The translations under genes were made by a program, and so were the position numbers. Below are positions 1-64,000 of a stretch of DNA of 64,000 nucleotides, one piece after another. Source of the stretch: Patescibacteria group bacterium (GTDB lineage: Bacteria > Patescibacteriota > Microgenomatia > Levybacterales > GWA1-39-11). The number at the start of each line of letters is the position of its first letter. Position 1 is the first letter of the stretch. The stretch covers positions 2,596-66,595 of the forward strand of contig DASZRG010000021.1 in NCBI GenBank assembly GCA_035549295.1, in the 5' to 3' direction. Below the pieces are notes generated by a model. That model made no database searches, had not been told where the DNA came from, and saw nothing but the letters and a program-made list of their open reading frames with translations.

Positions 1-403
1 GCTCCGTATAGTTGAGTCTTTCTATGAATACATGAAGCAGATCTACCATATATTCGGGGTTTTTGTTGAGCGCTTCAAAGTAGTCTTTTTCAGAAATTGT
101 GACTATTTCGACATCCGTTATTGCCTCTGCTGTATGCTTGAGTTGTTTATCCTCATTTGTAAGTGCGCGCACGGCAAGGATACTGCCAGGGCCATATAGA
201 TAAATGATAGTGCTTCGTCCTTCGGGTGACATGCGGTACATTTTGACGAAACCTTTTTTAATAAAGTATATTTTCCGAGGTTCGTCCCCTTCGTAGAAGA
301 CCGTTTTGCCGCTTTTGACGAGGATTGGTTGTTTGCCACCGGAGTATTTTTTAAAAAAAGAAGTAAAATCCGGCGGCAGCCAAATTTTGTCAAGTCTGCT
401 CAT
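1..403 (-). CDS. Crp/Fnr-family cyclic-nucleotide-binding regulator (partial; runs off window start)
   Basis: Manual minus-strand translation from the ATG at 401-403 gives MSRLDKIWLPPDFTSFFKKYSGGKQPILVKSGKTVFYEGDEPRKIYFIKKGFVKMYRMSPEGRSTIIYLYGPGSILAV..., a typical cNMP-binding beta-roll. This frame differs from track ORF 118..393, and the gene is not listed because it is open at the window edge. Confidence 0.6.
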   Translation of the reverse strand, partial: MSRLDKIWLPPDFTSFFKKYSGGKQPILVKSGKTVFYEGDEPRKIYFIKKGFVKMYRMSPEGRSTIIYLYGPGSILAVRALTNEDKQLKHTAEAITDVEIVTISEKDYFEALNKNPEYMVDLLHVFIERLNYTE

Positions 404-469
404 GAAAAGGTCAGATATTGGTAGCATTATCGGCGATTATAACACAAAACGTATGTAGTCAAGATTACA

Positions 470-590
470 AAGCAAAAATAGATATTAGATACTAGAGATT
501 AGATATTAGTAATTGTTGACGGGATGTTAATTTTGAATTTGCGTGAATTCTAATGTCTAGTATCTAGTTTCTAGTATCTCTCTTGGGGTG
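470..590. repeat. Inverted heptamer-repeat element, family A (A[CT]TAGAT units; arms gatattagatactagagattagatattag / ctaatgtctagtatctagtttctagtatc around a ~45 bp spacer)
   Basis: Directly visible tandem 7-mers forming a long imperfect palindrome. The same family recurs at 13205, 18262/18645, 19322, 20040, 50400 and 54600. Confidence 0.8.
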
Positions 591-1757
591 GGATTGTTCA
601 GCATTCGTAAATGTATCATAATTGTAATTGTTGTCGTGAAATTAAGAAAGAAATTGTCATCATATTTTAATCCTCAAAATCTGAAAAGGATTTTCTACAT
701 TTTGATTATAGGTGTTCTTCTTTTTGTTATTTGGTATTTTTTTAACTTAAGTCAATCTGAAAAACAAGTAAAAAATTATGCAAAAAATATTTACAGCAGT
801 TGCCTTGGAAACAAGGATGTAGCGGAGTGCTATGACGACGCATTTTATTCATTTAACAAAAAGCACGTGTTCAGTCTTACTATAAAAGTTCTTGCGGCTT
901 TGCAGGATATAGATAAGAGGGCACTTGGATGTCATCAGATTTCTCACGAAATTGCAGAGGCAGAAGTTGCAAAAGATCCGGTCAATTGGGAAAGAGTTAT
1001 TAAGAAAATCGATTTCTATGCATGTAATGGTGGATATTTGCATGGAATTTTTGAAGGTCATGCACTCGCAGATCCAAAATTTGTAATAAATCACAATTCA
1101 GTCGCGGATTTATGTAGTCAATTTATAAAAGATCAATATCAGGTTAATAATTGCGTTCACGGGATGGGGCATCTCATGCTCGTGCAATATAAAGGAGATC
1201 TTAAATCTGCAGTTTCAGAATGCTCCAAGCTAAGTTCAGGTTGGCGTTATCATTGCTACAGTGGGATTTTTATGGAGAATATGGTGCGAGGATTTTTGGA
1301 GGATCATGGTATTGCAGCGCCATTTCCTTGGACGGCTCAAAATGCTCTCAAGCTTGAGCAAGCATGCAATTCGTTTTCTGGTCTCCCTCAAAGAGCATGC
1401 TGGACAATGATGTCAATAATATATGTATATTTGAATTATGATAATCCGCAAGCTGTTTATAACAACTGTCAAAAAGCACCTGCAGAGGATGATGCGGAAG
1501 ATTGTTACTTGTATGGAGTGGGGGAGATTGAAATTGTTTCAAATTATGACCGTCAGACTTTTCCTTCATTGTGTTTACTTTACAAGTCTGAAAGCACATT
1601 GGGGAAACGATGCATGTTATTTGCCGTTAATACTTTAATATATACTTCGTTCAAAAATATTAGTACGGTACTGAATATATGTTCGAATGTTCAAGATGAT
1701 GCTAAGAAAAATTGTTATCGTGATTTAGCATCAGCACTAATTGAACGTGTTTTTTAA
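588..1757 (+). CDS. Hypothetical Cys-rich membrane-anchored protein
   Basis: 389-aa ORF with an N-terminal hydrophobic segment and many Cys/His (HEIAEAE, HGMGHLM). No family recognised. The track start is a GTG inside the repeat; an internal TTG at 654 or 702 could be the true start. Confidence 0.45.
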   Translation: MGLFSIRKCIIIVIVVVKLRKKLSSYFNPQNLKRIFYILIIGVLLFVIWYFFNLSQSEKQVKNYAKNIYSSCLGNKDVAECYDDAFYSFNKKHVFSLTIKVLAALQDIDKRALGCHQISHEIAEAEVAKDPVNWERVIKKIDFYACNGGYLHGIFEGHALADPKFVINHNSVADLCSQFIKDQYQVNNCVHGMGHLMLVQYKGDLKSAVSECSKLSSGWRYHCYSGIFMENMVRGFLEDHGIAAPFPWTAQNALKLEQACNSFSGLPQRACWTMMSIIYVYLNYDNPQAVYNNCQKAPAEDDAEDCYLYGVGEIEIVSNYDRQTFPSLCLLYKSESTLGKRCMLFAVNTLIYTSFKNISTVLNICSNVQDDAKKNCYRDLASALIERVF

Positions 1758-1759
1758 GC

Positions 1760-3574
1760 TTATTTATATCTATCAGCTTGAAAGTTGAATAGTTTGGCAT
1801 ATATTCCTCTCTGTTTAATTAGTTTGTTGTGACTGCCTTCTTCGGCTATTTTTCCATTTTCAATTACATATATTTTGTCTGCATTGCGGACTGTTGAGAA
1901 GCGGTGAGATATGATGAGGACTGTCTTGTTGCGGCCCAATTTCTCGACCTTATCAAATATTTCCTTTTCTGCCTTTGCGTCAATTGATGCAGTCGGCTCA
2001 TCAAGCACAAGAACTGGTGCATCTCGCAGGAATGCACGAGCAAGGGCTACTTTTTGCCACTGTCCCACAGAAAGTTCAGCTCCTCCTTTGAAAGTCAGTC
2101 CGAGAACTTGATCATATCCGTGATCAAGTTTTTTGGCGATTTCATCTGTTCCCGAGAAGCGAGCAGCCTCTTGGATAGCCTCCAAATTTATCTCCTCGTA
2201 AATTTTGCCGAAGTGGATATTTTCAGAAAGAGTGTATTCGTATTTTATGAAGTCTTGAAAAATCACGCCAAGCATTTTGTACCAGGAAGCAAGATCGATT
2301 TCTTTTATATTGTGTCCGTTTATTAAAATTTCCCCACTTGTTACGTCATAAAAACGAGCCAGAAGTTTGATAAGCGTTGTTTTTCCTGCGCCATTTTCTC
2401 CAACAAATGCGACTTTTTCGCCAGGATTGATAGTAAGCGAAAAGTTTTTGAGAGTTGGCTTTTTGCTATTTGCGTAAATAAATGTAACGTCTCTAAATTC
2501 GATTTTTGGTGGATTTTTCGGGTCTATTTTTATTGGGTTTTTAATCTCTATTGTTTTATTTTCAAGATCGAGAACTCTGAAAATATCCCGAACGTATAGA
2601 CTTTGATCATAATTTCTGCTTACGTTTCCAAATAGGGCGCTAATCCCTCCTTGAAAGTTAAAAACAACAAATGTGTAATAGGAGAGGCTTCCGAGTGTAA
2701 TCTTGCTCATGATGGTTTGAAGTGCTATGTAACCTTCGATTGCTATGTAAAAAATTGATCCGAGAGAATTGAGAAGTAGTGATGTTCCAAGTCGTTTTTT
2801 TCCGACATCGAGATTTTTTTGGGCAAAATTTCTTTGTATATCTAAGATTTCATCCAAAAATTTGTTAGACGTTCCAAATATTCTCATCTCCTTAATCCCT
2901 TCTCTGTGTTGAATAAGCTCTGATAAGTACCAGAATTTCTTCCTAAGCGGTGAATTCTTAGACCAGATTTTCCATAGAATTTTTGAATAATAAAGTTGAT
3001 TTATGAATGCAGGAATTGCCGCGATTATTATAAATAATGCGAGTGGAGCGCTGAGAGTTGCAAGCGCGATAAAGGAGATGACTATTTGTATGATGCTTCC
3101 TATTGAGCTAAATATGGTCGCGTAGAGATTGAGCGGCATCCATACGTATCCTTCGCGAACTTTTTGAAGCATGTCTCGAAATTTATCGTTCTCAAAATAT
3201 TCAATATCAAGAGTTGTCAGCTTTGAGAGAACTACTTGATATAAATTAACGGGAATTTGTACCCAGGTAATAAGATCCATGTAAGTTTGAAGTGAAGACG
3301 CTAGATTGCCGGCAATTAGAGTTAGAAGACGAAGCGCGAGTAGAGTATAAAGGTGTGCAAAATTAAATGGCTTGCCAATTGAGTGGACGATAAGATCAAG
3401 AATGAGCGCATAGATATAAGCATTTATAAATGGTATTACTATCGGAATTGTTGTTGCTATGAGCTGACCAATAACAATTTTTTTGTCAAATTTCCAGATG
3501 AGTGCAAGGAGTCTCCTTGAGGTATAAATAGTCTCTCTCGTCTCAGCTAGTTTGTCCGCAAACATCTTTCTCAC
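1760..3574 (-). CDS. ABC transporter, fused permease/ATP-binding subunit (MsbA-like exporter)
   Basis: N-terminal 6-TM domain, Walker A GENGAGKTTL, signature LSVGQWQKVALARAF and Walker B VLVLDEPTASID. Confidence 0.85.
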   Translation of the reverse strand: MRKMFADKLAETRETIYTSRRLLALIWKFDKKIVIGQLIATTIPIVIPFINAYIYALILDLIVHSIGKPFNFAHLYTLLALRLLTLIAGNLASSLQTYMDLITWVQIPVNLYQVVLSKLTTLDIEYFENDKFRDMLQKVREGYVWMPLNLYATIFSSIGSIIQIVISFIALATLSAPLALFIIIAAIPAFINQLYYSKILWKIWSKNSPLRKKFWYLSELIQHREGIKEMRIFGTSNKFLDEILDIQRNFAQKNLDVGKKRLGTSLLLNSLGSIFYIAIEGYIALQTIMSKITLGSLSYYTFVVFNFQGGISALFGNVSRNYDQSLYVRDIFRVLDLENKTIEIKNPIKIDPKNPPKIEFRDVTFIYANSKKPTLKNFSLTINPGEKVAFVGENGAGKTTLIKLLARFYDVTSGEILINGHNIKEIDLASWYKMLGVIFQDFIKYEYTLSENIHFGKIYEEINLEAIQEAARFSGTDEIAKKLDHGYDQVLGLTFKGGAELSVGQWQKVALARAFLRDAPVLVLDEPTASIDAKAEKEIFDKVEKLGRNKTVLIISHRFSTVRNADKIYVIENGKIAEEGSHNKLIKQRGIYAKLFNFQADRYK

Positions 3575-3798
3575 AGAAACAATTATAACGAATACTGTCG
3601 AATGAATCCGAATTAGTTAGATTATGGGGTAGGAAATTGAACTAAGCGCCAAAAGCTAAAAGCCGAATGCAAAATTGGTGGTGTTCTTTGTTTTTTGTTA
3701 TACGCGGTTGCGTACGACCGAGCCTAATGCTCGAAGAAGGTAAGAACACCAGAAACCTTCTGTAGTTGCAGAAAAGCGTGCCGAGATGGCGATTTGAG

Positions 3799-4347
3799 CT
3801 ATGTAGCCGCTGTGCACTGGCCCATGCGAATGGTGCTGCCGTTTGGCGATTGACCAATCACAGATAGACCACCTAGACCGTTGTCACTTAACGACAGCGT
3901 GATATTCCCAACCGTGACGCTCGTCTTGTTGCTGTTGACGACAGCCTGAAGCTTGACCGGCGCGCCGTTAAAGAAGTAGAAAGCGGCCGTGGGGTCGCTA
4001 ATCGACTTGACGATCAAGATCCCAGTGGGCCCGGTTCCGTCGTCGGTTTTGCCTGGGGCAGCCCAGTGGCCGGTCCAGCCGCCAAGAAACTTGGCCTGGT
4101 CAGGGCTAATGCCATATCCAGCGGGTGTACCCGTGCTCATTTCGGGTGTGATAAGACCTTCCGAGATGAGCTCGTTGATCGGACCGCAGGTGTCGCTTGT
4201 GACACCGTCGGTCAAAACGTGGGCGCTCGACGTGAGCTGAATCGTCTGTGACTCGGCGTGCGCTGTGGGCGCCTGCTGAGAGATCATGGCGCCTGCAAAC
4301 AGCAAGGCTGTAATCACAAATAATCCTAAAAGAGTAGTACGAAACAT
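3799..4347 (-). CDS. Secreted small beta-rich protein, paralog family 'GxWxGxW' (lipocalin-like?), high-GC gene
   Basis: Signal peptide MFRTTLLGLFVITALLFAGAMISQQAPTAHA. ATG at 4347 is preceded by GGAGG. Motif KFLGGWTGHW is shared with ORFs 9722..10297 and 14405..14938. GC is clearly higher than in the neighbours. The track ORF extends upstream to 4398. Confidence 0.55.
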   Translation of the reverse strand: MFRTTLLGLFVITALLFAGAMISQQAPTAHAESQTIQLTSSAHVLTDGVTSDTCGPINELISEGLITPEMSTGTPAGYGISPDQAKFLGGWTGHWAAPGKTDDGTGPTGILIVKSISDPTAAFYFFNGAPVKLQAVVNSNKTSVTVGNITLSLSDNGLGGLSVIGQSPNGSTIRMGQCTAAT

Positions 4348-4645
4348 GGTTGCCTCCAATGCTAAATCGCCCGTGCGAGACCTACCGTTTGTGCTCAAAT
4401 CTGCCTTTCTGCTAATTTAAAATGTGCTGACTTATGGCGAAAAAGTACATGCTTGTCCATCGAATCGACGGACGCACTATCCCTCCGAAAGTCACATAAA
4501 GTGTAGCATATTTGAGGTGTCGTGTCAAATACTATAGGACCATAAATATAACAATTTTGAGGCTAATTGTAAGAAGAATATTGGACAAAAATTCTTAAGT
4601 ATTTGCGCTATTGTAATAGGCGGGATAGTGATCTAATATATTGAC

Positions 4646-5947
4646 GTGGCAACAACAAGCAGAAGAAGTTTTCTTGAAATTATTCTCTCTATTTTATTCG
4701 CCTTAGTGGTCTTGTATGTAGCGGTTTATACATTTTTCTATAAGGTAAATACATCGAAGAGTAGTAGTTTTGGCACGTCTCCTATAATTGACGCAAGCAG
4801 TGTATATAACGGTTATCTTTTGATATCTCCATACAACAGACTTCTTGCTCAAAAACCAGAATGGAAGGGGAGCGTCTATCTTCTTGATATGAATGGTAAG
4901 CCAGTACACACGTGGAGTACCAATATGCAAGTTTTGTATTCACTTCTTGAGCCAGATGGCAAACTGCTTTCCGTTGCTGAACAGGCACGATACTCAAAAC
5001 TTTATCCGCCAGGTGGCAATACCGGCACTATCCAAGAACGCGATTGGAATTCGAATATCACGTGGGAGTACAAAAATGATGCAATGCATCATGACATAGC
5101 ACCGCTTCCAAATGGTAATCTGGCAGTAGCACTGTGGGAGCCAACACCACCTGATATTGCCACTCAGGTTGAGGGTGGAGTGAAAGGCACCGAATTGCCT
5201 GGCGGGCTTATCTGGTCTGACAAAATTATTGAAATTAATCGAGACAAAAAAATTGTTTGGTCTTGGGATGCCTGGCAGCATCTAGATCCAACGATAGACG
5301 TAATAGGGCCAGTTCTTCCTCGGTATGCTTGGACCTATACAAATGGCCTCAAATATATGGCCAAAAATCCTATTGACGGAACGCCCGCATATCTTGTCAG
5401 TATGAGGTCGCTAAGTGAAGTTTTAATCGTTCGAAAGTCAGATGGCGAGATAATATGGCGTTCACCAAAAGATCTTTTTAATCTGCAGCATGACCCAACT
5501 TATCTTGATAATGGGGATATTATGGTTTTTGACAATGGTCTAGATCGTATCCCTGCGCCATTTGCTGTTTATGGCTCGCGAGCAATAGAGATAAATCCAA
5601 AGACAAGCAAAGTTGTTTGGACACTAGATGGTGGAGCAGGGGCAATTGATAAGGTTCGTCTTTTTGCCGCAATAGTTGGCGGGGCACAGAGACTGCCAAA
5701 TGGTAATACATTGATAACTGATGGTCCCAAGGGTCACATATTTGAAGTGACGCCCGGCGGAAAGTTAGTGTGGGATATGATAAGCCCGTACAACACAGAG
5801 CAAACTGGACTTTTCCCAAACAATTTTTTGTTTAAAGCCCGAATTTATGGAGAAAACGAGATAAAGTGGCCTGCGAAAATTGCCCCAGCATTTGATAGTG
5901 TTGCGTTTAATCTCCACAACCTTTTATCAAAGATTTACCCAAACTAA
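4646..5947 (+). CDS. Arylsulfotransferase (ASST)-like beta-propeller protein with Tat-like/TM N-terminus
   Basis: N-terminus TSRRSFLEIILSILFALVVL resembles a twin-arginine motif followed by a TM helix. Repeated blades of the form W-x-(hydrophobic)...NGN/DNG (WEYKNDAMHHDIAPLPNGNLAV, IVWSWDAWQHLD, IIWRSP...DNGDIMVFDNG, VVWTLDGG...PNGNTLITDG) fit the ASST/PQQ-like propeller pattern. GTG start. Confidence 0.45.
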   Translation: MATTSRRSFLEIILSILFALVVLYVAVYTFFYKVNTSKSSSFGTSPIIDASSVYNGYLLISPYNRLLAQKPEWKGSVYLLDMNGKPVHTWSTNMQVLYSLLEPDGKLLSVAEQARYSKLYPPGGNTGTIQERDWNSNITWEYKNDAMHHDIAPLPNGNLAVALWEPTPPDIATQVEGGVKGTELPGGLIWSDKIIEINRDKKIVWSWDAWQHLDPTIDVIGPVLPRYAWTYTNGLKYMAKNPIDGTPAYLVSMRSLSEVLIVRKSDGEIIWRSPKDLFNLQHDPTYLDNGDIMVFDNGLDRIPAPFAVYGSRAIEINPKTSKVVWTLDGGAGAIDKVRLFAAIVGGAQRLPNGNTLITDGPKGHIFEVTPGGKLVWDMISPYNTEQTGLFPNNFLFKARIYGENEIKWPAKIAPAFDSVAFNLHNLLSKIYPN

Positions 5948-6046
5948 TAGGATTCCAGTGAATCAGTAAAGCAGTCCAGCGGTTTAACAATAAAACAATA
6001 TTTCAATAAAGCAGTAAACAACCTTTGTTATTGCATTGTAATAAGG

Positions 6047-7345
6047 TTGTTTACATTTACTTTGCTTGATAATAATATAGACAGAATTATGACGGCGATG
6101 CAGATAGGCGAATTGATAGAAAATTTAGATCAGATAAAACTTGCACCTGAAATATATAAATACGATTCTTTTAACGATGAACCTCACTTTTACGGTTACA
6201 AGACGTACCTGGCACTTTCTAAAAAAATGACAGACGGCATTATGCAGCGCGGTATAGCTGGCGTGGGTACTTCTTTTCTCTCACCAGAAGATGCGCTTTC
6301 AAAGTCAATTTACGAGGCAATGGAGAGGCTTAATAATTTTACATATAAAAAAGCCGACCTAAAATATAGTTCATACGATAAAAATCAAGACAAATTCATA
6401 GACCCAGTTGCCTTTTTGTGTGATGTGAGCACTCGAGAGAAAAGACTAGGCTGGGTTGAAGGGGTAGAGTTGCTATCTGGAAAAAAGAAGTTTTTCCCCG
6501 CTCAGCTAACATATCTAAATTATACACTGCAAAAGAACGAGACATACCTTTCTTACCCTCATAACAGCAATGGCTCAGCAGGCGGCTCAACTCCCACGCA
6601 GGCAACTCTGCATGGCATCTATGAGCTAGTCGAGCGTGACTGTTTGATCACAGCATATTTGAATAAGATTTCGCTTCCAAGAGTTGATCTTGTATCTCTT
6701 CACGACAAGAAAATTGATGAAATTATGCTGCTTTGTCAAAAATACAGATTGGATTTTTTTGTGTTGGATATGACCAATGATTTAGGTATTCCATCATACA
6801 TTTCTTTCATGAATGACCATTTTGGTGGTCCGCCGATTGCCTTTGGGTGTAAGTCAAGTCTTCGTAGTCGAGATGCGATTTTTGGTGCAATTCTTGAGTC
6901 TCTCATGATAAGGATGTCTATAAAGCGCATGATTCGTGAGGGGACAATTTTTGGCGAACACGCCAAAAGTGGCGATTTGTTTGCCGATCGCGCGCGATAC
7001 TGGTTGTTTCCTGGAATGGCAAGTAAGCTTGATTTTTGGACGAAGAATTCAGGCTTTGCTAAAAGCCGCGATAATTTCAAAGGAAATCTGGATCATGAGC
7101 TTGAAGAAGTTGCCAGAAGACTCACAAGTCGCGGATTTAATATCTATGTTGTTGATTGCACAATCCCCGAATTTCGCAAATTAAATTTTTTTGTTCACAA
7201 AACTTTTATACCTGGTACTCAGACGCTTTACTTGCTTGAAAGTGAGAGGAGCTCGGCTATGGACTTAGGTCGCCTGAAGCAAGTTGCAAGCTTTTTTGGT
7301 AAAAAGTTTGTTAAGCCGAATAGTGTACCGCACCCCTTCTTATGA
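6047..7345 (+). CDS. YcaO-domain cyclodehydratase (TOMM/LAP 'D' protein)
   Basis: SNGSAGGSTPTQATLHGIYELVERD matches the YcaO signature (E. coli YcaO SNGLASGNT..AILHGL.EVIERD). ~430 aa and not fused to an E1-like C domain. Track start is TTG; ATG at 6086/6095 is a possible true start. Confidence 0.8.
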   Translation: MFTFTLLDNNIDRIMTAMQIGELIENLDQIKLAPEIYKYDSFNDEPHFYGYKTYLALSKKMTDGIMQRGIAGVGTSFLSPEDALSKSIYEAMERLNNFTYKKADLKYSSYDKNQDKFIDPVAFLCDVSTREKRLGWVEGVELLSGKKKFFPAQLTYLNYTLQKNETYLSYPHNSNGSAGGSTPTQATLHGIYELVERDCLITAYLNKISLPRVDLVSLHDKKIDEIMLLCQKYRLDFFVLDMTNDLGIPSYISFMNDHFGGPPIAFGCKSSLRSRDAIFGAILESLMIRMSIKRMIREGTIFGEHAKSGDLFADRARYWLFPGMASKLDFWTKNSGFAKSRDNFKGNLDHELEEVARRLTSRGFNIYVVDCTIPEFRKLNFFVHKTFIPGTQTLYLLESERSSAMDLGRLKQVASFFGKKFVKPNSVPHPFL

Positions 7346-8166
7346 AAAGTATCAAAAGTACCAAAGGTATCAAAGGTATCAAAAGTCGGCAGACGCTGAG
7401 ATTGGAGCAGATTTTGGGAAAGCCTATTTTTGAATTTCAAAAGTTTCATCAAATAACGAAAATTAAAAAACTCGGGCTACCAATAACAGTTAAATCTCTG
7501 GAAGAGGAGTCCAAGTATTATCCTGATGAGTGGAAAACTGTCTTTTTCAAAGGTTACTCACGATTTGAGGAGGTAAAATTACCAAAACCACAACTCAAGA
7601 ATTCAGTATCTTTAAAAAAAGTTTTGTTTGAACGACGTTCACGTCGCGAATTTTCAAAAAATCCATTATCCCGGAAGGATTTAAGTACGCTTTTTTATTA
7701 TAGTGTGGGAGTGAAGTCACCGGATTCAGGTCTGATAAGTAGATTCTATCCATCTGGGGGTGGACGGTTTCCTCTTGAAATATATTTTCTTCCTGTAAAT
7801 TCTGAATTACCGAAATTTTTTTATCACTATTATGTCAAAAATAATAGTCTTGAGAAAATGTTTGAGTTCAAAAAGCGCGATATGCAAAAGATAACTAACA
7901 TTGATTGGGTAAAAAATGCAGGAGGAATAATATTTATTACGGCAGTTTTTAATCGCACTACAATCAAATATGGTGAGCGTGGTTATCGACATGTTATGAC
8001 AGAAGTTGGCTTTGTTACGCAGAATTTCTGTCTCCTTGCATCGGCTCTCAACTTAGCTATTTGTCCGATAGGCGCATACGCAGATGACACTATTAACAAG
8101 TTTTTGGAACTTGACCCACTCTTGGAATCGGTTGTTGGAGTTTTAGTAGTTGGGAAAAATCGGTAG
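7342..8166 (+). CDS. SagB-type (nitroreductase-fold) azoline dehydrogenase (TOMM 'B' protein)
   Basis: RRSRREF motif and RFYPSGGGRFPLEIYF (SagB/McbC family R..PSxG..YP.E.Y). ATGA overlap with the YcaO stop. Confidence 0.8.
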   Translation: MKSIKSTKGIKGIKSRQTLRLEQILGKPIFEFQKFHQITKIKKLGLPITVKSLEEESKYYPDEWKTVFFKGYSRFEEVKLPKPQLKNSVSLKKVLFERRSRREFSKNPLSRKDLSTLFYYSVGVKSPDSGLISRFYPSGGGRFPLEIYFLPVNSELPKFFYHYYVKNNSLEKMFEFKKRDMQKITNIDWVKNAGGIIFITAVFNRTTIKYGERGYRHVMTEVGFVTQNFCLLASALNLAICPIGAYADDTINKFLELDPLLESVVGVLVVGKNR

Positions 8167-8207
8167 GATTTGACAGCTTGGTCGCAGGACTCTAAACTGT
8201 AATTGTA

Positions 8208-8708
8208 ATGGACAAGATTTTAAAAATTAGCATAGTGGTTTTGATCGCGTGTCTTGCGTTTGAAGTATATTATTTATATATCTATAAAACAGATAGCGGC
8301 ACTCGCTACGCTACACAGAAGCCTTCTATTAAAAAGCCCCAAAGTAATTCTGCGGTTAGTACGGGAATCACGAATTATATTGCAAGCTTCGATAAGAATA
8401 TTCTTAAAAAATCGGAAATATCAAATGAGATTGAGGGGAAAATCGCCAAGGTACTCGATGCTCCTGGTGTGATGAATCAATTCCAATATGAAAAGGGGCT
8501 GGCGATCGCGCGTTCCAATGGCCAGAGTGTAGTCAACTACTATTTTTTGAGAAAATCAGACATCCCTAAGCTGAAGGTGGTTCAGAATGGGCAAAATATT
8601 CAATTTTCAGATCTAAAAATAGGTGATACAATAAAAATCGAAGAAACAATGGATCTGCTTGCAGCACCAGGTAGTAATCGCGAGTCTGTTGAAATAGATA
8701 AATTATGA
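8208..8708 (+). CDS. N-terminally membrane-anchored hypothetical protein (cluster-associated)
   Basis: 166 aa with a single N-terminal TM helix. Its last 20 codons are part of the 410-bp duplicated unit that also contains precursor 1. Confidence 0.5.
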   Translation: MDKILKISIVVLIACLAFEVYYLYIYKTDSGTRYATQKPSIKKPQSNSAVSTGITNYIASFDKNILKKSEISNEIEGKIAKVLDAPGVMNQFQYEKGLAIARSNGQSVVNYYFLRKSDIPKLKVVQNGQNIQFSDLKIGDTIKIEETMDLLAAPGSNRESVEIDKL

Positions 8709-9034
8709 AGTACCAAAAACCAAAAATTATAAGTAAGAGAGTAAAGCTCAATATGTTTATATCCGATCGTTCCCGAAATTCACTTGCCTTCAATTTAGTT
8801 GGTCCAGTGTTTGCCCAAAGTACCGGAGGGGGCGGAGGAGTTGGTGGTGGCGGTGCGTCTTGTACCGGTGCAGCAGATAGTGGGTGCGGATTTTGTAATT
8901 GCGCTACCGCTTTTGGCTGTGGCGAGGGAGGTCAGGGAAGTGGCATTCATGGTGGTTGTGATGGCTCAGGCTGTGGGGGTGCTCCCACTTGTGATGGAAG
9001 TAATACTTGCGGTAGTGCGGGTGCACCTTCCTAA
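8705..9034 (+). CDS. RiPP precursor peptide 1 (microcin B17/LAP-like; 38-aa leader + Gly/Cys/Ser/Thr-rich core)
   Basis: MKYQKPKIISKRVKLNMFISDRSRNSLAFNLVGPVFAQ followed by STGGGGGVGGGGASCTGAADSGCGFCNCATAFGCGEGG...CGSAGAPS. 12 Cys in a Gly-rich core, adjacent to YcaO/SagB. Confidence 0.7.
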   Translation: MKYQKPKIISKRVKLNMFISDRSRNSLAFNLVGPVFAQSTGGGGGVGGGGASCTGAADSGCGFCNCATAFGCGEGGQGSGIHGGCDGSGCGGAPTCDGSNTCGSAGAPS

Positions 9035-9115
9035 ATTTACTCATAGCGTACTCGTTTCCATGGATCTGCTTGCAGCACCAGGTAGTAATCGCGAGTCTGT
9101 CGAGATAGATAAATT

Positions 9116-9454
9116 ATGAAGTATCAAAAACCAAAAATTATAAGTAAGAGAGTAAAGCTGAATATGTTCATATCCGATCGCTCACGCGACTCACTTGCCT
9201 TCAATTTAGTTGGTCCAGTATTTGCGCAGAGTGCTGGCGGCGGCGGTGGTGGAGGCGGCGGAACCACTGGATCTTGCACCGGGGCTGCTGCTGGTGGGTG
9301 CGGATTTTGTAATTGTGCAACTGCCTTTGGTTGCGGACCAGGAGGCTCAGGAAGTGGTGTTCACGGTGGTTGTCAGGGATCAACCTGTGGTGGTGCCCCC
9401 ACTTGTGATGGAAGTACTACTTGCGGTACATGTTTGGGCGGTCCCGGAAGCTAA
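9116..9454 (+). CDS. RiPP precursor peptide 2 (tandem paralog of precursor 1)
   Basis: Near-identical leader and a diverged Gly/Cys-rich core (13 Cys), part of a 410-bp tandem duplication. Confidence 0.7.
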   Translation: MKYQKPKIISKRVKLNMFISDRSRDSLAFNLVGPVFAQSAGGGGGGGGGTTGSCTGAAAGGCGFCNCATAFGCGPGGSGSGVHGGCQGSTCGGAPTCDGSTTCGTCLGGPGS

Positions 9455-9721
9455 TTTGCTTTCTAAATTCGCGATTTGAGATCATTATCTCCCGATCTTT
9501 TTTTTGCAAGACTTCGAGGCTAAATAGCCTCAATATTCATCTTATAGTAATTGACTTCTATTGCATCTGGGTGTATAATTAGGGGGGCTGATTTTCAGCC
9601 AACTGGTTAAGCAAATCTTTAAAGGCGGACTATCAGAGCACTTTAAATTACTGATCGAAGGAAAGGGTTTCTAGGGCAATTAACTGGCGGGTTTACATAA
9701 TCGTACCTAGGGGGTATTTTC

Positions 9722-10297
9722 GTGAAAAAAATCTTTGTTGTATTTCTGGCAGGCGTCGCAGTTCTGGCCGTTGGCGTTGGAGCAGCTGTTGCATTCAACT
9801 CGAAGTCGAGTGAATACGTCGCAGTCTGCGATCAGATTCCCAACATGATGGTCAACCTGGATCCGGACGGCGTGGTGAAGCCACTCCAGAAGGACATTGC
9901 GTTCGTTCCGGCTCCTGCAAACGCGGGTAAGCTTGCCAAGTTCCTCGGACCCTGGCAGGGTAGCTACGGCACGGACCTTACTCCGGACGCAAACGTTGTC
10001 TCAGCCGTCATAGTGACATCAGTCACTTCGGATACGGTCAACGTCACTGACGTTTTCGGAACCGTGGTTCACACGCAACAGTTTTCTCTTGACGACGGAA
10101 AGCTGGTCTTTACGAACAATCTCCTAGGAGGGATTGTCCAGACGAAGACCCTGAGTCTTTCCCCTGATGGGAAAACAATATCGGAGACTTGGGATACCAA
10201 GTATCCGAACGGAGTTAAGTCCAAGGAGGGTGCGTTTCATCTGACAGCAGCTCGCTGCAAGATGCCCGCCCTTACCTCGGACCACACGGACCAATAA
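9722..10297 (+). CDS. Secreted small beta-rich protein, GxWxGxW paralog (high-GC gene with SD)
   Basis: GTG start preceded by AGGGGG. Signal peptide MKKIFVVFLAGVAVLAVGVGAAVA. Motif KFLGPWQGSY. GC ~55% versus ~38% in the flanks. Confidence 0.6.
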   Translation: MKKIFVVFLAGVAVLAVGVGAAVAFNSKSSEYVAVCDQIPNMMVNLDPDGVVKPLQKDIAFVPAPANAGKLAKFLGPWQGSYGTDLTPDANVVSAVIVTSVTSDTVNVTDVFGTVVHTQQFSLDDGKLVFTNNLLGGIVQTKTLSLSPDGKTISETWDTKYPNGVKSKEGAFHLTAARCKMPALTSDHTDQ

Positions 10298-10317
10298 CCA
10301 AACAACCTTCGATCATT

Positions 10318-10405
10318 TCGGGTGCGGCGATACGCTGTTGTGCTGCTTTATGCAGTTTTGTCGAAAGACACACAACAACGCCGCCGCACCCATTCCTTTT
10401 TAATT
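10318..10405 (+). terminator. Rho-independent terminator (long GC stem gggtgcggcg...cgccgccgcaccc + T-run)
   Basis: cgggtgcggcgatacgctgttgtg...cacaacaacgccgccgcaccc followed by attcctttttaatt, immediately downstream of 9722..10297. Confidence 0.55.
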
Positions 10406-10436
10406 ACCTCTAAAAATTAATGGTAGAATAGCCATT

Positions 10437-11729
10437 ATGGATTACACTAGAATCTCCGTTCACAAGTCTTTTGGGCAGAGTATGATGCCGCTTTTACACG
10501 ATGGGGATATAGTTCATCTAAAGAAAAAAGATTTCTCAAAGATTTCAATTAACGATATTATTTGTGTGAGAATGACACGAGGAATTCGGACTGCTTCTGG
10601 ACCTCATCCCAACCTTCTCCTACAAGGAGAAGGGGAGTTCTTCACTCACAGAGTCATTTATAAAACTCAAAAATACATTATAACTCGCGGTGACAACAAT
10701 CTATTATCTGATGGTAAAATTTATCCAAAAAATATAATAGGGACTGTTAATAAAATACAAAGAGAATCGAATATTTTTGATATAAATGATTTATATTTGA
10801 TGCAATCGACGCTCTATTTCAGAGAAATAGTAAAGGTGAAAAAAGCACTCGAAAAAGAGAAAATTGACTATGTTATTCTAAAAGGACTTCCTATTCACTT
10901 GTTTTACGAAGGAGAACACCCGAAGAGACTATACGCGGACTGCGACCTACTCATTTCAAAAAGCAAATATCAAAAAGCAAAAAAGATATTAAATGATTTG
11001 GGTTATTTGGAATACGATACTTCTTATTCGGTGGTTCAAAAAAAGCTAAAAAAAGGCGAGACGGAAGTGTCTTTCTTTAAGAATATTAATGGGGCAGTAG
11101 TTACCTTTGATATTCATCTTGAAGCTGTTTTTTTAATGACTCAGATTTCAAATACAAATGCGCTATATCCAAGGCGGTTAGTAGATAAGTTTTCGGAGAT
11201 GCTTATTGGGGATGTTAGGAGTGTTAGGATATTTGAAGAAAGAGTGAATATATTGTCGGCTGAATATTTGTTTGTTTACCTTTGTCTCCATCTGTATCAC
11301 CACAATTTTCAGGGGACATATCGGTATGATTTGATAGTAAAAATCATAAAAATAGAAAAACTTGATTATAAAAAAATAGCCTCGATTATCAACGAATTTA
11401 AACTCAATAATCTTGTTTATCCCGTTCTATTATTGTTTATTAAATATTATGATGTTAAATTTGATAAAGCCTTCCTTAGCTCCATAAAACCATCAAGCGA
11501 AATTATGTCAATTTTCAAAGGTCATGCGTCAAATGTTAATATTTTCAATAACGAGAGCAGAGTTGCATCAGGCATAACTCGCTTCAGAATGCTCTTTCAG
11601 ATCTCACCGAATAGGTTGAGACGCTATGGTATATTTATAAATCCGCAAGTCATTTTTTTTGTGATTTGGATAACAGTAAATAGGTTGGGATTGCTTCGTC
11701 GTCCCGCTTCGCGGGACTTCTCGCAATGA
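10437..11729 (+). CDS. Fusion protein: N-terminal S24/S26-like serine peptidase domain + nucleotidyltransferase-family (PF14907-like) domain
   Basis: N-terminus SMMPLLHDGDIVHLKK...ITRGDNNLLSDG resembles signal peptidase I/LexA-type peptidases. Middle segment IDYVILKGLPIHLFYEGEHPKRLYADCDLLISKSKYQKAKKILNDLGY fits the uncharacterised nucleotidyltransferase family often found next to PqqD/HprK-related genes. Confidence 0.5.
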   Translation: MDYTRISVHKSFGQSMMPLLHDGDIVHLKKKDFSKISINDIICVRMTRGIRTASGPHPNLLLQGEGEFFTHRVIYKTQKYIITRGDNNLLSDGKIYPKNIIGTVNKIQRESNIFDINDLYLMQSTLYFREIVKVKKALEKEKIDYVILKGLPIHLFYEGEHPKRLYADCDLLISKSKYQKAKKILNDLGYLEYDTSYSVVQKKLKKGETEVSFFKNINGAVVTFDIHLEAVFLMTQISNTNALYPRRLVDKFSEMLIGDVRSVRIFEERVNILSAEYLFVYLCLHLYHHNFQGTYRYDLIVKIIKIEKLDYKKIASIINEFKLNNLVYPVLLLFIKYYDVKFDKAFLSSIKPSSEIMSIFKGHASNVNIFNNESRVASGITRFRMLFQISPNRLRRYGIFINPQVIFFVIWITVNRLGLLRRPASRDFSQ

Positions 11730-11752
11730 CATATCTCTTGTATACTAAATAA

Positions 11753-13207
11753 GTGAAGAATAGTTTAATTATTTTTAATTCTCTCCTTCTTTTAGTAGTA
11801 CTATTTTTTGGATTTAAGGTTTTCAATCTTCATTCAGAGAAACATCTAAATGTTATTTTAATTTCTATAGATGCGCTTCGCGCTGATGAGATGAGTCTTT
11901 ATGGATATTCCAAAAAGACAACTCCCAATATAGATAATTGGGCGCAAAATGCGTCTGTTTTCACAAATGTTCGAACTGTTGTCCCTATGACTCAGCCGTC
12001 TTTTAGCGCACTTTTCACTGGTATTGAACCATTCAATACAGGCATTATCTCCAATGGCTCTCCCTTTATAGATTTCAATACTCCAACTCTAATGACTGTT
12101 TTAGCAAATCACGGTTATACAACTACCGCCTTTACAGCAAATTTTGCTGGGCTCAAAAATCAATTTCAAAACTTTAATTACTATGCGTATAAGGATCATT
12201 ACAACGATGAGGCTGGAGTAGAGAGATACATCATGGATGCTTCTCAGGGTAGCACGAAGATGATTCGAGATGCTGCTGGGTGGCTTAATAGAAATTCGTC
12301 TAAGCAGTTTTTTATGTGGCTGCACTTAATGGATGTTCATGCGCCTTATTACCCTGCTGATAAATACAGATGCGAATTTGATACAAAGTATTGTCCAGAG
12401 CTTTTGGGGAAACGCTTGGATCAAATCGATGCCGATCGAGCGCAATATCAGATGTGTCAGGAAAAACCTGTGCCTCAGGATAGAATCGACGAGATGAGAA
12501 CAGTCTATGATGGTGGAGTAGCGCAGGCTGATGACTATGTGGGACAAATTCTTGCCAAGATAAAGAGTCTCGGTCTCGATAAAAACTCAATAATAGTTCT
12601 TTATGCGGATCATGGAGAGGGACTCGATCACGATTATCTTTTCAACCACCGCGCGGTTCTTTATGACTCAGCCGTTCATATTCCGCTAGTTATCTATGAT
12701 CCCTTGGTAAGCTCATATAATAAAAGATCTGATATGGTGATCGAAAATACTGATATCATGCCAACCATTCTGAGTTTAGTTGGAATTTCGAGTTCAGGCC
12801 TTAATATTGATGGTCATAGCTTTGCGAATATAATAGATGGTGACTTAGTTCCGAATCTTAATTATCAGCCTCGAAAATACGTTTATTCTGTAAATTCCAA
12901 CTGGACAAAGTTTTCAATTTTTGATGGAAGATATAAATATATTTATTCTTTGCCAGAGTCATGCGTTGATCACGGCCAAACAGAGGAGTTGTATGACACA
13001 AGACAAGACCCAAAGGAGTTAAAGAATTTAGTTAAATCAAATTCGCAAAAAACCAAAGATCTTAAGAAACAGCTTTTCTATTACCTTTCGAAGTACAATT
13101 TGCCAGCGAGTGGTACATTACCTGCCGAGATGCAGGATGGAGATGATGCTGGCAGCAATGCGCAGGACCAGAAGCTACAGGACGAGATAAGGTCAATGGG
13201 GTATTAA
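11753..13207 (+). CDS. Sulfatase/alkaline-phosphatase superfamily membrane protein (LTA-synthase/sulfatase-like)
   Basis: N-terminal TM then ILISIDALRADEMSLYGY (metal/nucleophile motif of AP-superfamily sulfatases), later LYADHGEGLDHD. Confidence 0.65.
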   Translation: MKNSLIIFNSLLLLVVLFFGFKVFNLHSEKHLNVILISIDALRADEMSLYGYSKKTTPNIDNWAQNASVFTNVRTVVPMTQPSFSALFTGIEPFNTGIISNGSPFIDFNTPTLMTVLANHGYTTTAFTANFAGLKNQFQNFNYYAYKDHYNDEAGVERYIMDASQGSTKMIRDAAGWLNRNSSKQFFMWLHLMDVHAPYYPADKYRCEFDTKYCPELLGKRLDQIDADRAQYQMCQEKPVPQDRIDEMRTVYDGGVAQADDYVGQILAKIKSLGLDKNSIIVLYADHGEGLDHDYLFNHRAVLYDSAVHIPLVIYDPLVSSYNKRSDMVIENTDIMPTILSLVGISSSGLNIDGHSFANIIDGDLVPNLNYQPRKYVYSVNSNWTKFSIFDGRYKYIYSLPESCVDHGQTEELYDTRQDPKELKNLVKSNSQKTKDLKKQLFYYLSKYNLPASGTLPAEMQDGDDAGSNAQDQKLQDEIRSMGY

Positions 13208-13320
13208 TAACTAGTAACTAGAGATTAGATACTAGATATTAGGAAACTCGCACAAATAGGACATCGTGACCAGATGGTACTCTAAATTTCTATTTACTAA
13301 TATCTAGTTTCTAGTATCTA
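13205..13320. repeat. Inverted heptamer-repeat element, family A
   Basis: ctagtaactagagattagatactagatattag ... ctaatatctagtttctagtatctagtc around a ~55 bp spacer, between convergent genes. Confidence 0.8.
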
Positions 13321-13575
13321 GTCTATAATGCCTTTCGACTTTAGGTCTTTTAGGAATTCGGAGAGGTCGGAGTGCGCTTCTTTTTCCGAAATTTTGTACT
13401 TCTCAACGAGGTTTTTTAGTATTTCGTGCTCTTCTTGGCCATGTTTTAGTTGATTAAAGATAAACGTCGCTGTGTCATTGAATGTATGAAATACCGATTT
13501 TTCGCTATCAAAAATCTTGAGTTTTTGGCCTAATTTATCGCTAATTATTCCCTTTTTAATCTTGTGTTTTGCCAT
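13318..13575 (-). CDS. PqqD-family protein (RiPP recognition element, RRE)
   Basis: 85 aa. KIFDSEKSVFHTFNDTATFIFNQLKHGQEEHEILKNLVEKYKISEKEAHSDLSEFLKDLKSKGII fits the PqqD/RRE fold pattern. Confidence 0.7.
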   Translation of the reverse strand: MAKHKIKKGIISDKLGQKLKIFDSEKSVFHTFNDTATFIFNQLKHGQEEHEILKNLVEKYKISEKEAHSDLSEFLKDLKSKGIID

Positions 13576-14342
13576 TTTGTTGTAATTGCCTTGAATGATT
13601 CTACTATTATAGATTTGTCTTTGGGAAAGTACAACGAGTTAACATTTCTAAATGTGTCGGATAAGGCTAATAGATTTTTTACAATTTCCGAATCAGTGAT
13701 GGTCAGTTGCTTGAGAAGTTTTCCAAACGTATCTTCCTTGTTTGACTTTTTCTCAAGTCTAAATTGTTTTGATTTGTGAATAAAATAAATTCCTTTAAGT
13801 TTATATCGCTTGTTGGATTTATAAATTCGATTTTTTTCAACAAATGGGTGTTGATAAAGAAAATACTCTCTGTCGATTCGTCTTACTATCGAAGTATCAT
13901 CTGATAGAGCAGTGAAGTCCTGAGATAATAGTTCGGCAATCGTTGATTTGCCAGCGCCAGATGGTCCCGTAAACAAATAAGCATCATTTTTGTATGCGAC
14001 CGCCGAGGAGTGGATTATCATACCGTTATGTGCGGAGCATAGTAAATAGATCACATTCTCAAGTATTATTTTATAGGTTAAATAGTCTTGATAGTAGACA
14101 GTAACTTTATTTTTTAACTTCTTATCAAATGCAAGAAGCAGTCTTTTGTCTGATGCAACATTATATGGTTGATCCTCAAATTCTATATAAAAATCACACG
14201 TCCCCGTATTGCGTCTTACGATGAACTCACTGACGTAATTTGAAAAATCTACTTTGTATTGTTTGTATAGATCTTTTTGACGAGAATTTTTGAATGTTGC
14301 TTTTATTATGAAGTCTGCGATTTTTATGTAAATAAATTCCAT
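13545..14342 (-). CDS. HPr kinase-related P-loop kinase (HprK-rel family)
   Basis: FTGPSGAGKSTIAELL Walker A followed by LSDDTSIV, as in the HprK C-terminal-like fold. 31-bp overlap with the pqqD-like start suggests coupling. Confidence 0.6.
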   Translation of the reverse strand: MEFIYIKIADFIIKATFKNSRQKDLYKQYKVDFSNYVSEFIVRRNTGTCDFYIEFEDQPYNVASDKRLLLAFDKKLKNKVTVYYQDYLTYKIILENVIYLLCSAHNGMIIHSSAVAYKNDAYLFTGPSGAGKSTIAELLSQDFTALSDDTSIVRRIDREYFLYQHPFVEKNRIYKSNKRYKLKGIYFIHKSKQFRLEKKSNKEDTFGKLLKQLTITDSEIVKNLLALSDTFRNVNSLYFPKDKSIIVESFKAITTKWQNTRLKRE

Positions 14343-14404
14343 AGGGAAATATTAACATAACGCTCATTCTTGACAAGTAGAGGTTTATTTTTCTAACATA
14401 GGCT

Positions 14405-14938
14405 ATGGAGTCTCCTAAGCCAAAATCGTCACTTCTGACAGCGCTAGGAATTGAAGTAGTTGTAATAGTGGTTTTAACAATTCTTATAGTCAGTGCACTT
14501 AATTATTTCAACGTAATTTCGCTTCCACAAGCATCAATATTGCCGCACGAGAATGCAAATAAGGCTCCAGCTGTAACTGCTATCAATCAGTGTGCTCCTC
14601 TTCCGAAAGGAGCTGTTACAAAAGTTATTTCGCCAACATCAAGTGTTTCTGCGGCACTAGCAGCCTATTCTGGTACATGGAAAGGGTCATGGAATCCTCA
14701 ATATAGATCTGTTCTAATTATTCGTGATATAACTCCTAAGTACGCAACTGTTGGCTATTTTGTAAACGGAGTACGAGTTTTAGCAGCAATGCAGTTTTCA
14801 ATAGACGAGAGTAATAGGCTTATTGCGCCTAACAATCTCATGACTTATGAGATGAAGCAAGACGGAATCCACGGATCTATACTTTATAGATCTGGTGCTG
14901 TTGCCTCAACTGTTGTAATGACCCGCTGCACGCCGTAG
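14405..14938 (+). CDS. Membrane-anchored/secreted small protein, GxWxGxW paralog
   Basis: N-terminal TM and motif YSGTWKGSW. Shares downstream beta-strand pattern with 3799..4347 and 9722..10297. Confidence 0.5.
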   Translation: MESPKPKSSLLTALGIEVVVIVVLTILIVSALNYFNVISLPQASILPHENANKAPAVTAINQCAPLPKGAVTKVISPTSSVSAALAAYSGTWKGSWNPQYRSVLIIRDITPKYATVGYFVNGVRVLAAMQFSIDESNRLIAPNNLMTYEMKQDGIHGSILYRSGAVASTVVMTRCTP

Positions 14939-15007
14939 GGTATTCAGTAGCGAGTTAAAGTGTTAACGGGTTTTGCGAGTTAACTAGTTTTGTATTCTCA
15001 TTATTCC

Positions 15008-16201
15008 TTATTCTTTAATCATTATTCTATTATTTGCGAGGGCGAGTAGCACGAAGAAGAGTATGAGCATGGGGAATATCCGGTATGTATAATCGACTTG
15101 GAAGTTAAAAAGCATAGCGAGCGCAAGATAAAAATAGAGATTTTTTTTTGCCCCCCTAAGCATTTCGAAAATAATCAGTATAAAAATGACTCCAGCAGGA
15201 ATTCCATTTTCAACTAGAATATCTAAAAATATGTTGTGAGCCGTTTCAGTCCATATTCCTCGTATTGATTCGTATTCTTTTGACGCTACTATAAAGTTAC
15301 CGGGTCCTACCCCTAGAAGCGGGTGGTCTATTGTTGACAGAATAGACTCCCGAACATACTCCCCGCGACCGCCGTATGGAGACTTATAGTGCAAACTATT
15401 ATTTGCGACAAGATAATGGTTTATATCTTTAAGAAACTGTTCAGAGCCTGAATTAATCGATAGAGAAAAGGTAAAAATAATAGATATAAAGACTATAAAT
15501 AGTGCAAATATAATGTTCAAATTTATTTTTTGTATTTTTGATTTGTAAAAGTTATATAGCATAATAATTATTGTTAAAACCAGTCCTATATATGCACTTC
15601 TTGAATAAGAAAGAATGAAGAAGGGAAGTAGTATAAGAGTTAATAGTAAATAGTTAATAGTTAATAGGTAAGGTAAGAATTGAGATGTGATAAGTGAGAT
15701 GGATTTCTTTTTTGAAGTTAGAAAATAGAGCAAGGTTATGAGGGGGAGGAGTAGGAAGTCGCCTAGGTGGTTGTGGGAACCGAAGCGAGAAAATACAAAT
15801 TGGTATCCCGTCAGCGGAGCACTCAAAATTCCATTTTCTATTAAGATTGATGCGAGAATAAATATAAAAGTTGCGATAAAAATAAATGGAACGATAAATT
15901 TTGATACTAATTTTTGGTTCCTTTGGGTAAAAATGTATGCCGAAAATGACGCTATGTAGAGAAGATAAAAGATTAAAGATTTAAGATTAACGCTCGCGAG
16001 TAAAGATACAAATGAAACGCCAATAAATAGAATGAAAAGTGTTCTAAGTCTTTCGGGAATATCTTTGTTTTTTAAATAGAAGATCAACATTGTACATGGG
16101 ATTGCGAGAAATATGACAGTCAATAATGAGAATGTTATGGGAAATCCCAATCCCTGGATAATAAAGATAATTAAAAATAGCAAAAAATACGCCTGCGACA
16201 T
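15008..16201 (-). CDS. O-antigen ligase/polymerase (Wzy/WaaL)-like polytopic membrane protein
   Basis: ~10 TM segments and the periplasmic-loop motif ETAHNIFLDILVENGIPAGVIFILI, typical of the O-antigen ligase family. Confidence 0.6.
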   Translation of the reverse strand: MSQAYFLLFLIIFIIQGLGFPITFSLLTVIFLAIPCTMLIFYLKNKDIPERLRTLFILFIGVSFVSLLASVNLKSLIFYLLYIASFSAYIFTQRNQKLVSKFIVPFIFIATFIFILASILIENGILSAPLTGYQFVFSRFGSHNHLGDFLLLPLITLLYFLTSKKKSISLITSQFLPYLLTINYLLLTLILLPFFILSYSRSAYIGLVLTIIIMLYNFYKSKIQKINLNIIFALFIVFISIIFTFSLSINSGSEQFLKDINHYLVANNSLHYKSPYGGRGEYVRESILSTIDHPLLGVGPGNFIVASKEYESIRGIWTETAHNIFLDILVENGIPAGVIFILIIFEMLRGAKKNLYFYLALAMLFNFQVDYTYRIFPMLILFFVLLALANNRIMIKE

Positions 16202-16266
16202 ATATATAGAGTAGCAGAGTTGTGGTACTGATTGACATTCTTTTTTCGAAGTTGTTAGTATTAATC

Positions 16267-18261
16267 ATGAGGTCATTTCTGACTCGGTTGAGTCCTGCTC
16301 TCTTAATTGTTCTTCTGCTTGTATCAACTGTTGTTCCCAATGTCCAGGCCCAATATGGCGGCTCGTGTCAGCCTACTTATACTGGTGCTTGTAGTACTGA
16401 TTCCGATTGTTGTTCGGGTTGGTGTAGTTTTGGAACATGTGCTGATCCGGGTGGTGGAGGAGGATCATTTAATATAACAGGAACAGTTTTTGTAGATACT
16501 AATAGAAATAAAGTTTGGGACTCAGGTGAGACAGCATATACGGGTGCGAATGCAGTTTTGAATTTTGTCGGATATTCAAATACTACAACAACGGCGGCAA
16601 ATGGGACCTATTCATTTAATGGTATTACCGGGGGAAATTATCAGATTCAGTTAGTTCCGCCGACTGGGTATGGTGTTACAACGCTCAATCCATATACAGT
16701 TAGTCCAACATCGTCTGTTGCTAATTTTGGAATCGCTGAATCGTATACAATTTCTGGCCATGCATATTATGACGATAACGGTAATCAGCAGCAGGATTGT
16801 GTGGGATCTTGTAACAACGGAACGGGAGATGAAAAAAATTTCCAAGGGATAACCTTTAAAAGGACTGGAACGGCTGCAAATAGCATAGCGACCTCGTCGG
16901 CAAATGGTAACTTCACTTTTTATGATCTTTTGCCAAGAAGCTATACTGTTACGATGACTGTCCCCCCCAATTATTCTGTAACAACAGCAAATAATCCTAA
17001 GACAGTGACGCTTGGTCCAAATGCAACTATTAATTATGGTCTTCGTCAGACTTCGTGTATACCAGGTGGGGCAACTCTTTCGGGTACCGTTTATGTAGAT
17101 GGTAGTAATGGGGCTTGCGGTAGCTCTTTAACTACGATAGGGTCAGGTGCGACAGTCACCGTTAGAACGAGCTCCGGGGGGGCTGTTACTGCAACTGGCT
17201 CAACTAACTCGAGTGGGCAGTATACAATAAATGATAATACTGCTTGTGGTCAAAAAAGTGTGTCGTTATCAAATGTTGCCCTCAATTATACATCTGCAAA
17301 GTGTGTGAGGCTTGATGGTGGAGCGTGGACCTCAACAGGTCTCACTGGATTTACATACAACCCTCTCAATTTCTCGTCCAATCATACACTTGATTGGTAT
17401 CTATCATCGTCGGTTCCGTGGTTTCAGACCGGTGACGGAGACGTCCGATTTGGTAATTTGGTTGATTCTCTTCCGTCCGCTTCCGCCGTGTCATCAAATG
17501 CAAATTCAGCTTTCTTTTCATCAGCATTCATCCCGACATTTGGAGCGGGAAATCCTGTAGGCTTTGTGATCAGCAACGAATATTCATATAATGCGGATCC
17601 TGAGACTAAAAACGGTCTTTTCTCGTACTCATTCTTTATTAATCGTGCAAAAGTCAAATCAGTTACAGTCACTAACTTAGTTGGAACTCCCGGAGTAACA
17701 AATTGTACTGGCGCAACTTGTGACATAAGTAATTTGCCAACCGGTATATACAAATATGATGGTGATCTGACTCTTACTTCCTATACTCATCTTGACGGCG
17801 CACACGTACTACTTCTTGTCAATGGAAATCTACTTATTAAAACGACCGGAAATATTAAAGTTGCCGCTGGAAGAAAAAATCTGTTTATTATTGCTGCCAA
17901 AAAAGACATAAACATAGATCCATCAGTTGGTGCAGCAGCGCCAGCCGCTCCTTGTGGAACAAATGCCTGTACAAATCTCGAGGGTATATACACAGCAGAA
18001 GGTAGCATCAATCTTCAGGGCACCAAGTGCTCTGACAATGTTACGCCAGACAAGCAATTTACTCTCGCGGGAAGCTTTGTCACAAATGCTCTAAAGCCAC
18101 TCAAAGTTGGTGGAGCAGGAATATTTAACAATAATAGATCACTCTGTGGCGGAGACCAGACATATCCTGTGTTTGTTACTCAATCAAGGTATGACTTTGT
18201 TCCTCAGCTAACAGACTTCTACAAGATCCCCGCCGTGAGATGGAAAGAGGTCAATCCTTAA
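16267..18261 (+). CDS. Large secreted Cys-rich protein with SdrD/Cna-B-type repeat domains
   Basis: Signal peptide MRSFLTRLSPALLIVLLLVSTVVPNVQA. GTVFVDTNRNKVWDSGETAYTGANAVL...ANGTYSFNGITGGNYQIQLVPPTGY is SdrD B-like. ATG at 16267 is internal to track ORF 16222..18261. Confidence 0.6.
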   Translation: MRSFLTRLSPALLIVLLLVSTVVPNVQAQYGGSCQPTYTGACSTDSDCCSGWCSFGTCADPGGGGGSFNITGTVFVDTNRNKVWDSGETAYTGANAVLNFVGYSNTTTTAANGTYSFNGITGGNYQIQLVPPTGYGVTTLNPYTVSPTSSVANFGIAESYTISGHAYYDDNGNQQQDCVGSCNNGTGDEKNFQGITFKRTGTAANSIATSSANGNFTFYDLLPRSYTVTMTVPPNYSVTTANNPKTVTLGPNATINYGLRQTSCIPGGATLSGTVYVDGSNGACGSSLTTIGSGATVTVRTSSGGAVTATGSTNSSGQYTINDNTACGQKSVSLSNVALNYTSAKCVRLDGGAWTSTGLTGFTYNPLNFSSNHTLDWYLSSSVPWFQTGDGDVRFGNLVDSLPSASAVSSNANSAFFSSAFIPTFGAGNPVGFVISNEYSYNADPETKNGLFSYSFFINRAKVKSVTVTNLVGTPGVTNCTGATCDISNLPTGIYKYDGDLTLTSYTHLDGAHVLLLVNGNLLIKTTGNIKVAAGRKNLFIIAAKKDINIDPSVGAAAPAAPCGTNACTNLEGIYTAEGSINLQGTKCSDNVTPDKQFTLAGSFVTNALKPLKVGGAGIFNNNRSLCGGDQTYPVFVTQSRYDFVPQLTDFYKIPAVRWKEVNP

Positions 18262-18690
18262 GCTAGATATTAGTAACTAGATATTAGGATTTTCGCTGCG
18301 GAGTGGTCATTTTATTTAGCATTCTCATTACTTCATCAAGTAATCTGTCAGCTTTTTCAAAATCTCGAACTTCGTCGAAAGATAATTTTTTGGATATTAA
18401 AATTTGGGTTTCAAGTTCACAACCAGAACCAAAAGATATTAAATAGAATTGATCCTTTTCTTTATGAGTTTTTCTCCCAAAACCTTCTGCTATATTAGAA
18501 GGGATAGAAACTACTGCCCGTCTCATTTGCATTACAATTCCGAATAATTCCGATTTAGGAAAATTACTTGTTATTCTATAAATTTCAACTACAAGTTCAA
18601 TAGATTTTTGCCAGACAATTAATTCCTTATATGACTTCATGTTAATCCTAGTATCTAATATCTAGTATCTAGTTTCTAGTGTTATAATAT
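18262..18690. repeat. IVS-like cassette: four-helix-bundle gene bracketed by ~27-bp inverted family-A heptamer arrays
   Basis: Left arm ctagatattagtaactagatattagga (18265-18291) and right arm tcctagtatctaatatctagtatctag (18648-18674) are near-perfect reverse complements. Confidence 0.7.
18284..18640 (-). CDS. Four-helix-bundle protein (23S rRNA intervening-sequence protein / Avd-like family)
   Basis: WQKSIELVVEIYRITSNFPKSELFGIVMQMRRAVVSIPSNIAEGFGR matches the TIGR02436-type consensus (W.k...l...iY.lt..FPk.E.ygL.sQlRRAa.SI..NIAEG.gR). Confidence 0.8.
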   Translation of the reverse strand: MKSYKELIVWQKSIELVVEIYRITSNFPKSELFGIVMQMRRAVVSIPSNIAEGFGRKTHKEKDQFYLISFGSGCELETQILISKKLSFDEVRDFEKADRLLDEVMRMLNKMTTPQRKS

Positions 18691-18697
18691 CTCTGTG
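18683..18697 (+). promoter_or_regulatory. Possible -10 box (TATAAT) 6 nt upstream of the pth GTG: candidate leaderless transcript
   Basis: gttataatatctctGTG, with no SD sequence. Confidence 0.3.
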
Positions 18698-19321
18698 AAG
18701 GTCATAGTTGGACTAGGCAATCCAGGAGAGAAGTATGAGAAAACTCGCCATAATTTGGGTTTTCTTGCGACAGAAGCGTTACTTGAGAAATGGGAAAGAC
18801 TCGATAAAACATTTTGGGATGATAATCACAACCTCAAATCACATATCAAAAAGATCAGAATCAAGAATCATGAATCAGGAATCAAGGATCAGGACATTCT
18901 ACTCGTTAAGCCGGCGACTTTTATGAATAACTCAGGTTTTGCGGTTTCAAAAGTGTTGAATTATTTCAAAGTTGAACCCGCTGACTTATTCGTAATTCAT
19001 GATGATCTAGATCTTCCGTTTGGCAAGATACGAGTGAGGTTTGGTGGTGGGGCAGGGGGCCATCACGGGGTCGAGTCGATCATCGAACAGCTTTCAACCG
19101 ATAAATTCTTGCGTATTAGACTAGGAATTGGTAGTCCAAAACATATCGAAGGAAAAGAAGTGAAGAGTAAAAATCATCAAAATGTTGACGATTATGTGCT
19201 TGGGAATATCACAGGTGCTTCTCGTGGGAAAGTAAAAACAATGCTTCACGAGGCCGTCAAAATAGTCGATCAGCTCCTTGAACACGGCATAGATACGTAT
19301 ATGAGTAAGTACAATAAGTAG
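18695..19321 (+). CDS. pth: Peptidyl-tRNA hydrolase with in-frame heptamer-repeat insertion
   Basis: VIVGLGNPGEKYEKTRHNLGF is the Pth N-terminal signature. A 14-codon insert (KIRIKNHESGIKDQ) is encoded by AATCA[ATG]G heptamers. Confidence 0.85.
   Translation: MKVIVGLGNPGEKYEKTRHNLGFLATEALLEKWERLDKTFWDDNHNLKSHIKKIRIKNHESGIKDQDILLVKPATFMNNSGFAVSKVLNYFKVEPADLFVIHDDLDLPFGKIRVRFGGGAGGHHGVESIIEQLSTDKFLRIRLGIGSPKHIEGKEVKSKNHQNVDDYVLGNITGASRGKVKTMLHEAVKIVDQLLEHGIDTYMSKYNK
18855..18900 (+). repeat. AATCA[ATG]G heptamer tandem array (6 units) in frame inside pth
   Basis: atcagaatcaagaatcatgaatcaggaatcaaggatcaggac. 42 nt keeps the reading frame. Confidence 0.8.
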
Positions 19322-19400
19322 ATACTAGTGACTAGATACTAGATATTAGTTGTTTAAGATGTGTATTTGCTAGTAGCTAGTATCTAATATCTAGTTTCTA
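19322..19400. repeat. Inverted heptamer-repeat element, family A
   Basis: gatactagtgactagatactagatattag ... ctagtatctaatatctagtttctaactag. Confidence 0.8.
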
Positions 19401-19401
19401 A

Positions 19402-20034
19402 CTAGACTTTTCCAGCTAGGGGATTTTTACCGCGGATTTCTTTGTTTGTTATCTTTCCATCTGAGTCTATTTGATAGACATACGCTTCGCCTGTACCTAT
19501 TTCAAGTCCAGAGATTTTGTCCTCTGGTATATTTTCGAGATATTTAACTAGTGCTCGAAGTGCATTGCCACTTGATGCAATAATAATGTTTTTACCATTT
19601 TTAAGTTGTGGTTCAATTTCTTTTTGATAATATGGAAGTGCTCTTTCGTAAACTTCTTTAAGAGATTCTCCTGATGGGATAGGGTAGTCCCAACTGCGTC
19701 TGATTTGTTGGAAGACTTCTTCGCCGACCTCTTCCTTTACCTGCCATTTATTTTTGTTGCTAAAGTCTCCGTAGTTTCTTTCATTAAGTTCCCAGGCAAC
19801 AGTTGTTGGGATGTCGGTTTGACCAATTGTTTTTTTAACTTCATCGAGTGTCTCTTTGGCTCGCCTTAAGATAGAGGTAAATGAAAGGTCAAACTCAATA
19901 TCTTTTAGTTCTTCGCCAGTTTTTTGAGCTTGTTCAACTCCTTCGGGGACAAGGCTGGGGTCAATCCAACCACACCAAAGACCCTTTTTGTTGTATTCGG
20001 ATAATCCATGTCGGACGAGTACGAGATAAGCCAT
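19402..20034 (-). CDS. gpmA: 2,3-bisphosphoglycerate-dependent phosphoglycerate mutase (short form)
   Basis: LVRHGLSEYNKKGLWCGWIDPSLVPEGVEQA is the histidine-phosphatase RHGxSxWN motif region. Confidence 0.75.
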   Translation of the reverse strand: MAYLVLVRHGLSEYNKKGLWCGWIDPSLVPEGVEQAQKTGEELKDIEFDLSFTSILRRAKETLDEVKKTIGQTDIPTTVAWELNERNYGDFSNKNKWQVKEEVGEEVFQQIRRSWDYPIPSGESLKEVYERALPYYQKEIEPQLKNGKNIIIASSGNALRALVKYLENIPEDKISGLEIGTGEAYVYQIDSDGKITNKEIRGKNPLAGKV

Positions 20035-20039
20035 AGTAT

Positions 20040-20115
20040 GTATAGGGATATTAGTAACTATAGACTAGTAACTAGCAATTTCTAATATCTAGTATCTAAT
20101 ATCTAGTTTCTTAAG
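20040..20115. repeat. Inverted heptamer-repeat element, family A
   Basis: gggatattagtaactatagactagtaactag ... ctaatatctagtatctaatatctagtttc. Confidence 0.8.
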
Positions 20116-20116
20116 T

Positions 20117-21358
20117 CTAGATGCCTGCTTCGATTTCAAGAAGGCGATTGTATTTTGAAAGTCTTTCGGAACGTGACATTGAGCCTGTTTTTATAAATTC
20201 AGATCCGCATGCATAGGCTAGATCGGCTATAAAATTGTCCTCAGTCTCCCCACTTCTGTGAGAAATTGCAGTTGCCCAGCCGGCTGCATGTGTCATGTTG
20301 ATGGCTTCAGCAGTCTCTTTGATAGAGCCAATTTGATTTACCTTTACTAGAACTGCAGTTGCAGCACCCTCGTCAATTCCTTTTTGAATTCTTTTAGGAT
20401 TTGTGACAAAAAGATCGTCACCGATAGTTGTAAATTGGAATTTGCGCGCCATATCACCAAATATTTTGTGGTGTTCCCAGTCGTCTTCTGCAAAAGCATC
20501 CTCAAAGGAGAGTATTTTGTATTTCTGGCCAATTTCTTGGTAATATTTGGTGAGTTCTTCACCAGTTAATGATTTACCGATCTTGTGCATTTCGTACTTA
20601 CCATCTTTAAAGAATTCAGTTGATGCAACATCAAGTGATAGACGATAATCTTTAACATTTTCATATCCAGCATTCTTTGCAGCTTCTATTATTGTATCAA
20701 GTACTTCTTCGTCGCTTGATAGAGCAGGTGAGTAGCCTCCCTCATCTCCGACGAGTGTTGAGAGACCCTTTTTCTTGAGAGTTTTTCCTAGATTATGGAA
20801 AATTTCAGCTGCAATTCTAATTGATTCAGAGGGGGTTTTTGTATTTGGGACAACCATAAATTCCTGGATATCGAAATTCCAGTCAGCGTGTTTACCACCA
20901 TTTACTATATTAACGAGTAGATTGGGGAAGTTGGGCTTAGTGTCTTTGAAGTAGTATTCATTCATGAATTTCCAGAGCGGCTTGCCTGCTGCGTGTGCTG
21001 CTGCGCGGACTACGGCTTGTGATATTGCGAGGATCGCATTTGCGCCAAGATTGGCTTTATTTTCGGTCCCATCAAGCTCAAGCATGATTTCATCTATCGT
21101 GTTGGGATCAGGCTCAAGACCTGTGATTTTTGGAGCTATTTTAGTGTTTACGTTGTCAACCGCTTTGGTGACGCCCTTACCAAGGTATTTTGACTTATCT
21201 TCATCGCGTAGCTCTACTGCTTCGTGAGATCCAGTTGATGCTCCTGATGGCACAGATGACTGGTGAGTTGAGTCATCATCAAGTGTGACGTATGCGCGGA
21301 CAGTAGGATTGCCGCGAGAGTCTAGTATCTGAATGGCGCGAACGGACTTTATATTCAT
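20117..21358 (-). CDS. eno: Enolase (phosphopyruvate hydratase)
   Basis: MNIKSVRAIQILDSRGNPTV..., and SHRSGETED. True start is the ATG at 21358; the track extends to TTG 21394. Confidence 0.93.
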   Translation of the reverse strand: MNIKSVRAIQILDSRGNPTVRAYVTLDDDSTHQSSVPSGASTGSHEAVELRDEDKSKYLGKGVTKAVDNVNTKIAPKITGLEPDPNTIDEIMLELDGTENKANLGANAILAISQAVVRAAAHAAGKPLWKFMNEYYFKDTKPNFPNLLVNIVNGGKHADWNFDIQEFMVVPNTKTPSESIRIAAEIFHNLGKTLKKKGLSTLVGDEGGYSPALSSDEEVLDTIIEAAKNAGYENVKDYRLSLDVASTEFFKDGKYEMHKIGKSLTGEELTKYYQEIGQKYKILSFEDAFAEDDWEHHKIFGDMARKFQFTTIGDDLFVTNPKRIQKGIDEGAATAVLVKVNQIGSIKETAEAINMTHAAGWATAISHRSGETEDNFIADLAYACGSEFIKTGSMSRSERLSKYNRLLEIEAGI

Positions 21359-21364
21359 ATTAAT

Positions 21365-21480
21365 GCCTAAATAAGCAAGGATCCTAATAAGCAAATGAAT
21401 GATTTAAATATTAAATGATTAAAGCATTCAAAATTGAATTTGCTTATTTGTCATTTGCATATTTGCTTATTATATTCCAA
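21365..21480. repeat. Large imperfect palindrome, family F ('aataagcaaa' arms)
   Basis: aataagcaaatgaatgatttaaatattaaatgattaaagcattcaaaattgaatttgcttatttgtcatttgcatatttgcttatt. Related copies occur at 44735-44895 and 54395-54535. Confidence 0.75.
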
Positions 21481-22084
21481 GTAAATGGAGTGTAAATATT
21501 ATCAAATTATTGACCAATTGTCCAAGGGATAAACCGCCTATTGGGAAGAAGAATAAAAAGAACAAAATATATATACCATATCGCTCGATTGCCATATAAG
21601 AACGGAGTAAATCATTTGGCAAAAAAGCGGCCAAAACGCGCGATCCATCGAGTGGTGGTATGGGAATAAGGTTAACAAACCCTAACATCAAATTTATCTG
21701 TACAACCAGAAAAATGATGCTTTGGTTGATGTCAGATAGTGGTACAAACCTCAAAATTTCGGCTGCAACTATCGCAATCGCAAAATTTGTGAGCGGTCCG
21801 GCGAGTCCTGTGAGTGCCATGTCTTTCATTGGTTCATGAAAATGTCGAGGATTGATAGGTACTGGCTTCGCTGCTGCAAAAAAGAAAGTTCCACCGCTTG
21901 ATAAATATAATAGAGTCGGGACAATAATGCTTGTTACAGGATCAAGATGTGGTATGGGGTTGAGTGTGAGACGGCCCATGATGCGCGCAGTTGGATCGCC
22001 TAGGCGATCTGCAACTACGCCGTGCATGACTTCATGAAGAATTGCAGAAAAAAGAAGTATAGCAAGAGGAATTAAGATTTCCAT
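21470..22084 (-). CDS. Site-2 protease-family (M50) zinc metalloprotease, membrane
   Basis: HEVMHG (HExxH) in a TM helix, and NLIPIPPLDGSRV (LDG motif). Confidence 0.7.
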   Translation of the reverse strand: MEILIPLAILLFSAILHEVMHGVVADRLGDPTARIMGRLTLNPIPHLDPVTSIIVPTLLYLSSGGTFFFAAAKPVPINPRHFHEPMKDMALTGLAGPLTNFAIAIVAAEILRFVPLSDINQSIIFLVVQINLMLGFVNLIPIPPLDGSRVLAAFLPNDLLRSYMAIERYGIYILFFLFFFPIGGLSLGQLVNNLIIFTLHLLGI

Positions 22085-22127
22085 GAGTAATAATATTAGC
22101 AAAAACAGATATTAATTCACAGTGGGG

Positions 22128-23231
22128 CTATTTTTTGTCGTAGTGTTTGAGAAATTCTAAAAATGAAGCGATTCTATCCTCCTCGCTCATACTCTCAAGG
22201 CTTTTTCCATGCGTTGCGCGCCATATGCCAACTGCGCGAATTCTAGACCTTAAGTCAACTTTTCTTTTTTTATCAGCGTCAGAAAACTGAGCAACTCCCG
22301 ATAAAATAACTTTCTCATGAGTTACTGGAAGAGAACTATTTGCAAGGTCACCGAATAGATACTCGTCTTCTTCAGTATCGACAATAGGAGCATATCGGCT
22401 ATATCGTGACCTTTGAGGAATATGATTGTTATCAAGTGTAACTTCTTCCCCATAGGGTAGAATAGTGCTGGATGAAAATTCTGGATACTGTGAATCTGTG
22501 TCATCGTCACTTTTTGAATTATCCTCGGGTGGTATAGATGGCGAGTCTTCTGCGGAGTTTCTGTCTATATTTCGTGCAGCCCAGGGAATATGTATATCTC
22601 CCAATTCTCCAGCCAAAATCTCTTCTGCAACTTGCCTAAATAACGCAATAGGAGCTGCGACTTTATAGTCTTTTTTATTTCCTGCTCCAAGTTCCACAAA
22701 TCTTTCTCGGACAATACCCCTCAATGGAGGGTTTAGACCTTTTTCGAAAAGATCAAGCATGTGTTGCGAGTCGAGCGTCAGACCTTTTTCAGCAACAAGC
22801 CTCTTTAATCGAATATTTAGTTGGGTTAGATCTGGTGTTGTTCCTTCATCAGGTGCGGTCTCGAGATAATCGTCAATTTCTTGCTGTTGTTGAAGGACAG
22901 CCGCTTGTCGTTGTGAAAAATCCTCAAGGATCGTTGCACGGAATTGAGATTCGTTCGCGCTTATACTTCTCATATCTCGTACGCCTTGCGCTAGGAATCT
23001 TGTTCTTAGCGATGCTTTTGCAGCTTTAATTTCTGTGGAATAAGCGAGGACTTTCATAGCGTCGTCGATACCATAGGTAACACCTTCGCCATTTTTCTCG
23101 GCAATATATTCATCTAGTCTTTTTTTGAGAGCATCCATTGGCGATGGAGCATCACTTGGAGCGTGTGTTTTTGCTGGGGCTGTGGCCTCTATGACTGCTG
23201 TTGGTGCGCCTGAATATTCAGTTCTTTCCAT
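22128..23231 (-). CDS. Hypothetical protein (last gene of large-paralog operon)
   Basis: 367-aa ORF, codirectional and tightly spaced with the upstream genes. No family recognised. Confidence 0.45.
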   Translation of the reverse strand: MERTEYSGAPTAVIEATAPAKTHAPSDAPSPMDALKKRLDEYIAEKNGEGVTYGIDDAMKVLAYSTEIKAAKASLRTRFLAQGVRDMRSISANESQFRATILEDFSQRQAAVLQQQQEIDDYLETAPDEGTTPDLTQLNIRLKRLVAEKGLTLDSQHMLDLFEKGLNPPLRGIVRERFVELGAGNKKDYKVAAPIALFRQVAEEILAGELGDIHIPWAARNIDRNSAEDSPSIPPEDNSKSDDDTDSQYPEFSSSTILPYGEEVTLDNNHIPQRSRYSRYAPIVDTEEDEYLFGDLANSSLPVTHEKVILSGVAQFSDADKKRKVDLRSRIRAVGIWRATHGKSLESMSEEDRIASFLEFLKHYDKK

Positions 23232-23284
23232 AGTGGCTCGATTATAAACTCAAAATATTAAGAATCAATATCTAATTGTTGATT

Positions 23285-25984
23285 TTATAGCTTTTTTCCG
23301 CCATGCGAAGGTTGCCTTTCTCTTATTTTGACTTCTGTGGGTTGAAGCAGTAAATCAGATTTACCTGCTGGGTTCTGGTATTCTTCAGGCACGTCTTGGT
23401 AATAGTTGAGATACATAAATCTCAATATTCCATCAAGACTGACTCCGGCACTTTTTATAATTTCAATGTTTGTTTTGAGTCTTGCGCCGGGCCCTTCATC
23501 GAATGGGTTTGATGGTGAATCCCACATAGGTTGAGCAACGGTTTTGAGAAATTCCATGACCAAATTTACTGCTTTAGAACTATCCTTTTTAAGCAAAAGC
23601 AGGTATTCATCCGGGGCACCACAAGCCTTAAGAAAGTCAATAGGGGAGCGGGCTATGCGTATTTCATAACCTTTTAAATCTGCTGCGCTAGCGACAGCTG
23701 TCATGACTGCCTCAGTTGCCTTTGTGCCAAGTACTTTTTCAATATTCATTATTCTTTCATCCGTTAGACGCAATTTGACTTCAAGCGCTGCTTCTCGGTC
23801 CGCTTTTGTTCTTGGTGCTTTTCGTTTTTCATTAGCCCATACAAACTCTACTTTCCGAGTGGTTGGAGTATCCAGTGGAGCAACCCCTACTTTATAAATC
23901 AGGAGAGTATTTCCATCGTCTTTTCCTTTTTTGCTGGGTTCAGTGGTCGGCTCAGTGAATTTGCGATACCCGAGTTCAAGAACTAGAGGGTGGGGTGAAA
24001 AGAGACCTATTGGGATAGGAATATTCATCATGGGATCGACTTTTACTTCTTCTTGAACTGGCGGTTTTAAGTCATATAGCCTCTCAAGAGTTGTACCAAT
24101 TGCTAGAAATTGCTCTTGAGTTAGACGGTCCATTGCATCGGGTGATACACCTGCCATGCGTGCTGCAAGTATCATGCGACCTTCAAACGTTTTATCAACA
24201 TTTAATTGAGTTCTAAAATATGAATTGATATCTGAAGTTGCCGAATATGTCTCTTGCGGATGTCGCGACTGCCAAAGCCGAATACCTGTAAGTTCTGGAG
24301 TGAGTCGCGGACGTGATTCAGTGGGTGTGTTGAAAGCTTGCTGTGCAGGAATACCTCCTTCTGGTCTAGGAGATCGTACTCTTGGGATGGAAGATGGTCT
24401 TTCGGATCTTGGTCGAGCAACTCGCGGTGCTCTTGGTTGCGCTTCAGGTTTTGATCTCTCTCGCACTTTATTTGAATTTTGTGTTCTTAATAATTCAACC
24501 GGTGCACCGATTGCGCGCATAAGAAGCGGTATTTGGTCTTTGTAGTATCGACGAGTTCCTGGAAGCCCCAATTTGGTAGCCGCTGTATCTATTATGTCTA
24601 GAAATCGATAAGGTGGCATACCAAGACCACCATAGTGTTTCCATATGTCTTGCGGTCCAAACATGCGAGGCGATGCGCTTTCTGTAACTTTGTTGATCAA
24701 TCTATTAAGCGCTACATCTTCGGCCTGATTTTCTGGAACTCTGAGGGTTTCAATAATATTTAACTCTTGTCTATTTTCTCGTCTTGGTCCAGCAGGTGGA
24801 AGAACTACGCGAGTAAAACCGGTTGCGTCGACTCCTGGACCCATTTTGAGAGGTCCTCGAGAATCGTTCAATATAAAATCCACTTTTTCGAGTTTAACTT
24901 CCTGAGACTCAGATGGAATAATGGGACTTTCAGCTATTTCGGGAAGAGTAGAGGGTGCGAGCACTTGATCTGGTTGAGTAATTATTGTTGCTTCTGGTTG
25001 CAATACCACTTCTGGAGGTAGCGCAGGTTGAGGCGTGATAGCTTCCTCAGCAATGAATGGTATCGCTACTACTAGTGGTTCAGGTTGGGGTATAAATGTT
25101 GCAGGATCTGAGGGGGTGGCCGCCGCAGCTTGTATTGGATCAGGTGTTAGTACTTCTTCGTCAGTTTCGATAATTACATTCGTTGCCTTCTTTCTGCTGC
25201 CACCTACATATCCCATGTTGTATGATCTTCTTCTGTCCTTTTTGTGTCTTCCGGCCAAAATTGCACCTAAAACACCTCTCGTATTAGAACCTTCCGTTTG
25301 ATCAGGCTTAGAATCATCATCAAGTTGTTTTAGTGGTGCATCAGCCGGTCTTATGCTGCGATTTGCCGCCGAAGGTGCGATCAAGTGTGTTTGTCGATCT
25401 AGTGGTTTTTTCTTTCTAATTTTAGTGTTGATTTCAGGTGGGTGAGTTGGCTTTTCTACTTCTTCTATTTCAGGAATTTCCGGCTCGTACCAACTTACCA
25501 TCAGTGGAGATTTCGAGTTGCCGCGTACTAAATTATCTGTAAGTATATTACCAGGAAATTTAGCTCTTAATCCCTCAAGTGCTTGATGCGCGATTGGGGT
25601 AGTAAACACTCTAGACCTCTTTCCATATAGAGATGGTAGACGGCTGTATAGGATTCCAGCACCATCTGAATTGTGAAGTGCATCGAACATGATGCGTTCA
25701 TCGTCTGTGAGAAGAAGTTTTTTTTCGGCTTTTTCTTCCTGCGGGATAACTGTTGGAGTAGATATATCGGTTGTAGGAAGACTATGTGCTTTGAAAACCT
25801 GAACTATCTCTGAGGGAGATAAATATCCGTCACGTGCAAGGTTATATGTGCTGTCGAGTAGGGGATGGGCGGCGTTTAGTTCTGTATCTGTCAGATAGCC
25901 TTGGCCTCTAAGTTCAAAAATCCGAGTTAGAGTAGGCGGGCGAGCGTCATTTGAATTGGTATTTTTTTGTTCAACTACCATCAC
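23285..25984 (-). CDS. Large hypothetical protein (899 aa) with Pro-rich linkers and 'FGxQDIW...GG.G.P' repeat domain
   Basis: N-terminus MMVVEQK resembles the neighbouring MVVEQEK. Motif MFGPQDIWKHYGGLGMPPYRF is shared with ORFs 28175..29914 and 25984..28062. Confidence 0.5.
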   Translation of the reverse strand: MMVVEQKNTNSNDARPPTLTRIFELRGQGYLTDTELNAAHPLLDSTYNLARDGYLSPSEIVQVFKAHSLPTTDISTPTVIPQEEKAEKKLLLTDDERIMFDALHNSDGAGILYSRLPSLYGKRSRVFTTPIAHQALEGLRAKFPGNILTDNLVRGNSKSPLMVSWYEPEIPEIEEVEKPTHPPEINTKIRKKKPLDRQTHLIAPSAANRSIRPADAPLKQLDDDSKPDQTEGSNTRGVLGAILAGRHKKDRRRSYNMGYVGGSRKKATNVIIETDEEVLTPDPIQAAAATPSDPATFIPQPEPLVVAIPFIAEEAITPQPALPPEVVLQPEATIITQPDQVLAPSTLPEIAESPIIPSESQEVKLEKVDFILNDSRGPLKMGPGVDATGFTRVVLPPAGPRRENRQELNIIETLRVPENQAEDVALNRLINKVTESASPRMFGPQDIWKHYGGLGMPPYRFLDIIDTAATKLGLPGTRRYYKDQIPLLMRAIGAPVELLRTQNSNKVRERSKPEAQPRAPRVARPRSERPSSIPRVRSPRPEGGIPAQQAFNTPTESRPRLTPELTGIRLWQSRHPQETYSATSDINSYFRTQLNVDKTFEGRMILAARMAGVSPDAMDRLTQEQFLAIGTTLERLYDLKPPVQEEVKVDPMMNIPIPIGLFSPHPLVLELGYRKFTEPTTEPSKKGKDDGNTLLIYKVGVAPLDTPTTRKVEFVWANEKRKAPRTKADREAALEVKLRLTDERIMNIEKVLGTKATEAVMTAVASAADLKGYEIRIARSPIDFLKACGAPDEYLLLLKKDSSKAVNLVMEFLKTVAQPMWDSPSNPFDEGPGARLKTNIEIIKSAGVSLDGILRFMYLNYYQDVPEEYQNPAGKSDLLLQPTEVKIRERQPSHGGKKL

Positions 25985-28062
25985 TACTTAAGATAATCGG
26001 ATACTATATCTGGTCCTATAAATGACGCTTCTTCCTCTGTTAAATTTGGGAAGAGACTTAGGAAAAACCATCTGACATTCGCATCTTCGTTCAATCTTAT
26101 AAATTCCTTGGGATCTCTGGCGTATTGGTAGAATCTATCTTCAAATCTGTTTGCAGCTTCATCTTTCGGAGGCAGAGTGATGCCGCGAGATTGCATAACA
26201 TCACGTTCGAGTTCGATCCAAGAATTCATTTTTTTAAGTGCGTCGGGACTTATAGGAATTTTATGATGTTTAACTGCACCGTTGCGAACATTAACGGATC
26301 TCATAACATGTGGTAGGGAGTATCTGTCTTCAATATCGCATTTTGCGCGAGCGTTCTCATCTTCCAGCTCCTCAGTTGGTGCTGGTTTGGGTTGGATCTC
26401 AGTATCAGGAGTTGCCGCGGCAGCTGGTGGGCGATTTTCATCAGATATCCTGCCGTGGTCGCGATATTCGACTAAATGCAATATCAAATCACTAGGTTTG
26501 TTACCTCTCCAAAAAGTGAGTAGCGGAGAAAGTATCTGGCCATCCAAATTCTGAGAGGTGAAACCGTCTCTCGAGATGGCATCTCCTAATAGTATGTCCC
26601 ATTTCTCAGCCGCAAGAAGTATTGCCTCTTCGGGGTTAGATGCATCTACTTCATCTTGGCTTCTTAGAATTACACCGTCAAGGACTTTCATAGAATCTTC
26701 GTCAATTACCAGTCCCAGTCGTGCTAGTTCGTCTTTATTTGTTTTAAGCAAAGCAGCGGTAAAAAAATAATCATTGGCATTGGGTAGCTCGTCGGCGGTT
26801 AATTCGGCGCTCGCTAGAGGAGGAGACTCCTCAAGACTCGCCGCTGCGTGGGTTCCATTGGTCGCAAGAGGTGATTGATCATCCACTTCTTCTAAGTGAC
26901 CAGGTGACAGAAATGACGATATTAGGCCCATTGCTGTGTATGGCTCTTCTTCGCCTGTATCGTGACGATTTTCGCTTAAAAGGAGCTGACCATCATCATC
27001 TCGTGCAGATTCCGAATAACGTATAATCAGTGGTGTTGACCCATCTTCCGGTTCAATCTTAGGCTCGGTTGATTCGGCGGGTTTTATGCCTTGATCAACT
27101 CTCTTGAAATGTGATGAACCTTTCATTAAATTCGCCATCTCTTCATCATACGGTCTTACTCTTGCCAGAACGTAGATAGCAATGTCTGCGGGAATTTTTT
27201 CAGATCTACTAAGGTCGTGACCTATAACGGTGCCCGTTATATCTCTTATTTTTTTAGCAAAGTTTAAATCACCACTTCTTCCCATTGAACCTGCCAATTC
27301 AGATCCCGAATATTCATCCTTTTGGTTATCAGCGAGCCATTTTTTAATAGCGCCCATATCTGCTCCAAACAGTCCAGTCATCAGAGCAGTTTCTGCTATA
27401 TCTCTGAACATCTTTTGCCCGATTGTCTCAGTATCTGAATAAATGCGTAATGAGTTTCTCATTTCAGCAAATAGCGCTCTGGTATGGGCGCTAAGCCTCC
27501 TTACACTTAGAGCTCTTGGTAAATCTTTCATGGTGAGTGGCCTATCGCCATTTTCTGCCAAAAATCTTGTGACAACCGGGTCATAAGCCTTCTTATCTTG
27601 TTCCGCTTCAGGATGAGTTTCGTCTACTTCTGGGGCATGTCCATTTGAGTGGGGAAGTGGCGTTGCGGGAGTGGTTTCTTGATGGTTGGTAGATGAACCA
27701 TTTGAAAGAAGTGCCATTTCGTTAGGCGAGATGTAGCCTTCGTTTGCGAGTGCGTCAACTCTTGTGAGGAGTGATATTTGAGTATCAAGTGCCATGATCT
27801 TCTCACTGATTTTAGTTGCCCATTTTTTTTCAGTTAGAACCTCAACTGCGGTCTTTCGCTTTTCTCCTACACTGACCAGCGCTTCAAACCTTTGTTCTAA
27901 GGGAAGTTCTGCAATTCCTGCGGCCCTTGTGGTTAACAGATTAAGTCCGTGGGTATCGATGGTAGTCTGCACATGAGCTTTGCTTCTGTCAAAACCTGCT
28001 CGCTGTTCTTGGAGCAGTCCTAAGGGAGTAGTTGGTCTTACTTTTTCTTGTTCGACAACCAT
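25984..28062 (-). CDS. Large hypothetical protein (692 aa), paralogous N-terminus MVVEQEK
   Basis: Acidic, low complexity. IKKWLADNQKDEYSGSELAGSMGRSGD resembles the shared repeat domain. Confidence 0.5.
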   Translation of the reverse strand: MVVEQEKVRPTTPLGLLQEQRAGFDRSKAHVQTTIDTHGLNLLTTRAAGIAELPLEQRFEALVSVGEKRKTAVEVLTEKKWATKISEKIMALDTQISLLTRVDALANEGYISPNEMALLSNGSSTNHQETTPATPLPHSNGHAPEVDETHPEAEQDKKAYDPVVTRFLAENGDRPLTMKDLPRALSVRRLSAHTRALFAEMRNSLRIYSDTETIGQKMFRDIAETALMTGLFGADMGAIKKWLADNQKDEYSGSELAGSMGRSGDLNFAKKIRDITGTVIGHDLSRSEKIPADIAIYVLARVRPYDEEMANLMKGSSHFKRVDQGIKPAESTEPKIEPEDGSTPLIIRYSESARDDDGQLLLSENRHDTGEEEPYTAMGLISSFLSPGHLEEVDDQSPLATNGTHAAASLEESPPLASAELTADELPNANDYFFTAALLKTNKDELARLGLVIDEDSMKVLDGVILRSQDEVDASNPEEAILLAAEKWDILLGDAISRDGFTSQNLDGQILSPLLTFWRGNKPSDLILHLVEYRDHGRISDENRPPAAAATPDTEIQPKPAPTEELEDENARAKCDIEDRYSLPHVMRSVNVRNGAVKHHKIPISPDALKKMNSWIELERDVMQSRGITLPPKDEAANRFEDRFYQYARDPKEFIRLNEDANVRWFFLSLFPNLTEEEASFIGPDIVSDYLK

Positions 28063-28174
28063 ATTTTTGATAAATTCCTACCTGATTATAGCAACTAAAA
28101 ATATTTGTACAATGTTCAATTTATCAATTAAATTGGCCCAATTCTGTAATTTTTATTACCGTTTCGGGAAGGTA

Positions 28175-29914
28175 TTACCACGAGGTTTCAAGGTCGCGGG
28201 CTAGATCGGCAACTTGCTTGTCAGAAACTGAACTAAAGAAGCCAAATATTAATAAAGAGTTATCGGGATTTTTTCCATCTCGGTTGACATTGATAAAATC
28301 TCGCCTATTTTCTGCCAGTTGTTTGAGTCTGGTAACGGTTCTTATGACCATTTCATCGTGTTTTGGTAAGTTTTCTCCGTATGTATCCCGAGCGGCTTTT
28401 GCAATTGCATCTAGTCGCATTTTTCGTACACTATTAACCTCAATCTGATATCTATTGCGACTTGCTCTTAGATTATTGTCAGTGAACATTCTTGCAAAAG
28501 AATAATAATCACGAAGATTCATCTCAAAAGATGAGTTAAGTTCTTCCATAAGTTTTGAGTTGTCTCCTTCAAGTTCTATATCTATGCCTTGATTCTCTTT
28601 GGCAAGTCTCTTCACCAGGCGAGCAGGATCCTCCTGTGTTGCGAGTAATACTCTCGTCAACGCATTATGTTCTGGATCAATGCCTTGATATATGTTGCGC
28701 GTTGCCTCATTTGGGAAAATAACTAGCAGTTTGTTTGCGGCAGTCTGAAGTAGAGCTTGCATATCCTCAGGTTGAGCCTGACCTATTAGTTTGTCAAAGA
28801 GTCCATCTATCATTATTTTCAAATTGCCACTTGGATCATTTAGTTGAGTTCCAGAAATTTTTAGGAGTGCGACTGTGGCAAACATTTCATTAACATCTGT
28901 GTCAATATTGCGGGGTAGAGTTGGTACGGGTGCCTCAGGTACTCTTGGAGGTCTCAAATTGATTGGTTCACCGGCTGGAAGGTCGGTATCACTCTGTGCC
29001 TGACCTGCTGGTTCGGCTGCTGGTGGAGGCGGAGTTTCGACTGGAACATATCTTCCGGTTCTTATTTCGTCATACCGAATACATACCTGTTCTAGTACTT
29101 CTGCGCTAAATCGACCAGGAGGGATTCCTAATGATTCAGCTGCAAGATTCATATCCCTTGATTCTTCACGACTGGGCTGTCCTGTTCCGCCCCAAGCTTT
29201 ATATACATCAGCTGTAACATATCCTGCACGCTCGTGGTCTTTAATCCAGTCGAGGTAAAGTGGGGGACGAAGAGGTGGTAGTTCATCCTGTATGTCGTCA
29301 GAGTCATCGGTCGGTTGGGGTGGAACAGCTTCGCCGCCAACTGCTGCACCAATTGGGTTTTCTTGTTCATCCTGAACTTCGGTCGACATTTGTTCATAGA
29401 TTTTTCGTCTTGCAAGAAATGATGCGACAATGCGAGCATCTTTCGGCTCAAGTGCCATTCTTCCCCTATTCTGGTCAAGTGCAATTCCATTTAGATGCGC
29501 AACAGCTCTGATGAGTCGAGCATCTGACTTGTCATCATACCCTGCAACATCCCATATATCTTGTGTTCCAAATCTTGCTCTTGAAGTGAACGAGCCATCT
29601 ATTCGCTGTATTTCAATAAAAGGTAGAGGTGTTGCATCGATGCCTTCTTTTTGTTCTGCAAGAATCTCAGAAATGCTTTTTTCGGGAACTTTAACTGCGG
29701 GAATTTGTTGTTCATTCGTTGGTTTTTGTGTAGTTCTTGTTTTGGAGGATGTGAGATCTTGTAATTGTAATGATATTTGATCAAGCCGTGAAAGTATAAG
29801 AAGTTGGGTTTGATGAACTAAATTTACTCGTTGATCGATAGGTAGTTCGTTAAAAGCTGCTACTTCGTGAGGTGATTGAGAACCATTTAATCCAGGATCT
29901 ACTTCAGATGCCAT
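28175..29914 (-). CDS. Large hypothetical protein (579 aa) with two copies of the 'DIW/DVY...GG.G.P...AA..LG.P' domain
   Basis: RFGTQDIWDVAGYDDKSDARLIRAVAHLNGIAL and ADVYKAWGGTGQPSREESRDMNLAAESLGIPPGRF. Confidence 0.5.
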   Translation of the reverse strand: MASEVDPGLNGSQSPHEVAAFNELPIDQRVNLVHQTQLLILSRLDQISLQLQDLTSSKTRTTQKPTNEQQIPAVKVPEKSISEILAEQKEGIDATPLPFIEIQRIDGSFTSRARFGTQDIWDVAGYDDKSDARLIRAVAHLNGIALDQNRGRMALEPKDARIVASFLARRKIYEQMSTEVQDEQENPIGAAVGGEAVPPQPTDDSDDIQDELPPLRPPLYLDWIKDHERAGYVTADVYKAWGGTGQPSREESRDMNLAAESLGIPPGRFSAEVLEQVCIRYDEIRTGRYVPVETPPPPAAEPAGQAQSDTDLPAGEPINLRPPRVPEAPVPTLPRNIDTDVNEMFATVALLKISGTQLNDPSGNLKIMIDGLFDKLIGQAQPEDMQALLQTAANKLLVIFPNEATRNIYQGIDPEHNALTRVLLATQEDPARLVKRLAKENQGIDIELEGDNSKLMEELNSSFEMNLRDYYSFARMFTDNNLRASRNRYQIEVNSVRKMRLDAIAKAARDTYGENLPKHDEMVIRTVTRLKQLAENRRDFINVNRDGKNPDNSLLIFGFFSSVSDKQVADLARDLETSW

Positions 29915-30045
29915 ATAAATTCAAATAAACAATATTTGCGATTTTAGTCTTTTAAAATTGCAACTTCAATAACTATTTTATTTTGATTTTCAAAATAGTT
30001 CTGTAACTTTTATTACTACTTAAGAGTAATGAAGAGTACTTTTTC

Positions 30046-30555
30046 CTAAAAGCGAGTGGAGTTGTGGGGTTTTGGCGCCTGGGGAAGATATGTATGTTGT
30101 TTGTCGCCATAAGTTTGGGGAGTTTTGCCTGAGCCGGGTTTTGCTCGGTCCCAGGTTCTGTCCGCAATTGTGCGATTGTCGGGAGTTTTGTTTGCTGCAT
30201 TAAATTTTTCAAGAATTGAGTCTTCTTCTCCCGCGTGACAGATAGCATACGTTGTTCCTATAGGAACTACTGAAACACCAATTTTTGCAAGCTCTGCAGT
30301 GGCGCGTTGAGCTGTAGTTTTGAGAGTTTTACGAGTATCGGGATTTATTTTTCCGGAAAGCGCTAATATTAGCTCATCTTGTGTGGGTGGAGTAACTTGA
30401 GAAATTAATTTCCAAAATTCAAAACCCTTATTTGAGAGTCTTGCTGCGTTTGTGCCAGACCTAACTATCACGATCTCTGATATTTCTTTTCTCTCTGTTG
30501 CAAAGTGATCGGGTTTAAGTTCACTCAGATCAAATTGTCCATGCTCCTGTGTCAT
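30046..30555 (-). CDS. Hypothetical protein (169 aa)
   Basis: ORF in operon context, 3 bp from the upstream gene stop. Confidence 0.45.
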   Translation of the reverse strand: MTQEHGQFDLSELKPDHFATERKEISEIVIVRSGTNAARLSNKGFEFWKLISQVTPPTQDELILALSGKINPDTRKTLKTTAQRATAELAKIGVSVVPIGTTYAICHAGEEDSILEKFNAANKTPDNRTIADRTWDRAKPGSGKTPQTYGDKQHTYLPQAPKPHNSTRF

Positions 30556-30557
30556 AT

Positions 30558-31886
30558 TTAGCTACCTCCCGCAGCTTCTGCAATAGATTCTATAGTATGT
30601 GTTTGACGCTTCTGCATTCTTTTACTCCTAATGCTTCTGATATCTAAGGTATCATCCCTCCAAGCTGCGCTTGCAATCTTTACAGTTTCAGTTAAGGAAG
30701 TTTGAGGGATAGTAGGGGTGGCGTATTCTTCTGCGATGTCCATGGTTACCTCGCTACCTTGTGTAGTTTTATTTCGGGCGGCTCTCCATTTGGCCAATTC
30801 TTGTTGGTGAGTCGATCTCCATCTTTCTAATCTTGCTTTTTCTTCTTCGGCGAGTCTTCTTGCCTCATCAGCCGTAACTTTTTGATATATGTCTTTTTTG
30901 TTAATTTTGCTTTTTACTAAAGAAAAACCTGCTAATTCTAGAAGAGGATTAACTCCTCGAACAATTGCCGCTCTCGAATTATTGGTTGAGAGATAATTGG
31001 GGTTTGTTATGCTTGCCATCCAGTCGAGTTGTTCTGGTGTAACCTCATCTATTGTTTCGAGCGCCCTTGCTATATTTGTATACATTACATATTGTAGGTT
31101 TTTCTTTGGGGTACGTTTTCTTTCAGATTTTTTTGAAATAAGATTTTCATTTTTTTGATGTTTTTTTTCTGCCCTCAACATACCGGGTATTTTGTTTGCA
31201 TATTCGGCTGTTGCATGGAGATAGATAGGTTGATCTGAATCAGCTTCGGAAATATCGACAAAAATTTCTCCATTTGCTTTGAGTCGTTTATTTATTCGAG
31301 ACAATGCGACTCTTCTATTTGTTACTTTCAAATCGGTGAGGTCAGGAAAAACACGCTCATCAAAAGCGCTTGCATCTACAGCATCCCATAAAGGTATTTT
31401 TTCTAAAATATTTTCTCCTCTAGTTCTTTTTCGATCATCAAGCTTGTATATTGATGCATGCTGATCACGAAGTTGATACATGGGTACGTCTCCAAAAACA
31501 GCTCCATCGCGGCTGGTGCTTTCAATGCTCACGCCAAGTGGTTTCAATTTTGCTCTTATCTTAACTGCTATATTATTTACATCAGTGTTGCTTATACGTC
31601 TACCTTGCCATATCTCAAGCATAAATTCTCGAGTTGCTCCACCCGCAGCATGCATAAAAAAGTCACGTTCCTTAGGTGACATTTTGGCTCTTTTAGTAAT
31701 TTCATCTAGTTCGTCGGATGTAATACTCCTAATAGTCGACTTAGGTGATTCGGGTTGGGTTGTTATAGGCTCGACTACAGATTGGGGCCTTTCGGATGGT
31801 TTGACTGAGCCGTGAGATTGTATACTAAACATGGGTACAAATGTTACCGCAGTTTCAAATGATGTTATATTATTCTCTAGACTCAT
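30558..31886 (-). CDS. Hypothetical protein (442 aa), first gene of operon
   Basis: Long ORF with a charged, coiled-coil-like C-terminal region (EEEKARLERWRSTHQQELAKWRAARN). Confidence 0.5.
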   Translation of the reverse strand: MSLENNITSFETAVTFVPMFSIQSHGSVKPSERPQSVVEPITTQPESPKSTIRSITSDELDEITKRAKMSPKERDFFMHAAGGATREFMLEIWQGRRISNTDVNNIAVKIRAKLKPLGVSIESTSRDGAVFGDVPMYQLRDQHASIYKLDDRKRTRGENILEKIPLWDAVDASAFDERVFPDLTDLKVTNRRVALSRINKRLKANGEIFVDISEADSDQPIYLHATAEYANKIPGMLRAEKKHQKNENLISKKSERKRTPKKNLQYVMYTNIARALETIDEVTPEQLDWMASITNPNYLSTNNSRAAIVRGVNPLLELAGFSLVKSKINKKDIYQKVTADEARRLAEEEKARLERWRSTHQQELAKWRAARNKTTQGSEVTMDIAEEYATPTIPQTSLTETVKIASAAWRDDTLDIRSIRSKRMQKRQTHTIESIAEAAGGS

Positions 31887-32021
31887 AGTATTGTGAGCGA
31901 AGGCACTATTATAGCAGTTTTGTGCCTATAATGCAAGTTTATCAATCACGAGGTGGCAGCTTAGAAGAAGCTGAAATTGGGTTAAGTTCGTGCTTGCTTT
32001 TTATTCTTAAGTCTTTCATCT

Positions 32022-32645
32022 TTAATCTTTCTTGGGGGTCCAGAAGTCCTCGCCAAGCGAGTCCCAAGGTACGCGGCGCTCATCAGGATGCTCAGCATTA
32101 AACTGTCCACTTACAAAATAAAAGAGGTCGATTGGCTCACCGGATAGATTGACCATACCATGAGCAACACCTCGCGGTATATATAATAGGGAAGACTGGC
32201 CTGCACCTAGTGTGATTTTCATCGACACTCCATTTGTACTCGATTCACGTCTCAGATCCCAAAGCCCTACAAGAAGTGAGTCAGATGGTGGAAGGTAGAA
32301 TATATCTTCTTGCTCAAAATGAAGATGCCAACCTTTGATAGCACCGGGTAAAAGTCTTGATCGATTGACTTGGGCGACATTCATATCTTCAATTCCTTCT
32401 ATCTTGCCGTTATCAAGTCTAATAATTTCTGAAAAATCGCCGTCTTCACCAACAAAATTCTTAATAGGTATAATTTTTACACCGTCAATTGTTGGACGGG
32501 CGGAGTAGTCCTGAATATATAGCTTGCCGCGGCTTTTCTCGTCAATATCCTCGTTTGTAAGCGTTTTGCTCATCGGTCTAATTATATCAAAATGTACGGA
32601 TTTGCAATAGTGAGGGACCGATAATAATTGTTTAATGTAATTCAT
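32022..32645 (-). CDS. RmlC-like cupin (dTDP-4-dehydrorhamnose 3,5-epimerase / sugar ketoisomerase family)
   Basis: IKGWHLHFEQEDIFYLPPSDSLLVGLWDLRRES...SLLYIPRGVAHGMVNLSGEP fits the RmlC/FdtA double-stranded beta-helix. True start may be the ATG at ~32573. Confidence 0.6.
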   Translation of the reverse strand: MNYIKQLLSVPHYCKSVHFDIIRPMSKTLTNEDIDEKSRGKLYIQDYSARPTIDGVKIIPIKNFVGEDGDFSEIIRLDNGKIEGIEDMNVAQVNRSRLLPGAIKGWHLHFEQEDIFYLPPSDSLLVGLWDLRRESSTNGVSMKITLGAGQSSLLYIPRGVAHGMVNLSGEPIDLFYFVSGQFNAEHPDERRVPWDSLGEDFWTPKKD

Positions 32646-32713
32646 TGTGATAGAATATATATAACTTAAAACTCAAAGCGCAAAGTCTTGAGTTTACAAA
32701 GGGGGTAAAATGC

Positions 32714-33796
32714 GTGTCAGATTCTTCAAATTCAAACAAATCTAATTCTCCAGCTCGCTCGATGGCTGAGCTTATGGCTCGGTCTGGTAACAACTTGCAA
32801 GTTCTCACAAAGGGCCAAGCAATAACTGGTACTATCAAAAAACTTACTCCTGAGGAAATTCTCATGGATATTGGTGGTAAGGGAGATGCATTAGTTATCG
32901 AGTTTGATCGCCAAAATCTTGAAAATCTCCTTTCAATTCTAAAAGTAGGGGATAAAGTTACCGCAACAGTTATTTCACCAGAGTCTGAAGAAGGATTTCC
33001 AGTTCTATCTCTTCGCCGCATGCTTGATGATGTCATTTTCAAGAAATTTGAGGATCTTTCAAAGTCTGACAAGCCATTTGAGGTAACACTTGGTGAGGCT
33101 ACTCGTGGAGGCTATTTCGCAGAGACTTCTGAGGGGGTACGCGGATTTTTGCCATCATCTCAGCTTCTCGATACAACCGATATGACTGGTAAAAAAATAG
33201 AAGTAAAGATTATTGAGCTCGATCGCTCAAAAAAGAGAGTAGTATTCTCTCAAAAAGCAGTCTCAATGCTAATGAATATAGATGAGCTTAAAAAGCTCTT
33301 TAAGACCGGTGACCGAGTCACAGCCGTAGTTGTAAACGTTACGCCATATGGACTTTTTGTAAGTGTTGCGAAGGACGGAAATACAGCTGAAGGTTTTATA
33401 CATATCTCTGAGATAGCTTATGAAAGAGTTGAAAATTTAGCCTCAAAATTCAATGTCGGTGACAAACTGGATGTCGAAGTTGTTGAGGTTGATGCGTCAA
33501 ACAAGCGAGTTAATCTCTCTGTAAAGCGCACCCAAAAGGATAAATTTGCAGAAGTTGAAGAGAAATACAAGCCAGAGACGAAAGTTAAGGGTCGTGTTAT
33601 CGAGACAAAGACTCGTGGTGTTACTGTCGAGCTTGAAGAGGGTGTTAATGGATTTATTCCCGCTGACAAAATACCATCAGGTACAACTTATGAAGCAGGA
33701 CAAATGGTAAATGCTGAAGTTGTCGAGATCGACCGCCGCCGCCGCCTCGTTGTAGTATCACCAGTGCTGAAAGCCGTACCAATCGGGTATAGGTAG
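32714..33796 (+). CDS. S1 RNA-binding-domain repeat protein (short ribosomal protein S1-like)
   Basis: Four S1-like repeats (GQAITGTIKK..., GDKVTATVIS..., GDRVTAVVVNVTPYGLFVSV..., GDKLDVEVVEVD..., GRVIETKTRGVTVEL). GTG start with AAGGGGG 8 nt upstream. Confidence 0.7.
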   Translation: MSDSSNSNKSNSPARSMAELMARSGNNLQVLTKGQAITGTIKKLTPEEILMDIGGKGDALVIEFDRQNLENLLSILKVGDKVTATVISPESEEGFPVLSLRRMLDDVIFKKFEDLSKSDKPFEVTLGEATRGGYFAETSEGVRGFLPSSQLLDTTDMTGKKIEVKIIELDRSKKRVVFSQKAVSMLMNIDELKKLFKTGDRVTAVVVNVTPYGLFVSVAKDGNTAEGFIHISEIAYERVENLASKFNVGDKLDVEVVEVDASNKRVNLSVKRTQKDKFAEVEEKYKPETKVKGRVIETKTRGVTVELEEGVNGFIPADKIPSGTTYEAGQMVNAEVVEIDRRRRLVVVSPVLKAVPIGYR

Positions 33797-33830
33797 AATC
33801 ATGAATCATGAATTAAGAATCATGATTTTT
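33797..33830. repeat. AATCATG/AATCAAG heptamer array (intergenic)
   Basis: gaatcatgaatcatgaattaagaatcatga. Confidence 0.75.
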
Positions 33831-33875
33831 GGGTAATTCCCATAATTCTTGCTTCGTGCTTCTTGATTCAATTTT

Positions 33876-35264
33876 ATGGCTTCAAAAACTCACTTCGTTT
33901 GTTCAAATTGTGGTTATGAGTCTTCAAAATGGCTTGGCCGATGCCCAGACTGTTCTTCTTGGAATACTTTTACTGAGGTTGCAGCACCGGTTGCCGAAAA
34001 AGCGACAACTCGCGCGAAGGCACTCATAAAAATTGCATCTTCAAGCTCTCCCCAAGCTATTTCTAAGGTAGTTAGCGTACAACAGAGTAGAATATCTACT
34101 GGTTTTGTCGAATTTGATCGGGTTCTTGGTGGAGGAATAGTGGCAGGATCTGTAGTATTGCTGTCTGGTGATCCTGGAATAGGTAAGTCAACAATACTTT
34201 TGGAGCTGGCAATCAATGTAGCGGTTGGGGGTTGGAGGTTAGGGGTTGGTGAAGAAGCCAAAAGCCAAAAGCCAAAAGCCAAGAGTCAGACGCGAACTGT
34301 TCTGTACATTACTGGTGAGGAGTCTGAGAGTCAGGTGAAAATGCGCGCTGAACGCATCAATCAGGGAAAAGCAGATCCTGAATCTCTATTTGTCTTCTCA
34401 ACTGCCGATATTGAGGCAGCAATTGCAGCTTGTGAGGTCTCAAAGCCGGATCTTGTAATAGTCGATTCGATTCAGACAATGGCAACTGAGGAGTTTCCTG
34501 GATATCCAGGATCTTTGCCCCAAATAAGACATGCGACGAGTAGGCTTGTCTCATATGCCAAAACGCATTCTGTGCCCGTTTTTCTAATAGGGCATGTGAC
34601 AAAGGAGGGAGTTGTGGCCGGGCCCATGTTGCTTTCACACATGGTTGATACGGTTCTTTATCTTGAAGGTGAAAAACTAACGGGGACCAAGATATTGCGT
34701 GCATTCAAAAATAGGTTTGGCGATACGACAGAAGTTGGAATTTTTACGATGGAAGAGTATGGACTAGCCGAAATTACAAATACATCAAAATACTTTATGA
34801 ATAGCGCAACCGAAGCCGTGCCCGGTTCGTGTCTAACAGTCGTTATGGAGGGTAGTAGGCCGCTTCCTGTTGAGGTGCAGGCACTTGTTGTCCCGACAAA
34901 TATGTCTTTTGCAAGACGAGTCGCAAATGGAATCGCTGAAAAACGCGTGGAGTTGTTACTTGCTGTTATTCAGAAGCATTTAAGAATTCCTATTGATAGG
35001 CATGATGTATTCGTAAATGTAGTGGGCGGACTTAAAATAACAGAAAATGCATCGGATTTGGCGGTATGTCTTGCAGTATTGTCGTCTTTTAAGAATAAGC
35101 CTCTCAAATCAACTGTCGCGATTGCTGAAATTGGTCTTCTGTCAGAGCTTAAAAGCGTTATGAATGAGGCTGCACGTGTGAAAGAGGCAAAGAAGTTAGG
35201 ATTTACAAATGTAATTACTCACGGGAATATGAAATACCTGGGTGATATAATGAAATCGCTATGA
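33876..35264 (+). CDS. radA: DNA repair protein RadA/Sms with in-frame CCAAAAG-repeat insertion
   Basis: CSNCGYESSKWLGRCPDCSSWNTF zinc finger, GDPGIGKSTILLE Walker A, GHVTKEG, Lon-like C-terminus. Insert EEAKSQKPKAKSQ is encoded by gccaaaag repeats. Confidence 0.9.
   Translation: MASKTHFVCSNCGYESSKWLGRCPDCSSWNTFTEVAAPVAEKATTRAKALIKIASSSSPQAISKVVSVQQSRISTGFVEFDRVLGGGIVAGSVVLLSGDPGIGKSTILLELAINVAVGGWRLGVGEEAKSQKPKAKSQTRTVLYITGEESESQVKMRAERINQGKADPESLFVFSTADIEAAIAACEVSKPDLVIVDSIQTMATEEFPGYPGSLPQIRHATSRLVSYAKTHSVPVFLIGHVTKEGVVAGPMLLSHMVDTVLYLEGEKLTGTKILRAFKNRFGDTTEVGIFTMEEYGLAEITNTSKYFMNSATEAVPGSCLTVVMEGSRPLPVEVQALVVPTNMSFARRVANGIAEKRVELLLAVIQKHLRIPIDRHDVFVNVVGGLKITENASDLAVCLAVLSSFKNKPLKSTVAIAEIGLLSELKSVMNEAARVKEAKKLGFTNVITHGNMKYLGDIMKSL
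34255..34292 (+). repeat. CCAAAAG heptamer array in frame inside radA
   Basis: gaagccaaaagccaaaagccaaaagccaagagtcag. Confidence 0.8.
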
Positions 35265-36118
35265 CGGAGAGAAATCAAAAATCAAAAATCAAAAATCAAA
35301 AAAATTTAAGCGCAAAAAAGAGCGTTGCTAAACCGGTTGCTCGGGTTGAGAAGGCTGCGACAAAAAGAGGGGATGCGGCTCGATCTTTATCATCTGAGGT
35401 ATTGCAAAACATTATGCTGCCTCCTCGGGTTATTCGACAAATTGCCGATGAAGTAGGAAAAGCGGTCAGTAAAAGAGTCAATGTCAGACGTCGAAAAAGT
35501 ACAAAGTCGAACAAAAAAATTGATAACTGTGTATTCCTCGATACATCGGCAATTATCGACATGAGAGTCTTTGATTTGGCAAAAATTGGAGCACTTTATG
35601 GTAATTTCATAGTTCTTGATAGCGTCCTAACGGAGCTCAAAAACATTGCCGATTCAAAAGATCTTGTCAAAAAAGCTCGTGGCCGGAGGGCTATGGATGC
35701 TCTTGATGATTTCAAAAAATCCCGCGGGATAAAGGTTAAAATTCTGGCTGATGAGTCAAATAAACCAGTTGATGAAAGTATAGTTGACCACGCCAAAGCA
35801 TATAAAGGACGTGTTATAACGTGCGACTTTAACCTCGCAAAGAAAGCAAAATTATCAAATGTTGTTGCGATTGATTTGTATGAGCTTGCAAATATTCTTA
35901 AGACGCAGGCACTTCCTGGTGAGGAATTTTTTGTCAAAATAGTTCAGGAGGGGAAGGGTATCGGCCAGGGAGTTGGATATTTGCCTGATGGGACCATGCT
36001 TGTTGTGGAGCAGGGTAAAGCATATCTTGGAAGCACAATACAAGTGCAGGTATCTCGAATCATCCAGACCGACGCAGGCAAGATACTCTTCTCGAAGATA
36101 AAGGCCCCAATCAACTAG
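35261..36118 (+). CDS. PIN + TRAM domain protein (YacL-like), N-terminal AATCAAA-repeat low-complexity tail
   Basis: VFLDTSAIIDMRVFDLAKIG...VLDSVLTELKNIA (PIN), C-terminal TRAM-like GSTIQVQVSRIIQTDAGKILFSKI. Synteny radA-yacL as in Bacillus. Residues 5-13 are encoded by aatcaaaaatcaaaaatcaaaaatc. Confidence 0.7.
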   Translation: MTERNQKSKIKNQKNLSAKKSVAKPVARVEKAATKRGDAARSLSSEVLQNIMLPPRVIRQIADEVGKAVSKRVNVRRRKSTKSNKKIDNCVFLDTSAIIDMRVFDLAKIGALYGNFIVLDSVLTELKNIADSKDLVKKARGRRAMDALDDFKKSRGIKVKILADESNKPVDESIVDHAKAYKGRVITCDFNLAKKAKLSNVVAIDLYELANILKTQALPGEEFFVKIVQEGKGIGQGVGYLPDGTMLVVEQGKAYLGSTIQVQVSRIIQTDAGKILFSKIKAPIN

Positions 36119-36169
36119 TGAGGAGTTAGCGTTTAGCGTTTAGGGGTTAGTAAAAAAATGCACATTGTC

Positions 36170-36225
36170 GTCCTGAATTTATTTCAGGACCTCGATTTGA
36201 GATGCTGAAACAAGTTCAGCATGAC
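36170..36225 (+). other. Two consecutive short hairpins (gtcctgaa-ttta-ttcaggac; atgctgaa-acaag-ttcagcat), terminator/processing-site candidate
   Basis: Perfect 8-bp stems sharing a CTGAA...TTCAG core, and no T-run. Confidence 0.3.
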
Positions 36226-36451
36226 AATCGTCTTGATTAATCATTAATTACTTTAGTCTTAAGGTTTTAACGACCAAATTGCTCTGGTTCCCCTTAATAC
36301 TTTATATCTTATACTTAATACTGGTCAGCTCGTGATACCCGTGATACCTTTTCCATCGTTCTCTTGTATTCCAGGTTCATTTTGTGTACAATAAATTCTT
36401 CGGCTTATATATCCGTGTTGATCGGCTCTTTAATCCGCGAAAATCTTTTTA

Positions 36452-37894
36452 ATGAAAAAATTAACAAAAATAACTGCAACAATTGGACCTGCGAGCGACA
36501 GCCCTGAAATGATCGCTAAATTGATGGATGCAGGAGTCAATATTTTCCGTTTTAACCTAAAGCATAATGAGCTTCCTTGGCACGAAGAAAAAATCAATCT
36601 AGTTAAAAAAGTTGCAAAAGAAAAAGGTGTAGCAATAGGTACTCTTATTGACCTTCAAGGTCCTGAGATCCGAACCTTAGTGCCAGGGGATGTAATATCT
36701 CTTAAAAAAGGCGATGAAGTTATGGTGGGGGACGGTAAACACAAAAATCAGTTTAATATTTCCCATCCAGCAGTAATTAAATATCTTATACCTGGCCAAA
36801 AAATTGTCGCAGAGGACGGTCGTGTACGATTTGAAGTAAAAAGCACCGACAAAAAAAGCGCAATCCTCATTGCCGAGCAAGATCAAGACCTCAAAACAAG
36901 GAAAACATTCAATCTTCCCGGGGCAGATTATCCGATGCCAGTTCTCACAGAAAAAGATAAAGATGCGATTAAAATGGCGGCAAAAAATCCAGTTGATTTC
37001 GTTGCTCTATCATTTGTGAGATCCGCAAAAGACATAATGGATCTCAAAGCTGAAATGAAAAAAGCAGGACTTGTGGCCCGTGTCATTCCAAAGATTGAGA
37101 CTCAAATGGCGCTTGATAATCTTGACGATATCGTCGCCGATTCTGAGGGGCTTATGGTTGCACGTGGTGACCTAGGAATAGAAATTCCATTTGCGCAAGT
37201 TCCATATTTCCAAAAACTCATGATCAAGAAGTGTCTCGAGCGGGGTATTCCTGTTATCACAGCAACTCAAATGCTTCTTTCGATGTTCCAAAATCCATAT
37301 CCTACACGCGCTGAGGTGTCCGATATTGCAAATGCTGCTTATGATTTCACTGACTCTGTTATGTTGTCAGAGGAGTCAGCGGCAGGAAAATTCCCAGAGC
37401 AGACTGTCAGAACTATGGCTGATACTGTCGAGTTTTCAGAAAAGCAGGATATGCTTCGTGATATTAGAAGTATGTTTGACTATGACATTCTCGATCCTGA
37501 AGAAATGCTTTGTGACACCGCATACAACCTTTATCTTTCATTTGAGCGAGAAGAGGAGCCTATCGGTGGATTTATAGTATTTTCAGAGTCGGGTCGCACA
37601 GGACGAAAACTCTCGCGATATAGGCCAAAAGTACCAATATTTGTATTTACACCAAACGAAAAAGTTCGAGATGGCCTCACGATGAGTTTTGGTGTCGAGC
37701 CAATCTTGCAGCCAAAAGGTATGTCGGCAAGTGCTCAAGTGAGACTTGAAGACATGAAGGAGGCATTCTCGTATCTTGTTCGCAATAAGCATGTTGATCC
37801 AGATAGCCGTTATATCCTCCTTTACGGTGATAACTGGGGAATAGAGGGTGGAGTATCCACTATCAAAATAGTATATCCCAAGAATTTAGAATAG
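36452..37894 (+). CDS. pyk: Pyruvate kinase
   Basis: MKKLTKITATIGPASDSPEMIAKLMDAGVNIFRFNLKHNE...MVARGDLGIEIP... Confidence 0.9.
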   Translation: MKKLTKITATIGPASDSPEMIAKLMDAGVNIFRFNLKHNELPWHEEKINLVKKVAKEKGVAIGTLIDLQGPEIRTLVPGDVISLKKGDEVMVGDGKHKNQFNISHPAVIKYLIPGQKIVAEDGRVRFEVKSTDKKSAILIAEQDQDLKTRKTFNLPGADYPMPVLTEKDKDAIKMAAKNPVDFVALSFVRSAKDIMDLKAEMKKAGLVARVIPKIETQMALDNLDDIVADSEGLMVARGDLGIEIPFAQVPYFQKLMIKKCLERGIPVITATQMLLSMFQNPYPTRAEVSDIANAAYDFTDSVMLSEESAAGKFPEQTVRTMADTVEFSEKQDMLRDIRSMFDYDILDPEEMLCDTAYNLYLSFEREEEPIGGFIVFSESGRTGRKLSRYRPKVPIFVFTPNEKVRDGLTMSFGVEPILQPKGMSASAQVRLEDMKEAFSYLVRNKHVDPDSRYILLYGDNWGIEGGVSTIKIVYPKNLE

Positions 37895-37969
37895 GCCCAG
37901 TCCTACCAGAAAAACCTCGAGTAATTACTATCGGTTACAAATTAGCCTCAATTTTGTTATAATCTTTCT

Positions 37970-39280
37970 ATGTTAGAGACCAGTTCTAATAGCAATGAAA
38001 GTTTTGCGGTTGAACGATTGTCAGACGAACAAATGGGTAATCTGTTGGCTGCTGTCGGAAATCACGAAGCAAAAGCAATTACACTAGGTATCATGGAGCC
38101 GGGTCGTGTCTATAGGCAAAAAGGACTTCGAAATGCAGTGCTTCGTGCACAAGGAAAAAATCCTGGTTGGAGAATAAATATACAAGGACCCATTCAGTAT
38201 TGTTTCAACTCGTTTGAGCCGATTGGGCTTGTTGCAAAAGAAGCTCTAAGAGCTGATTTTTCGACAGATGGTTACTTCAAAACTCCAAAAGGCGAAGCTC
38301 AGGGTGAAGCCTTGGCTGGACTGGTTCTTGATTTTTCCCTAAGGTACCCGAATTTTTCCCTACAAGATTTTTTTAGTGTTCCCAGCTCTTCATCTGCAGG
38401 TGAGAAGATAGGGGAAGGAGAGGAGTACAAGGAGAGAGCGCCTTTAGTTCGCCTAAAAATTCTACAAAGACTTTTGTCAATGGATAAACCCATCCGAATA
38501 TCTGATGTAGTAAATAATTTGGGGGAAGATTACGAGCGTATAAGAGTGCACCTTGAATCTATGAGAGACTGGAAAATAATTGATTATGATTCAATAAGTT
38601 ATGGAAAAAACTTTTCCTTCTATAAGCTATCAGATGAAGCACCACAGGAAGATCCTGATTTAATATATAACACAGAAAGAATTTATCCCCAATTTGTGTA
38701 CAGGTTGTTAAAGGATCATCCTAACAGAGTTTGGACTAGAGAAGAGATTGGAGAAGAGTATATAAAAAGTGGAATTAGTAAGAAGTCTTTAAAGAATGCT
38801 ACTATGATAGCTGCTGGAATTTTAAACTTGTTGAAAGAGCGTGGATATGCTGAAAGAAGCAAATTTGGGTCTGGCTTGCAATCTGAAATCTCGCTTCAAG
38901 ATGATCAAAGAATTATGATTCGTGACCTGGTGACTACGCTCAGCAGATTTCAGAACCAAAATGTGGGTGCACTAGAATTTGGCCGAAGACGTTTAAGAGA
39001 TATTTTAGTTGATGGACCCGCTGTGTCAAGACTTATTGCGAAAGCAAAAGAACATTCTATTTATGCAAATAGACAATCAAAAGCAGACACGGCAGATGTA
39101 ATTTATGCCATAGTCTTGGATAATAGCGGGTGTGCAATTCGCGACATTCAGAAGAAATTAAAAGATGCCGGTAAAAAACTGCAAGTTCCATCTATTAGGA
39201 CAATTATGCAGCTTTTAGTTGCAGATGGTAGAGTTGGTTTTAAAGTCGAAAAGGGTATCCACTATTACCATCCTCAATAG
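37970..39280 (+). CDS. Hypothetical protein (436 aa)
   Basis: Long ORF with no recognised motif. Confidence 0.45.
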   Translation: MLETSSNSNESFAVERLSDEQMGNLLAAVGNHEAKAITLGIMEPGRVYRQKGLRNAVLRAQGKNPGWRINIQGPIQYCFNSFEPIGLVAKEALRADFSTDGYFKTPKGEAQGEALAGLVLDFSLRYPNFSLQDFFSVPSSSSAGEKIGEGEEYKERAPLVRLKILQRLLSMDKPIRISDVVNNLGEDYERIRVHLESMRDWKIIDYDSISYGKNFSFYKLSDEAPQEDPDLIYNTERIYPQFVYRLLKDHPNRVWTREEIGEEYIKSGISKKSLKNATMIAAGILNLLKERGYAERSKFGSGLQSEISLQDDQRIMIRDLVTTLSRFQNQNVGALEFGRRRLRDILVDGPAVSRLIAKAKEHSIYANRQSKADTADVIYAIVLDNSGCAIRDIQKKLKDAGKKLQVPSIRTIMQLLVADGRVGFKVEKGIHYYHPQ

Positions 39281-39351
39281 GAGCATGAGAATCATATCTC
39301 TTTATATTTAATCTGATTCCCCCACAAAACAATCGACGATCGGCTAGTGTT

Positions 39352-39918
39352 TTGTTGTTTTACAATGGGGGATTTGATAACCTTTTTATAGGAGGTTATA
39401 TGAGAGTTAATAAGGGAAGTATTGCGAATGCTTTATTATTTGCACTTGAGAAGTCAGCGGAAGGATTGATCATTCTTGATAGTTTCTCTTACTCATCTCA
39501 GATGAGATCGATACGAGGCTTACCGGCACATAAGGATCCTACAATTCTTGAGACAATAAGAAGACTCAGACGAAGAGGATTTATTGAACGCGAAACAAAT
39601 CAAGATGGCAAAGTGATTTTAAGACTTACGGAGATAGGAAGAGATTATTTGGGTCATGAAGAAGAGTGGGATGGAGTGTTTAGGATTGTAATTTGGGATG
39701 TCCCTGAGAGCAAAAGAAGAATAAGAAATCTTTTCAGAAGAAGGCTGAGAGAGTGGGATTTTAAAATTTGGCAGAAGAGCGTATGGATTTCGAAGAGAAA
39801 TGTTACAAATCAAATGAGAAACCTAATTGCTGAACTCGAGATGGGAAAATACATTGCGATAATTGAGTCAAATGATCCATATATTTCCCACATAATGATG
39901 GACGATCGTTCAAGATAA
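39352..39918 (+). CDS. PaaX-like C-terminal-domain protein (putative regulator)
   Basis: WDGVFRIVIWDVPESKRRIRNLFRRRLREWDFKIWQKSVWIS resembles the PaaX family (WDG.W.lv.YdiPe..R..R..lrr.L...GF..l..SVW). Likely start is the ATG at ~39400. Confidence 0.4.
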   Translation: MLFYNGGFDNLFIGGYMRVNKGSIANALLFALEKSAEGLIILDSFSYSSQMRSIRGLPAHKDPTILETIRRLRRRGFIERETNQDGKVILRLTEIGRDYLGHEEEWDGVFRIVIWDVPESKRRIRNLFRRRLREWDFKIWQKSVWISKRNVTNQMRNLIAELEMGKYIAIIESNDPYISHIMMDDRSR

Positions 39919-39919
39919 T

Positions 39920-41296
39920 GTTGTTTTTGATATCAAATAGTATCACGAGCTGAGCAGTATCAGGTATTTGGTTAAGGTATCAGGGGAATCAGCGAATAAG
40001 GAATAATGAGAATACGAAAACTCGTCAACCGCAATTCTTTTATTACTTAAAGCATCTTTCTGCTTAGAGTCTACTGTCTATCGACTACAGTAGACGGTGG
40101 TCTGTAGACTATAAATAAATTTACTTAATTCTTTCTACTAACTACTTAATACTTTTTTTGCGGCGTAGATGCCACTAGAAGAGTTTTTCACCTAACAAAC
40201 CGTATCTTTGTATACCTCATGTGAAAAATTGGATCGTCGAAGGGATGGAAAGTGGGGGACAAGCAACTTACAAAAAAAGATCCACAGAATTACTGCTTTA
40301 AAAGGGAATAAGAAAGCCTGCCTCCCTCACAGTGCTTACTTGCTCCCGAGGTCTACATCCTCGCGTCGCAAGAGCGCATGTGCGGGACTTCGATAGATAC
40401 TGAGTGTATCTATCTTCGCAACTCCAATAAAAAAAGACCTTCAGTTACTAATTTAAAAGGAAGTAAGAAAGCCTGCCCAACTCTCCTACCTCCATTCAAA
40501 TCAGCAACAAAAGATCTTTTCATGCGTGAAAAAATTGGTGAAAAAATCAATGTTTAGTAATCCAAACTATCAATTTTTGCCTCACCAATTTTTCTTGACA
40601 AGATATCTACGCTTCTGGTAATTTAACTACCAAGCATAGTCTTTTCCTGCCTAAAGACTAAAGCTTACTTTTTAAAAGAGCATTGCTTTTCGTACTTAAG
40701 GATTTATTTTACAGTAGCGAAAGCGATGCTCTTTTTTTACTTTTTAACGATCGTTTAAATTCAAAGAAGAAAGACCGGTAGACTTAGTCCCCGATCGACC
40801 ATCTTTTGAATTTGGTCTCTTCCTGCTTTCTCAATTTGATCTTGATAGAAGTCCACGATTCTTTTCGCTTCCTTCTTTTGATTCGCCTTTAATAATTTTG
40901 GAAATTTCATAACTTAAAAGTAGTATAGCATAACTTGCGAAGACTCGCAACCTATAGCAAAAATAGTGAAAAATTGATACTTTATGATATAGACCCAGAG
41001 TAATTAATTATTCATTTTAGACTTATATATCAATGTAAATAAAAATGTTATAAAAAAATGTGGATAACTTTGGGAAAATTAATTTGCCTATTGACAAGTG
41101 AGTAAAGTAGCAGAAAAGTAGGGTTTTGTATTACAAAAGGTATCACTCGGGCGAAATACTACCAATACATACCAATACTACCAATAAACAAATCAATTCA
41201 AAGTCAATCAGGATCAATAAAAGAAATTTATTTGTTAAATAGATGATTTAAGGATTTAAAAAATTGATTGGGTTATTGTTATATTTGTATATTGGG
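39920..41296. other. 1.4-kb AT-rich non-coding region (possible small ORFs/ncRNA; promoter- and terminator-like motifs)
   Basis: No ORF >=60 aa. Contains TTGACA-N17-TAATTT near 40600, a hairpin agagcattgcttt...aaagcgatgctct + T-run near 40680-40750, duplicated aagaaagcctgcc boxes at 40300-40470, and a ~50-aa minus-strand ORF near 40772-40921. Confidence 0.4.
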
Positions 41297-44200
41297 TTAT
41301 TTATTAACGTTTCTTCGCTTCAGGAGCTTGATTACTACTGCTACCGTGGCTGCAAAGAGCAGTAAGAATCCAGCATATTCTAAATATTGCGGCATGTAGA
41401 CAATTAGTATCTGGGTGTTAGCGCTTAGGGGTTGGGTGTTAGAATTTATTTCCCAGGCGTTCTCCCACGAATTGAGCTCGACATGTGTTTTAATTTCACT
41501 CCCGAATATAAAGGGAAATGCCGCCGCGAGATTCTTCATTATTCCTTCTTCATTATTCTTTATTCGGTATGCATGCCATCCCGCATCATATGACTGCGCG
41601 AGTACCAAAATGCCGTTTGGATTGGGATTTTCGGCAAGATTTACGATATAAAGACTCTCATTTGGATGTGAGATATTATCTATTTTAAGATTGTTTTGAG
41701 TCGAGCTTGCTTTTGGAAGCCCGAGCGAGATATTTGTCAAGAAATTGTATGGAATAGGGTGGACCTCGAGCTTTTTGAGCGTATTTTGATTGATATCATG
41801 ACCTATCGAGCCATTGTCAAAATGGAATGAGTAGCCAAGGCCACCAGCTGCCGCTGGCGGCAAAACAAAGCTTTCAAGCCCAGCACCCGACAGGTATGTA
41901 TCTATTGGAGATGTTTTTTCGTCTTCGTTGAGTATCCAGAAATGAAATGGTCGACCCGCTATTTTGTCGGAATTAACAAAGACCGCATAGCCTTGATCTG
42001 AGAAAAGACTACCTAGATAAAATGACAAACATTCGGTTGTGTTTGCGGATCTTACCATTATTGCACCAGTGTTGTCAGTTGAGAGCGTATTTTGGCCATT
42101 TCTGAAGTTATTGCAGGCACTTGTTGTGGCATTTGATCCCTTCGTGTTAAGTGCGAAATAAGGGTCGTTTACGCGCGGTAGAACTACTGTAATTGTATGG
42201 GGGCCAGAGCTTATGGGCAATACAACGCTTTGATTTATACTTGTAGAAAGTGACTCAGGTGTTAGGTTTATCTCGTTTAAAATGTTTTTTGATGAAGCGA
42301 CAATTTGGTTGTTTTGCGCAAGTGATAGGACGGAGTCGCCTAGTAAGTCGCCTTGATTTTTGTCTTTTACAACAACTTGAGATACACCGTTAACATTTAT
42401 CACGACAGGGTATACTGCTTCGCGTGGCAAAGTTACAACAGGAACATTCAAGTCATGCTCGAGAATTGTTTTCCCATCAATCGTAATTTTTGGTACGGAG
42501 ATCGAAGCTGTAAGTAGAATATTGCCTTTACTATCAATGCTTTTATAAAAAGTGACAGGAATATTTTTTTCGAGATTTTGGTAGTTTGGTATCACGATTT
42601 GCGAGGCATTTTTTAGGATAAGGTTTGTTGAAACTGTTATATTCTTGTCGTTTTCCGTGACCTTAAAATCATTGTCTGTTTGTTTTTCAGAAAATAGCGA
42701 CCCGAATGGATATACTAGGCAGTCTTGAGTTTTTGCACAGTCCGAATTTATATAATTACCAAGAGTTGAGTAGGCCGGATCTATTGTTTTCCAAAAAGGA
42801 ATATCAACATTTTGCAGGTCAGTTGTGGTAGATGAGACAAAAGATTTTGGATTACTTTTGAGAGCATATCTGTATATTTTTATTTTTCCAAACTGTGCTG
42901 CAAGTCTGATACCGGGAATTTCAGAGATCAATTTTTCAGTCTCAGGATACATTAGGCTTTTGGCGGAGGCTGGGTATATGACGTTTTCATCAAGAAGTAA
43001 CCAAGTTGCCTGGTATTTATCAAGGATATTTTGAAGCCGTATTGGATCCCTTGAGTATAGGGCGCTTGATGCCTCCCAGTAGTAATTTTCAGAAGTAGCA
43101 GACCAGACATCAAAAGCGCGGTCAAGAATAGGCTGTTTTATTCCATACCAAATAAAACCAGATCCACCCATTCCGTATCCGTAGTTGGTCCATCCCCAAA
43201 ATGTAGGTTGTGGTAGGTTGGCAATACGCGTTGCCTGGTCTTGATGCTTGAAGAAGTCAAATGTTCTGAAATACTCATTGGGTATTGCTAGTCGCTCTTT
43301 GTTGTAGAAAAGATTGCCGGTGAAGATGGGCCAGGAGATAAAGATGATTAATGAATAAAGAATAATGAAGAACGAATAATGATATCTCTTCTTGATTCTT
43401 GATTCCTGATTCTTGATTCCTTGATATATCTCCTGTGATCCTATTGCGAGCATCAGTGAATATGCGAGGCCTGCCATAAGCGAGAATTTGGTGAATGGGA
43501 AGCGGAAGACTTGGGAAAATAGGGGTATTTTTTGAAACAGTGCAAAAACTATTGAGAATGGAAACGCATCGGTTGCGAGCATAGTAAATCCGAAAGTAAA
43601 CAAGGAAATAGTAAATAGTAAATAGTCACTAGTTTTCTTCCGTTCGCGCTTTCTGAACAAATTCCAAATGGGAATTAACATTATGATAAATAAAAGATAA
43701 CCGGAGAGGGTTACGAGGGGATTTGCGAAGTGGGAACGCCATGGGGCGAGCATAAACATGTTATTTCCATTGATGTCAGGATCGACGTTGTTGAACCAAA
43801 ATCCTTTAAGAAGTGGAGTATCAAGCAAGTTGCCAAACTCTTTATTTTGCTCAAAAATATTGGCGGTTGCCATCTGATTGATCTTAGCGTTGACGTTGAC
43901 CCGAGAGTTTTGAAGGGTAAAAAGAGCAAATGGCGCGAGCCAATATGCGTTTACCACAAGAAGCGTCAGGAGAATAATAAGCGATCTTTTAAATATTTCG
44001 ATGCGATTTTTGTTTGTCAATAGTTTGACGAAACATAAGAGCGCGATAACCATGCAAGTTACGACAAAAATAGTTGGTACATAAAATGATGGGATTGAGA
44101 GCACGAAAACGACAAACATGAAGGCAAAAGTCTTTTTTTCAGGCTTTTGCATGTATTTTGCAACGGATAAAATGATCCATGGAAGCGCGGCAAAGTGAGC

Positions 44201-44695
44201 ACTAAAAGTCTCAAAAATTACAAAATATGACTGGGCGGTTGATATATTTAGCGTATAGAAGAGGGAAGCGATAAGGGCGGGGATCTGATAACTGACTACT
44301 GATCCCCCTTCGCCAAGGCTTCGGGGGACTGGCATATTTTTATCTTGTTTGAGTAAAAAATATGCCAGAAAATATGCGCCCACGCCGCCTATGAAGAGTG
44401 TTAAAAATGTCCAGAAATAGCGTAAAGTTGAGTTTGGAAGAATGAATGCTGCTGTGAGAAGTACCACTTGATGAAGCAGATCTGTTGCGTGCCCCATGCC
44501 GCCAAGAAGTCCCAAAGATTGATACTCTTGCCACACGGCAAAAATAGAACGGCCAATATTAGCGCTGAAATTTAATTCCGGCATGAGGTTGTCCCACCCC
44601 GTGAGATATGTGTTAGGTTTGTAATTGGTTGCGACGATTGCGATGTTGAGCGCGAGAATGACCGCGATAGGCCAGTATCTGCGAAATAACTTCAT
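41297..44695 (-). CDS. Very large polytopic membrane protein (1132 aa; GT-C/YfhO/AftD-like N-terminal transmembrane domain + large extracytoplasmic domain)
   Basis: >12 TM helices in the first ~550 aa (TGWDNLMPELNF..., GLLGGMGHATDL) then a ~580-aa soluble domain. Carries an in-frame AATCA[AG]G heptamer insert (QESRIKKRYHYS). Confidence 0.55.
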   Translation of the reverse strand: MKLFRRYWPIAVILALNIAIVATNYKPNTYLTGWDNLMPELNFSANIGRSIFAVWQEYQSLGLLGGMGHATDLLHQVVLLTAAFILPNSTLRYFWTFLTLFIGGVGAYFLAYFLLKQDKNMPVPRSLGEGGSVVSYQIPALIASLFYTLNISTAQSYFVIFETFSAHFAALPWIILSVAKYMQKPEKKTFAFMFVVFVLSIPSFYVPTIFVVTCMVIALLCFVKLLTNKNRIEIFKRSLIILLTLLVVNAYWLAPFALFTLQNSRVNVNAKINQMATANIFEQNKEFGNLLDTPLLKGFWFNNVDPDINGNNMFMLAPWRSHFANPLVTLSGYLLFIIMLIPIWNLFRKRERKKTSDYLLFTISLFTFGFTMLATDAFPFSIVFALFQKIPLFSQVFRFPFTKFSLMAGLAYSLMLAIGSQEIYQGIKNQESRIKKRYHYSFFIILYSLIIFISWPIFTGNLFYNKERLAIPNEYFRTFDFFKHQDQATRIANLPQPTFWGWTNYGYGMGGSGFIWYGIKQPILDRAFDVWSATSENYYWEASSALYSRDPIRLQNILDKYQATWLLLDENVIYPASAKSLMYPETEKLISEIPGIRLAAQFGKIKIYRYALKSNPKSFVSSTTTDLQNVDIPFWKTIDPAYSTLGNYINSDCAKTQDCLVYPFGSLFSEKQTDNDFKVTENDKNITVSTNLILKNASQIVIPNYQNLEKNIPVTFYKSIDSKGNILLTASISVPKITIDGKTILEHDLNVPVVTLPREAVYPVVINVNGVSQVVVKDKNQGDLLGDSVLSLAQNNQIVASSKNILNEINLTPESLSTSINQSVVLPISSGPHTITVVLPRVNDPYFALNTKGSNATTSACNNFRNGQNTLSTDNTGAIMVRSANTTECLSFYLGSLFSDQGYAVFVNSDKIAGRPFHFWILNEDEKTSPIDTYLSGAGLESFVLPPAAAGGLGYSFHFDNGSIGHDINQNTLKKLEVHPIPYNFLTNISLGLPKASSTQNNLKIDNISHPNESLYIVNLAENPNPNGILVLAQSYDAGWHAYRIKNNEEGIMKNLAAAFPFIFGSEIKTHVELNSWENAWEINSNTQPLSANTQILIVYMPQYLEYAGFLLLFAATVAVVIKLLKRRNVNK
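43380..43420 (-). repeat. AATCA[AG]G heptamer array in frame inside the large membrane protein gene
   Basis: Plus strand reads cttgattcttgattcctgattcttgattccttgat. Confidence 0.8.
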
Positions 44696-44734
44696 GATAC
44701 TTTATTTTATCCCGAATAGGCTGCCGGAAGCAAA

Positions 44735-44895
44735 GAGGTCTAGGAGTAAGGTCTAATAAGCAAATATGCAAATGATAAAGTTCAAATGAATTCCAAATTG
44801 TTAAATCTATAAATTATAAATATACACTTATTCATTATTCATTCTTAAATTCATTTGCTTATTTGAACTTTGCTTATTTGTAGTATTAGACAAGG
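44735..44895. repeat. Large imperfect palindrome, family F
   Basis: ctaataagcaaatatgcaaatgataaagttcaaatgaattc...cattcttaaattcatttgcttatttgaactttgcttatttgtag. Confidence 0.75.
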
Positions 44896-44908
44896 TATAC
44901 CCTTCGGC

Positions 44909-46147
44909 TTATAGGCTTTTCGAGAACTGGTATGCGAGGCGGCGGTATGAGCGTTCCTGTGAAGTCGATTTTTCTGCTTCTTCTTTTATGAATTTATATA
45001 TTTTTGTATTGAGCTCTTGTGGAAGAAGCGAGACAGCAACAGTTTGTGCAAGAGTATATGCTATGCCGACTGGACTTGGCTTGTATTCATGAAATACTAC
45101 ACCGCGAACACGTGATAGAAGAGTTAGGAAAAATGATCTTCTATAGTTTTTGAGCGATGAATTATTCCCATGTATGCGGTAGAGCAGTAGATAGTCTGGT
45201 AGATTCTCCACGCGACCATATTTGAAGAGTTTAAATAGAAATTCAACGTCTTCAACTGGGGATAAATCATGGTCATAATACTCAAGATTGTGCGGAAGGC
45301 GTTTTCTTGCAATCATAAATGTCGGCTGTTGTGCAGGACAGAATTTGAAGATGTATGAATAAACATCGTCAAACGCTGTAGGGAATTTTTTCTCACCTGT
45401 TATTTTTCCTTTAGCATCTATGATGAGACACTGGGCACCTACAGCAACTGTTTTAGGATGAGTTCTGAGATACTCAATTTGCTTTTCAAATCTATTTGGA
45501 AGTGAGACATCGTCAGCATCCATACGGGCTATAAAGTCACCACGAGCCATTTTAATTGCTCGATTCACAGTCTTTGCTTGTTTTACGTTGCGCTCATTTT
45601 GAAATGCACGAATCTTGTTAGGGTATTTTTTTGCAAATTTTTGGACTATTTCCCATGAGTTATCAGTTGATGCATCATCAATAATGATGAATTCAAAGTC
45701 TTTGAATGTTTGTTTGAGAATCGAATTAATAGATTGTTTGAGAAACGGCGCAGCGTTGTATACGGGCATAACAACAGAGAGAGTAGGTGGGCGATTTTCT
45801 TTTTCCTTCTCAAGTCTCTTTTGGAGTCTTGAGAGCTTTGTGTCGAGGTCTGAAAGATCTGACTTGACGATAATATTTAGCTTTGAAGTGGAGTATTTGA
45901 GACCGACTGCGCCTGCTTTTTTGTGGCCAAGCTTGTTTTTGTAAGACACAAAAGAGACTGGAAGGCTCGACTCACCTGAAAGATTGGAGAGTGTTTCAAA
46001 TGTCCTATCAGGCGATCCATCGTCAACAAATATGATCTGTGCGAGCTTTAGGCCACGACCTATCTTCACCTTTTCAAGGCTTGCAAATGTATCTTTTAAT
46101 GTTTTCTCACCCCTGTAAATTGGGATAATGATTGATAAATTCTTCAT
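44909..46147 (-). CDS. Tandem two-domain family-2 glycosyltransferase
   Basis: IIIPIYRGEKTLKDTFASL...IFVDDGSPDRT and LSVVMPVYNAAPFLKQSINSILKQTFKDFEFIIIDDASTDNS are two GT-A/GT2 N-terminal signatures with DxD. Confidence 0.8.
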   Translation of the reverse strand: MKNLSIIIPIYRGEKTLKDTFASLEKVKIGRGLKLAQIIFVDDGSPDRTFETLSNLSGESSLPVSFVSYKNKLGHKKAGAVGLKYSTSKLNIIVKSDLSDLDTKLSRLQKRLEKEKENRPPTLSVVMPVYNAAPFLKQSINSILKQTFKDFEFIIIDDASTDNSWEIVQKFAKKYPNKIRAFQNERNVKQAKTVNRAIKMARGDFIARMDADDVSLPNRFEKQIEYLRTHPKTVAVGAQCLIIDAKGKITGEKKFPTAFDDVYSYIFKFCPAQQPTFMIARKRLPHNLEYYDHDLSPVEDVEFLFKLFKYGRVENLPDYLLLYRIHGNNSSLKNYRRSFFLTLLSRVRGVVFHEYKPSPVGIAYTLAQTVAVSLLPQELNTKIYKFIKEEAEKSTSQERSYRRLAYQFSKSL

Positions 46148-46598
46148 ATTATTCGGAAAACTCAGAAAACTCAGAAAGTCAGATTTATCAGACTTTCATA
46201 TCTTCTGAGTACTCTAAAACCGACAAGATTGCTCTTACAAGCTTTAGGGTTGGTATACAGCGGTGTTAGTCTCATGAGTGAGAGGCTTGTCGAATCGACA
46301 AACTTAACTCAAAAATGAGAAACACCTGACAGGCACTTAATCGTAATCGATCACTCTTGTTCCACAGCGAATGTGGCGTAGAATGATGAAAACTCATAAG
46401 TTTTCTGCAATAGACAAATTTGCCTAACCAACCCCAATCAGTCATTACGTGACTAGCGTCCAATTAATGGCCCTACCTTGTATGGCTGACAAATGTCAGA
46501 CATAGCCTATGTGCAAGCAATTTCAGCTTCAAGGTCATAGGTTTGAAGTACGTCCCCGCGACGTGTTGGTTATGTAAAGTAGCTCTGAACGGCGCTCC

Positions 46599-46799
46599 CT
46601 ATTTGCCGTAGAAATGATGCATAGCATCATTGTTTGCCGAAAGTACCGCAACCGCGATAATGATAACCGCGAAAATTGCGATGACGCCGATCATGATGAG
46701 ACCGAAGTACAAAGTACCGTTCTCCTCATCGTGTCGCTTGACGTTTTCCAAACGCTCGGCAATGCGCTGGAAAATATCGATGGCGAGGTGGAGGTGCAT
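46599..46799 (-). CDS. Small single-TM protein (66 aa), last gene of high-GC island operon
   Basis: ATG at 46799 preceded by AAGGGGTGA. Hydrophobic segment FGLIMIGVIAIFAVIIIAVAVL. 4-bp overlap with the upstream stop. Confidence 0.4.
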   Translation of the reverse strand: MHLHLAIDIFQRIAERLENVKRHDEENGTLYFGLIMIGVIAIFAVIIIAVAVLSANNDAMHHFYGK

Positions 46800-46804
46800 G
46801 ATTG

Positions 46805-48256
46805 TCACCCCTTATAGCTATCGCACCAGGCGATGGCTCCGTTGACTCCGAGTGAGACGCCAGGCGGAAGGCCAGGGTTGTGCTCATACGGAGCTTGAGT
46901 GTTGATCGTCCACGTGGGGTCACCATGAATGGTGGCCGGACCGGTGAGTTTCCACTCGCTTTGGTTTCCAGTTGCCTGCCAATTGCCACCCAAAATACCA
47001 TTCGGATTGCAATTGCCGCTCGGTGGAGCTGGCGGCTGATATGCCGGCGGAGGCGGTGGTGCAGCGGGTGCCCCACCTTGGGCGACGCAAACTGCGTGAC
47101 CCTTGTCGACACTCTCTCCCCTGGAGGGGAAGAAAACGCCGGGATTTCGAATCTCTACGTTACCGTTGAGACCCGTGATATAGCAGGGCTGACCGACCGA
47201 CGGTGCGTTGTAAACAACACCGTTCACGACGATCGTTGTGCCATCGGCACAGCCGTTCGTCATGTAGATCGGTGCGCCGTTGTTGAGCGCTCGGGTCCCT
47301 CCGCAGAGTGAATCGTCAGTTGACGGTGCTGCGGCAGCCTGTGGCTGACAGCGGTCTCGACCGGCTTCTCCCCAGGCTGGGAAGAAGACGCCGGCGTTGA
47401 CGATCACGGTGCTACCGGTGATGCCCGTGAGTAAACACGAGGCTCCACCTGCACCGTATGTTACGCCGTCAACGACGATCTGGGTGCCGTTGGCGCAACC
47501 GTTTGTTAGGTAGATAGGTCCGCCGCCGTTCGGTACCCGGTTGGGGGTTCCGCCGCAGACAGACGAATCGTTAATGGCGCTACTGGTTGACTGCGAGCTG
47601 CTCGATCCGCCACCAACAGGTGACTTAAAGATGCAGTTCGCAAGGAACCATGACCGCTCGCCCGGCGATCGGTAGTCTGTACCTCGGATGGAGGCGCAGT
47701 CCGTTCGATCAGGTGGAGGCGGTGGTGCCGGCGGTGGAGGCGGTGGCGGTGCTGGCGCTTGTACGACTTGTGCCGCAGGCGGCTGTTGAACCGACTGTGA
47801 CTGGGTCGAGCGACCAGAATCACCACATTTGCTCATCGCCTTGATGAGAAAGTCCTGCGGGGCCCAGTGATTGTCGAGCGCTTGCTGCAAGCGGAAGCAC
47901 TCTTGATCATGAGCCATTGAGCTTGGGACAATCTCGGCGAATCCGTCGAGGATGTCCACCTTGTAGGTCTTGCCGGCCTTGTAGAACCGGTAAGGATCCT
48001 TTGTGCTCCCGCCTACCTTGTAGGCGCCGACGATGCCGACTTCACCAGGACGAACCTGAAGAAGCCAACAGCGTTCATTGCCTTTGCCCGTCTGGGCATA
48101 GTCGTGGTTGTTGCCGTCTACATCGAGCGTGCTTTCCCACTTGGGGAAAGTGTACGTGCAGTCGGCGTGCGCTATCGTTGTGATACCTGAAGGCTGTACG
48201 CCCAGGAACACCGCAACGACAATCGCGATGAGCAGTGAGCTAATGAGTTGCCTCAC
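46805..48256 (-). CDS. Secreted Pro-rich protein with N-terminal 'DExC..L...D.NHWA' domain and two internal ~75-aa Cys-containing repeats
   Basis: GTG at 48256 with AAGGGGGAG RBS. Signal peptide VRQLISSLLIAIVVAVFLG. PPPPPPPAPPPPP linker. Repeats CGGTPNRVPNGGGPIYLTNGCANGTQIVVDGVTYG... and CGGTRALNNGAPIYMTNGCADGTTIVVNGVVYN.... Track ORF starts further upstream at 48316. Confidence 0.6.
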   Translation of the reverse strand: MRQLISSLLIAIVVAVFLGVQPSGITTIAHADCTYTFPKWESTLDVDGNNHDYAQTGKGNERCWLLQVRPGEVGIVGAYKVGGSTKDPYRFYKAGKTYKVDILDGFAEIVPSSMAHDQECFRLQQALDNHWAPQDFLIKAMSKCGDSGRSTQSQSVQQPPAAQVVQAPAPPPPPPPAPPPPPDRTDCASIRGTDYRSPGERSWFLANCIFKSPVGGGSSSSQSTSSAINDSSVCGGTPNRVPNGGGPIYLTNGCANGTQIVVDGVTYGAGGASCLLTGITGSTVIVNAGVFFPAWGEAGRDRCQPQAAAAPSTDDSLCGGTRALNNGAPIYMTNGCADGTTIVVNGVVYNAPSVGQPCYITGLNGNVEIRNPGVFFPSRGESVDKGHAVCVAQGGAPAAPPPPPAYQPPAPPSGNCNPNGILGGNWQATGNQSEWKLTGPATIHGDPTWTINTQAPYEHNPGLPPGVSLGVNGAIAWCDSYKG

Positions 48257-48400
48257 AGCTCCCCCTTTCTCTAGGCTTATTAGCCTGTGAATTTTAGGGG
48301 AGGGGAAGTTTTGCACTTACGTGCGCATCTTCCCGCTCCCGCAGAATCGGTCCGGTTCACAGCACCAGGAGGAGATGATGTTCTCCGGACCAGGTGTTGG

Positions 48401-49141
48401 CTAAGTGCCGCAGTTTGGGTCCTTGCCGTCGGGCGCAACGAGGTTGCGTGACGCCCAGTGGTTGTTAGGGTCCCGGTGCTGACGCAGACGCGTGCAGTAC
48501 TCGTCGTAGGCGCGGTCATTCGCGACGATCTTGTAAAAGCCGTCGACGACCGTGCCCTTGAAGTGACCACGGTACGAGAAGATGAAGCCATCGTTCCGGT
48601 TGTTGCTCGGGTTGAGGTCGTCGATCAGCGTAACGCCGCCGACGATCATGGTGTATCCGGGCTTGATCTCAATGTCCCAAGACTTCGGCTGGCCGATGCC
48701 AGTGTCGTCGTATCCAGGGACGCCGAGGTTCGGGTCGACAGCCTGAGTGCGAGAGTCGAACGAGCGCCCGTCGAGCAAGGAGTCGGTGATCGGGCCAGCA
48801 AGGCCAGTACCGGTCGCTGCTGATGCGGGTGCACTACGTGACGTGTTGACGGAACCGTTGTTGGACTGGCTACCAGGCGACGTGCGGCCGTTGTCGACGG
48901 CTGTCGTGTAATCAGTACTAGGACCTGACTGGTTGCCAGGCGAGTTAGTATTGATTGTCGTGCCGCCGCCGGGGTTAGCCGGAGGCTGCTGGACGACCGT
49001 GGTGACCGGCTGGCAGACGTTGTTCACGTTCTGCGTACCGGCACCACAGTGCAGCTTGGACGACGACGAGTTACCGTTACCGCACCCGACCAAGAAGATC
49101 GAGAGCAGCAGAGCGGCGATAGGGAGGATGAACTTCCTCAT
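48401..49141 (-). CDS. Lipoprotein with low-complexity Ser/Thr/Asn linker and C-terminal domain paralogous to N-domain of 46805..48256
   Basis: MRKFILPIAALLLSIFLVGC is a lipobox. ATG preceded by AGGAG. GHFKGTVVDGFYKIVANDRAYDEYCTRLRQHRDPNNHWA aligns with GKTYKVDILDGFAEIVPSSMAHDQECFRLQQALDNHWA. Confidence 0.6.
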   Translation of the reverse strand: MRKFILPIAALLLSIFLVGCGNGNSSSSKLHCGAGTQNVNNVCQPVTTVVQQPPANPGGGTTINTNSPGNQSGPSTDYTTAVDNGRTSPGSQSNNGSVNTSRSAPASAATGTGLAGPITDSLLDGRSFDSRTQAVDPNLGVPGYDDTGIGQPKSWDIEIKPGYTMIVGGVTLIDDLNPSNNRNDGFIFSYRGHFKGTVVDGFYKIVANDRAYDEYCTRLRQHRDPNNHWASRNLVAPDGKDPNCGT

Positions 49142-49216
49142 CTTGCGACTCCTACATTAAATAGATGCCAGGAAATGGTTCCTGCAACCGCTAAGTGCGC
49201 ATTTCGCGCGATGTTG

Positions 49217-50125
49217 TTAGGGGTGTGCCGGAGCCGGGTTGAGCCGATTGTGAGCGCTCTGGCCGACGAGTACGAATGCTACGAGAGCAAGTACGAACTC
49301 GATCCAGATGACCACGTCGGACAACCCTGCGTTGAAGTCCGCCGAGTTGAGAACGGGCGGGTTCAGCTGCGATACGACGCAGAAGACTACAAACACGATA
49401 TTGAGAGTCAGAAGACCTGCAACGTAGTGCCTCAGGCTCTCCTGATGGGGAGCCCTGATGATCTGGTGCGTAACGACCAACAGAAAGAGCAGGATCGCCG
49501 AGAAGACGATCGCAACGATGAGCGCCTGAAGGGCGCCGATCAGCTGGATGTTATCGTCGTGCATGACGGTCATAATGCCGCCGAAGCACTCGGACACTGC
49601 CGCCAGCATGGCGATAACGCCAAGCATGCTCATGAGGATGTCCCCCATGTGGCGGATGAAACCGTTGTGGTGCTGGGCCGGGGCCTGTGCGGGCTGCGCC
49701 TGCTGGTTGTTGCCAGCGGCCTGCTGAGCGGGCTGGTTGACGATGGTCAAGATGGCCGGGTCGATGGGTCCGTTCAGATTGCGCGTCTGCCGCAAAGTGT
49801 TGTCGATTTCGTTCCGCATCTGAGCGATGCTCATAGTTGCGGGCGGGTTGATGCCGATCAGCTGGTAGATCAACATGATCTGACCATCCGTCAGGCCGTT
49901 CAGACCGTGGATGAGGTCCAATACGGTGTTCAAAGTTTCTCCTCCAAGAGCTAACTGGTGGGTTCCATGGCGAGTGCCTTGGGTGCCCGGTACTGTTTGA
50001 AACCTCGTTCGATCAACGCGGTGGACTCTGGGATCGCTGTTCCAAAGCTTGTTTCTTCTCCTGTTGTAAAAGTAAATGATTCCGAAGATTGCAATCATGA
50101 TGACTACAATTCTTTTAAAATTCAC
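49217..50125 (-). CDS. Polytopic membrane protein with Gln/Ala/Pro-rich loop (302 aa)
   Basis: GTG start with AAAGGAGG RBS and multiple TM helices. The overlapping plus-strand ORF 49049..49954 is judged an antisense shadow. Confidence 0.55.
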   Translation of the reverse strand: MNFKRIVVIMIAIFGIIYFYNRRRNKLWNSDPRVHRVDRTRFQTVPGTQGTRHGTHQLALGGETLNTVLDLIHGLNGLTDGQIMLIYQLIGINPPATMSIAQMRNEIDNTLRQTRNLNGPIDPAILTIVNQPAQQAAGNNQQAQPAQAPAQHHNGFIRHMGDILMSMLGVIAMLAAVSECFGGIMTVMHDDNIQLIGALQALIVAIVFSAILLFLLVVTHQIIRAPHQESLRHYVAGLLTLNIVFVVFCVVSQLNPPVLNSADFNAGLSDVVIWIEFVLALVAFVLVGQSAHNRLNPAPAHP

Positions 50126-50278
50126 CTACGCCTCCTTTCTATGACGTGGAGATCGCGCACTGTGTGCAGTTTCATACAACAGTACGCGGTGCCCACGCCA
50201 TAGTAGAGTAGGAAAAAATCCCAATTCGCACGCTGGCGAATCGAGTTGCCCTCCTTCACGTAAAGTTTCGGAGGATTG

Positions 50279-50305
50279 CAACCCCGCTAAGCGGGGTTTT
50301 GTCTA
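50279..50305 (+). terminator. Terminator-like hairpin (aaccccgc-TAA-gcggggtt + TTTG)
   Basis: gcaaccccgctaagcggggttttgtc. The T-run is on the plus strand only, although the neighbouring genes are on the minus strand. Confidence 0.35.
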
Positions 50306-50399
50306 TTAGAATTTTGTTATCCTTCGTCGTTTTAATATAGTTATTCACTATATATAAGTAAGCCGACTACGCAGATAAATAAATTCGCTGTATACCTTT

Positions 50400-50450
50400 G
50401 TTAAAGAACAAACTAGAGACTAGATATTAGAAACTAGATACTAGATCTGC
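50400..50450. repeat. Family-A heptamer repeats
   Basis: caaactagagactagatattagaaactagatactagatc. Confidence 0.75.
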
Positions 50451-50622
50451 TTATTGATCTGTTTAAGTCCAGAGTACCTAACTCTAGGGACCGTCCTTAA
50501 TTAAGGCCGGAGATAGTGGTTTCAGGGATCTAAAGATTGGTTAGAGGATTTGTTGTGGAGATTTTTGAAACTGCCTGAAACTGCTTTCTCCTTACTTAAT
50601 TCCTGCTCAGCAGGACTTTATT

Positions 50623-51324
50623 TTAATTTGTTTTTCGTCTTAGGAAGTATCCAAGTGAACCGCTTCCAATGAGTCCGAAAAGGATATCAGTCTCAGGACC
50701 GGTTGATGGAATTGTAGTAATAGTTGGTTTTGACAAAATAGGTGTGTTATTTGTCGTTGTTGTAGTTGTTGTTGTGCCAGGAATTGATTTTTCAATACAA
50801 AGCTGTGCATTATCAGATGCTTGTGTACCATCGTTTGCAGTTGCAACAACGTTGTTAGTAACACAAGTTATAGCTTGGTTGTTTGGAAGGTTACCTGCAT
50901 CTGCTGTCTTTGCAGTTATAAGGAAATCGAGTGTTTGACCAGCTGTAATTTTACCAATTGTGAAATTGATTTGTGATGCACCAACATTAGTGTTGCCAAC
51001 ACCAGCAACGAAAGTAAGGTATTGTGGGAAATTATCAACAACGTTAAGATTGTCAATTTCTGTGTTACCAGTATTAGTAATAGAAATTTTAAATGTAACG
51101 TTTGTTGATGGGTTATAACGTGGGTCGTTGATAGTAAGGTTATCAACGTAGTTATTTGTTCCAGGTTTTTGGACTAATTTGTTGATAGTAAATTTGAGGT
51201 TGTTTTGACAAACTTGTCCGCCACCGTAAATTGGTTGACAATTTGATTCACCAGAAGCAAATGCAGAAGTTGCAACGCTTCCGAAAAGAACTACTGAAAG
51301 TAACACTGCAATAATTTTATTCAT
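50623..51324 (-). CDS. Cell-surface repeat protein with C-terminal sorting-signal-like tail (IPSTG + hydrophobic + RRK)
   Basis: Signal peptide MNKIIAVLLSVVLFGSVATSAFA, beta-rich Thr/Asn-rich body, poly-Thr stalk TTTTTTTT, then IPSTGPETDILFGLIGSGSLGYFLRRKTN, a sortase/exosortase-type tripartite signal. Confidence 0.6.
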   Translation of the reverse strand: MNKIIAVLLSVVLFGSVATSAFASGESNCQPIYGGGQVCQNNLKFTINKLVQKPGTNNYVDNLTINDPRYNPSTNVTFKISITNTGNTEIDNLNVVDNFPQYLTFVAGVGNTNVGASQINFTIGKITAGQTLDFLITAKTADAGNLPNNQAITCVTNNVVATANDGTQASDNAQLCIEKSIPGTTTTTTTTNNTPILSKPTITTIPSTGPETDILFGLIGSGSLGYFLRRKTN

Positions 51325-51399
51325 GTATCTTTCGGCATTAAAAATGCCAATTCAGGATTCTATCATACTATTGATGGTTTGTCAAGCCCATAGTATATC

Positions 51400-51910
51400 T
51401 TGATAAGTATCAAGAGTATCAAAAGTACCAAGGGTATCAAGAGTATGTAAAAGAAGTGAAAGAATTTGTGGAATCCTGTAAGATATTAGTATGGACCGTG
51501 CGTCAAAAAGCTACAGGATGCTAATATTATGGGAAAAGCTGTGTAACTTGGTCAAATTCACATATAAATTGGTGGATTTGTTGCCTAGATCAGAAGATTT
51601 AGGCTTAAAGTCTCAGATGCGAAGGGCAGTAGTGTCTGTAATATCCAATTTTGTAGAAGGTTATTTGAAGTCAAGCACGAAGGAAAAACTGCACTTTCTA
51701 GAGATTGCGCAAACGTCACTACTTGAACTTGAGGCTCAGGCTGAAGTATGTCTGATGCTTAGCTACTGGTCTGAGGCTAATTATGAAGAATTCGAGCGTA
51801 TCAGAGCTGAAGCTGGCTATTTCCTACATAGATATAAGGCTAAAATCGCTTCTTAGCGCATTAGCCCTTGATACTTGTGGTACCCATGATACCCCTTGAT
51901 ACCTTCCGAA
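51400..51910. repeat. IVS-like cassette: four-helix-bundle gene bracketed by inverted GTATCAA-type heptamer arrays
   Basis: Left arm gtatcaagagtatcaaaagtaccaagggtatcaagagtat (51401-51446). Right arm gatacttgtggtacccatgataccccttgatacc (51870-51905) is its approximate reverse complement. Confidence 0.65.
51491..51856 (+). CDS. Four-helix-bundle protein (23S rRNA IVS protein / Avd-like family)
   Basis: LPRSEDLGLKSQMRRAVVSVISNFVEGY matches the same consensus as 18284..18640. Confidence 0.8.
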   Translation: MDRASKSYRMLILWEKLCNLVKFTYKLVDLLPRSEDLGLKSQMRRAVVSVISNFVEGYLKSSTKEKLHFLEIAQTSLLELEAQAEVCLMLSYWSEANYEEFERIRAEAGYFLHRYKAKIAS

Positions 51911-51984
51911 GCGTACCTGCAAAAAGCTGCCTACAAATTTATACGGGCCTGTCTTCCTATATAAATATGTTTATAGACAGCTTT

Positions 51985-52050
51985 TTGCAGCTAAGGTGTG
52001 GTCCTGGAGGGGTAGTGCGTAGCTTGAGGCTAGCGCTGCCCCTCCAGGGG
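51985..52050. terminator. GC-rich hairpin (cctggagggg-N26-cccctccagg)
   Basis: tcctggaggggtagtgcgtagcttgaggctagcgctgcccctccagggg followed by tattctttg on the plus strand. Confidence 0.35.
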
Positions 52051-52124
52051 TATTCTTTGACAAATGTCCTTGCGGTAGGGTTATTACGCCCTTTTTTGGC
52101 CTATTTTAGACCAAAAGACTCCGC

Positions 52125-52168
52125 ACAGCCTTGATCAGGTCTGTCAGGCACGAGATTGTGCCTGATCA
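52125..52168 (-). terminator. Hairpin overlapping the stop of the Flp-like gene, T-rich tract on minus strand
   Basis: ctgtcaggcacgagattgtgcctgatcag. The minus strand continues ...gagtcttttggtctaaaata. Confidence 0.4.
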
Positions 52169-52696
52169 GTTGGAGGTGAAGGTCCCGAAGCCGCTGGTCC
52201 TCGTGTAGATGGGTACAAGCGGGCATTGTGCCTGGCAAAAGTCCAGGTATGCCTGATGTATCAACGTCTCAGTGCGAGGATCGGTCCTGAGGCCGTCCGG
52301 GCCCGTGTCGTAGATGAAGCGTTTGCTCCAGTTGGCCTTGAGGTCAACCTGAGGCTGCGCGCCTTGGCTGTCACGGTCCATGACGATCCTGGCGACCACG
52401 AAGTCCCCGGGATTGAAAGATGCCTGAGTGACGCCGTCCGAGAAGCCCGTAGGCATCACGAAGACGTACACCTCATAAGACGGGGTGTCGGACGCGAGCG
52501 CCTCAGGCTGCTGCTGAAGCTGGATCGAGCCTCCAGGCTTGGGCGTAGGAGTCGCATCGCTTTTGCCTTTACTGCCACCACCGCTAAGTGTGGCTAGGAT
52601 GGCGATGGCGGCGATGGCCAGGAGTGCGACGATGAGGCCGTACTCCACGAGTGTCTGGCCACCTTCGTCACTGTTGAAAATTTTGAGAAGCTTCAT
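52166..52696 (-). CDS. Flp/Fap-type pilin-like protein (class III prepilin-like N-terminus) with extended C-terminal domain
   Basis: MKLLKIFNSDEGGQTLVEYGLIVALLAIAAIAILATL follows the Flp pattern (..G.t.vEYgLi.aliav..i). RBS GGAGGA. No tad/cpa genes in the window. Confidence 0.5.
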   Translation of the reverse strand: MKLLKIFNSDEGGQTLVEYGLIVALLAIAAIAILATLSGGGSKGKSDATPTPKPGGSIQLQQQPEALASDTPSYEVYVFVMPTGFSDGVTQASFNPGDFVVARIVMDRDSQGAQPQVDLKANWSKRFIYDTGPDGLRTDPRTETLIHQAYLDFCQAQCPLVPIYTRTSGFGTFTSN

Positions 52697-52818
52697 TTCT
52701 CCTCCGGAGAAGTCTTGTCTCGCACGATGCGAGGGCTAGCCTAAAGCTATCTTCGTGCCTATTTGTGCCTGAATCCTCCTTAAACTCAGTGAAAGTAGAG
52801 TGCGGGACGCGCGTCCGG

Positions 52819-53205
52819 CTACACGTTGGGGTTAGGAGGTAGATCGTCGCCTTCGTCGTTGGGCGGTATCACTGGGAACTCTTCGTTCCAGGCGCTCATG
52901 ATGTCGACGATGAGCTTGGTATTGCTTCCTCTAAGCTTTAGCCCTAGAACGTCGACCACTGAGAAGATGGCGCTTTTGACTATGAAGGCGTTGAGGCCGG
53001 TTGGACGCTGAGCGCTCCTGGTCTCGATGCCGTGGTCGTATGCCATCACGTGATGCGTTCGGAGATACTCCCGGGCATCTGGAAGTCGGTCCGCGCTTCG
53101 CTTCTGAAGCTTCGTTTCGAGAACCTTGATTACCAGATACGCAGGGTAGGCTGGTTCTCCCAGCTTAACTTCCCACTGATTCAAAATCTCTTGTGGAGTT
53201 TGCAT
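52819..53205 (-). CDS. Hypothetical protein (128 aa)
   Basis: ATG with AAGGAG RBS. No motif recognised. Confidence 0.45.
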   Translation of the reverse strand: MQTPQEILNQWEVKLGEPAYPAYLVIKVLETKLQKRSADRLPDAREYLRTHHVMAYDHGIETRSAQRPTGLNAFIVKSAIFSVVDVLGLKLRGSNTKLIVDIMSAWNEEFPVIPPNDEGDDLPPNPNV

Positions 53206-53469
53206 GTCTCTCCTTCTTAGGCGGCGTGGGTGTCTAACTTTTTAGGCTGACGCCACTTGATGCCGTTCAGAATGGCGAAGACGCCACTCCTGTAGCCGAG
53301 TCTTTGCCTGAGTGCAGCGCGGTTAACGCGATGCGCCTTCTCAGGCTTTTGTTCGGACTCGCCCTGTTCGATCTCGTCCATTTTCGTCTCCTGCGCTTGT
53401 TATGCGCAAACTATCGAGCCGACGATCGGCTCGGTTGTTTAACCAGTTGGTTAACCTTTTCCGGCTACC

Positions 53470-53811
53470 TTACGGCACCAGAATTGGTTCCAGGCGTTGC
53501 GTTATCCTTCCGTTTTGAATGGCTCGATCGAGCCAGGCGTTGTCGTCTATCTCAGAGCTCGGGTCGATGTACGAAACCGGCATCACCGAGCTTGGCGTGT
53601 TTGGCTTGTTGAGGTCGAACACGTAGACAGGGTAGAGTACTATGGCCCCATCTTCCAGTGTGGACGGCGTTGCGCTTGGAGCGTTCTCATCCGCAGGCCG
53701 AAGATCCTTGGGGTCAAAGATCCCAAGGGAAATCTCCAGAACTGCAAAGAGAGCTACGATGAGGAGTAAACCGATTGCCAAGGGGCTGAACGGGACGCGA
53801 TTCTTGAGCAT
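53470..53811 (-). CDS. Hypothetical N-terminally membrane-anchored protein (113 aa)
   Basis: RBS GAGAGGA. TM segment PLAIGLLLIVALFAVLEISLGIF. Confidence 0.45.
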   Translation of the reverse strand: MLKNRVPFSPLAIGLLLIVALFAVLEISLGIFDPKDLRPADENAPSATPSTLEDGAIVLYPVYVFDLNKPNTPSSVMPVSYIDPSSEIDDNAWLDRAIQNGRITQRLEPILVP

Positions 53812-53839
53812 TTCAATTTCCTCTCTTCAGGTCGTAGAT

Positions 53840-54259
53840 CTAGTCGTCTGAAACGATAAAGTGTTTTGCCTTGACAATCAGGCGGACCTGATTGCAGTAG
53901 CTTTTGGGACAGAACGCATGGTAGTAGAACTCCAGAAGCTCATCGTCGTCGATCGGAACTTGAAAAACGTGCGAGAAAAATGGTTTGAGTTCCACCTCAG
54001 CCACGTTTTGCGAAGCTTCTGTAATCTGCGCCGTCACGATTATGTAGTCCTGTTCGTTGAGAATCTCCTGTGATATGTAGTCATTCGGAAGATACACGCG
54101 TTCAGGATTTACGATGATGTAGTACATCTCGTGGACGGGTAGTGGCGCTTCTGAGACCAGAGTCAGTTGAACGCTGGGCTCGTAGTTGGCCGATATATCG
54201 GCTGCGGCTGCAATAAGCAGAGCAACTGATATGAGCACCAATAAACGTATGTGGTGCAT
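53840..54259 (-). CDS. Hypothetical secreted protein (139 aa)
   Basis: Signal peptide MHHIRLLVLISVALLIAAAADISA. Confidence 0.5.
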   Translation of the reverse strand: MHHIRLLVLISVALLIAAAADISANYEPSVQLTLVSEAPLPVHEMYYIIVNPERVYLPNDYISQEILNEQDYIIVTAQITEASQNVAEVELKPFFSHVFQVPIDDDELLEFYYHAFCPKSYCNQVRLIVKAKHFIVSDD

Positions 54260-54394
54260 AGCGGGGTGTGTCTCGTCCTTTCTACTAAAAACTGGATAGA
54301 TGTGTTGTTGGATCGTATTTTACGCGACCACCTTACCTTCGTTATATACCTCCATGATTATATTTCTGCCTGACAAACGGACAGCCGAATGGAG

Positions 54395-54535
54395 TTAATT
54401 GAATAAGCAAATAAGCAAAGTTCAAATAAGCAAATGAATGCAAAATAAAGTAAATGTTAAATATTTAGAATTAAAACATTCAAACATTTAAACATTCATT
54501 TGAGCTTTATCATTTGCATATTTGCTTATTAACCC
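54395..54535. repeat. Large imperfect palindrome, family F
   Basis: aataagcaaataagcaaagttcaaataagcaaatgaatgc...cattcatttgagctttatcatttgcatatttgcttatt. Confidence 0.75.
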
Positions 54536-54579
54536 CGTTAGGCTGCCCATTTAGTACTGGCAGATTTCGGACATTTGTC

Positions 54580-55090
54580 AAATTATTAATGTGCTAATTA
54601 GTAACTAGAAACTAGATATTAGAGACTAGTTTATGCAAATAAAACTAGCACTAAATACCGAGCTAAATTACTAAATTCGTTGAATATTATTAATCAACGA
54701 ATAGATGTCTAGAAATAAGAATTTCTAAGCATTTATCTATTGACTAAAGATTCGTTTTCTTCGTTTTATTATTCCTTATCATCCTGAAACGTTAGTGAAT
54801 GATCTTTTTAAAGATTCTTCATTTCACTCAGAATGACATTATTTCTTAAGTTCTTCGTTGAACGGTAACGATTCCCGTTTCGTTGCTTGGTTACGTTTGT
54901 CGTAAAACTTAACCGATACGGGTTTCGTAACCTTTTAACAATTAACGAAAATTATTTTGATCCCGGAAAGAGTAGTGCGCAGCATAGCTGGCATTTCCCA
55001 ATCCGGGATCGTGTTTCTGTTGGCCTCAATCGCCAAGAACTTGCACCAGAGGCGCAATCTTGGCTTAAAAAGCCTATTCTATTTCGAGAC
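54580..55090. repeat. G element copy 1 (modular hairpin-rich cassette-boundary repeat; left end degenerate/fused to family-A heptamers; right TIR ctatttcgagac)
   Basis: Shares with G3/G4 the boxes agtttatgcaaa, gattcttca.ttc..tcagaatgacatta and gatcccggaaagagtagtgc.cagcatagctggca...tccgggatc. Shares with G2 the box cgttgaata..at.aatcaacgaatagatg. Ends 2 bp before the stop of 55092..55406. Confidence 0.8.
54854..54949. mobile_element. Nested ~96-bp MITE-like insert inside G1 (TIR ttcgttgaacggtaacg / cgtaacc-ttttaaca-attaacgaa)
   Basis: Present in G1 and G4 (62112-62208) at the same position but absent from G3, where cagaatgacatta is followed directly by the gatcccggaa hairpin. Internal second inverted pair cccgtttcg/cgatacggg. 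Confidence 0.65.
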
Positions 55091-55091
55091 G

Positions 55092-55406
55092 TTAGGTTGG
55101 CGGCAGGTACTTTTCGATGTCCTCGATCCGGGCGTGCCAGATGGAGACTTCCGTCTTTGGGTCGAATTCCTTGTGACGAACCGCCATGTGTAGATCCAGA
55201 AGCAGGTCGGCAAAGTTCGTGGCGTACCAGAACTCACGGTGAATGTCGTCTCCGACGTATCTTGCTAGGAATGCAAGATACGCGAAACCGCTGTACAGAC
55301 GTACAGGCTTCGTTGGCATTCGATCGAGCACTAGTGCAGTGCACTTAATGAGCTCGATGACCGCTTGTGAGTCCGTGATTTTGATGGTCACGTTTTGAGT
55401 TGTCAT
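55092..55406 (-). CDS. Hypothetical protein (104 aa), cassette-terminal 'MTTQ' gene
   Basis: RBS AAGGAGG. The N-terminus MTTQN is encoded by the conserved atgacaactcaaaacg, shared with 60500..60886. Confidence 0.5.
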   Translation of the reverse strand: MTTQNVTIKITDSQAVIELIKCTALVLDRMPTKPVRLYSGFAYLAFLARYVGDDIHREFWYATNFADLLLDLHMAVRHKEFDPKTEVSIWHARIEDIEKYLPPT

Positions 55407-55415
55407 GGTGCCTCC

Positions 55416-56027
55416 TTAGTGGCAGGGTTCTAGATTCGCGATATCGTTCTCGTATGCAACCTCAGGCGTGATACCGCCAGGCGCGCGGACGATGCCCTGA
55501 CGGACAGTGCCGCCGATTTGGGCGCCTCTCATAAGGCAAGGGGTCGGGAAAGTCTTCCCGTCCTCAAGCGTTATGAAGCCCCAGGCATCTTGCAGGGGTC
55601 TGAAATGAATCACTCCCCAGCCGCTGACACCTCCACCGTCCTCGCTTGCCAGCGGGATGGGTTTAAAGGAGGTGACTTTGCAGGTCGTCATAGACGACCT
55701 TTCGGTGGGCGATGGGTTCACTCGCCTATCGGTATTGTCCGAAATGGGTAAGTGAACAATGCCACCACTCGGCGCCTTCACGAGAAGACAAGCGCCCGAT
55801 GTTGGGTCGAGCTCAAGTCCTGTGAACAGGATGATGTCGTCTCCAAAGACTGAGTCATTCTGCTTGAAGATCCTGTAGGGGCCGTTATTTCCGACTATTT
55901 CAGTCGGGGTCAGCGTCGGTTTGACTGTGACTTCGACCCCCTTGGGTGTACCCAGTATTGCGAACGCCGATACGGCGACCGCGAACAAAAGGGCGCCTAT
56001 TCCAAGATGCACGAGATTTTTATTCAT
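55416..56027 (-). CDS. Hypothetical secreted protein (203 aa)
   Basis: RBS AGGAGG. Signal peptide MNKNLVHLGIGALLFAVAVSAFA. Confidence 0.5.
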   Translation of the reverse strand: MNKNLVHLGIGALLFAVAVSAFAILGTPKGVEVTVKPTLTPTEIVGNNGPYRIFKQNDSVFGDDIILFTGLELDPTSGACLLVKAPSGGIVHLPISDNTDRRVNPSPTERSSMTTCKVTSFKPIPLASEDGGGVSGWGVIHFRPLQDAWGFITLEDGKTFPTPCLMRGAQIGGTVRQGIVRAPGGITPEVAYENDIANLEPCH

Positions 56028-56084
56028 GGCGGGGCCTCCTAGGGCCTTGAACTCCGATTGGGTCGCGGTTGGAAGCGACGCTTA

Positions 56085-56435
56085 CTACGTTGGATGCTTC
56101 GTCATGCAGATCTCAAACGGGACTTCGCTTTTGTACCAGCCAACAATCGTAACGCTGTTCGGGCCGAAAATGAACATCGGTGTGCCGGTCGTGTCTGAAA
56201 ATCCACGAGTGGTAGAACTGTATTTGATCTCCATCGTGGGTTGGTGACCTCGTCGTCGAACGATTGAAGCGGAATGCAGCTTCTGGTTGGAGATCCAGTC
56301 GTAGTTTGGCGTTTTGTCTAAGGAGTACCAACGGTATTCCTCGACGTCAAACTCGCCCTCACCAAATAGCGACAAGAGGTCGCTCCTGATAGTCGGTGCG
56401 TTTTCGGATGTTAGCCAGACAATTTTGGAATCCAT
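56085..56435 (-). CDS. Small cytoplasmic protein, paralog family (C-terminal motif FIFxxxxVTI/V)
   Basis: Preceded by the conserved leader acagtctgaggaggactgaaaa-ATG. MFIFGPNSVTIVGWY resembles RFIFEDDRVTVQYF (61365..61727) and SFVFDGDKVTIRDM (60500..60886). Confidence 0.5.
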   Translation of the reverse strand: MDSKIVWLTSENAPTIRSDLLSLFGEGEFDVEEYRWYSLDKTPNYDWISNQKLHSASIVRRRGHQPTMEIKYSSTTRGFSDTTGTPMFIFGPNSVTIVGWYKSEVPFEICMTKHPT

Positions 56436-56470
56436 TTTTCAGTCCTCCTCAGACTGTCTAAATACTGCGC

Positions 56471-56833
56471 TTAAGATGAGGCTTTCTGATCGCGGATGTC
56501 TGCTTTATTGAGAATTACTGTGAAGTAGCTCTCAAATCGCGCATCCAAAACCCTTTTCAACCTACTTGTGAGACGACGTTGTCCTTCATTCGTCAACCTG
56601 TTGTGGAGACGATTGTCGATCGTAACTTCGGCGAGCATGACGCCCATGTTCTCGGGGCTCACGCTGTCATACGGAAGCCAAAAGATACTTATGTTCACGA
56701 TCTGTTCTGGAAAATCCAGAATTTGTGACAAAGCCATTGAAAGATCCTGACGCGTGATTCTCCTTGTATCTGAACTTAGTCTCTCGTATTTTTCGCGAGA
56801 GGGATAGATCTTAAAGATTGCATCGAATGCCAT
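56471..56833 (-). CDS. Hypothetical protein (120 aa)
   Basis: Conserved leader ...cagtcttaggaggactgaaaaaaa-ATG. Confidence 0.5.
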   Translation of the reverse strand: MAFDAIFKIYPSREKYERLSSDTRRITRQDLSMALSQILDFPEQIVNISIFWLPYDSVSPENMGVMLAEVTIDNRLHNRLTNEGQRRLTSRLKRVLDARFESYFTVILNKADIRDQKASS

Positions 56834-56874
56834 TTTTTTCAGTCCTCCTAAGACTGTTTGAACTTAGACCATGC

Positions 56875-56910
56875 CAATGAAGCGGAATTGAACCGTTTGT
56901 TTTCCTGAAA
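56875..56910. promoter_or_regulatory. Conserved ~35-nt hairpin box gcggaattgaaccgtttgttttcctgaaaaggaac (copy 1)
   Basis: Near-identical copy at ~61762-61796, both just upstream (minus sense) of a gene RBS. The minus-sense fold is aaacgg-ttcaatt-ccgttt followed by a T-run. Confidence 0.45.
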
Positions 56911-56929
56911 AGGAACAGCATAGCAACAA

Positions 56930-57010
56930 TTAGTGAATCAGGAAGCAAGAATCATGAATCAAGGAATTAGCTTTTGATACCCTTGATACCTTTGATACTT
57001 CTGATACTTT
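56930..57010. repeat. Mixed heptamer arrays (AATCA[AG]G then GTATCAA reverse-complement)
   Basis: aatcaggaagcaagaatcatgaatcaaggaattagc ttttgatacccttgatacctttgatacttctgatac. Confidence 0.75.
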
Positions 57011-57044
57011 TCTAAATTGCGACCACGATGTTCCTCTCCAGGTG

Positions 57045-57460
57045 TCTCGAAATAGATTTTCAAGGTGCGAAGCACCGCAGACCCTGAGCGACTTCGCCAA
57101 AGGCGAGGAGTCGAACGGGTCAAAGTGCTTATCTAGTAACCAGCGTCTAGAAGCTAGCTTTTAGCGTCTAGTTAACTGATTAACTAAATTTATCGTTGAA
57201 TAATCAACGAATAGATGAGTAGAAGAGATTCTGAAACTAGTTCAGAATGACAAGCTTTCTACACATTCATTTATTGATTTATATTTGTTCCGGAAGGTAG
57301 TTTTCAGCATAGTGCTGAGCTTTCCTTCCGGAACGGTTCCTCCTTTCAGAGGGTCTTCCACCTCAAATGGTCTGGTTCGCGGCTTATGCGAACTGTTCCA
57401 CTTTTGGTGGTGGCTCCGCATTGACTTGCGTCATGCGGAGTAAACGAGATAGTCCTTCGG
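57045..57460. repeat. G element copy 2 (left TIR tctcgaaatag; covariant hairpin gttccggaagg...ccttccggaac; right end diverged)
   Basis: Shares the head tctcgaaatagattttcaa with G4, the box cgttgaataatcaacgaatagatg with G1, and the tail cctcctttcagaggg.cttccacct...ttttggtgg with G4. The central hairpin keeps the loop (agcatag.gctg) but has a different stem from G1/G3/G4. Confidence 0.75.
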
Positions 57461-57478
57461 CAGGCTCAGGATCTGCGA

Positions 57479-57946
57479 TCAGTGGGGGCTGACGATGATG
57501 TACCAGCCGAGAATGACTACAGCGCCGACGGTGATCGTCAGCACAATGCGTCCCCAGAGGGACATATTTATGAGAGATCGCTTGACGAACTTGATGCCGA
57601 GCAGTGTATGCCAGGCGACGACCGCGACGACCACCACGACTATGAACAAAAGTCCACAGGTGATGAAAGCGATGCTAAATAGTGTGTTGCCGAGAGCTCC
57701 CACGATATCGTGTCGAATCTCGTTGAGAAGGCCGACGAAGATTTCTTCCGGTGACTGTTGGGTCTCCTGCCCGTCGTATCTCGCAGCTACAGATACGATA
57801 ACGAACGCCAACAGGCCGCCGCTGAAACCAACGGGGAGCGCTATGACAAAGGGTAGTTCATGGATGCTGGTTGCGACCACCAGCACACCGAAAAACCCAG
57901 CCATGAATTTGGGCAATATTGAGTGCATCGAGTTCCAAACTCGCAT
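57479..57946 (-). CDS. Polytopic small membrane protein (~155 aa)
   Basis: Internal ATG at 57946 preceded by AAAGGAGG 5 nt upstream. The track ORF begins at GTG 57976. 4 TM helices. Confidence 0.5.
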   Translation of the reverse strand: MRVWNSMHSILPKFMAGFFGVLVVATSIHELPFVIALPVGFSGGLLAFVIVSVAARYDGQETQQSPEEIFVGLLNEIRHDIVGALGNTLFSIAFITCGLLFIVVVVVAVVAWHTLLGIKFVKRSLINMSLWGRIVLTITVGAVVILGWYIIVSPH

Positions 57947-57956
57947 GATACCTCCT

Positions 57957-58151
57957 TTAGTCCGATTTGCGACCACGCATGAGCGTGAACATCACTGCGA
58001 AGACCAGGGCAAAGTTTATGAAATTCTCAGCCCTTTCTTCGAATTCTGACTTGTGCGGGTTGAGTTGAGCTTGGAGTTGAGCTTGAAGCTTCTCCTCTGT
58101 CTCACCAAGCCAAGTCAGACCACGGCAGATGTTTTTGACGAGTTTGATCAC
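57957..58151 (-). CDS. Small protein (64 aa) with C-terminal TM helix
   Basis: GTG start with AAGGAGG RBS. FALVFAVMFTLM. Confidence 0.45.
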   Translation of the reverse strand: MIKLVKNICRGLTWLGETEEKLQAQLQAQLNPHKSEFEERAENFINFALVFAVMFTLMRGRKSD

Positions 58152-58174
58152 GTGTTACATCCTCCTTGCGTGGG

Positions 58175-58546
58175 TTAGATGTGTGACGTAGCCCAGACGA
58201 TTGCGAGTGTGCCTAGGGCGATCAAGACGATGGCCGATATGGAAATGAGCCCTACGGCAACTGCTACTGCGCGGTCGCCGAAAGTCTCGAGGAGCGCTAG
58301 TCGAGCCTCGTTGATAAGGCCGGAAAAGCTCTCGTTTACACGATCTGAGTCGAACGATCGGCCAGCACCGATCAGGAAATCCCGAATCAGGCTGGTCACA
58401 ATGAAGGATGCGACTAGGCACGCCCAAACTGGTAGGCCACTTGTGAGGGTAACGACAAATATCGTAACCCAACATAGGATGGCGATGAAGTTCTCCAAGA
58501 GCTCGTTTGCCAAACTGTTGACTATGCGCTGTAAAAGGTTGAGCAC
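58175..58546 (-). CDS. Small membrane protein (123 aa, 3 TM)
   Basis: GTG with AGGAGG RBS. Chosen over the overlapping-frame ORF 58155..58475. Confidence 0.5.
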   Translation of the reverse strand: MLNLLQRIVNSLANELLENFIAILCWVTIFVVTLTSGLPVWACLVASFIVTSLIRDFLIGAGRSFDSDRVNESFSGLINEARLALLETFGDRAVAVAVGLISISAIVLIALGTLAIVWATSHI

Positions 58547-58556
58547 GTGGTGCCTC

Positions 58557-59354
58557 CTAGGTGCGCGGGAACATGGTTCCAGGATGGCTTTCGAACGTAG
58601 TTCGTACCATCTGGGTTAGTTCCTGCGGCTCTCCGACGAAGGCGTTTGCGTCGACGAAAACTCCGTCGATGCTTGTTCCGACGATGAACGGGAAGAGGTT
58701 ATAGTTGCTGATGCTCTCCCGTCCGCGGTGGTAGATGATCCGGATCTTGCTGGCTACCCCAGGTTGGACTTCTTCGATCTTCTCCCTGATAAAGCGAGCT
58801 AGGTATATTGCTCTGAGCACTTTCCACCGGCTTGAACCGAGGAGCACGAATGTCGTGTTCTCTGGGATCGTGACGCCGTCAAGCACCATTTTCAGCTGTG
58901 AGCTGATGATTTGATCATCATCAGTGAGAAACGAGTTTTCACCCGGTCCTACGCAGATGATGGGCGCGACGCCGTAGTCCTGGGCTTGGAGAGTTAGCTT
59001 CTGCAAGCTAGTGCTGTCGAAGCTTGGGCGAAGACGCGCCTGGGGCGAACCGAGAATGGCTCGTGCGTTGTATTCGCGCATCATCTCTCCAGGCACACCT
59101 GTGATAGGACCCGATGTCCAGTGGTCGGTGATGTTGACGGCGATGCCAGGCAACAATCCGCCGATCGTCGTCTGTGCGATCAGCTGACTTGTGTCGCGGA
59201 TCAAGTACTGCGGGACGCAGAAGAGAAGTTCCACTGCGAGTTCGTGCGCATCCCGAACGACTGGCGAGACGTTTTGCAAAAGCGTTCTCTCGCTGCAGTC
59301 ATCGGGTAGATTCGCGATGATCAAGGGCATGCGGTTTACGATATTAGCTGTCAT
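58557..59354 (-). CDS. Hypothetical cytoplasmic protein (265 aa), largest gene of the array
   Basis: ATG with AGGAG RBS. Contains APIICVGPGENSF. No family assigned. Confidence 0.5.
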   Translation of the reverse strand: MTANIVNRMPLIIANLPDDCSERTLLQNVSPVVRDAHELAVELLFCVPQYLIRDTSQLIAQTTIGGLLPGIAVNITDHWTSGPITGVPGEMMREYNARAILGSPQARLRPSFDSTSLQKLTLQAQDYGVAPIICVGPGENSFLTDDDQIISSQLKMVLDGVTIPENTTFVLLGSSRWKVLRAIYLARFIREKIEEVQPGVASKIRIIYHRGRESISNYNLFPFIVGTSIDGVFVDANAFVGEPQELTQMVRTTFESHPGTMFPRT

Positions 59355-59377
59355 TTCGGTTCTCCTGAGACCCTAAT

Positions 59378-59569
59378 TTAAGGGATGTTGTGTTTGGGTT
59401 GTTGGTCCACGAGGCCGTATCTTGCCTCGAGCAAGATTCTGACAAGCCATTCAGGCTTGTCGAATTGCTTCGCGGCATGCTGGACGAGGTGTTCAAACCT
59501 CTCCTCAAACGTTTCGTTGTTCGTCGCTGCCTCGGTAGGCTTCACGGGTGCTGTGCTACAGTTTGTCAT
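59378..59569 (-). CDS. Small hypothetical protein (63 aa)
   Basis: ATGA overlap with the upstream gene stop. RBS AGAGAGG. Confidence 0.4.
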   Translation of the reverse strand: MTNCSTAPVKPTEAATNNETFEERFEHLVQHAAKQFDKPEWLVRILLEARYGLVDQQPKHNIP

Positions 59570-59823
59570 CTTGCTGCCTCTCTGTACTGGGATTCGAAAC
59601 CCCAGCGGATTACTTTCCGGCCTTCAACTTCGAGAACGAGTTTCTCGTCAGTGTCAGGTGGTCCAACAGACATTTCTGTCCAGGCCAGTCCGTTTTCTCC
59701 AGATCCGAAAAGTTTGCCTAATTTTGGATCGAAGCAGAGGCTTTCGAGTGTAAAGTCGAGTTTGACAATTCCAGTTTCCCGTGAGATCCAAGTTACTGTG
59801 CCATGTTTGAGATTTGACATCAT
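59566..59823 (-). CDS. Small hypothetical protein (85 aa)
   Basis: RBS AAAGGGTGA. First gene after G3. Confidence 0.45.
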   Translation of the reverse strand: MMSNLKHGTVTWISRETGIVKLDFTLESLCFDPKLGKLFGSGENGLAWTEMSVGPPDTDEKLVLEVEGRKVIRWGFESQYREAAR

Positions 59824-59960
59824 GATAAATTGATCACCCTTTCAGCGCTATACGCTTGAACTAAAGTGCCAGCTTCCAGATGAGAAGCGTTGTACTCCGA
59901 ACCTGTCATTCGAAGCACAAAGCTTCCCACCGGAAGACTGTGATTCCTTTATCTTTATAA

Positions 59961-60297
59961 CTATCTCGAATTGTCAAAGAGCAAATGGTTCTTAGCTTTT
60001 AGCTCTTGGCAGTTAGTTTATGCAAAACAAACTAAAGCCAAATGCTTATGACTAAAAACCTCGTGTAATATCATTCTGAAAAAAGCGATAGAGTAAGATT
60101 CTTCACTTCGTTCAGAATGACATTAGTGTTTTTTTGATCCCGGAAAGAGTAGTGCACAGCATAGCTGGCAGTAATCCATCCGGGATCGATATTTTCTTCC
60201 ACCTTCGCGTGAAGCTTCGGTGGATAAGCCACAGAGTGGGTATTGACCGCGGCTTTCGCGAACTGTACCACAGAGTGGGCTAGTGTCTATTTCGAGA
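59961..60297. repeat. G element copy 3 (shortest; lacks nested MITE; TIRs ctatctcgaattg / ctatttcgagaag)
   Basis: Head agagcaaatgg.tcttagcttttagctcttggca.ttagtttatgcaaaacaaactaaa is ~90% identical to G4, and the same hairpins follow. Confidence 0.8.
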
Positions 60298-60305
60298 AGT
60301 ATGGC

Positions 60306-60492
60306 TTAGAAAGCGTTCAGCATTGCTTCGAGTAGCGAAAAACCTCCTCCCATTATTGCTAAGGTGCCGATGACGGCCAGTAGGACTCCATGCTTGCTGC
60401 GCTTCAGCTGGACCCAGCAGTATACTGAAAGTGCCAGCAGAAATAGTCCTGCAACAAGCAGAGAGATGACAGTTAAGTTCATGTCGATTCGC
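60306..60492 (-). CDS. Candidate small hydrophobic protein (~58 aa; not in ORF track)
   Basis: Manual translation MNLTVISLLVAGLFLLALSVYCWVQLKRSKHGVLLAVIGTLAIMGGGFSLLEAMLNAF. The stop lies ~8 bp from the G3 right TIR. Preferred over overlapping track ORF 60280..60579. Coordinates +/-5. Confidence 0.3.
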
Positions 60493-60499
60493 TGCCGGA

Positions 60500-60886
60500 C
60501 TAGTGCTCGACGGCGAAGGTGACCTCAAAGTAGTGGTCATCGCCGTCCATGTCACGGATGGTAACCTTGTCACCATCAAACACGAACGAAGGCACGAGGC
60601 CTTCGCGGTAGTAGTCAGTGTCCTGGAAGCAGTACATGCCCTCTGTATATCGAATGCAGAGGGTCGCGTAGTCCTGCAAGTTGCGGGCTTCGGCAGTAAT
60701 GCCGGATCCGATGAGGCGTTGGCCGTTGAGAACGGTCGTCAAAGTCGGCTCATCGGTTTGATCGTTGAACCACTTGCGCTCGCGGACGCTAAAGGTGACT
60801 TTGTTGCCACCCAGTAACGCGCGCATTTCGCTGCAGAGGTCCAAAGCCGAATTACGCCAAAGACCGATTCCGTTTTGAGTTGTCAT
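60500..60886 (-). CDS. Small cytoplasmic protein, paralog family (MTTQN N-terminus; C-terminal FVFDGDKVTI motif)
   Basis: Conserved leader cagcctgaggaggactgaa-ATGacaactcaaaacgg. Paralogous to 61365..61727 and 56085..56435. Confidence 0.5.
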   Translation of the reverse strand: MTTQNGIGLWRNSALDLCSEMRALLGGNKVTFSVRERKWFNDQTDEPTLTTVLNGQRLIGSGITAEARNLQDYATLCIRYTEGMYCFQDTDYYREGLVPSFVFDGDKVTIRDMDGDDHYFEVTFAVEH

Positions 60887-60914
60887 TTCAGTCCTCCTCA
60901 GGCTGTTGAACTAG

Positions 60915-61334
60915 TTAGATGTCGAGTTTGGTCATCGGTTCACCAAGGATTTCGAAGTCCTTGGCGGGGACGGGGTCAAAGCTTTCGTCCCACTTTCTGT
61001 TCCTGAATCTGACCCGCGTGCCAATTGGTATATTGGTTGCGAGTGTCGAGTCAGTCTTGTATCGATGTTTGTCACCGGTTATCGTGAAGATATTCTCAAG
61101 CCAGACGTTGTCCGGCTCAGATAAGATCGATGCGATTATCCCGGTTTTCGTGGTCGTGGGTGGTTTTAGGAGTTTGCTTATGACGCCAATCACGAAGCAT
61201 ACTCCAATCGCCGGCCAAATGATCACATTGAAGATTTTAAAGGGTATGATCCCAAAAATATCTAGAATTATGATTATCCAGAACGGCAGTGTGAACCAGA
61301 AGCCGCGAACCGTGCGGAATATTTTGTTAGCCAT
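60915..61334 (-). CDS. N-terminally membrane-embedded protein (139 aa)
   Basis: RBS AGGAGG inside a cagtcctcctg-type leader. Two TM helices then a soluble domain. Confidence 0.5.
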   Translation of the reverse strand: MANKIFRTVRGFWFTLPFWIIIILDIFGIIPFKIFNVIIWPAIGVCFVIGVISKLLKPPTTTKTGIIASILSEPDNVWLENIFTITGDKHRYKTDSTLATNIPIGTRVRFRNRKWDESFDPVPAKDFEILGEPMTKLDI

Positions 61335-61364
61335 TTTGACCTCAGTCCTCCTGCGTTGTGCTGG

Positions 61365-61727
61365 CTAGTCTTCGATTGCGAAGATGGCCTGCGCGAGATA
61401 TCCGTGCTCGAAGTATTGAACTGTGACACGGTCGTCCTCGAAGATAAAACGAGGAAGGCCGTTTCCTCTCCACTTGTCGTTGATTTCCCAGTCGCCTTCG
61501 TTGAAATGAACCGTGATTTGTTCGCCGCCCGCGACGTCAGTCTCGGATGCCGATCGATATGTGACTTTTGGTTCGGTCAAATACCTTTTGACCTGCAGCG
61601 TGAGGGTCGACCTAAAGTTTGCGATTTGTACTTGCTTCGCGTACGTGAACTTGTGGTCCGTTAGTAGATCTATGAGATCTTTGACGATCTCAGGCGTCGT
61701 GTCGTGCGTGAATTCGATTGTCTTCAT
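61365..61727 (-). CDS. Small cytoplasmic protein, paralog family (C-terminal RFIFEDDRVTVQYF)
   Basis: RBS AAGGAG, preceded by a terminator-like copy of the 35-nt hairpin box. Confidence 0.5.
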   Translation of the reverse strand: MKTIEFTHDTTPEIVKDLIDLLTDHKFTYAKQVQIANFRSTLTLQVKRYLTEPKVTYRSASETDVAGGEQITVHFNEGDWEINDKWRGNGLPRFIFEDDRVTVQYFEHGYLAQAIFAIED

Positions 61728-61761
61728 TCCAGTTACTCCTTGCTAGTTTGCCTGCCAATAA

Positions 61762-61796
61762 AAACGGAATTGAACCGTTTGTTTTCCTGAAAAGGA
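61762..61796. promoter_or_regulatory. Conserved ~35-nt hairpin box (copy 2)
   Basis: aaaaacggaattgaaccgtttgttttcctgaaaaggaac. Minus sense reads aaacgg-ttcaatt-ccgttttt then RBS aaggag. Confidence 0.45.
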
Positions 61797-61938
61797 ACCT
61801 GCCGGGGGCAACAGTTAACAAGTTAACAAAGTAACAAATTAACCTTACCCACGAGAAGTTCCTCTTCAGGATTCCAACCCCACCTCAGTCCTCCCCTAAA
61901 ATAGGAGAAGAAGACCAAGGTTTTTGGTTATATATATT

Positions 61939-62397
61939 GTCTCGAAATAGATTTTCAAAGAGCAAATGGCTTTTAGCTTTTAGCTCTTGGCACTTAGTTT
62001 ATGCAAAACAAACTAAAACCAATACTTTGGCTAAAAACCTCTCATGTAATATCATTCTGAAAAAAGCAAAGATTCTTCACTTCGTTCAGAATGACATTAT
62101 TTCTTTAGTTTTTCGTTGAACGGTAACGATGCCCGTTTCGTCATTCGGTTACGTTTACCGTAAAACTTAAAACGATACTGGCTTCATAACCTTTTAACGA
62201 TTAACGAAAAAGTATATTTGATCCCGGAAAGAGTAGTGCACAGCAGAGCTGGCATGTTCCCAATCCGGGATCTGTTGTTCCTCCTTTCAGAGGGGTTTCC
62301 ACCTAGTGGATCCACTCACGCTGTGTGAGGTTCACCATTTTGGTGGTCCCGCCTTCATCCCACAAAGGGATTTCGGCGAGGTAAACTATTTCGAGAC
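61939..62397. repeat. G element copy 4 (complete: 12-bp TIRs gtctcgaaatag / ctatttcgagac; contains nested MITE at 62112-62208)
   Basis: All modules present. Ends 2 bp before the stop of 62400..62783. Confidence 0.85.
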
Positions 62398-62399
62398 GG

Positions 62400-62783
62400 T
62401 TAGGCGACGGGAGTCGGGACTGCGGCAGCAGCAGCTTTGGCCTGCGCCTCTGCTTCTGCTTCGTAGACCTCCTCGACGTCGATGAGCCAGAGACCGGTCT
62501 CCCGGATCTCGACTACGTCGAACTCATGCCGAGCGAACCGGATCCTGGCTACCAAGTCCTCGTAGGACTCGGAGCCAATGTAATACCAGATCTCGTCATG
62601 AGTCATCCAGCGTTCGATGCCAGGAGCCTTGTCATCACTCTTGGAATGAACCCAGGCGATGTAGACGCAGTTCTCCGACGGGGGAGGGAGTTCCTCTGTC
62701 GGTAGACCGGTGGCTACATGTCGACTCGAGTGAAGCATGCTGAGAACATACACTGGAGTTTTAACTGTGTGTTGGGTGGTCAT
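62400..62783 (-). CDS. Hypothetical protein (127 aa), cassette-terminal 'MTTQ' gene with Ala/Glu-rich tail
   Basis: MTTQHTV N-terminus, EAEAEAQAKAAAAA tail. Confidence 0.5.
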   Translation of the reverse strand: MTTQHTVKTPVYVLSMLHSSRHVATGLPTEELPPPSENCVYIAWVHSKSDDKAPGIERWMTHDEIWYYIGSESYEDLVARIRFARHEFDVVEIRETGLWLIDVEEVYEAEAEAQAKAAAAAVPTPVA

Positions 62784-62927
62784 GGAGCTAGCCCTTTCTG
62801 GCCTGAAATTCCGCGCGGCGGGATCAAATTGAAGTCCGACTTCTCAAAGAGAGAAGTCAACGAGCATTAGTTGTCCTCCTGTCTGCTGCGCAGGTGGTTC
62901 TCGCTTGCGTGCGAGTTAGCGCTTCAT

Positions 62928-63096
62928 GAAATGTCGCCGAATGGCGCGATTGTAGATGCGCTCATCGCGTGCTTGCCTGTCCTCAAACTTTTGTGCAGTT
63001 GCCGTGGGCTGATTTTGATTTCTTGCGAAACCCCAAACAGCACAGACAATGACGAGAAAAAGCAATCCAAAAATGATGTACACTTTGCCTCCTCGC
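62928..63096 (-). CDS. Candidate small membrane protein (~56 aa; not in ORF track)
   Basis: Manual translation VYIIFGLLFLVIVCAVWGFARNQNQPTATAQKFEDRQARDERIYNRAIRRHFMKR. GTG preceded by GAGGAGG. Coordinates +/-5. Confidence 0.3.
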
Positions 63097-63126
63097 GGCC
63101 GAAATGATCCGAACCTGTGGGATTCC

Positions 63127-63462
63127 TTAAAGCCGTTCGGTATGCACCTCGACTTTTAGAATCCTCTCGTAGTGAGAGAAGGTGAAAGTCGTCCTGTCTT
63201 CTCCTGTCGCAACGTGCCGGTCCATCACGGCTCGAATGAGCGGAACTGTTATCCCGCCTGGTTTGAAGTAATCGGCGATGAGTGTGAGCGGCAAAACCGC
63301 TTCCAGCACATCCGCCGAATGCTCGGCTATGAGCTCTTGAATGCGGGCCGCCGTAGGGACGTTCTCGGAAATCTGGATGATCTCGATGTCACCATAGATG
63401 CGGTGAAGCTCGTTGATTTGAGCTTCCGTTACCTTGTGGCGAGTGAGTCGCAATATTTTCAT
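63127..63462 (-). CDS. Hypothetical protein (~111 aa)
   Basis: Internal ATG (MKILRLTRHKVTE...) preceded by the conserved acagtctggaggactgag leader. The track ORF 63127..63735 N-terminal extension is rejected. Confidence 0.45.
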   Translation of the reverse strand: MKILRLTRHKVTEAQINELHRIYGDIEIIQISENVPTAARIQELIAEHSADVLEAVLPLTLIADYFKPGGITVPLIRAVMDRHVATGEDRTTFTFSHYERILKVEVHTERL

Positions 63463-63520
63463 CTCAGTCCTCCAGACTGTTGTTAAAGCGCTAGTCGTTG
63501 ACCCGTTTTGGATCTGAGCC

Positions 63521-63925
63521 TTAGCGGCTTTGCTCCCAGGATGGGAAGGGGTTGCTGCACTCCTCCCACTCGTCGTCTGGGTCGTCCTGACCTTTTTTCT
63601 CAAACCATTGTCGGTGAGAGAAGATGTCGTCACTGTCGTGGAAAGGTAGTCCATTGATGTGCCGGAAGGAAGGTATCCTGTATCGGTTGAACGCGTCGTC
63701 CAGGTTGGTTCCCTCCCAGAGAGTCGTGGGCTCATTCATGTTGCCCGCGGCGTCTCCCCGAGAGTCTCGCACCCTGTAAACGGGGCGACTTGCAATGTGC
63801 TCAGCGGCTTTGTCCCAGTGGGATTTGTAGATCCATGGGAAAGCCTTGGGGCGGCCATCACTGTCTTCGCCAAGTTCGTAGGCGACTTCGTCGCCAATCT
63901 CGAGCGTGACTCTGAACTTGGACAT
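63521..63925 (-). CDS. Hypothetical acidic protein (134 aa)
   Basis: ORF with the same codon usage as its neighbours. Trp-rich (WIYKSHWDKAAEH, WEECSNPFPSWEQ). Confidence 0.45.
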   Translation of the reverse strand: MSKFRVTLEIGDEVAYELGEDSDGRPKAFPWIYKSHWDKAAEHIASRPVYRVRDSRGDAAGNMNEPTTLWEGTNLDDAFNRYRIPSFRHINGLPFHDSDDIFSHRQWFEKKGQDDPDDEWEECSNPFPSWEQSR

Positions 63926-64000
63926 TCTTTGTCCTCGATCAAACTTGGGCTCATCGCCGTTTCTGTTTACCTGAAATGCGTCTCCGTAGTAACAAAAAAG

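Follow-up and report, generated by a model that had tools for sequence, protein, structure and literature searches.

In an uncultured bacterium of the Patescibacteria (CPR), a gene cluster raises the question of how the ring-forming enzyme of an azole-peptide pathway might operate without its usual helper protein. The absence of that helper makes the cluster unusual, and in its stead the cluster consistently has a small protein predicted to bind the leader, a kinase and a fusion of a peptidase with a nucleotidyltransferase. To our knowledge, characterised azoline-forming YcaOs, bottromycin's excepted, need an E1-like or Ocin-ThiF partner, and for this reason a PqqD-like protein as the sole YcaO partner is put forward here as a proposal. 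The gene set lies in a 64-kb window, the whole stretch of DNA that was analysed, and it is conserved, being found again in related loci. An original prediction had read YcaO, SagB, the precursors and the PqqD/HprK/nucleotidyltransferase genes as one composite RiPP-like locus, and their co-conservation in related loci supports this view. The predicted products should be Cys/Gly-rich ribosomal peptides bearing azoles.

A YcaO-SagB pair without an E1-like partner

Two overlapping ORFs had been named as a YcaO protein and a SagB-type dehydrogenase, and family models matched both:

6047..7345, plus strand: stand-alone YcaO cyclodehydratase (D protein); PF02624, E=2.5e-52
7342..8166, plus strand: SagB-type FMN dehydrogenase; TIGR03605, 128.3 bits against a cutoff of 78.4; Nitroreductase, E=1.3e-21

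The YcaO protein, whose start codon is likely the ATG at 6089, has a confirmed YcaO fold and scores 178.6 bits against PF02624 (cutoff 25.7), with the ATP/Mg motif residues E90, E93, R94, E193, E196 and R197 and a C-terminal PHPFL all invariant. The AF2 model shows nothing beyond a YcaO domain, with neither an RRE nor an E1 domain. The nearest PDB entries are MusD, TruD and LynD, with MusD as the top sequence match, and the protein is nearest to the azoline-forming heterocyclases. Against the model of the SagD-family YcaOs (TIGR03604) it scores 164.9 bits, which is under the curated cutoff of 219.25 and places it outside that subfamily; this score counts against an azole-peptide reading. The start of the SagB gene overlaps the YcaO stop, and a SagB-type gene overlaps YcaO in every locus. 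Its product would oxidise azolines to azoles.

The E1-like 'C' protein had been noted as missing, and its absence extends to the relatives: searched against the window and 22 clade loci, a profile built from 4 outgroup C proteins gave no match at E<=10. Likewise, no ThiF-type Pfam domain, as sought for an Ocin-ThiF-like partner, is present in the locus listings. The outgroup YcaO/SagB loci L014, L016, L022 and L027 have an E1-like C gene directly upstream of YcaO, and the same position is taken in L059, L064, L068 and L072 by an HprK-like gene, which lies directly upstream of YcaO or overlaps it.

Tandem precursors with a conserved leader

Downstream of SagB lie a small membrane protein gene and two precursor genes:

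8208..8708, plus strand: 166-aa single-pass membrane protein; no family match
8705..9034, plus strand: precursor A1, with a 39-aa leader ending in VFAQS and a 70-aa core; leader HMM, E=1e-20
9116..9454, plus strand: precursor A2, with the A1 leader bearing one substitution and a 73-aa core

Judged from their sequences, A1 and A2 are real genes; the codons of their leaders show 9 synonymous differences and 1 non-synonymous difference, and the tandem duplication unit measures 411-414 bp. The two Gly/Cys-rich cores of about 70 aa were as predicted, but their composition had been overstated, with 27 and 30 Gly (39-41%, not above 50%) and 9 and 10 Cys (not 12-13) in the cores of 70 and 73 aa, and the leader is of 39 rather than 38 aa. 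The A1 core is rich in Gly, Cys, Ser and Thr and has Ser as its last residue, as does that of A2. A leader-core precursor with such a Cys/Ser/Thr-rich core nearby is what is expected of a linear azol(in)e peptide (LAP) cluster.

A search of 5.8e9 proteins returned no precursor homologs. The Gly/Cys-rich ORFs, which might have been absent or frameshifted in relatives, have homologs there with the conserved leader: 12 related loci encode leaders of this family, which close with the motif [VIL][FY]A[QA]S and precede hypervariable Cys/Ser/Gly cores, and only ~3/12 of the family's precursor types have a C-terminal Ser. The stop of the membrane protein gene overlaps the A1 start (ATGA), and in four related loci (L003, L006, L055, L061) its homolog is directly before, and overlaps, the precursor gene.

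The PqqD-kinase pair and the peptidase-nucleotidyltransferase fusion

Three further genes accompany the YcaO-SagB pair:

10437..11729, plus strand: S26B (Sec11/SipW-type) peptidase fused to NTP_transf_5; NTP_transf_5, E=1.8e-21
13318..13575, minus strand: discrete PqqD-like RiPP recognition element; PF05402, E=9e-14
13545..14342, minus strand: P-loop kinase with the HprK/PEPCK fold, probably of the ScmC family (PF27840)

The standalone PqqD-like element is as originally predicted, its top NCBIfam matches being to a PqqD of the lasso type (E=3.4e-10) and to that of HPr-rel-A (TIGR04353; 28.2 bits, cutoff 35). Its gene shares 31 nt (13545-13575) with the 3' end of the kinase gene, and the two genes are paired in most loci. 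The kinase has the HprK/PEPCK fold, a Walker A motif and an acidic metal-binding pair, D148/D149, corresponding to D158/D159 of PsmK, which are required for phosphorylation (PMC6993621). The TIGRFAM triad invoked in the original prediction, HPr-rel-A, proved to be a relative and not the family itself: the TIGR04353 score given above and that of the kinase against TIGR04352 (25.9 bits, cutoff 200) are both under the cutoffs, and ScmC is probably closer. The PF27840 annotation was precomputed on the identical kinase protein and all its homologs; the TIGR04249 equivalog scores 27.6 bits (cutoff 125). Some loci (L055, L067, L068) have two kinase copies, and in L056 and L057 the ScmC-PqqD pair is found with radical SAM/SPASM enzymes and without YcaO.

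The fusion protein had been described as a nucleotidyltransferase joined to an S24/S26-like peptidase. The nucleotidyltransferase is indeed of the NTP_transf_5 family (aa ~120-335), and the peptidase (aa ~10-108) is a Ser/His enzyme of the S26B (Sec11/SipW) type and not a LexA-like S24 domain. The latter matches TIGR02228 with E=1.5e-9 (37.9 bits, under the cutoff of 51.85) and SEC11A in the PDB with E=1e-3, and its FGxSMxP Ser, THR His and GDNN..SD Asp motifs are conserved in 7/7 fusion proteins; G150 and D168xD170 of the nucleotidyltransferase are likewise conserved. Full-length fusions form ~200 clusters among 1.84e9 representative proteins. The sequence of the window protein has no N-terminal hydrophobic segment ahead of the peptidase domain, which is therefore read as cytoplasmic. 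We propose that the peptidase domain might act as a leader peptidase and the nucleotidyltransferase as a tailoring enzyme. S26 peptidases are normally active outside the membrane, and a review documents no S26 enzyme as a RiPP leader peptidase; both points count against the leader-peptidase step. A precedent for joining a peptidase to a nucleotidyltransferase is provided by the B2-NTase fusions of lasso clusters (PMC8498205).

Exporter, regulator and accessory genes

The remaining genes of the neighborhood are as follows:

2..427, minus strand: Crp/Fnr-type regulator; NCBIfam NtcA/CRP matches, E=9e-10
588..1757, plus strand: Cys-rich membrane-anchored accessory protein, 389 aa; no Pfam/NCBIfam family
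1760..3574, minus strand: MsbA/HlyB-like ABC exporter, permease fused to ATPase; ABC_tran, E=2.9e-33; ABC_membrane; MsbA-type NCBIfam
3799..4398, minus strand: small membrane-anchored secreted protein, paralog 1 of 3; no family match
4646..5947, plus strand: ASST-like beta-propeller with N-terminal membrane anchor; Arylsulfotran_2, E=1e-17; Arylsulfotrans, E=1.7e-15
9722..10297, plus strand: small membrane-anchored secreted protein, paralog 2; no family match, matches a homolog in one related locus (L004)
11753..13207, plus strand: alkaline-phosphatase-superfamily ('sulfatase' Pfam) enzyme with N-terminal anchor; PF00884, E=1.9e-53
14405..14938, plus strand: small membrane-anchored secreted protein, paralog 3; adjoins the kinase gene in most loci
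15008..16201, minus strand: Wzy_C (O-antigen ligase-like) membrane protein; Wzy_C, E=9.5e-19

Family matches agree with the exporter, the ASST-like propeller and the Crp-type regulator of the original prediction. The regulator shows only its N-terminal cNMP-binding part because the window start cuts its gene; an uncut counterpart (L001) has cNMP_binding and HTH_Crp_2, and in two loci (L006, L053) the regulator adjoins the ABC gene. The exporter has no C39 peptidase domain and is also found in six related loci (L003, L004, L006, L008, L053, L059). Homologs of the 389-aa protein flank YcaO in L063 and, as two copies, in L003.

The predicted sulfatase-family enzyme has the fold and lacks the formylglycine motif C/S-x-P-x-R, with T-Q-P-S-F at the aligned position; 4/4 homologs have PMT[QWYD]PSF there, with the Thr conserved. 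The signature of a formylglycine-dependent sulfatase is thus missing, as Thr replaces the formylglycine Cys/Ser. This gene recurs in L003, L006 and L011, and the ASST-like gene in L003, L006 and L058; both are accessory, being present in a minority of loci only. The three small secreted paralogs share a G-x-W-x-G motif and a C-terminal Cys, and their family has members in nearly all related loci; paralog 3 has homologs at the same position in five (L004, L006, L007, L008, L053), and paralog 1 may serve in immunity or as an accessory protein. A Wzy_C gene is adjacent in most loci (L004, L006, L007, L008) and in L053 lies within a neighbouring glycan locus; it is an uncertain member of the cluster.

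Relationship to known systems

Among LAP (TOMM) clusters, those for phazolicin, microcin B17 (McbABCD) and streptolysin S (SagABCD) likewise encode a YcaO directly followed by an FMN dehydrogenase of the SagB type, together with an ABC exporter and a precursor whose leader precedes a core rich in Gly, Cys and Ser. Unlike them, the present cluster has no E1-like (McbB/SagC) or Ocin-ThiF partner, and a discrete PqqD, an HprK-fold kinase and the S26-NTase fusion are conserved instead; moreover, its YcaO is under the SagD-family cutoff and its precursors have no sequence similarity to theirs. The label 'microcin-B17-like' is apt for composition and predicted chemistry alone, there being no similarity to McbA, a remote match of McbD to the YcaO profile (E=7.7e-5) and no McbB-type partner.

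Azole-peptide clusters in CPR genomes are already known, with 110 of them, containing YcaO, nitroreductase and peptidase, reported from 93 genomes (Sharrar et al. 2020, PMC7298704). These come from the same lineage, combine a YcaO with a nitroreductase next to it, a 'peptidase' and a ~84-aa precursor, and very likely belong to the same cluster family as ours. That report describes three modification enzymes only; the kinase, PqqD and NTase domain go unmentioned in it, as do the leader family and the lack of a C protein.

In the lasso clusters of paeninodin (PadeK) and pseudomycoidin (PsmK/PsmN), a kinase of the HprK family shares the DD metal site and is accompanied by a B1 of the PqqD type, a D-type ABC exporter and a nucleotidyltransferase that is uncharacterised and that some lasso clusters have as a fusion with their leader peptidase; the HprK homologs there are proven tailoring kinases (PMC6993621, PMC8498205). 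Lasso B1 types are also the best HMM matches of the PqqD described here. In contrast, the fused peptidase is here of the S26B type, and neither an Asn-synthetase-like lasso cyclase nor a B2 transglutaminase-type peptidase was found among the window ORFs (Pfam/NCBIfam) or the locus listings. Furthermore, a C-terminal Ser is the target of the characterised lasso kinases, and its scarcity in the precursors of this family counts against the analogy. The SynChlorMet (ScmC/ScmD) and HPr-rel-A (TIGR04352/TIGR04353) cassettes also have an HprK-related P-loop gene adjoining a PqqD-family gene, but they centre on radical SAM/SPASM or other partners, as in L056 and L057.

A proposed pathway

We consider it somewhat probable that the cluster encodes a LAP pathway in which a discrete PqqD replaces the leader-binding function of the C protein, with Ser/Thr tailoring, leader cleavage by the S26 domain and ABC export. 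The tandem precursors would be translated in coupling with the small membrane protein, as is directly evident from the ATGA overlap, and their leader would be bound by the PqqD-like element. By family membership, the stand-alone YcaO would then form azolines from Cys, and possibly from Ser/Thr, by ATP-dependent cyclodehydration, followed by SagB oxidation to azoles. The kinase, translationally coupled to PqqD, may phosphorylate Ser/Thr hydroxyls of the precursor and the NTP_transf_5 domain may elaborate the phosphate, the analogy being with PadeK/PsmK and PsmN from lasso peptides that are phosphorylated and glycosylated. The cytoplasmic Sec11/SipW-type domain could cut off the leader after the conserved A-x-S, which fits the -3/-1 rule of signal peptidases, and the MsbA-like pump without a C39 domain would export the product. 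More speculatively, extracellular processing or immunity might fall to the ASST-like propeller, to the small secreted paralogs and to the alkaline-phosphatase-family enzyme with its Thr nucleophile.

Alternative explanations

The HprK-fold protein could, together with PqqD, be an obligate YcaO partner replacing the E1-like C protein rather than a tailoring kinase, delivering the substrate and activating cyclodehydration, perhaps via its own phosphoryl transfer. Its universal co-occurrence with the YcaO clade (17 loci), its position in four loci where the outgroups have the E1-like gene and the complete absence of E1-like genes from the clade are consistent with this. Yet the ScmC-PqqD pair is also found beside radical SAM/SPASM enzymes with no YcaO, the lasso-cluster homologs are tailoring kinases, some loci have a second copy, and the full conservation of the Walker A and DD motifs argues for real catalysis over scaffolding. 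We therefore regard such a partner role as possible but doubtful. A different YcaO chemistry, namely thioamidation, amidine formation or ATP-dependent peptide cleavage, with no azole peptide as product, might be suspected from the sub-cutoff SagD score, the missing canonical partner and the MusD entry, which is titled for YcaO-mediated ATP-dependent peptidase activity. It is improbable given that every locus has YcaO overlapped by a SagB-type dehydrogenase, an enzyme sensible only once azolines have formed, that TfuA is absent from all locus listings, that the cores are rich in Cys/Ser/Thr and that the proline-rich PHPFL terminus is invariant.

A third alternative is that PqqD, the HprK-like gene and the NTase form an independent neighbourhood merely beside YcaO/SagB in this genome, as could be imagined from their distance of 4-6 kb from YcaO, partly on the opposite strand, and from the same type of triad occurring elsewhere without YcaO. 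This is very improbable, and already contradicted by the locus comparison. PqqD and the S26-NTase accompany the YcaO clade in most loci, and all related loci of sufficient length keep YcaO/SagB, PqqD, the HprK-like gene and the NTase together although their YcaOs are merely 27-45% identical and their flanking genes differ. In minimal loci, L007 and L008 among them, the triad is contiguous with YcaO, and these genes make up nearly the entire cluster.

Gene content of the cluster

The locus is very probably a genuine azole-type RiPP cluster. HMM searches recovered the YcaO, SagB, PqqD and nucleotidyltransferase (NTase) genes named in the original prediction, along with the ASST-like, sulfatase-family and ABC exporter genes; the anticipated Crp-type regulator is also present, its gene being truncated at the start of the window. 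The genes discussed below are, in order:

1760-3574: ABC exporter
3799-4398 (-): small membrane-anchored or lipoprotein-like paralog
4646-5947: ASST-like gene
6047-7345: YcaO protein (PF02624, E=2.5e-52)
7342-8166: SagB-type dehydrogenase (TIGR03605, 128 bits against a cutoff of 78)
8208-8708 (+): 166-aa single-pass membrane protein, no family match
8705-9034 (+): precursor A1
9116-9454 (+): precursor A2
9722-10297 (+): second small paralog
10437-11729 (+): S26-NTase fusion (NTP_transf_5, E=1.8e-21)
11753-13207: sulfatase-family protein
13318-13575 (-): PqqD (E=9e-14)
13545-14342 (-): ScmC-family kinase of the HprK/PEPCK fold
14405-14938 (+): third small paralog

The assumption of a CPR genome is supported by an identical kinase protein recorded from 'Patescibacteria group bacterium', and a related locus (L011; L-numbers denote the related and outgroup loci collected for comparison) is likewise from a Patescibacteria MAG, both taxonomies being those of the record names. 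The window matches no RNA family in Rfam, and promoter and terminator counts in the window scan did not exceed those of shuffled controls and are uninformative on operon structure.

The ASST and sulfatase-family genes occur in some of the related loci only and are accessory. The 'sulfatase' has Thr at the formylglycine position, also misses the Arg of the C/SxPxR motif and bears an N-terminal anchor. It more likely functions extracellularly, in the hydrolysis or transfer of phospho-esters, and we speculate that it might act on a phosphorylated product. The stop codon of the 166-aa membrane protein gene overlaps the precursor start (ATGA), an arrangement recurring in L003, L006, L055 and L061. 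The three small secreted paralogs, which belong to no known family, have the motif G-x-W-x-G-x-[WY] in common, as well as a Cys at the C-terminus. Nearly all related loci have one copy beside the kinase gene, and in L006 a version with two tandem domains occurs. We regard them as candidates for immunity or binding functions. Their membership of the cluster is uncertain, as is that of Wzy_C, which in L053 sits in a neighbouring glycan locus.

Co-conservation of the kinase, PqqD and NTase genes with YcaO

The loci compared comprise the contexts of close YcaO relatives, further ones drawn from GTDB genomes and JGI metagenomes, and a set found via kinase homologs. Close YcaO relatives are few, a handful at 35-44% identity in a collection of 5.8e9 proteins; a genome scan with the single YcaO sequence gave no match, and an alignment-based query succeeded. 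An HprK-like gene accompanies a YcaO of the window's clade in 17 loci. PqqD and the S26-NTase fusion are found with them on every contig of sufficient length (L011, being too short, allows no judgement), and the loci lacking the kinase are short fragments or carry the two most distant YcaOs (L069 and L070; 25-26% identity). The compact L007 and L008 clusters consist of little more than YcaO, SagB, precursor, NTase, PqqD and kinase, together with an ABC exporter in L008, and the kinase gene lies directly upstream of YcaO or overlaps it in L059, L064, L068 and L072. Because the triad of kinase, PqqD and S26-NTase fusion is thus co-conserved with YcaO across loci, it does not form an independent, unrelated neighbourhood, as the original prediction had allowed.

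Several of these loci show further elaborations. L055 (3221-18293) is an expanded cluster with two ScmC-type kinases, NTP_transf_5, a QueC-PqqD fusion, YcaO/SagB and PqqD, as well as a trypsin-like protease and three radical SAM enzymes, two of which include a B12-binding domain; its precursors are short and Cys-rich, with the leader type of the window family. L003 (13072-14559, 17993-19747) and L004 (10289-11998) encode large polytopic membrane proteins that include a DCC1-like thiol-disulfide oxidoreductase domain; the window has none. L008/L010 (CAZYWG010000011.1) is from a MAG titled 'uncultured Gammaproteobacteria bacterium', yet its cluster and flanks match those of the Patescibacteria-type loci, and L007 has a similar pur/dinB neighbourhood; the gammaproteobacterial label may be wrong.

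Loss of the E1-like protein

Directly upstream of YcaO, the next-nearest YcaO/SagB loci (outgroup loci L014, L016, L022 and L027; Acidobacteria, WOR-3 and KSB1) encode the C protein, an E1-like 'TOMM precursor leader peptide-binding protein'; three of the four exceed the TIGR03882 cutoff of 36.9 bits (50-57 bits), and there are also matches to TIGR03603. A profile of the four, which picks out C proteins in a dozen outgroup loci, has no match at E<=10 in the 22 clade loci or anywhere in the 64-kb window. The AF2 model of the YcaO protein (pLDDT 72.8, moderate confidence) aligns over its full length with stand-alone YcaOs and with the YcaO domains of LynD and MusD, and an extra recognition domain was not found in it. 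A recognition element hidden in the N-terminus was rejected, as the one helix and three strands modeled there fit the plain YcaO fold. Going by this model, the protein appears to be a plain D-type YcaO. Given the lack of a C protein in the clade loci, its presence in the outgroups and the plain D-type YcaO, the E1-like partner has been lost within the clade, in which the PqqD and HprK-fold pair is invariably present. Unlike canonical TOMM systems, the window cluster has no C protein and its YcaO scores below the SagD-family cutoff; we infer that it works like a TOMM system of which it is not a standard member. It is a naturally occurring test of how YcaO cyclodehydration proceeds when the E1-like partner is missing.

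Precursor peptides

The GenBank annotation of the precursor region consists of Val-rich shadow frames (L001 12756-13031 and 13158-13391, equivalent to window 8844-9119 and 9246-9479) called opposite the Gly-rich precursor genes, and the real precursors are thus absent from protein databases. L001 is the GenBank MAG contig CAZMXU010000036.1 (GCA_964570355.1, 79 kb), which includes the window at an offset of 3912 nt. A word-indexed search of 5.8e9 proteins with the Gly/Cys frame accordingly returned no match because public gene calls took the shadow frames, not because relatives are absent, which shows why such clusters look 'precursor-less' in databases. The predicted Gly/Cys-rich reading frame is borne out by the codon differences between the A1 and A2 leaders (10, of which 9 are synonymous), by the tandem duplication unit of 411-414 bp, which extends ~56 nt into the 3' end of the gene before it, and by the leader family in relatives. 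This family, with the pattern Y-x-K-P-x-[IVL]-x3-K-[IV]-K...F...[DN]-S...[VIL]-[FY]-A-[QA]-S followed by hypervariable Cys/Ser/Gly-rich cores, was found in L003, L004, L006, L007, L008, L011, L053, L055, L061, L063 and L064. The cores are Gly/Cys-rich as predicted, but the figures given for them (>50% Gly, 12-13 Cys) do not hold: they are 70 and 73 aa long, Gly makes up 39-41%, and Cys numbers 9 and 10. A C-terminal Ser as general kinase target, as in paeninodin, was rejected, most of the relatives' precursors ending otherwise.

Two relatives have precursors with additional domains. In L004 (13317-13952, +), a pretoxin HINT/intein-like domain (PT-HINT, E=1.2e-17) splits the core that follows the family leader. 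This domain begins with CFLAGT and ends with VHN, the next residue being K and not C/S/T; a self-cleaving domain within a RiPP core is unusual. In L064 (12054-12575, -), a C-terminal self-cleaving Peptidase_S74 (endosialidase chaperone) domain directly follows the Cys-rich core (E=3.6e-15), suggesting autoproteolytic release of the core C-terminus.

The S26-NTase fusion and the provenance of the module

Over its first 100 residues, the NTase protein resembles the archaeal/ER-type signal peptidase I (TIGR02228, E=1.5e-9; SEC11A in PDB, E=1e-3), and all seven homologs of the fusion, read stop-to-stop, have the motifs for Ser (FGxSMxP), His (THR) and Asp (GDNN..SD). In the window protein, residues ~53-73 include an insertion of ~18 residues, MTRGIRTASGPHPNLLLQGEG, between the Ser and His motifs, which is missing from all six aligned homologs. 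An exhaustive search of 1.84 billion representative proteins yielded, at E<=1e-30, 204 representative clusters, almost all of which consist of the complete fusion (380-455 aa); hence, the family is sizeable. With these ~200 distinct fusion clusters, the cluster family is widespread in CPR, and therefore may be a main chemical tool of these organisms toward hosts or competitors.

Very few natural-product pathways are attributed to CPR/Patescibacteria, which are regarded as symbionts of minimal metabolism. Azole-peptide clusters with YcaO, a nitroreductase, a 'peptidase' and an 84-aa precursor were described from CPR in 2020 (110 clusters in 93 genomes; PMC7298704), with no mention of a kinase, PqqD, an NTase domain, a leader family or an absent C protein. 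Our literature searches found no paper uniting YcaO with HPr kinase, NTase and PqqD, and for ScmC only unrelated acronyms. A precedent exists in lasso peptides: there, HprK homologs add a phosphate to the linear precursor at its C-terminal Ser, and a neighbouring uncharacterised nucleotidyltransferase, in some cases fused to the B2 leader peptidase, is needed for hexose addition to the phosphate (PMC6993621, PMC8498205). The B2-NTase fusion is a direct parallel to the peptidase-NTase fusion of the window, and the window PqqD scores best against lasso-type PqqD models. Distant ScmC-family kinases also adjoin PqqD, but with radical SAM/SPASM enzymes (L056 and L057, the latter additionally carrying NTP_transf_5). 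Against PDB sequences, generic P-loop matches dominate the kinase profile, with HprK/P at only E=0.011, and a fold comparison was required for the assignment. Taking the lasso parallels together with the radical SAM/SPASM loci and L055, the triad is a portable RiPP accessory module; the cluster also shows that the kinase/nucleotidyltransferase/PqqD module known from lasso peptides can pass between RiPP classes.

Proposed pathway and alternatives

In the pathway that we propose, PqqD would bind the leader, YcaO and SagB would install azoles on Cys, and perhaps on Ser/Thr too, the kinase and NTase would decorate Ser/Thr, the S26B domain would cut after A-x-S, a site fitting the -3/-1 rule, and the ABC pump, which has no C39 domain, would export the product. 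Taken as a whole, we lean slightly toward this sequence of steps. The phosphorylation and elaboration step, drawn by analogy, is put forward with more reserve, as a tentative possibility, because the C-terminal Ser is not conserved among relatives and the chemistry of PsmN, the lasso-peptide nucleotidyltransferase, is not settled. The main alternative, which we hold less likely, is that the kinase/PqqD pair is the obligate partner of YcaO. The placement of the kinase gene in the position of the C gene speaks for it; the occurrence of the pair without YcaO elsewhere and the intact catalytic motifs of the kinase speak against it. We regard it as rather unlikely that the E1-like partner of the clade was replaced by a two-gene module of discrete PqqD and HprK/PEPCK-fold P-loop protein, with phosphoryl transfer coupled to heterocyclisation. 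If true, the PqqD/HprK module would be a third, unrelated YcaO partner system, and phosphoryl transfer by the kinase would not be decoration.

Other features of the window

Two islands (46000-50000 and 52000-54000) have 53-58% GC against 37-44% in the genome, and encode secreted Pro/Gly/Ala-rich proteins without Pfam families and a Flp-pilin-like protein (52166-52696). They are not rRNA, as the Rfam scan was negative, and could be foreign DNA or code for compositionally odd surface proteins. A protein of the '23S rRNA intervening sequence protein' family (PF05635, E=2e-35) is encoded at 18284-18640 (-), with no rRNA in the window, and 51491-51856 (+) looks, by its sequence, like a second copy.

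Follow-up and report, generated by a model that had tools for sequence, protein, structure and literature searches.

Two small four-helix-bundle (4HB) protein genes in the 64,000-nt stretch of DNA analysed here (the window) each lie between inverted arrays of short tandem repeats, and we consider it reasonably likely that both loci are free-standing members of the ORF-bearing class of 23S rRNA intervening sequences (IVSs), built as an array, a 4HB ORF and an inverted array. The initial annotation had proposed free-standing IVS-like cassettes, and the anatomy of the loci supports that reading. What is new here is the free-standing, family-wide form of a known kind of IVS element; the literature library searched contains no earlier description of free-standing PF05635 genes as inverted-heptamer hairpin cassettes, and informal prior knowledge of them is possible.

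Genes of the PF05635 family are annotated across the bacteria, and their products are homologues of the Avd protein of diversity-generating retroelements (DGRs). The family is very large, one search giving more than 4000 relatives, and to our knowledge its function has stayed unassigned since 1993, when IVS ORFs were described. The cassette reading would provide these many proteins with a definite nucleic-acid partner that can be tested, inverted arrays of about four TAG-core units of 7-9 nt abutting a host stop codon, and would turn an orphan protein into a protein-plus-cognate-repeat system that is open to direct experiment.

Anatomy of the window cassettes

The two genes and their arms are arranged as follows.

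18284-18640, minus strand: 4HB gene 1, 118 aa, PF05635/TIGR02436, pI 9.3, antisense to both neighbours
18260-18291: cassette 1 arm on the stop-codon side of 4HB gene 1, units TAGATAT/TAGTAAC
18644-18680: cassette 1 arm on the start-codon side, CTAGTAT x 4.7
51491-51856, plus strand: 4HB gene 2, 121 aa, PF05635/TIGR02436, 36% identical to gene 1, antisense to both neighbours
51407-51446, plus strand: cassette 2 5' arm, four to five 9-nt units, GTATCAAGA type
51865-51905, plus strand: cassette 2 3' arm, CCCTTGATA-type units

Both ORFs had been picked out in the initial annotation, and both encode proteins that score well above cut-off against PF05635 (121.6 bits, E 2.1e-35 for protein 1 and 89.8 bits, E 1.6e-25 for protein 2; cut-off 33.8) and TIGR02436 (113 and 84.3 bits respectively; cut-off 24). 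The inverted heptamer arrays described around them stand in part: inverted arrays are present at both genes and the tandem units of cassette 1 are 7-mers of the CTAGATA/CTAGTAT type, but those of cassette 2 are 9-mers, GTATCAAGA/CCCTTGATA (TRF period 9, 4.6 copies). The inverted repeat of cassette 1 joins 18260-18291 to 18644-18675 (32 nt, 81% complementary, spacing 352 nt), and that of cassette 2 joins 51407-51434 to 51865-51892 (28 nt, 82% complementary, spacing 430 nt). A stem with the ORF in its loop had been expected, and the MFE folds of 18255-18695 and 51395-51915 do pair the arms and leave the ORF as the loop (whole-region z -2.1 and -3.3); arm-only duplexes have energies of -26.8 to -48.2 kcal/mol (z -6.8 to -8.7), which were matched by none of 300 shuffles, and in both cassettes it is the host-gene strand that gives the more stable duplex, by 7-8 kcal/mol.

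The stop-side arm of cassette 1 starts directly past the TAA stop of a 679-aa gene (16222-18261), and an AGGA 8-11 nt 5' of the gene 1 ATG falls within the part of the stem nearest the loop. For the window cassettes no convincing dedicated promoter was seen, the promoter and terminator scans giving counts about those of shuffles, and no intrinsic terminator (a short GC-rich stem with a T-run) is present at 18000-19500. Only 11 inverted repeats in the window reach a cassette-level score when loops of up to 650 nt are allowed, and among these a small ORF sits tightly in a loop of more than 100 nt only at the two 4HB genes. A further long-loop pair, 18652-18678/19319-19345, consists of the arms of two adjacent hairpins and spans pth.

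Related units also occur in the window as hairpins that contain no ORF and as solo arrays.

479-579: ORF-less hairpin, CTAGATA unit family, loop about 31-37 nt
13217-13322: ORF-less hairpin, CTAGATA unit family, loop 46 nt
19319-19400: ORF-less hairpin, CTAGATA unit family, loop 20 nt, supplying the TAG stops of pth and gpmA
20047-20107: ORF-less hairpin, CTAGATA unit family, loop 7 nt, between gpmA and eno
50412-50446: solo array, CTAGATA family, 1 kb from cassette 2
7341-7386, plus strand: solo array, cassette 2 9-mer family, GTATCAAAA x 5, in the first codons of a nitroreductase ORF
56974-57011, plus strand: solo array, cassette 2 family in the other orientation, TTGATACCC type

Three genes have TAG stops in or abutting CTAG-type arrays, namely pth (19319-19321), gpmA (19402-19404, minus strand) and eno (20117-20119, minus strand), the last lying within a CTAG unit at 20116-20119 just past the 3' arm of the hairpin at 20047-20107.

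The cassette layout across the PF05635 family

A family profile was used to collect 80 4HB loci from one-genome-per-species contigs of CPR, Bacteroidota, Planctomycetota, Acidobacteriota, Elusimicrobiota, Ignavibacteria, deltaproteobacteria and other lineages. For the 77 usable 4HB genes, the 120 nt upstream were aligned to the reverse complement of the 120 nt downstream, with 176 other ORFs from the same loci as controls. The median inverted-repeat score was 15 for the 4HB genes and 8 for the controls, and scores of 13 or more were reached at 66% of the former and 5% of the latter (Mann-Whitney p 3e-24); detectable inverted arms are absent in about a third of family members. Three of the six top-scoring controls turned out to be divergent, hidden PF05635 genes, and one is a PDDEXK_3 (GxxExxY) gene.

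Tandem arrays with a period of 5-12 were found by TRF within 130 nt upstream of 67 of 79 4HB genes and downstream of 50 of 79, as against 29 of 146 control segments (20%). The upstream period is 7 at 43 of the 67 loci, 8 at 14 and 9 at five; the median copy number is 3.7-4.0 units, and the medians place the end of the upstream array 15 nt before the ATG and the start of the downstream array 6 nt past the stop. While the unit sequences vary between genomes, 44 of 67 upstream unit consensuses contain a TAG core, where composition predicts 13, and 29 of 50 downstream ones contain CTA, where it predicts 10. A core SD motif is only weakly enriched in the 5' arms, being present at 17 of 52 loci. The arms are also skewed in composition, with C 0.10 and G 0.27 in the 5' arm and G 0.10 and C 0.27 in the 3' arm. 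The bias towards a TAG arm upstream and a CTA arm downstream (37 vs 8) describes the hairpin; its interpretation as co-orientation of gene and arms was withdrawn, such a hairpin being identical on both strands. Because the hairpin reads alike on both strands, the C-poor, TAG-first polarity belongs to the hairpin rather than to the direction of the gene, and those ORF-less tandem-unit hairpins in the fetched loci that have a bias are TAG-first in 17 cases and the reverse in two.

The arrangement of arm, ORF and arm is therefore general and no peculiarity of the window genome. In Nostoc punctiforme, for example, an organism in culture, plasmid pNPUN02 carries TCAGGAG x4 before a 4HB gene and CTCCTGA-type units after it, within a co-directional string of genes. 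Conversely, 62 of 70 array-bracketed, loop-filling ORFs are 4HB genes by HMM and one more (a 118-aa ORF at locus L062) by Pfam, in a sample enriched for 4HB since half of the loci were fetched via a 4HB gene. The arms also follow the ORFs that they enclose: among 54 cassettes, the closer two proteins are in identity, the more alike their arms tend to be (Spearman 0.20; a Mantel test gave no value as high in 500 permutations), with a Spearman coefficient of 0.07 for a control segment 400 nt away.

These surveys bear on the simplest alternative, that the hairpins are ordinary gene-end terminators or mRNA stabilizers and the 4HB genes came to lie between two of them by chance. Such hairpins do stand at several gene ends of the window, pth and gpmA are also bracketed by the arms of neighbouring hairpins (control duplexes of -37.6 and -26.6 kcal/mol), and, as noted above, a fifth of control segments in these genomes contain some tandem array. 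Each window cassette, however, has exactly one arm on either side with its partner across the ORF, and T-run terminators are absent at the cassettes. Together with the difference in inverted flanks across phyla, the co-variation of arms with ORF phylogeny and the census of loop-filling ORFs, with its enrichment for 4HB, this makes coincidence highly improbable; the flank test, the co-variation and the census largely refute it.

A location outside rRNA is not exceptional. The absence of rRNA near the two genes, remarked on in the initial annotation, is borne out for the whole window, in which no Rfam family is matched, and the genes flanking both cassettes are protein-coding. None of 40 4HB loci checked lies in rRNA, so free-standing copies are the norm for the family, and of the hallmarks of an IVS that show in the sequence, position inside a 23S or 16S rRNA helix is the only one that the window elements lack.

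The cassettes are instead fitted closely to protein-coding host genes. Median gaps are 43 nt between the upstream stop and the 4HB ATG and 31 nt between the 4HB stop and the start that follows, and both neighbours are co-directional with the 4HB gene at 50 of 68 cassettes; only four of 68 are antisense to both neighbours, the rare class to which both window cassettes belong. Where the upstream ORF is co-directional its stop is TAG at 34 of 53 loci, and the array starts at a median of 3 nt before the end of that stop codon (53 loci). With a period of 7 or 8, three units put TAG in all three frames, so that arrays stop translation from either side, and from the fixed polarity, which keeps the TAG-bearing, C-poor arm 5' on either strand, it follows that host genes usually end on an array TAG. 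An all-frame stop is not the whole reason for the TAG core, since TAG is also common in 9-nt units (four of six), where all three frames cannot be covered.

Occupancy of the site after pth

The closest relative of protein 1 (P0003, 79-80% identity) is encoded directly after pth in another CPR lineage, in a cassette with TAGATAC/CTAGTAT units like those of cassette 1, and the pth stop is the first TAG of its array. At the equivalent position the window has an ORF-less hairpin whose arm ends are nearly identical to those of the P0003 cassette, and its own 4HB gene 1 lies on the opposite side of pth, in a different hairpin. The hairpin at 19319-19400 is the positional counterpart of the 4HB cassette that follows pth at locus L084.

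We sampled this site further in 80 contigs fetched through Pth alone. In related contigs the position directly after pth is occupied by four different 4HB cassettes, in either orientation, or by three ORF-less hairpins, or is empty. Among the occupants are the following.

L092 and L096: 4HB cassettes with ACTGACA units, minus orientation
L103 and L116: 4HB cassettes with TCAGTT-type units, plus orientation
L138: 4HB cassette with GCGTAAAG-type units
L094 and L095: ORF-less hairpins of still other units

The patchy occupancy of one orthologous site, and arms that track the phylogeny of the ORF, suggest that the cassettes are mobile; they would turn over among gene-end sites as units of arms plus ORF, and may leave ORF-less hairpins behind or derive from them. 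No mechanism for such mobility presents itself, because the 4HB protein has no recombinase or other catalytic motif that we could recognize (features of HUH enzymes and of tyrosine and serine recombinases are all lacking) and the cassettes show no evident target-site duplication.

A single Planctomycetota contig (L059) shows the variety of occupants: three successive intergenic gaps are filled by a 4HB cassette, by an ORF-less hairpin built from its units, and by a cassette that has other units and carries a PDDEXK_3 gene. Among six further GxxExxY genes, all on plasmids, inverted tandem arrays are clear at only two, a short inverted repeat flanks one, and direct repeats flank two or more, so that GxxExxY genes as alternative cargo are only partly supported.

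The 4HB protein, its repeats and known elements

The AlphaFold model of protein 1 has four helices (pLDDT 93.3), and its best solved neighbour is 2GSC (Xcc0516; TM 0.87, rmsd 1.0, 40% identity), to which the profile match has an E value of 7e-32. Next come 2RLD (BT_0352) and then Avd (TM 0.72-0.79, 10-12% identity). The 2GSC and 2RLD entries have five chains each, and a reference cited in PMC10053308 presents 2GSC as five four-helix bundles assembled together. In the family motif GxxRxxxSxxxNxxE (Zhang 2013) the RxxxSxxxNxxE part is kept, as R41, S45, N49 and E52 in protein 1 and with identical spacing in protein 2, and the leading G is replaced by Q in both. Family members are basic, with a median pI of 9.3 and a net charge of about +4 per monomer. 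Comparison of gene 1 with its L084 ortholog (dN 0.14, dS about 2.0, dN/dS about 0.07) indicates strong purifying selection.

The likeness to Avd raises the question of whether the window genes could be Avd accessory genes of a DGR with its reverse transcriptase (RT) and TR/VR pair elsewhere. The 4HB proteins resemble Avd (PDB 4DWL, 8UB7) in their four-helix bundle and basic charge, the structural match is that given above, and weak hits to the bAvd and DivGenRetAVD models are found; these amount to 22.8 and 28.5 bits against a cut-off of 80 for NF033474, and 23 and 23.9 bits against 40 for PF22296, and identity to Avd is low. An RT domain was sought in record CAZMXU010000036.1 (79,046 nt; GCA_964570355.1): there is none among the precomputed Pfam hits of called genes at record positions 2846-34144 and 46995-77231, where many small genes have no hits, and none by Pfam scan of five of the larger ORFs in the stretch between. 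The only long direct repeat (8649-9428) consists of two Cys/Gly-rich precursor-like genes beside a YcaO gene, and its differences are not adenine-specific, with eight of 23 mismatches at A. With low Avd scores, no RT on record in the genes covered and no TR/VR-like repeat, identity as a DGR was rejected, in agreement with the initial annotation, which had seen neither RT nor TR/VR; we regard a DGR elsewhere as barely credible.

The closest parallel is rather the 23S rRNA IVS of Leptospira and Coxiella, which shares with the window cassettes the PF05635 ORF, a terminal stem of about 28-32 bp around it and arms of tandem heptamers, the last being found in cassette 1 (period 7; cassette 2 has period 9) and at 43 of 67 loci family-wide. 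[quoted passage not shown] The match with this IVS bears out the architectural likeness to 23S IVSs on which the initial annotation had relied. The differences are that rRNA IVSs lie in helix 9, 25 or 45 of 23S rRNA and the window cassettes between protein-coding genes, that the units of cassette 2 are 9-mers and not heptamers, and that the window proteins are under purifying selection, whereas the Coxiella ORF is apparently decaying and unexpressed (PMC4990558), from which it follows that the 4HB protein is dispensable in at least one lineage. RNase III excision is known for the Coxiella IVS, and what the window cassettes offer is a fitting stem geometry of about 30 bp. The same paper on the Coxiella element recounts an old suggestion that IVSs are mobile elements whose ORF aids mobility (PMC4990558). 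4HB ORFs of PF05635 have also been described in insertions of CPR 16S and 23S genes.

Taken as free-standing IVS-like elements, the cassettes could work as follows. A cassette wedged in a gap between host genes would probably be co-transcribed with them, since the tight gaps leave no room for a promoter; for the window cassettes, both antisense to their neighbours, co-transcription would yield antisense RNA. The arrays may insulate translation of the host genes from the cassette, which would keep an insertion at a gene end from doing harm, and in the RNA the arms are predicted to pair over about 30 bp, with the ORF looped out. RNase III would then excise the cassette from the host transcript, with no need for religation, a step that we propose because such a stem has the geometry cut by RNase III in the rRNA copies of Coxiella. 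The protein, basic and to judge from its dN/dS functional, would bind the periodic units, either in its own arms or in ORF-less hairpins.

For this last step two analogies are available. TRAP-type ring proteins bind periodic (G/U)AG triplets, and a 4HB pentamer may likewise read periodic units; the likeness lies in a ring oligomer and an RNA with a conserved NAG triplet at fixed period and variable spacers, and it is an analogy only, the TRAP fold being unrelated to 4HB. Avd, similarly, acts in an RNA-protein complex (8UB7), and it was noted above that 4HB family members crystallize with five chains per entry.

The main rival places the action at the DNA level. The arrays would be protein-binding or recombination sites, such as cruciforms or single-strand hairpins resembling integron attC or the REP sequences around RAYT genes, the 4HB protein would bind DNA, and the loop would be inverted or exchanged between the arms. 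Arm mismatches carry no RNA-level wobble signature (56 are G:U-compatible in the sense and 74 in the antisense direction), and this lack of a sense-strand G:U excess would fit a DNA-level role of the inverted repeats. A basic protein would suit this role too, as would the occurrence of the ORF in either orientation at one site; the window and L084, moreover, differ in the direction of pth with respect to the 4HB gene, and in the window pth is itself flanked by the inverted arms 18648-18678/19319-19349. The dispersed ORF-less hairpins of the same units recall REPIN/RAYT systems, in which a small gene also lies between inverted short repeats and ORF-less intergenic hairpins occur in the same genome. 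Unlike RAYTs, however, the 4HB protein is not an HUH nuclease: the flanked gene is no HUH (Y1) transposase, its profile matches being to PF05635/bAvd only, and tyrosine and serine recombinase features are equally lacking. The arms are tandem arrays of 7-9-nt units and not single REP palindromes, and the ORF-less hairpins are not highly amplified as REPINs are, with nine ORF-less against 13 ORF-bearing hairpins in 346 kb of pth-chosen loci. Finally, the sole experimentally studied member acts at the RNA level (RNase III, 23S pre-rRNA; PMC4990558), as does Avd, the closest characterized relative, in its RNA-protein complex. On this balance we think a DNA-level element rather unlikely.

The RNA-level reading can be extended much further, to one pan-bacterial class of selfish 'intron-without-splicing' cassettes comprising PF05635 and inverted TAG-unit arrays. 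These would insert at gene ends or rRNA helices, stop host translation through all-frame TAG, and be looped out and cut by RNase III, with a basic pentamer reading the periodic UAG in TRAP-like fashion, ORF-less hairpins as non-autonomous derivatives and GxxExxY (PDDEXK_3) as alternative cargo. We offer this as a speculative and, taken whole, doubtful proposal. If true, the rRNA IVSs, familiar since the early 1990s, would be just the most visible part of the class; on the cassette reading itself they are a special case of the structure of arm, 4HB ORF and arm.

There are also consequences for annotation, since host genes take stop codons from the arrays, and since the arrays are open to confusion with repeats of other classes and lie inside operons such as cas loci; PF05635 ORFs have been reported between cas genes. 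The TAACTGA intergenic heptamer repeats of Beggiatoaceae and the cyanobacterial STRR heptamers may be compared: they too are intergenic tandem heptamers near gene ends, but they are direct arrays upstream of start codons and are not described as inverted pairs around a 4HB ORF or linked to 4HB (PMC4679880). Within the window the arrays also speak to the integrity of the contig, which shows a jump in GC content at 46 kb; a chimeric contig is unlikely, because CTAGATA-type arrays also occur beyond the jump, at 50412-50446 and 54599-54629.

Stop codons in or next to the arrays and the site after pth

Tandem units of the CTAG type, lying in or abutting the hairpin arrays of the window, provide the TAG stop codons of pth (19319-19321), gpmA (19402-19404) and eno (20117-20119). 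Across phyla, TAG is the stop codon of the gene upstream of the 4HB cassette in 34 of 53 loci, and in these 53 the array begins a median of 3 nt before the end of that codon. Related CPR contigs (L084 3954-4410; L092, L094-L096, L103, L116 and L138) show a hot spot directly 3' of pth: depending on the contig, the site is occupied by a 4HB cassette (four different ones in all, facing either way) or by an ORF-less hairpin whose units are unrelated, or it is empty. In the window, pth is itself flanked by 31 nt inverted arms (18648-18678 and 19319-19349) that are 84% complementary and are part of two neighbouring hairpins. With respect to the 4HB gene, pth points one way in the window and the opposite way in L084, which is the outcome that recombination between the flanking inverted arms would produce.

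Arm units and cassette contents across phyla

Near-identical arm units of the TAGGGGA(T/C)AGGG type surround the 4HB genes of contigs L029, L059, L034 and L056 (one contig each from CPR, Planctomycetota, Elusimicrobiota and Peribacteria), even though the encoded proteins share just 45-56% identity; these common units could reflect either horizontal spread or convergence. At locus L174 (Nostoc PCC 7120 plasmid pCC7120alpha, 3776-4126) the 4HB gene is adjoined by transposase genes and has only a downstream array, CCTCTGC repeated six times, and is an example of a 4HB cassette after loss of one arm.

Nuclease-family genes of the GxxExxY / PDDEXK_3 type (PF13366) were also seen (loci L059 5226-5695, L178, L179, L180 and L181): on a Planctomycetota contig and on Bacteroides and Bernardetia plasmids they sit in this kind of inverted tandem-array cassette, and two others have direct-repeat flanks. 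The motif AATCCG(C/T)G recurs in the arms of GxxExxY / PDDEXK_3 genes across phyla.

The high-GC region around cassette 2

Between 46000 and 64000 the GC content is 0.48-0.58, compared with 0.36-0.44 in the rest of the window, and the region contains about 25 small genes, all on the minus strand and without Pfam matches, together with three copies of a roughly 300-nt intergenic element (54810-55011, 59970-60188 and 61951-62272). Within this region, cassette 2 occupies an islet of low GC (50.2-52.0 kb). A chimeric assembly could be invoked for such a shift, but the presence of CTAGATA-type arrays at 50412-50446 and 54599-54629 argues against it.

Arrays in coding regions and a RiPP-like cluster

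Tandem 7- or 9-nt arrays are also found in three called coding regions of the window:

18857-18894, in pth
43344-43425, in a 1095-aa gene
7341-7386, 9-mer array over the initial codons of the nitroreductase ORF, translating as a K-S/G-I repeat

This CPR genome also has a RiPP-like gene cluster (6047-9454 and 13545-14600), with PqqD and ScmC genes close by:

4646-5947, arylsulfotransferase, upstream of the cluster
6047-7345, YcaO gene
7342-8166, nitroreductase-family gene
8705-9034 and 9116-9454, tandem Cys/Gly-rich precursor-like ORFs, 89% identical over 202 nt

Follow-up and report, generated by a model that had tools for sequence, protein, structure and literature searches.

The heptamer arrays in this stretch of Levybacteria DNA (64 kb in full, referred to here as the window) probably arose by slippage-type amplification of heptamers, combined with selection that keeps, in permissive loops of proteins, only changes made in 21-nt steps. 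Because the repeat unit is 7 nt long, only blocks of three units hold the reading frame. The arrays located inside genes are best regarded as by-products that are tolerated and supply short loops of low complexity, and not as switches. The window comes from a MAG of an uncultured Candidatus Levybacteria member (Microgenomates, CPR). The Pth protein encoded in the window has a 100% identical match in a Patescibacteria MAG, and homologues of its Pth and RadA proteins are named Patescibacteria or Levybacteria. Features discussed below are listed in Table 1.

Abundance, motifs and arrangement of the arrays

Tandem Repeats Finder (TRF) returned 34 period-7 rows for the window, compared with 1.3 expected from 20 second-order Markov shuffles, which is a 26-fold excess. 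An initial run-detection script proved over-strict, and TRF applied to shuffles was used instead. Periods 8 (8 rows versus 1.35) and 9 (14 versus 1.3) are also enriched. The autocorrelation of intergenic DNA, calculated without TRF, has its top peaks at lags 7, 14 and 21 (0.3035, 0.2905 and 0.2955, over a baseline of ~0.27). By both measures the 7-nt units are arranged head to tail, and by the shuffles they are more frequent than composition predicts, as in the long SSR (LSSR) class of prokaryotic repeats.

Individual arrays are short, with 2-6 units, and rich in A+T. Between 1 and 46 kb they cover 10.0% of intergenic bases but only 1.0% of coding bases, and this ~10-fold higher density bears out the claim of an earlier note that most arrays are intergenic. 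Rfam and tRNA scans gave no match, and the arrays therefore do not belong to known RNAs. Array density is 5.3 per 10 kb in the window compared with a mean of 1.4 per 10 kb at 80 distant loci. Relatives rich in heptamers include L002, L004, L087, L088 and L093. A search of genome contigs with RadA gave one locus, L006 (65% RadA identity), which has a single array in 21 kb and no inserts, and which served as the control without inserts and with few heptamers.

Table 1. Heptamer arrays and the genes that carry them, by position in the window
Feature	Positions	Strand	Evidence
Inverted pair (TAGATAY)n, spacer, (RTATCTA)n, between divergent genes	479..579	.	TRF; fold -38.6 kcal/mol, z=-5.6
(TATCAAAAG)x5.1 array of a 9-nt family	7341..7386	+	TRF
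Inverted pair, (TAGATAY)n/(RTATCTA)n family, between convergent genes	13219..13322	.	TRF; fold z=-3.85
(TTAACTA)n in Wzy_C O-antigen-ligase-like gene (15008-16201), encodes LPYLLTINYLLLTLIL	15629..15671	-	TRF; alignments
(AAGATTA)n in Wzy_C gene	15962..15990	-	TRF; no clear length change vs orthologues
Single (CTAGTAT)n arm immediately 5' of pth, then TGTTATAAT, then 6 nt to GTG start	18648..18680	+	TRF; sequence
pth, peptidyl-tRNA hydrolase, 208 aa	18695..19321	+	Pfam PF01195, E=9.7e-60, residues 3-207; PDB homologues
NGAATCA array in frame within pth	18857..18894	+	TRF; orthologue codon comparison
Inverted pair, CTAGTAT-arm family, from pth stop to 3' end of His_Phos_1 gene	19319..19400	.	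TRF; fold z=-2.6
Adjoining inverted arrays 5' of His_Phos_1 (19402-20034, minus strand); GATACTA/GATATTA units in gene orientation	20052..20105	.	TRF
(GAATCAT)x4.3, NGAATCA family, between S1 gene and radA	33796..33825	+	TRF
radA, 462 aa	33876..35264	+	Pfam; PDB 5lkm/8rxc, E ~1e-112; 120 Levybacteria orthologues
First radA array (GGTTGGG)n, encodes GGWRLGVG	34223..34249	+	TRF; codons; inside 21-residue gap vs S. pneumoniae RadA 8rxc
Second radA array (AAGCCAA)x4, encodes AKSQKPKAK	34255..34282	+	TRF, 100% matches
(AAATCAA)x4.4, perfect, codons 4-14 of PIN-domain (YacL-like) protein gene (35261-36118)	35272..35302	+	TRF; translation
(ATTATTC)n near C-terminal part of 1132-aa membrane protein	41531..41565	-	TRF; alignment to L093
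Two adjoining arrays in 1132-aa membrane protein gene (41297-44695): ATGAATA-type (43344-43382) and TCAAGAA = NGAATCA family (43389-43425)	43344..43425	-	TRF
(AAATAGT)x3, perfect, 1132-aa membrane protein gene	43606..43626	-	TRF; region with indels vs L093
(ACTAGAT)x5, main intergenic family, in higher-GC part of window	50412..50446	+	TRF
8-mer arrays AATAAGCA / ATTCAAAC / ATTTGCAT forming a long hairpin, plus (TAGAAAC)n heptamers (54599-54629)	54402..54629	.	TRF; fold z=-5.3
NGAATCA array (56934-56961), then TTGATACNN 9-mer arrays (56974-57011), intergenic	56934..57011	+	TRF

A few heptamer motifs occupy many loci and are common to related genomes, which is also true of cyanobacterial STRR (short tandemly repeated repetitive) heptamers. 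Motifs in the window include ACTAGAT, NGAATCA and AAGCCAA, and all families are AT-rich except the (GGTTGGG)n array of radA. The earlier note had named at least five heptamer families; these are real, except that the unit of its GTATCAA(A/G) family, found at 7341-7386, 51406-51446 and 56974-57011, is 9 nt long and not 7. Among 32 arrays there are 24 pairs with identical canonical motifs, whereas 0.56 are expected, or 2.4 (maximum 12) under an AT-rich null. Exact canonical matching was used for this count, and single-linkage clustering at <=1 mismatch was dropped because all motifs chained together (random-pair probability 4.9%). The NGAATCA family is present at four unrelated loci (18857, 33796, 43389 and 56934), with the degenerate position identical in each. 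The dominant intergenic family, NATAYTW, appears in the window as ACTAGAT/ATTAGAT, and NATAYTW / ATACTTA arrays are present in the window, L002, L004, L007, L087 and L088. Motifs of the ATACTTA type and AATACTACC/TGATACTTC are common to several genomes at differing loci, and other MAGs have peptides such as SNEPAAN in Pth as well as in RadA.

Four intergenic loci carry inverted array pairs, three of which fold better than shuffles (z -2.6 to -5.6), in agreement with the description of the arrays as often palindromic. Spacers between the paired arrays are unrelated to one another in sequence. These hairpins are AT-rich, span 20-30 bp and end without T tails, in contrast to the G+C-rich stem-loop and T run of intrinsic terminators, and a terminator scan found none at the arrays. 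In the stretch from 12.5 to 22.5 kb, canonical terminators were found at three sites (6.7 expected), all three inside ORFs and none intergenic.

In-frame arrays in conserved proteins

The pth gene is essential. Its array consists of five imperfect units (AGAATCA AGAATCA TGAATCA GGAATCA AGGATCA; 85% matches) and encodes IRIKNHESGIKDQ, with a net gain of 21 nt, or 7 aa (NHESGIK). Pth sequences were aligned for 40 orthologues, and alignment to PDB homologues also shows a gap at the insert. The length of the segment that flanks the array is bimodal: 72 orthologues have 23 aa and 13 have 29-30 aa, and the gain is thus 7 codons rather than the 14 reported previously. A second length difference, of ~6 aa and not heptameric, occurs near residues 150-160. 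In insert-free orthologues the array site is occupied by a single seed unit, AAAATCAAG; for example, L002 reads ATT AAA ATC AAG GAG where the window has 4-5 NGAATCA units. In the AF2 model, residues 57-65 form the turn of a predicted hairpin (E49-56/E66-73), and the block has pLDDT values of 78-81. A profile search of metagenome contigs with the Pth alignment returned, among the matches listed, mostly distant relatives (36-46% identity), which were used as background only and not as orthologues.

The radA gene is conserved, yet is not known to be essential in model bacteria. An array insert had been noted here, and the alignment of 120 RadA orthologues shows it; however, two adjoining arrays together contribute ~20 residues, and not only the 13 listed. 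Where the window has four AAGCCAA units, the insert-free L006 and L090 carry GCC AAA AAA (GCCAAAA), a single seed unit. The AF2 model places the insert in a predicted disordered loop after the Walker-A helix, with residues 120-136 (pLDDT <50) situated between a helix (104-117) and a strand (142-146). The modal segment among orthologues is 15 aa, and inserts range from +7 to +50 aa, including a +7 class. RadA insert lengths are not clean multiples of 7 aa, and the multiple-of-7 signal is weak.

The array noted at the N terminus of the YacL-like (PIN-domain) protein was recovered, and it lies in an unconserved tail because tblastn conservation with L006 and L004 starts only at approximately residue 38. 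The 1132-aa membrane protein also carries arrays as claimed, and compared with L093 it varies in length at the array sites. Its 43344..43425 arrays form a length-variable loop, at which the 1172-aa L093 orthologue has a longer array-coded insertion, and at the position aligned to 41531..41565 the L093 protein carries a different array, (AACTTTG)n. Large proteins adjoining pth in L088 and L002 were considered as homologues of this protein and were rejected because the alignment shows them to be non-homologous. In Wzy, the 15629..15671 array fills a 7-column gap relative to L088 and L004, and L002 carries (GTCAGTA)n at this site, with +7 aa; the NHLGD-SYSRSAY segment as a whole is 11 aa longer than in L088.

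Orthologue alignments therefore place insertions exactly at the Pth, RadA and Wzy (15629-15671) sites, and the earlier note's alternative that the repeats are ordinary codon runs is not upheld. Its expectation that inserts fall in surface loops agrees with the Pth hairpin turn and the disordered RadA loop of the AF2 models. Coding arrays had further been described as multiples of 21 nt. This is not true of the arrays themselves, which are 21-43 nt long, but it is true of the net insertion relative to insert-free orthologues. The proposed 3n register is likewise matched by a quantum of 7 aa, seen in Pth (23 versus 29-30 aa), in Wzy (+7 aa) and in the +7 class of RadA.

At the same protein site, the unit motif differs across genomes in Pth, RadA, Wzy and the large membrane protein. 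Unit distance is 1.43 within a genome and 2.9 between genomes, a difference reached in 0 of 20,000 permutation shuffles. Insert length is held across orthologues despite many substitutions and diverged unit sequences. Strains L093 and L094 (99.64% identity) differ by 43 SNPs in 12 kb and by no indel in 13 heptamer arrays. The window is identical over 12.8 kb to L092, the only other assembly, although L092 may stem from the same sample. No support for the suspected instability of the arrays came from the strain comparison, from an identical independent assembly or from the lengths held among orthologues.

Origin and possible roles of the arrays

We infer a slippage origin for the Levybacteria arrays from sequence comparisons. 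A local heptamer would first give rise to head-to-tail copies through strand slippage or duplication, a step that the single seeds in orthologues support. The resulting arrays would build up freely between genes, whereas in coding DNA selection would keep frame-preserving length changes alone. A viable coding change would then comprise three units (21 nt, 7 residues) at a structurally tolerant place, such as the Pth beta-hairpin turn, the RadA post-Walker-A loop, the N-terminal tail of the PIN protein or variable segments of the Wzy and membrane proteins. The insert sites, the quantum of 7 aa and the location in loops or disordered segments are observations described above, for which selection would be the cause. 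Once fixed, coding arrays would keep their length for long periods. The greater similarity of units within than between genomes suggests occasional re-homogenisation or rebirth, which would proceed in three-unit steps. The NATAYTW family, common to Levybacteria genomes and often present as inverted pairs that could form long AT-rich hairpins, is probably maintained by a function, which may be that of a promoter, an operator or an RNA hairpin, given its conservation across genomes and a copy located 4-5 nt 5' of one start codon in at least four of them (probably six).

Several observations do not sit easily with slippage and selection. Simple slippage cannot go from one unit to four in one step, and because intermediates with one or two added units would frameshift essential pth, the birth step is unexplained. 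With 24 identical canonical pairs versus 0.6-2.4 expected, the motifs are not words drawn at random from the local sequence, and the recurrence of NGAATCA at unrelated loci and of SNEPAAN in Pth and RadA hints that motif choice is strongly biased or that a process specific to certain motifs is at work. None of the tests accounts for the preference for period 7, and the RadA insert lengths depart from clean 7-aa multiples. Some of these points would be met if the arrays had instead spread as pre-formed, motif-specific modules, through template switching, gene conversion between arrays or a heptamer-adding activity. Such modules would suit the strong motif sharing among loci, the constant degenerate position of NGAATCA, the recurrence of ATACTTA-type and AATACTACC/TGATACTTC motifs at different loci between genomes, and the gain of three units at once in pth with no viable intermediates. 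We nevertheless regard this origin as unlikely. Seeds occupy the exact sites in insert-free orthologues, the spacers of inverted pairs are unrelated, and neither conserved flanks nor target duplications were seen. In addition, A-rich motifs match common Lys/Asn/Glu loop codons of an AT-rich genome, and motif sharing is therefore inflated (as the AT-rich null indicates). The specific insertion process proposed earlier is thus not required, given the single seeds in insert-free orthologues, even if motif families common to loci keep a motif-specific process possible. Chance or assembly artefacts of low-complexity AT-rich DNA might be invoked for arrays so short, but this reading is refuted by the 26-fold excess over shuffles, by homologous arrays in independent MAGs from other samples, by intact reading frames with full-length domain matches, and by the Logan assembly of run SRR12170510, which matches the NCBI MAG contig without a difference along 12.8 kb.

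Two further readings concern function. The perfect in-gene arrays (radA, x4; PIN-protein gene, x4.4) could be contingency loci, at which a change of one heptamer switches the gene off or on. The unit length is not a multiple of 3 in the pth, radA and PIN-protein ORFs, the copies in the latter two genes are 100% perfect, and heptanucleotide SSRs feature in discussions of phase variation in Haemophilus. We consider this highly improbable, because arrays without copy-number change between 99.6%-identical strains are not fast phase switches; the evidence from L093 and L094 (0 gaps over 13 arrays) and from the identity of the window with L092 is, however, indirect for the arrays of the window. Insert length is also conserved across orthologues, the tracts have only four copies, and the pth array is imperfect in an essential gene. 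A somewhat more plausible, though still doubtful, reading is that intergenic heptad arrays are functional protein-binding or promoter elements and that in-gene arrays are spill-over of an amplification tendency. This reading overlaps with slippage and selection and does not exclude slippage-type amplification. The elements might, tentatively, be tandem -10-like boxes for leaderless mRNAs or operator- or centromere-like heptads bound cooperatively (cf. pSM19035 omega/parS). In L002, L004, L087 and L088, the ATG of His_Phos_1 follows an array of 5-6 (NATAYTN) units at a distance of 4-5 nt, and the array is also present in L007 and L089, so that this placement is kept in at least four genomes and probably six, although flanking proteins are only 55-75% identical. 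In the window, the GATACTA/GATATTA units at 20052..20105 belong to the same NATAYTN family and correspond to the (NATACTN)5 array conserved in relatives. The units match nAnnnT and are similar to a -10 hexamer, and the array 5' of pth is followed by TGTTATAAT 6 nt before the GTG start. At least four contiguous 7-bp heptads, direct and inverted, constitute a proven protein-binding architecture (PMC9499535), and the lack of intergenic canonical terminators between 12.5 and 22.5 kb also favours a functional role. On the other hand, inverted pairs are alike between divergent, convergent and co-directional genes, and no one promoter or terminator role therefore suits every copy. Syntenic intergenic motifs often differ between genomes, as in the S1-radA spacer, and a consensus promoter scan gave 40 matches (29 expected) with the listed sites mostly off the arrays. 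No candidate heptad-binding protein was identified in the window.

A bolder combination, in which the heptad arrays of Levybacteria form a regulatory code joined to heptamer-specific amplification in three-unit steps, seems improbable to us. NATAYTW arrays 4-5 nt before starts and outward-facing inverted pairs would then be multi-site promoters or operators, whose targets may be leaderless genes or whose reader may be a DNA-binding protein specific to the lineage, while the same machinery or mutational process would repeatedly re-create and homogenise 21-nt blocks at fixed essential-gene sites without frameshifted intermediates.

Comparison with known heptamer repeats

No report of heptamer arrays in Patescibacteria/CPR was found in the literature searched, and the present arrays extend the heptanucleotide-repeat phenomenon to the candidate phyla radiation. 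They provide a natural experiment on the entry of non-triplet microsatellites into proteins, with three-unit (21-nt, 7-residue) states as the only ones seen, at recurrent permissive loops, and units that appear to evolve in concert. How an essential gene could pass from one unit to four is a concrete question on slippage mechanics. For annotation, the arrays account for the low-complexity loops and variable lengths of CPR proteins that are otherwise conserved, and the conserved arrays just 5' of starts are candidate promoter or operator elements in organisms whose gene regulation is little known.

STRR motifs (CCCCAGT, TTGGTCA and CAACAGT) are found in heterocystous cyanobacteria. Vioque is said to have described, in 1997, STRR heptamers inside the cyanobacterial RNase P RNA gene. 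The Levybacteria arrays are similar in that a few dispersed heptamer families are conserved in related genomes and are tolerated at a permissive spot in an essential gene. They differ in motif (ACTAGAT, NGAATCA, AAGCCAA and others), in phylum and in residing in protein genes that need a three-unit register, rather than in an RNA gene.

Borg repeat units inside ORFs are divisible by 3. The 7-nt unit in the window is not, and only triplets of units are viable. Borg repeats in ORFs add low-complexity, disordered peptide at tolerated places, a property shared by the disordered RadA loop; the Pth insert forms a hairpin turn. As summarised in PMC9879509, Borg repeats are recently formed and evolve rapidly, whereas the Levybacteria arrays keep their length from one close strain to another.

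In most genomes, no class of long SSR is more abundant than heptanucleotides, for which an origin by polymerase slippage has been proposed (Mrazek 2007, as cited in PMC4679880 and PMC4692102). In these accounts, 7-nt units are the most over-represented, lie mostly between genes, and are disfavoured in coding DNA, as are other non-multiples of 3, all of which resembles the present arrays. The same accounts cover Burkholderia, Xanthomonas, cyanobacteria and actinobacteria and do not describe recurrent 21-nt in-frame inserts in core enzymes as a feature of LSSRs. TAACTGA repeats of marine Beggiatoaceae, cyanobacteria and Bacteroidetes (PMC4679880) also comprise 2-6 copies, most of them a few nt 5' of start codons, where Shine-Dalgarno sites are rare. 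Within ORFs, heptamer arrays give rise to repeats of 7 aa that mostly lie at the periphery of the protein, and occasional TAACTGA copies do so too (LSVISYQ) (PMC4679880). In that system a single motif dominates and contains stop codons in every forward frame, whereas the window has several motif families, frequent inverted pairs and inserts in interior loops of conserved enzymes. GGGAATC / GGGGA(T/C)T repeats of Xanthomonas and Nostoc (PMC4692102) are likewise intergenic, with some inverted pairs between convergent genes, and keep their position in related genomes while length and sequence vary; they are, however, G-rich and form G-quadruplexes, in contrast to the families described here (with the exception of the radA (GGTTGGG)n array).

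Finally, the omega/ParB heptad arrays of pSM19035 (parS/operators; PMC9499535) consist of contiguous 7-bp direct or inverted units, typically 4-7, in promoter regions. The intergenic arrays of the window, with 3.4-5 units and inverted pairs, include such runs of at least four contiguous 7-bp units in direct or inverted orientation. The likeness appears to be architectural only. On pSM19035 the plasmid system is well defined and its ribbon-helix-helix binder is known, and no binder, plasmid context or partition genes were seen here. Levybacteria represent a new lineage for a known bacterial heptamer-repeat phenomenon, and not a new kind of system.

Excess of heptamer arrays in the window and related genomes

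The heptamer signal exceeds chance. TRF reported 34 period-7 rows in 64 kb, against 1.3 expected from second-order Markov shuffles, with further enrichment at period 8 (8 versus 1.35) and period 9 (14 versus 1.3). Intergenic self-matching, which does not depend on TRF, peaks at lags 7, 14 and 21 (0.3035, 0.2905 and 0.2955; baseline ~0.27). The arrays described in the earlier note are thus real, with corrected numbers, and its supposed 7-mer family GTATCAA(A/G) has a longer unit at all three window loci (see table). When genes are defined simply as longest ORFs, 10.0% of intergenic but 1.0% of coding bases fall in period-7 arrays (1-46 kb), a tenfold depletion from coding DNA, and 20 of the 45 spacers of at least 40 nt hold a 7-9-nt array. 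An identical canonical heptamer is shared by 24 pairs among 32 non-overlapping arrays, whereas 0.56 pairs are expected when window heptamers are drawn and 2.4 (maximum 12) when only AT-rich heptamers are drawn; array motifs are not random words, and a few of them recur at unrelated loci. Window scans detected no array overlapping a tRNA or Rfam family, no tRNA gene in the 64 kb, and no Rfam family at gathering threshold.

Among named taxa, the closest relatives of the window Pth and RadA belong to Candidatus Levybacteria/Levyibacteriota, indicating a Microgenomates-type CPR host. Among the contigs and genomes compared with the window (L numbers), the Levybacteria contigs L002, L087 and L093 are array-rich, with 9, 15 and 14 arrays, each in about 20 kb. 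Although its RadA is 65% identical, the control contig L006 (CAYVKP010000005.1) lacks the inserts and contains a single array. Its PIN-domain protein is 76% identical to that of the window, radA is followed by the PIN-protein gene as in the window, and its ‘uncultured Gammaproteobacteria’ taxon label is probably wrong. Period 7 is also the commonest TRF period in distant Pth-bearing metagenome contigs (720 kb, among the matches listed), at 1.4 versus 5.3 per 10 kb in the window. This agrees with the generalisation that long SSRs in many bacteria are most often heptanucleotides, as passages of PMC4679880 and PMC4692102 summarise Mrazek (2007).

Region 46000-64000 has a G+C content of 0.46-0.58 in most 2-kb bins versus 0.36-0.46 in 1-46 kb, and encodes a Flp/Fap pilin-like protein, a DUF11 protein, a weak TIM-like match and many products without a Pfam match. 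Because array families of the genome itself occur in this region (ACTAGAT at 50412 and 54599, NGAATCA at 56934, GTATCAA 9-mers at 51406 and 56974), it is probably resident DNA rather than a chimeric join. The 9-mer TGATACTTC is arrayed at 56984-57009 (intergenic) and in L093 at 13701-13733, there at the 3' end of the gene for the large membrane protein described below. Elsewhere, a tandem duplication (8649-9014/9106-9428) with copies about 83-84% identical spans two small ORF pairs overlapping in alternative frames (8705-9034/8799-9119 and 9116-9454/9210-9479); 9231-9261 holds a GGC-rich repeat.

Heptamer arrays and related features (window coordinates unless another contig is named)
Feature	Location	Unit or sequence	Remarks
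pth array	18857-18894	AGAATCA AGAATCA TGAATCA GGAATCA AGGATCA	inside ORF 18695-19321
radA array 1	34223-34249	(GGTTGGG)n
radA array 2	34255-34282	(AAGCCAA)x4	perfect
PIN-domain (YacL-like) protein array	codons 4-14	(AAATCAA)x4.4	perfect
CTAG family		ACTAGAT/ATTAGAT/AACTAG	about 10 arrays, all intergenic
AATAATG family		AATAATG	4 arrays
NGAATCA family	18857, 33796, 43389, 56934	NGAATCA
Further main families		AAAAATC, AAGTATT, AAGCCAA
GTATCAA(A/G) family	7341-7386, 51406-51446, 56974-57011		9-nt unit (TRF)
CTAG inverted pair	479-579		fold z=-5.6
CTAG inverted pair	13219-13322		fold z about -3.9
CTAG inverted pair	19319-19400		fold z=-2.6
CTAG inverted pair	20052-20105
Array upstream of His_Phos_1	L002 7260-7294; L004 9235-9269; L087 9236-9277; L088 9215-9249	(NATAYTN)
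Array upstream of His_Phos_1	L007 4242-4276; L089 3164-3191; window 20052-20105	(NATAYTN)
Inserted Pth units, window		AATCATG AATCAGG AATCAAG
Inserted Pth units, L001		AATCATG AATCAAG AATCAAG
Inserted Pth units, L095		AACCACG AACAACG AACCACG
Inserted Pth units, L087		AACGACG AACGACG AACCACG
Inserted Pth units, L004		AACGACG AGCGACA AACGACA
Inserted Pth units, L096		AACCCTG AACCACA AGCTAAA
Inserted Pth units, L089		AGCCAAC CGCCAAA AGCCGAC

In-frame inserts in pth, radA and other genes

The pth ORF encodes a full-length peptidyl-tRNA hydrolase (PF01195, E=9.7e-60, residues 3-207) with many PDB homologues and a 100% identical protein on record from a ‘Patescibacteria group bacterium’ MAG. Its array is imperfect (five units, 85% matches by TRF). 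In 40 aligned orthologues, strong length variation is confined to the segment that joins strands IKKIRIK and ILLVKP. Among 120 orthologues, 72 distinct sequences have a flanking segment of 23 aa and 13 have one of 29-30 aa; intermediate lengths are few, so the step is 6-7 residues rather than the 14 codons claimed previously. The L002 gene, which is 75% identical and lacks the insert, reads ATT AAA ATC AAG GAG GAA GAG where the window reads ATC AGA ATC AAG / AAT CAT GAA TCA GGA ATC AAG / GAT CAG GAC. One resident unit, (A)AATCAAG, thus became four, for a net gain of 21 nt or seven amino acids (NHESGIK). Orthologue alignment bears out an insertion at the array site, in a predicted hairpin turn (residues 57-65 of hairpin E49-56/E66-73 in an AlphaFold model with mean pLDDT 88).

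Comparable inserts occur in other genes. The RadA GKST...VLY segment has a mode of 15 aa among 120 Levybacteria orthologues, and inserts of +7 to +50 aa, all at that site, are present in about 40% of distinct sequences. The window insert (+20 aa) is built from two adjoining arrays, (GGTTGGG)n and (AAGCCAA)x4, and alignment with S. pneumoniae RadA (8rxc) leaves a 21-residue gap exactly at NVAVGGWRLGVGEEAKSQKPKAKSQ. In L006 and L090, whose radA genes lack the insert, the site reads GCC AAA AAA, corresponding to one seed unit. The insertion again coincides with the arrays, in a loop that the AlphaFold model predicts with low confidence (residues 120-136, pLDDT below 50) and that is flanked by helix 104-117 and strand 142-146. 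For the PIN-domain protein, conservation with L006 and L004 begins only at ~residue 38. The (TTAACTA)n site of Wzy_C corresponds to a 7-column gap in L088 and L004, and (GTCAGTA)n adds 7 aa there in L002; the NHLGD-SYSRSAY segment spans 54 aa in the window, 50 in L002 and 43 in L088. The 1132-aa membrane protein and its 1172-aa L093 orthologue (516 identities over 1189 columns) share three or four array positions; motif and length differ between the two genomes. Within genes, the arrays represent insertions at permissive positions: the survivors in coding DNA occupy hairpin turns, disordered loops, tails or variable segments of membrane proteins. The 7-residue quantum and the recurrent 21-nt inserts support the earlier idea of a 3n register.

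The arrays are not fast-changing, and present evidence does not support the concern about instability in the earlier note. Two groundwater samples of a single Levybacteria species, L093 and L094, show 43 substitutions and zero gaps in a 12-kb stretch that includes 13 heptamer arrays. Over 12.8 kb, the window and the Logan assembly L092 do not differ, and one RadA orthologue group retains a 7-aa insert whose length stays constant as the sequence drifts (SQKPTAN, SQKPIAN, SNEPAAN).

Judged from their units, the pth arrays are not static either. Derived bases are common to the three in-register inserted units within one genome (see table); mean unit distance is 1.43 within genomes versus 2.9 when units at one position are compared between genomes, and 0/20,000 permutations reached the observed similarity. 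Each of the three units is read in a different frame, which rules out protein-level selection as the cause of these parallel changes; the pattern requires DNA-level homogenisation or repeated rebirth. Moreover, L002, without the insert, is closer to the window than L004, with it, in the 40-orthologue alignment. Insert presence does not track overall similarity, so gains and/or precise 21-nt losses have recurred. These patterns suggest that the recurrent 21-nt loop inserts evolve in concert.

Intergenic inverted pairs and conserved upstream arrays

At four window loci the CTAG family is arranged as (TAGATAY)n - spacer - (RTATCTA)n, and three of the four fold as long AT-rich hairpins better than shuffles. 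The pairs have neither the GC stem nor the T tail of a classical terminator. They lie between divergent, convergent and co-directional genes and enclose unrelated spacers; they are therefore neither classical terminators nor a conserved mobile element. A terminator scan of the intergenic spacers in 12.5-22.5 kb found no canonical intrinsic terminators.

The rotated CTAG unit, GATACTA/GATATTA, is one base off the GATACTT/AATACTT/TATACTC units of relatives. In L002, L004, L087 and L088, these units make up a 5-6-unit (NATAYTN) array that stops 4-5 nt upstream of the start codon (ATG) of His_Phos_1 (phosphoglycerate-mutase-like); L007 and L089 also have the array, and the window carries the same unit family upstream of the same gene. 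Motif, copy number and position are conserved even though the flanking proteins of these genomes share only 55-75% identity, a pattern not easily reconciled with a neutral microsatellite; the conserved intergenic heptad family is possibly functional. The units fit nAnnnT, resembling a -10 hexamer or tandem -10 boxes, and no Shine-Dalgarno sequence was found at these arrays. As a promoter or operator, the conserved His_Phos_1 array could serve a leaderless mRNA. At pth, an extended -10-like TGTTATAAT lies 6 nt before the GTG start (window 18681-18697), with TGCTATAAT 7 nt before ATG in L001 and TATAAT 8 nt before ATG in L002; together with the -10-like units, these sites may point to leaderless transcription and a promoter-related role. 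An operator-like role is architecturally possible, because omega/ParB binds contiguous heptads in direct and inverted order in pSM19035 (PMC9499535).

Several other features were observed in spacers and near pth. A 23S rRNA-intervening-sequence protein gene (18284-18640, minus strand; PF05635, E=2e-35) adjoins pth, and its L004 homologue (10604-11033) is bracketed by inverted arrays, (TAGGGAT)n and (CTAATCC)n, that recall the stem flanking rRNA intervening sequences. The sole ORF in 39919-41296 (~1.4 kb) is a doubtful 62 aa; this region is rich in spaced GTATCA/GAATCA words (39920-40000), palindromes (~40070-40110) and a 9-mer array, (AATACTACC)x3.4, at 41155-41186. Inverted arrays of this 9-mer motif also occur in L004 and L088, upstream of pth. 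At 36160-36232, within a 333-nt spacer that matches no Rfam family, TGTCGTC...GACAATCGTC encloses two adjacent perfect hairpins, GTCCTGAA...TTCAGGAC and ATGCTGAA...TTCAGCAT.

Origin of the arrays and known repeat systems

We propose that arrays arise via slipped-strand or duplication events on local heptamers, and that selection would purge every product that breaks the frame or the structure. The arrays may be kept homogeneous by rare expansions or contractions of three units (4 to 1, 4 to 7) or by inter-allele recombination. In an essential gene one unit would become four, the +1 and +2 intermediates not being viable. With local seed units present at insert sites, the dedicated insertion process entertained earlier lacks support on present evidence.

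The arrays work like heptanucleotide LSSRs. Cyanobacterial STRR form dispersed motif families, as here, and their heptamers reportedly also sit inside a gene, that for RNase P RNA. TAACTGA repeats of Beggiatoaceae lie just upstream of start codons and in ORFs encode 7-aa repeats, mostly at protein peripheries (PMC4679880); they too resemble the window arrays. Motifs and taxa differ, so the window arrays belong to neither the STRR nor the TAACTGA system. They differ from contingency loci, whose polymorphism was not seen in the pairs where it could be tested (L093/L094, L092/window), and from Borg protein repeats in having a unit not divisible by 3. The searchable literature yielded no papers linking heptamer repeats with Patescibacteria. 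GGGAATC repeats of Xanthomonas, conserved in position, variable in sequence and sometimes in inverted pairs (PMC4692102), work like the window arrays. The CPR is a new lineage for a known kind of repeat.
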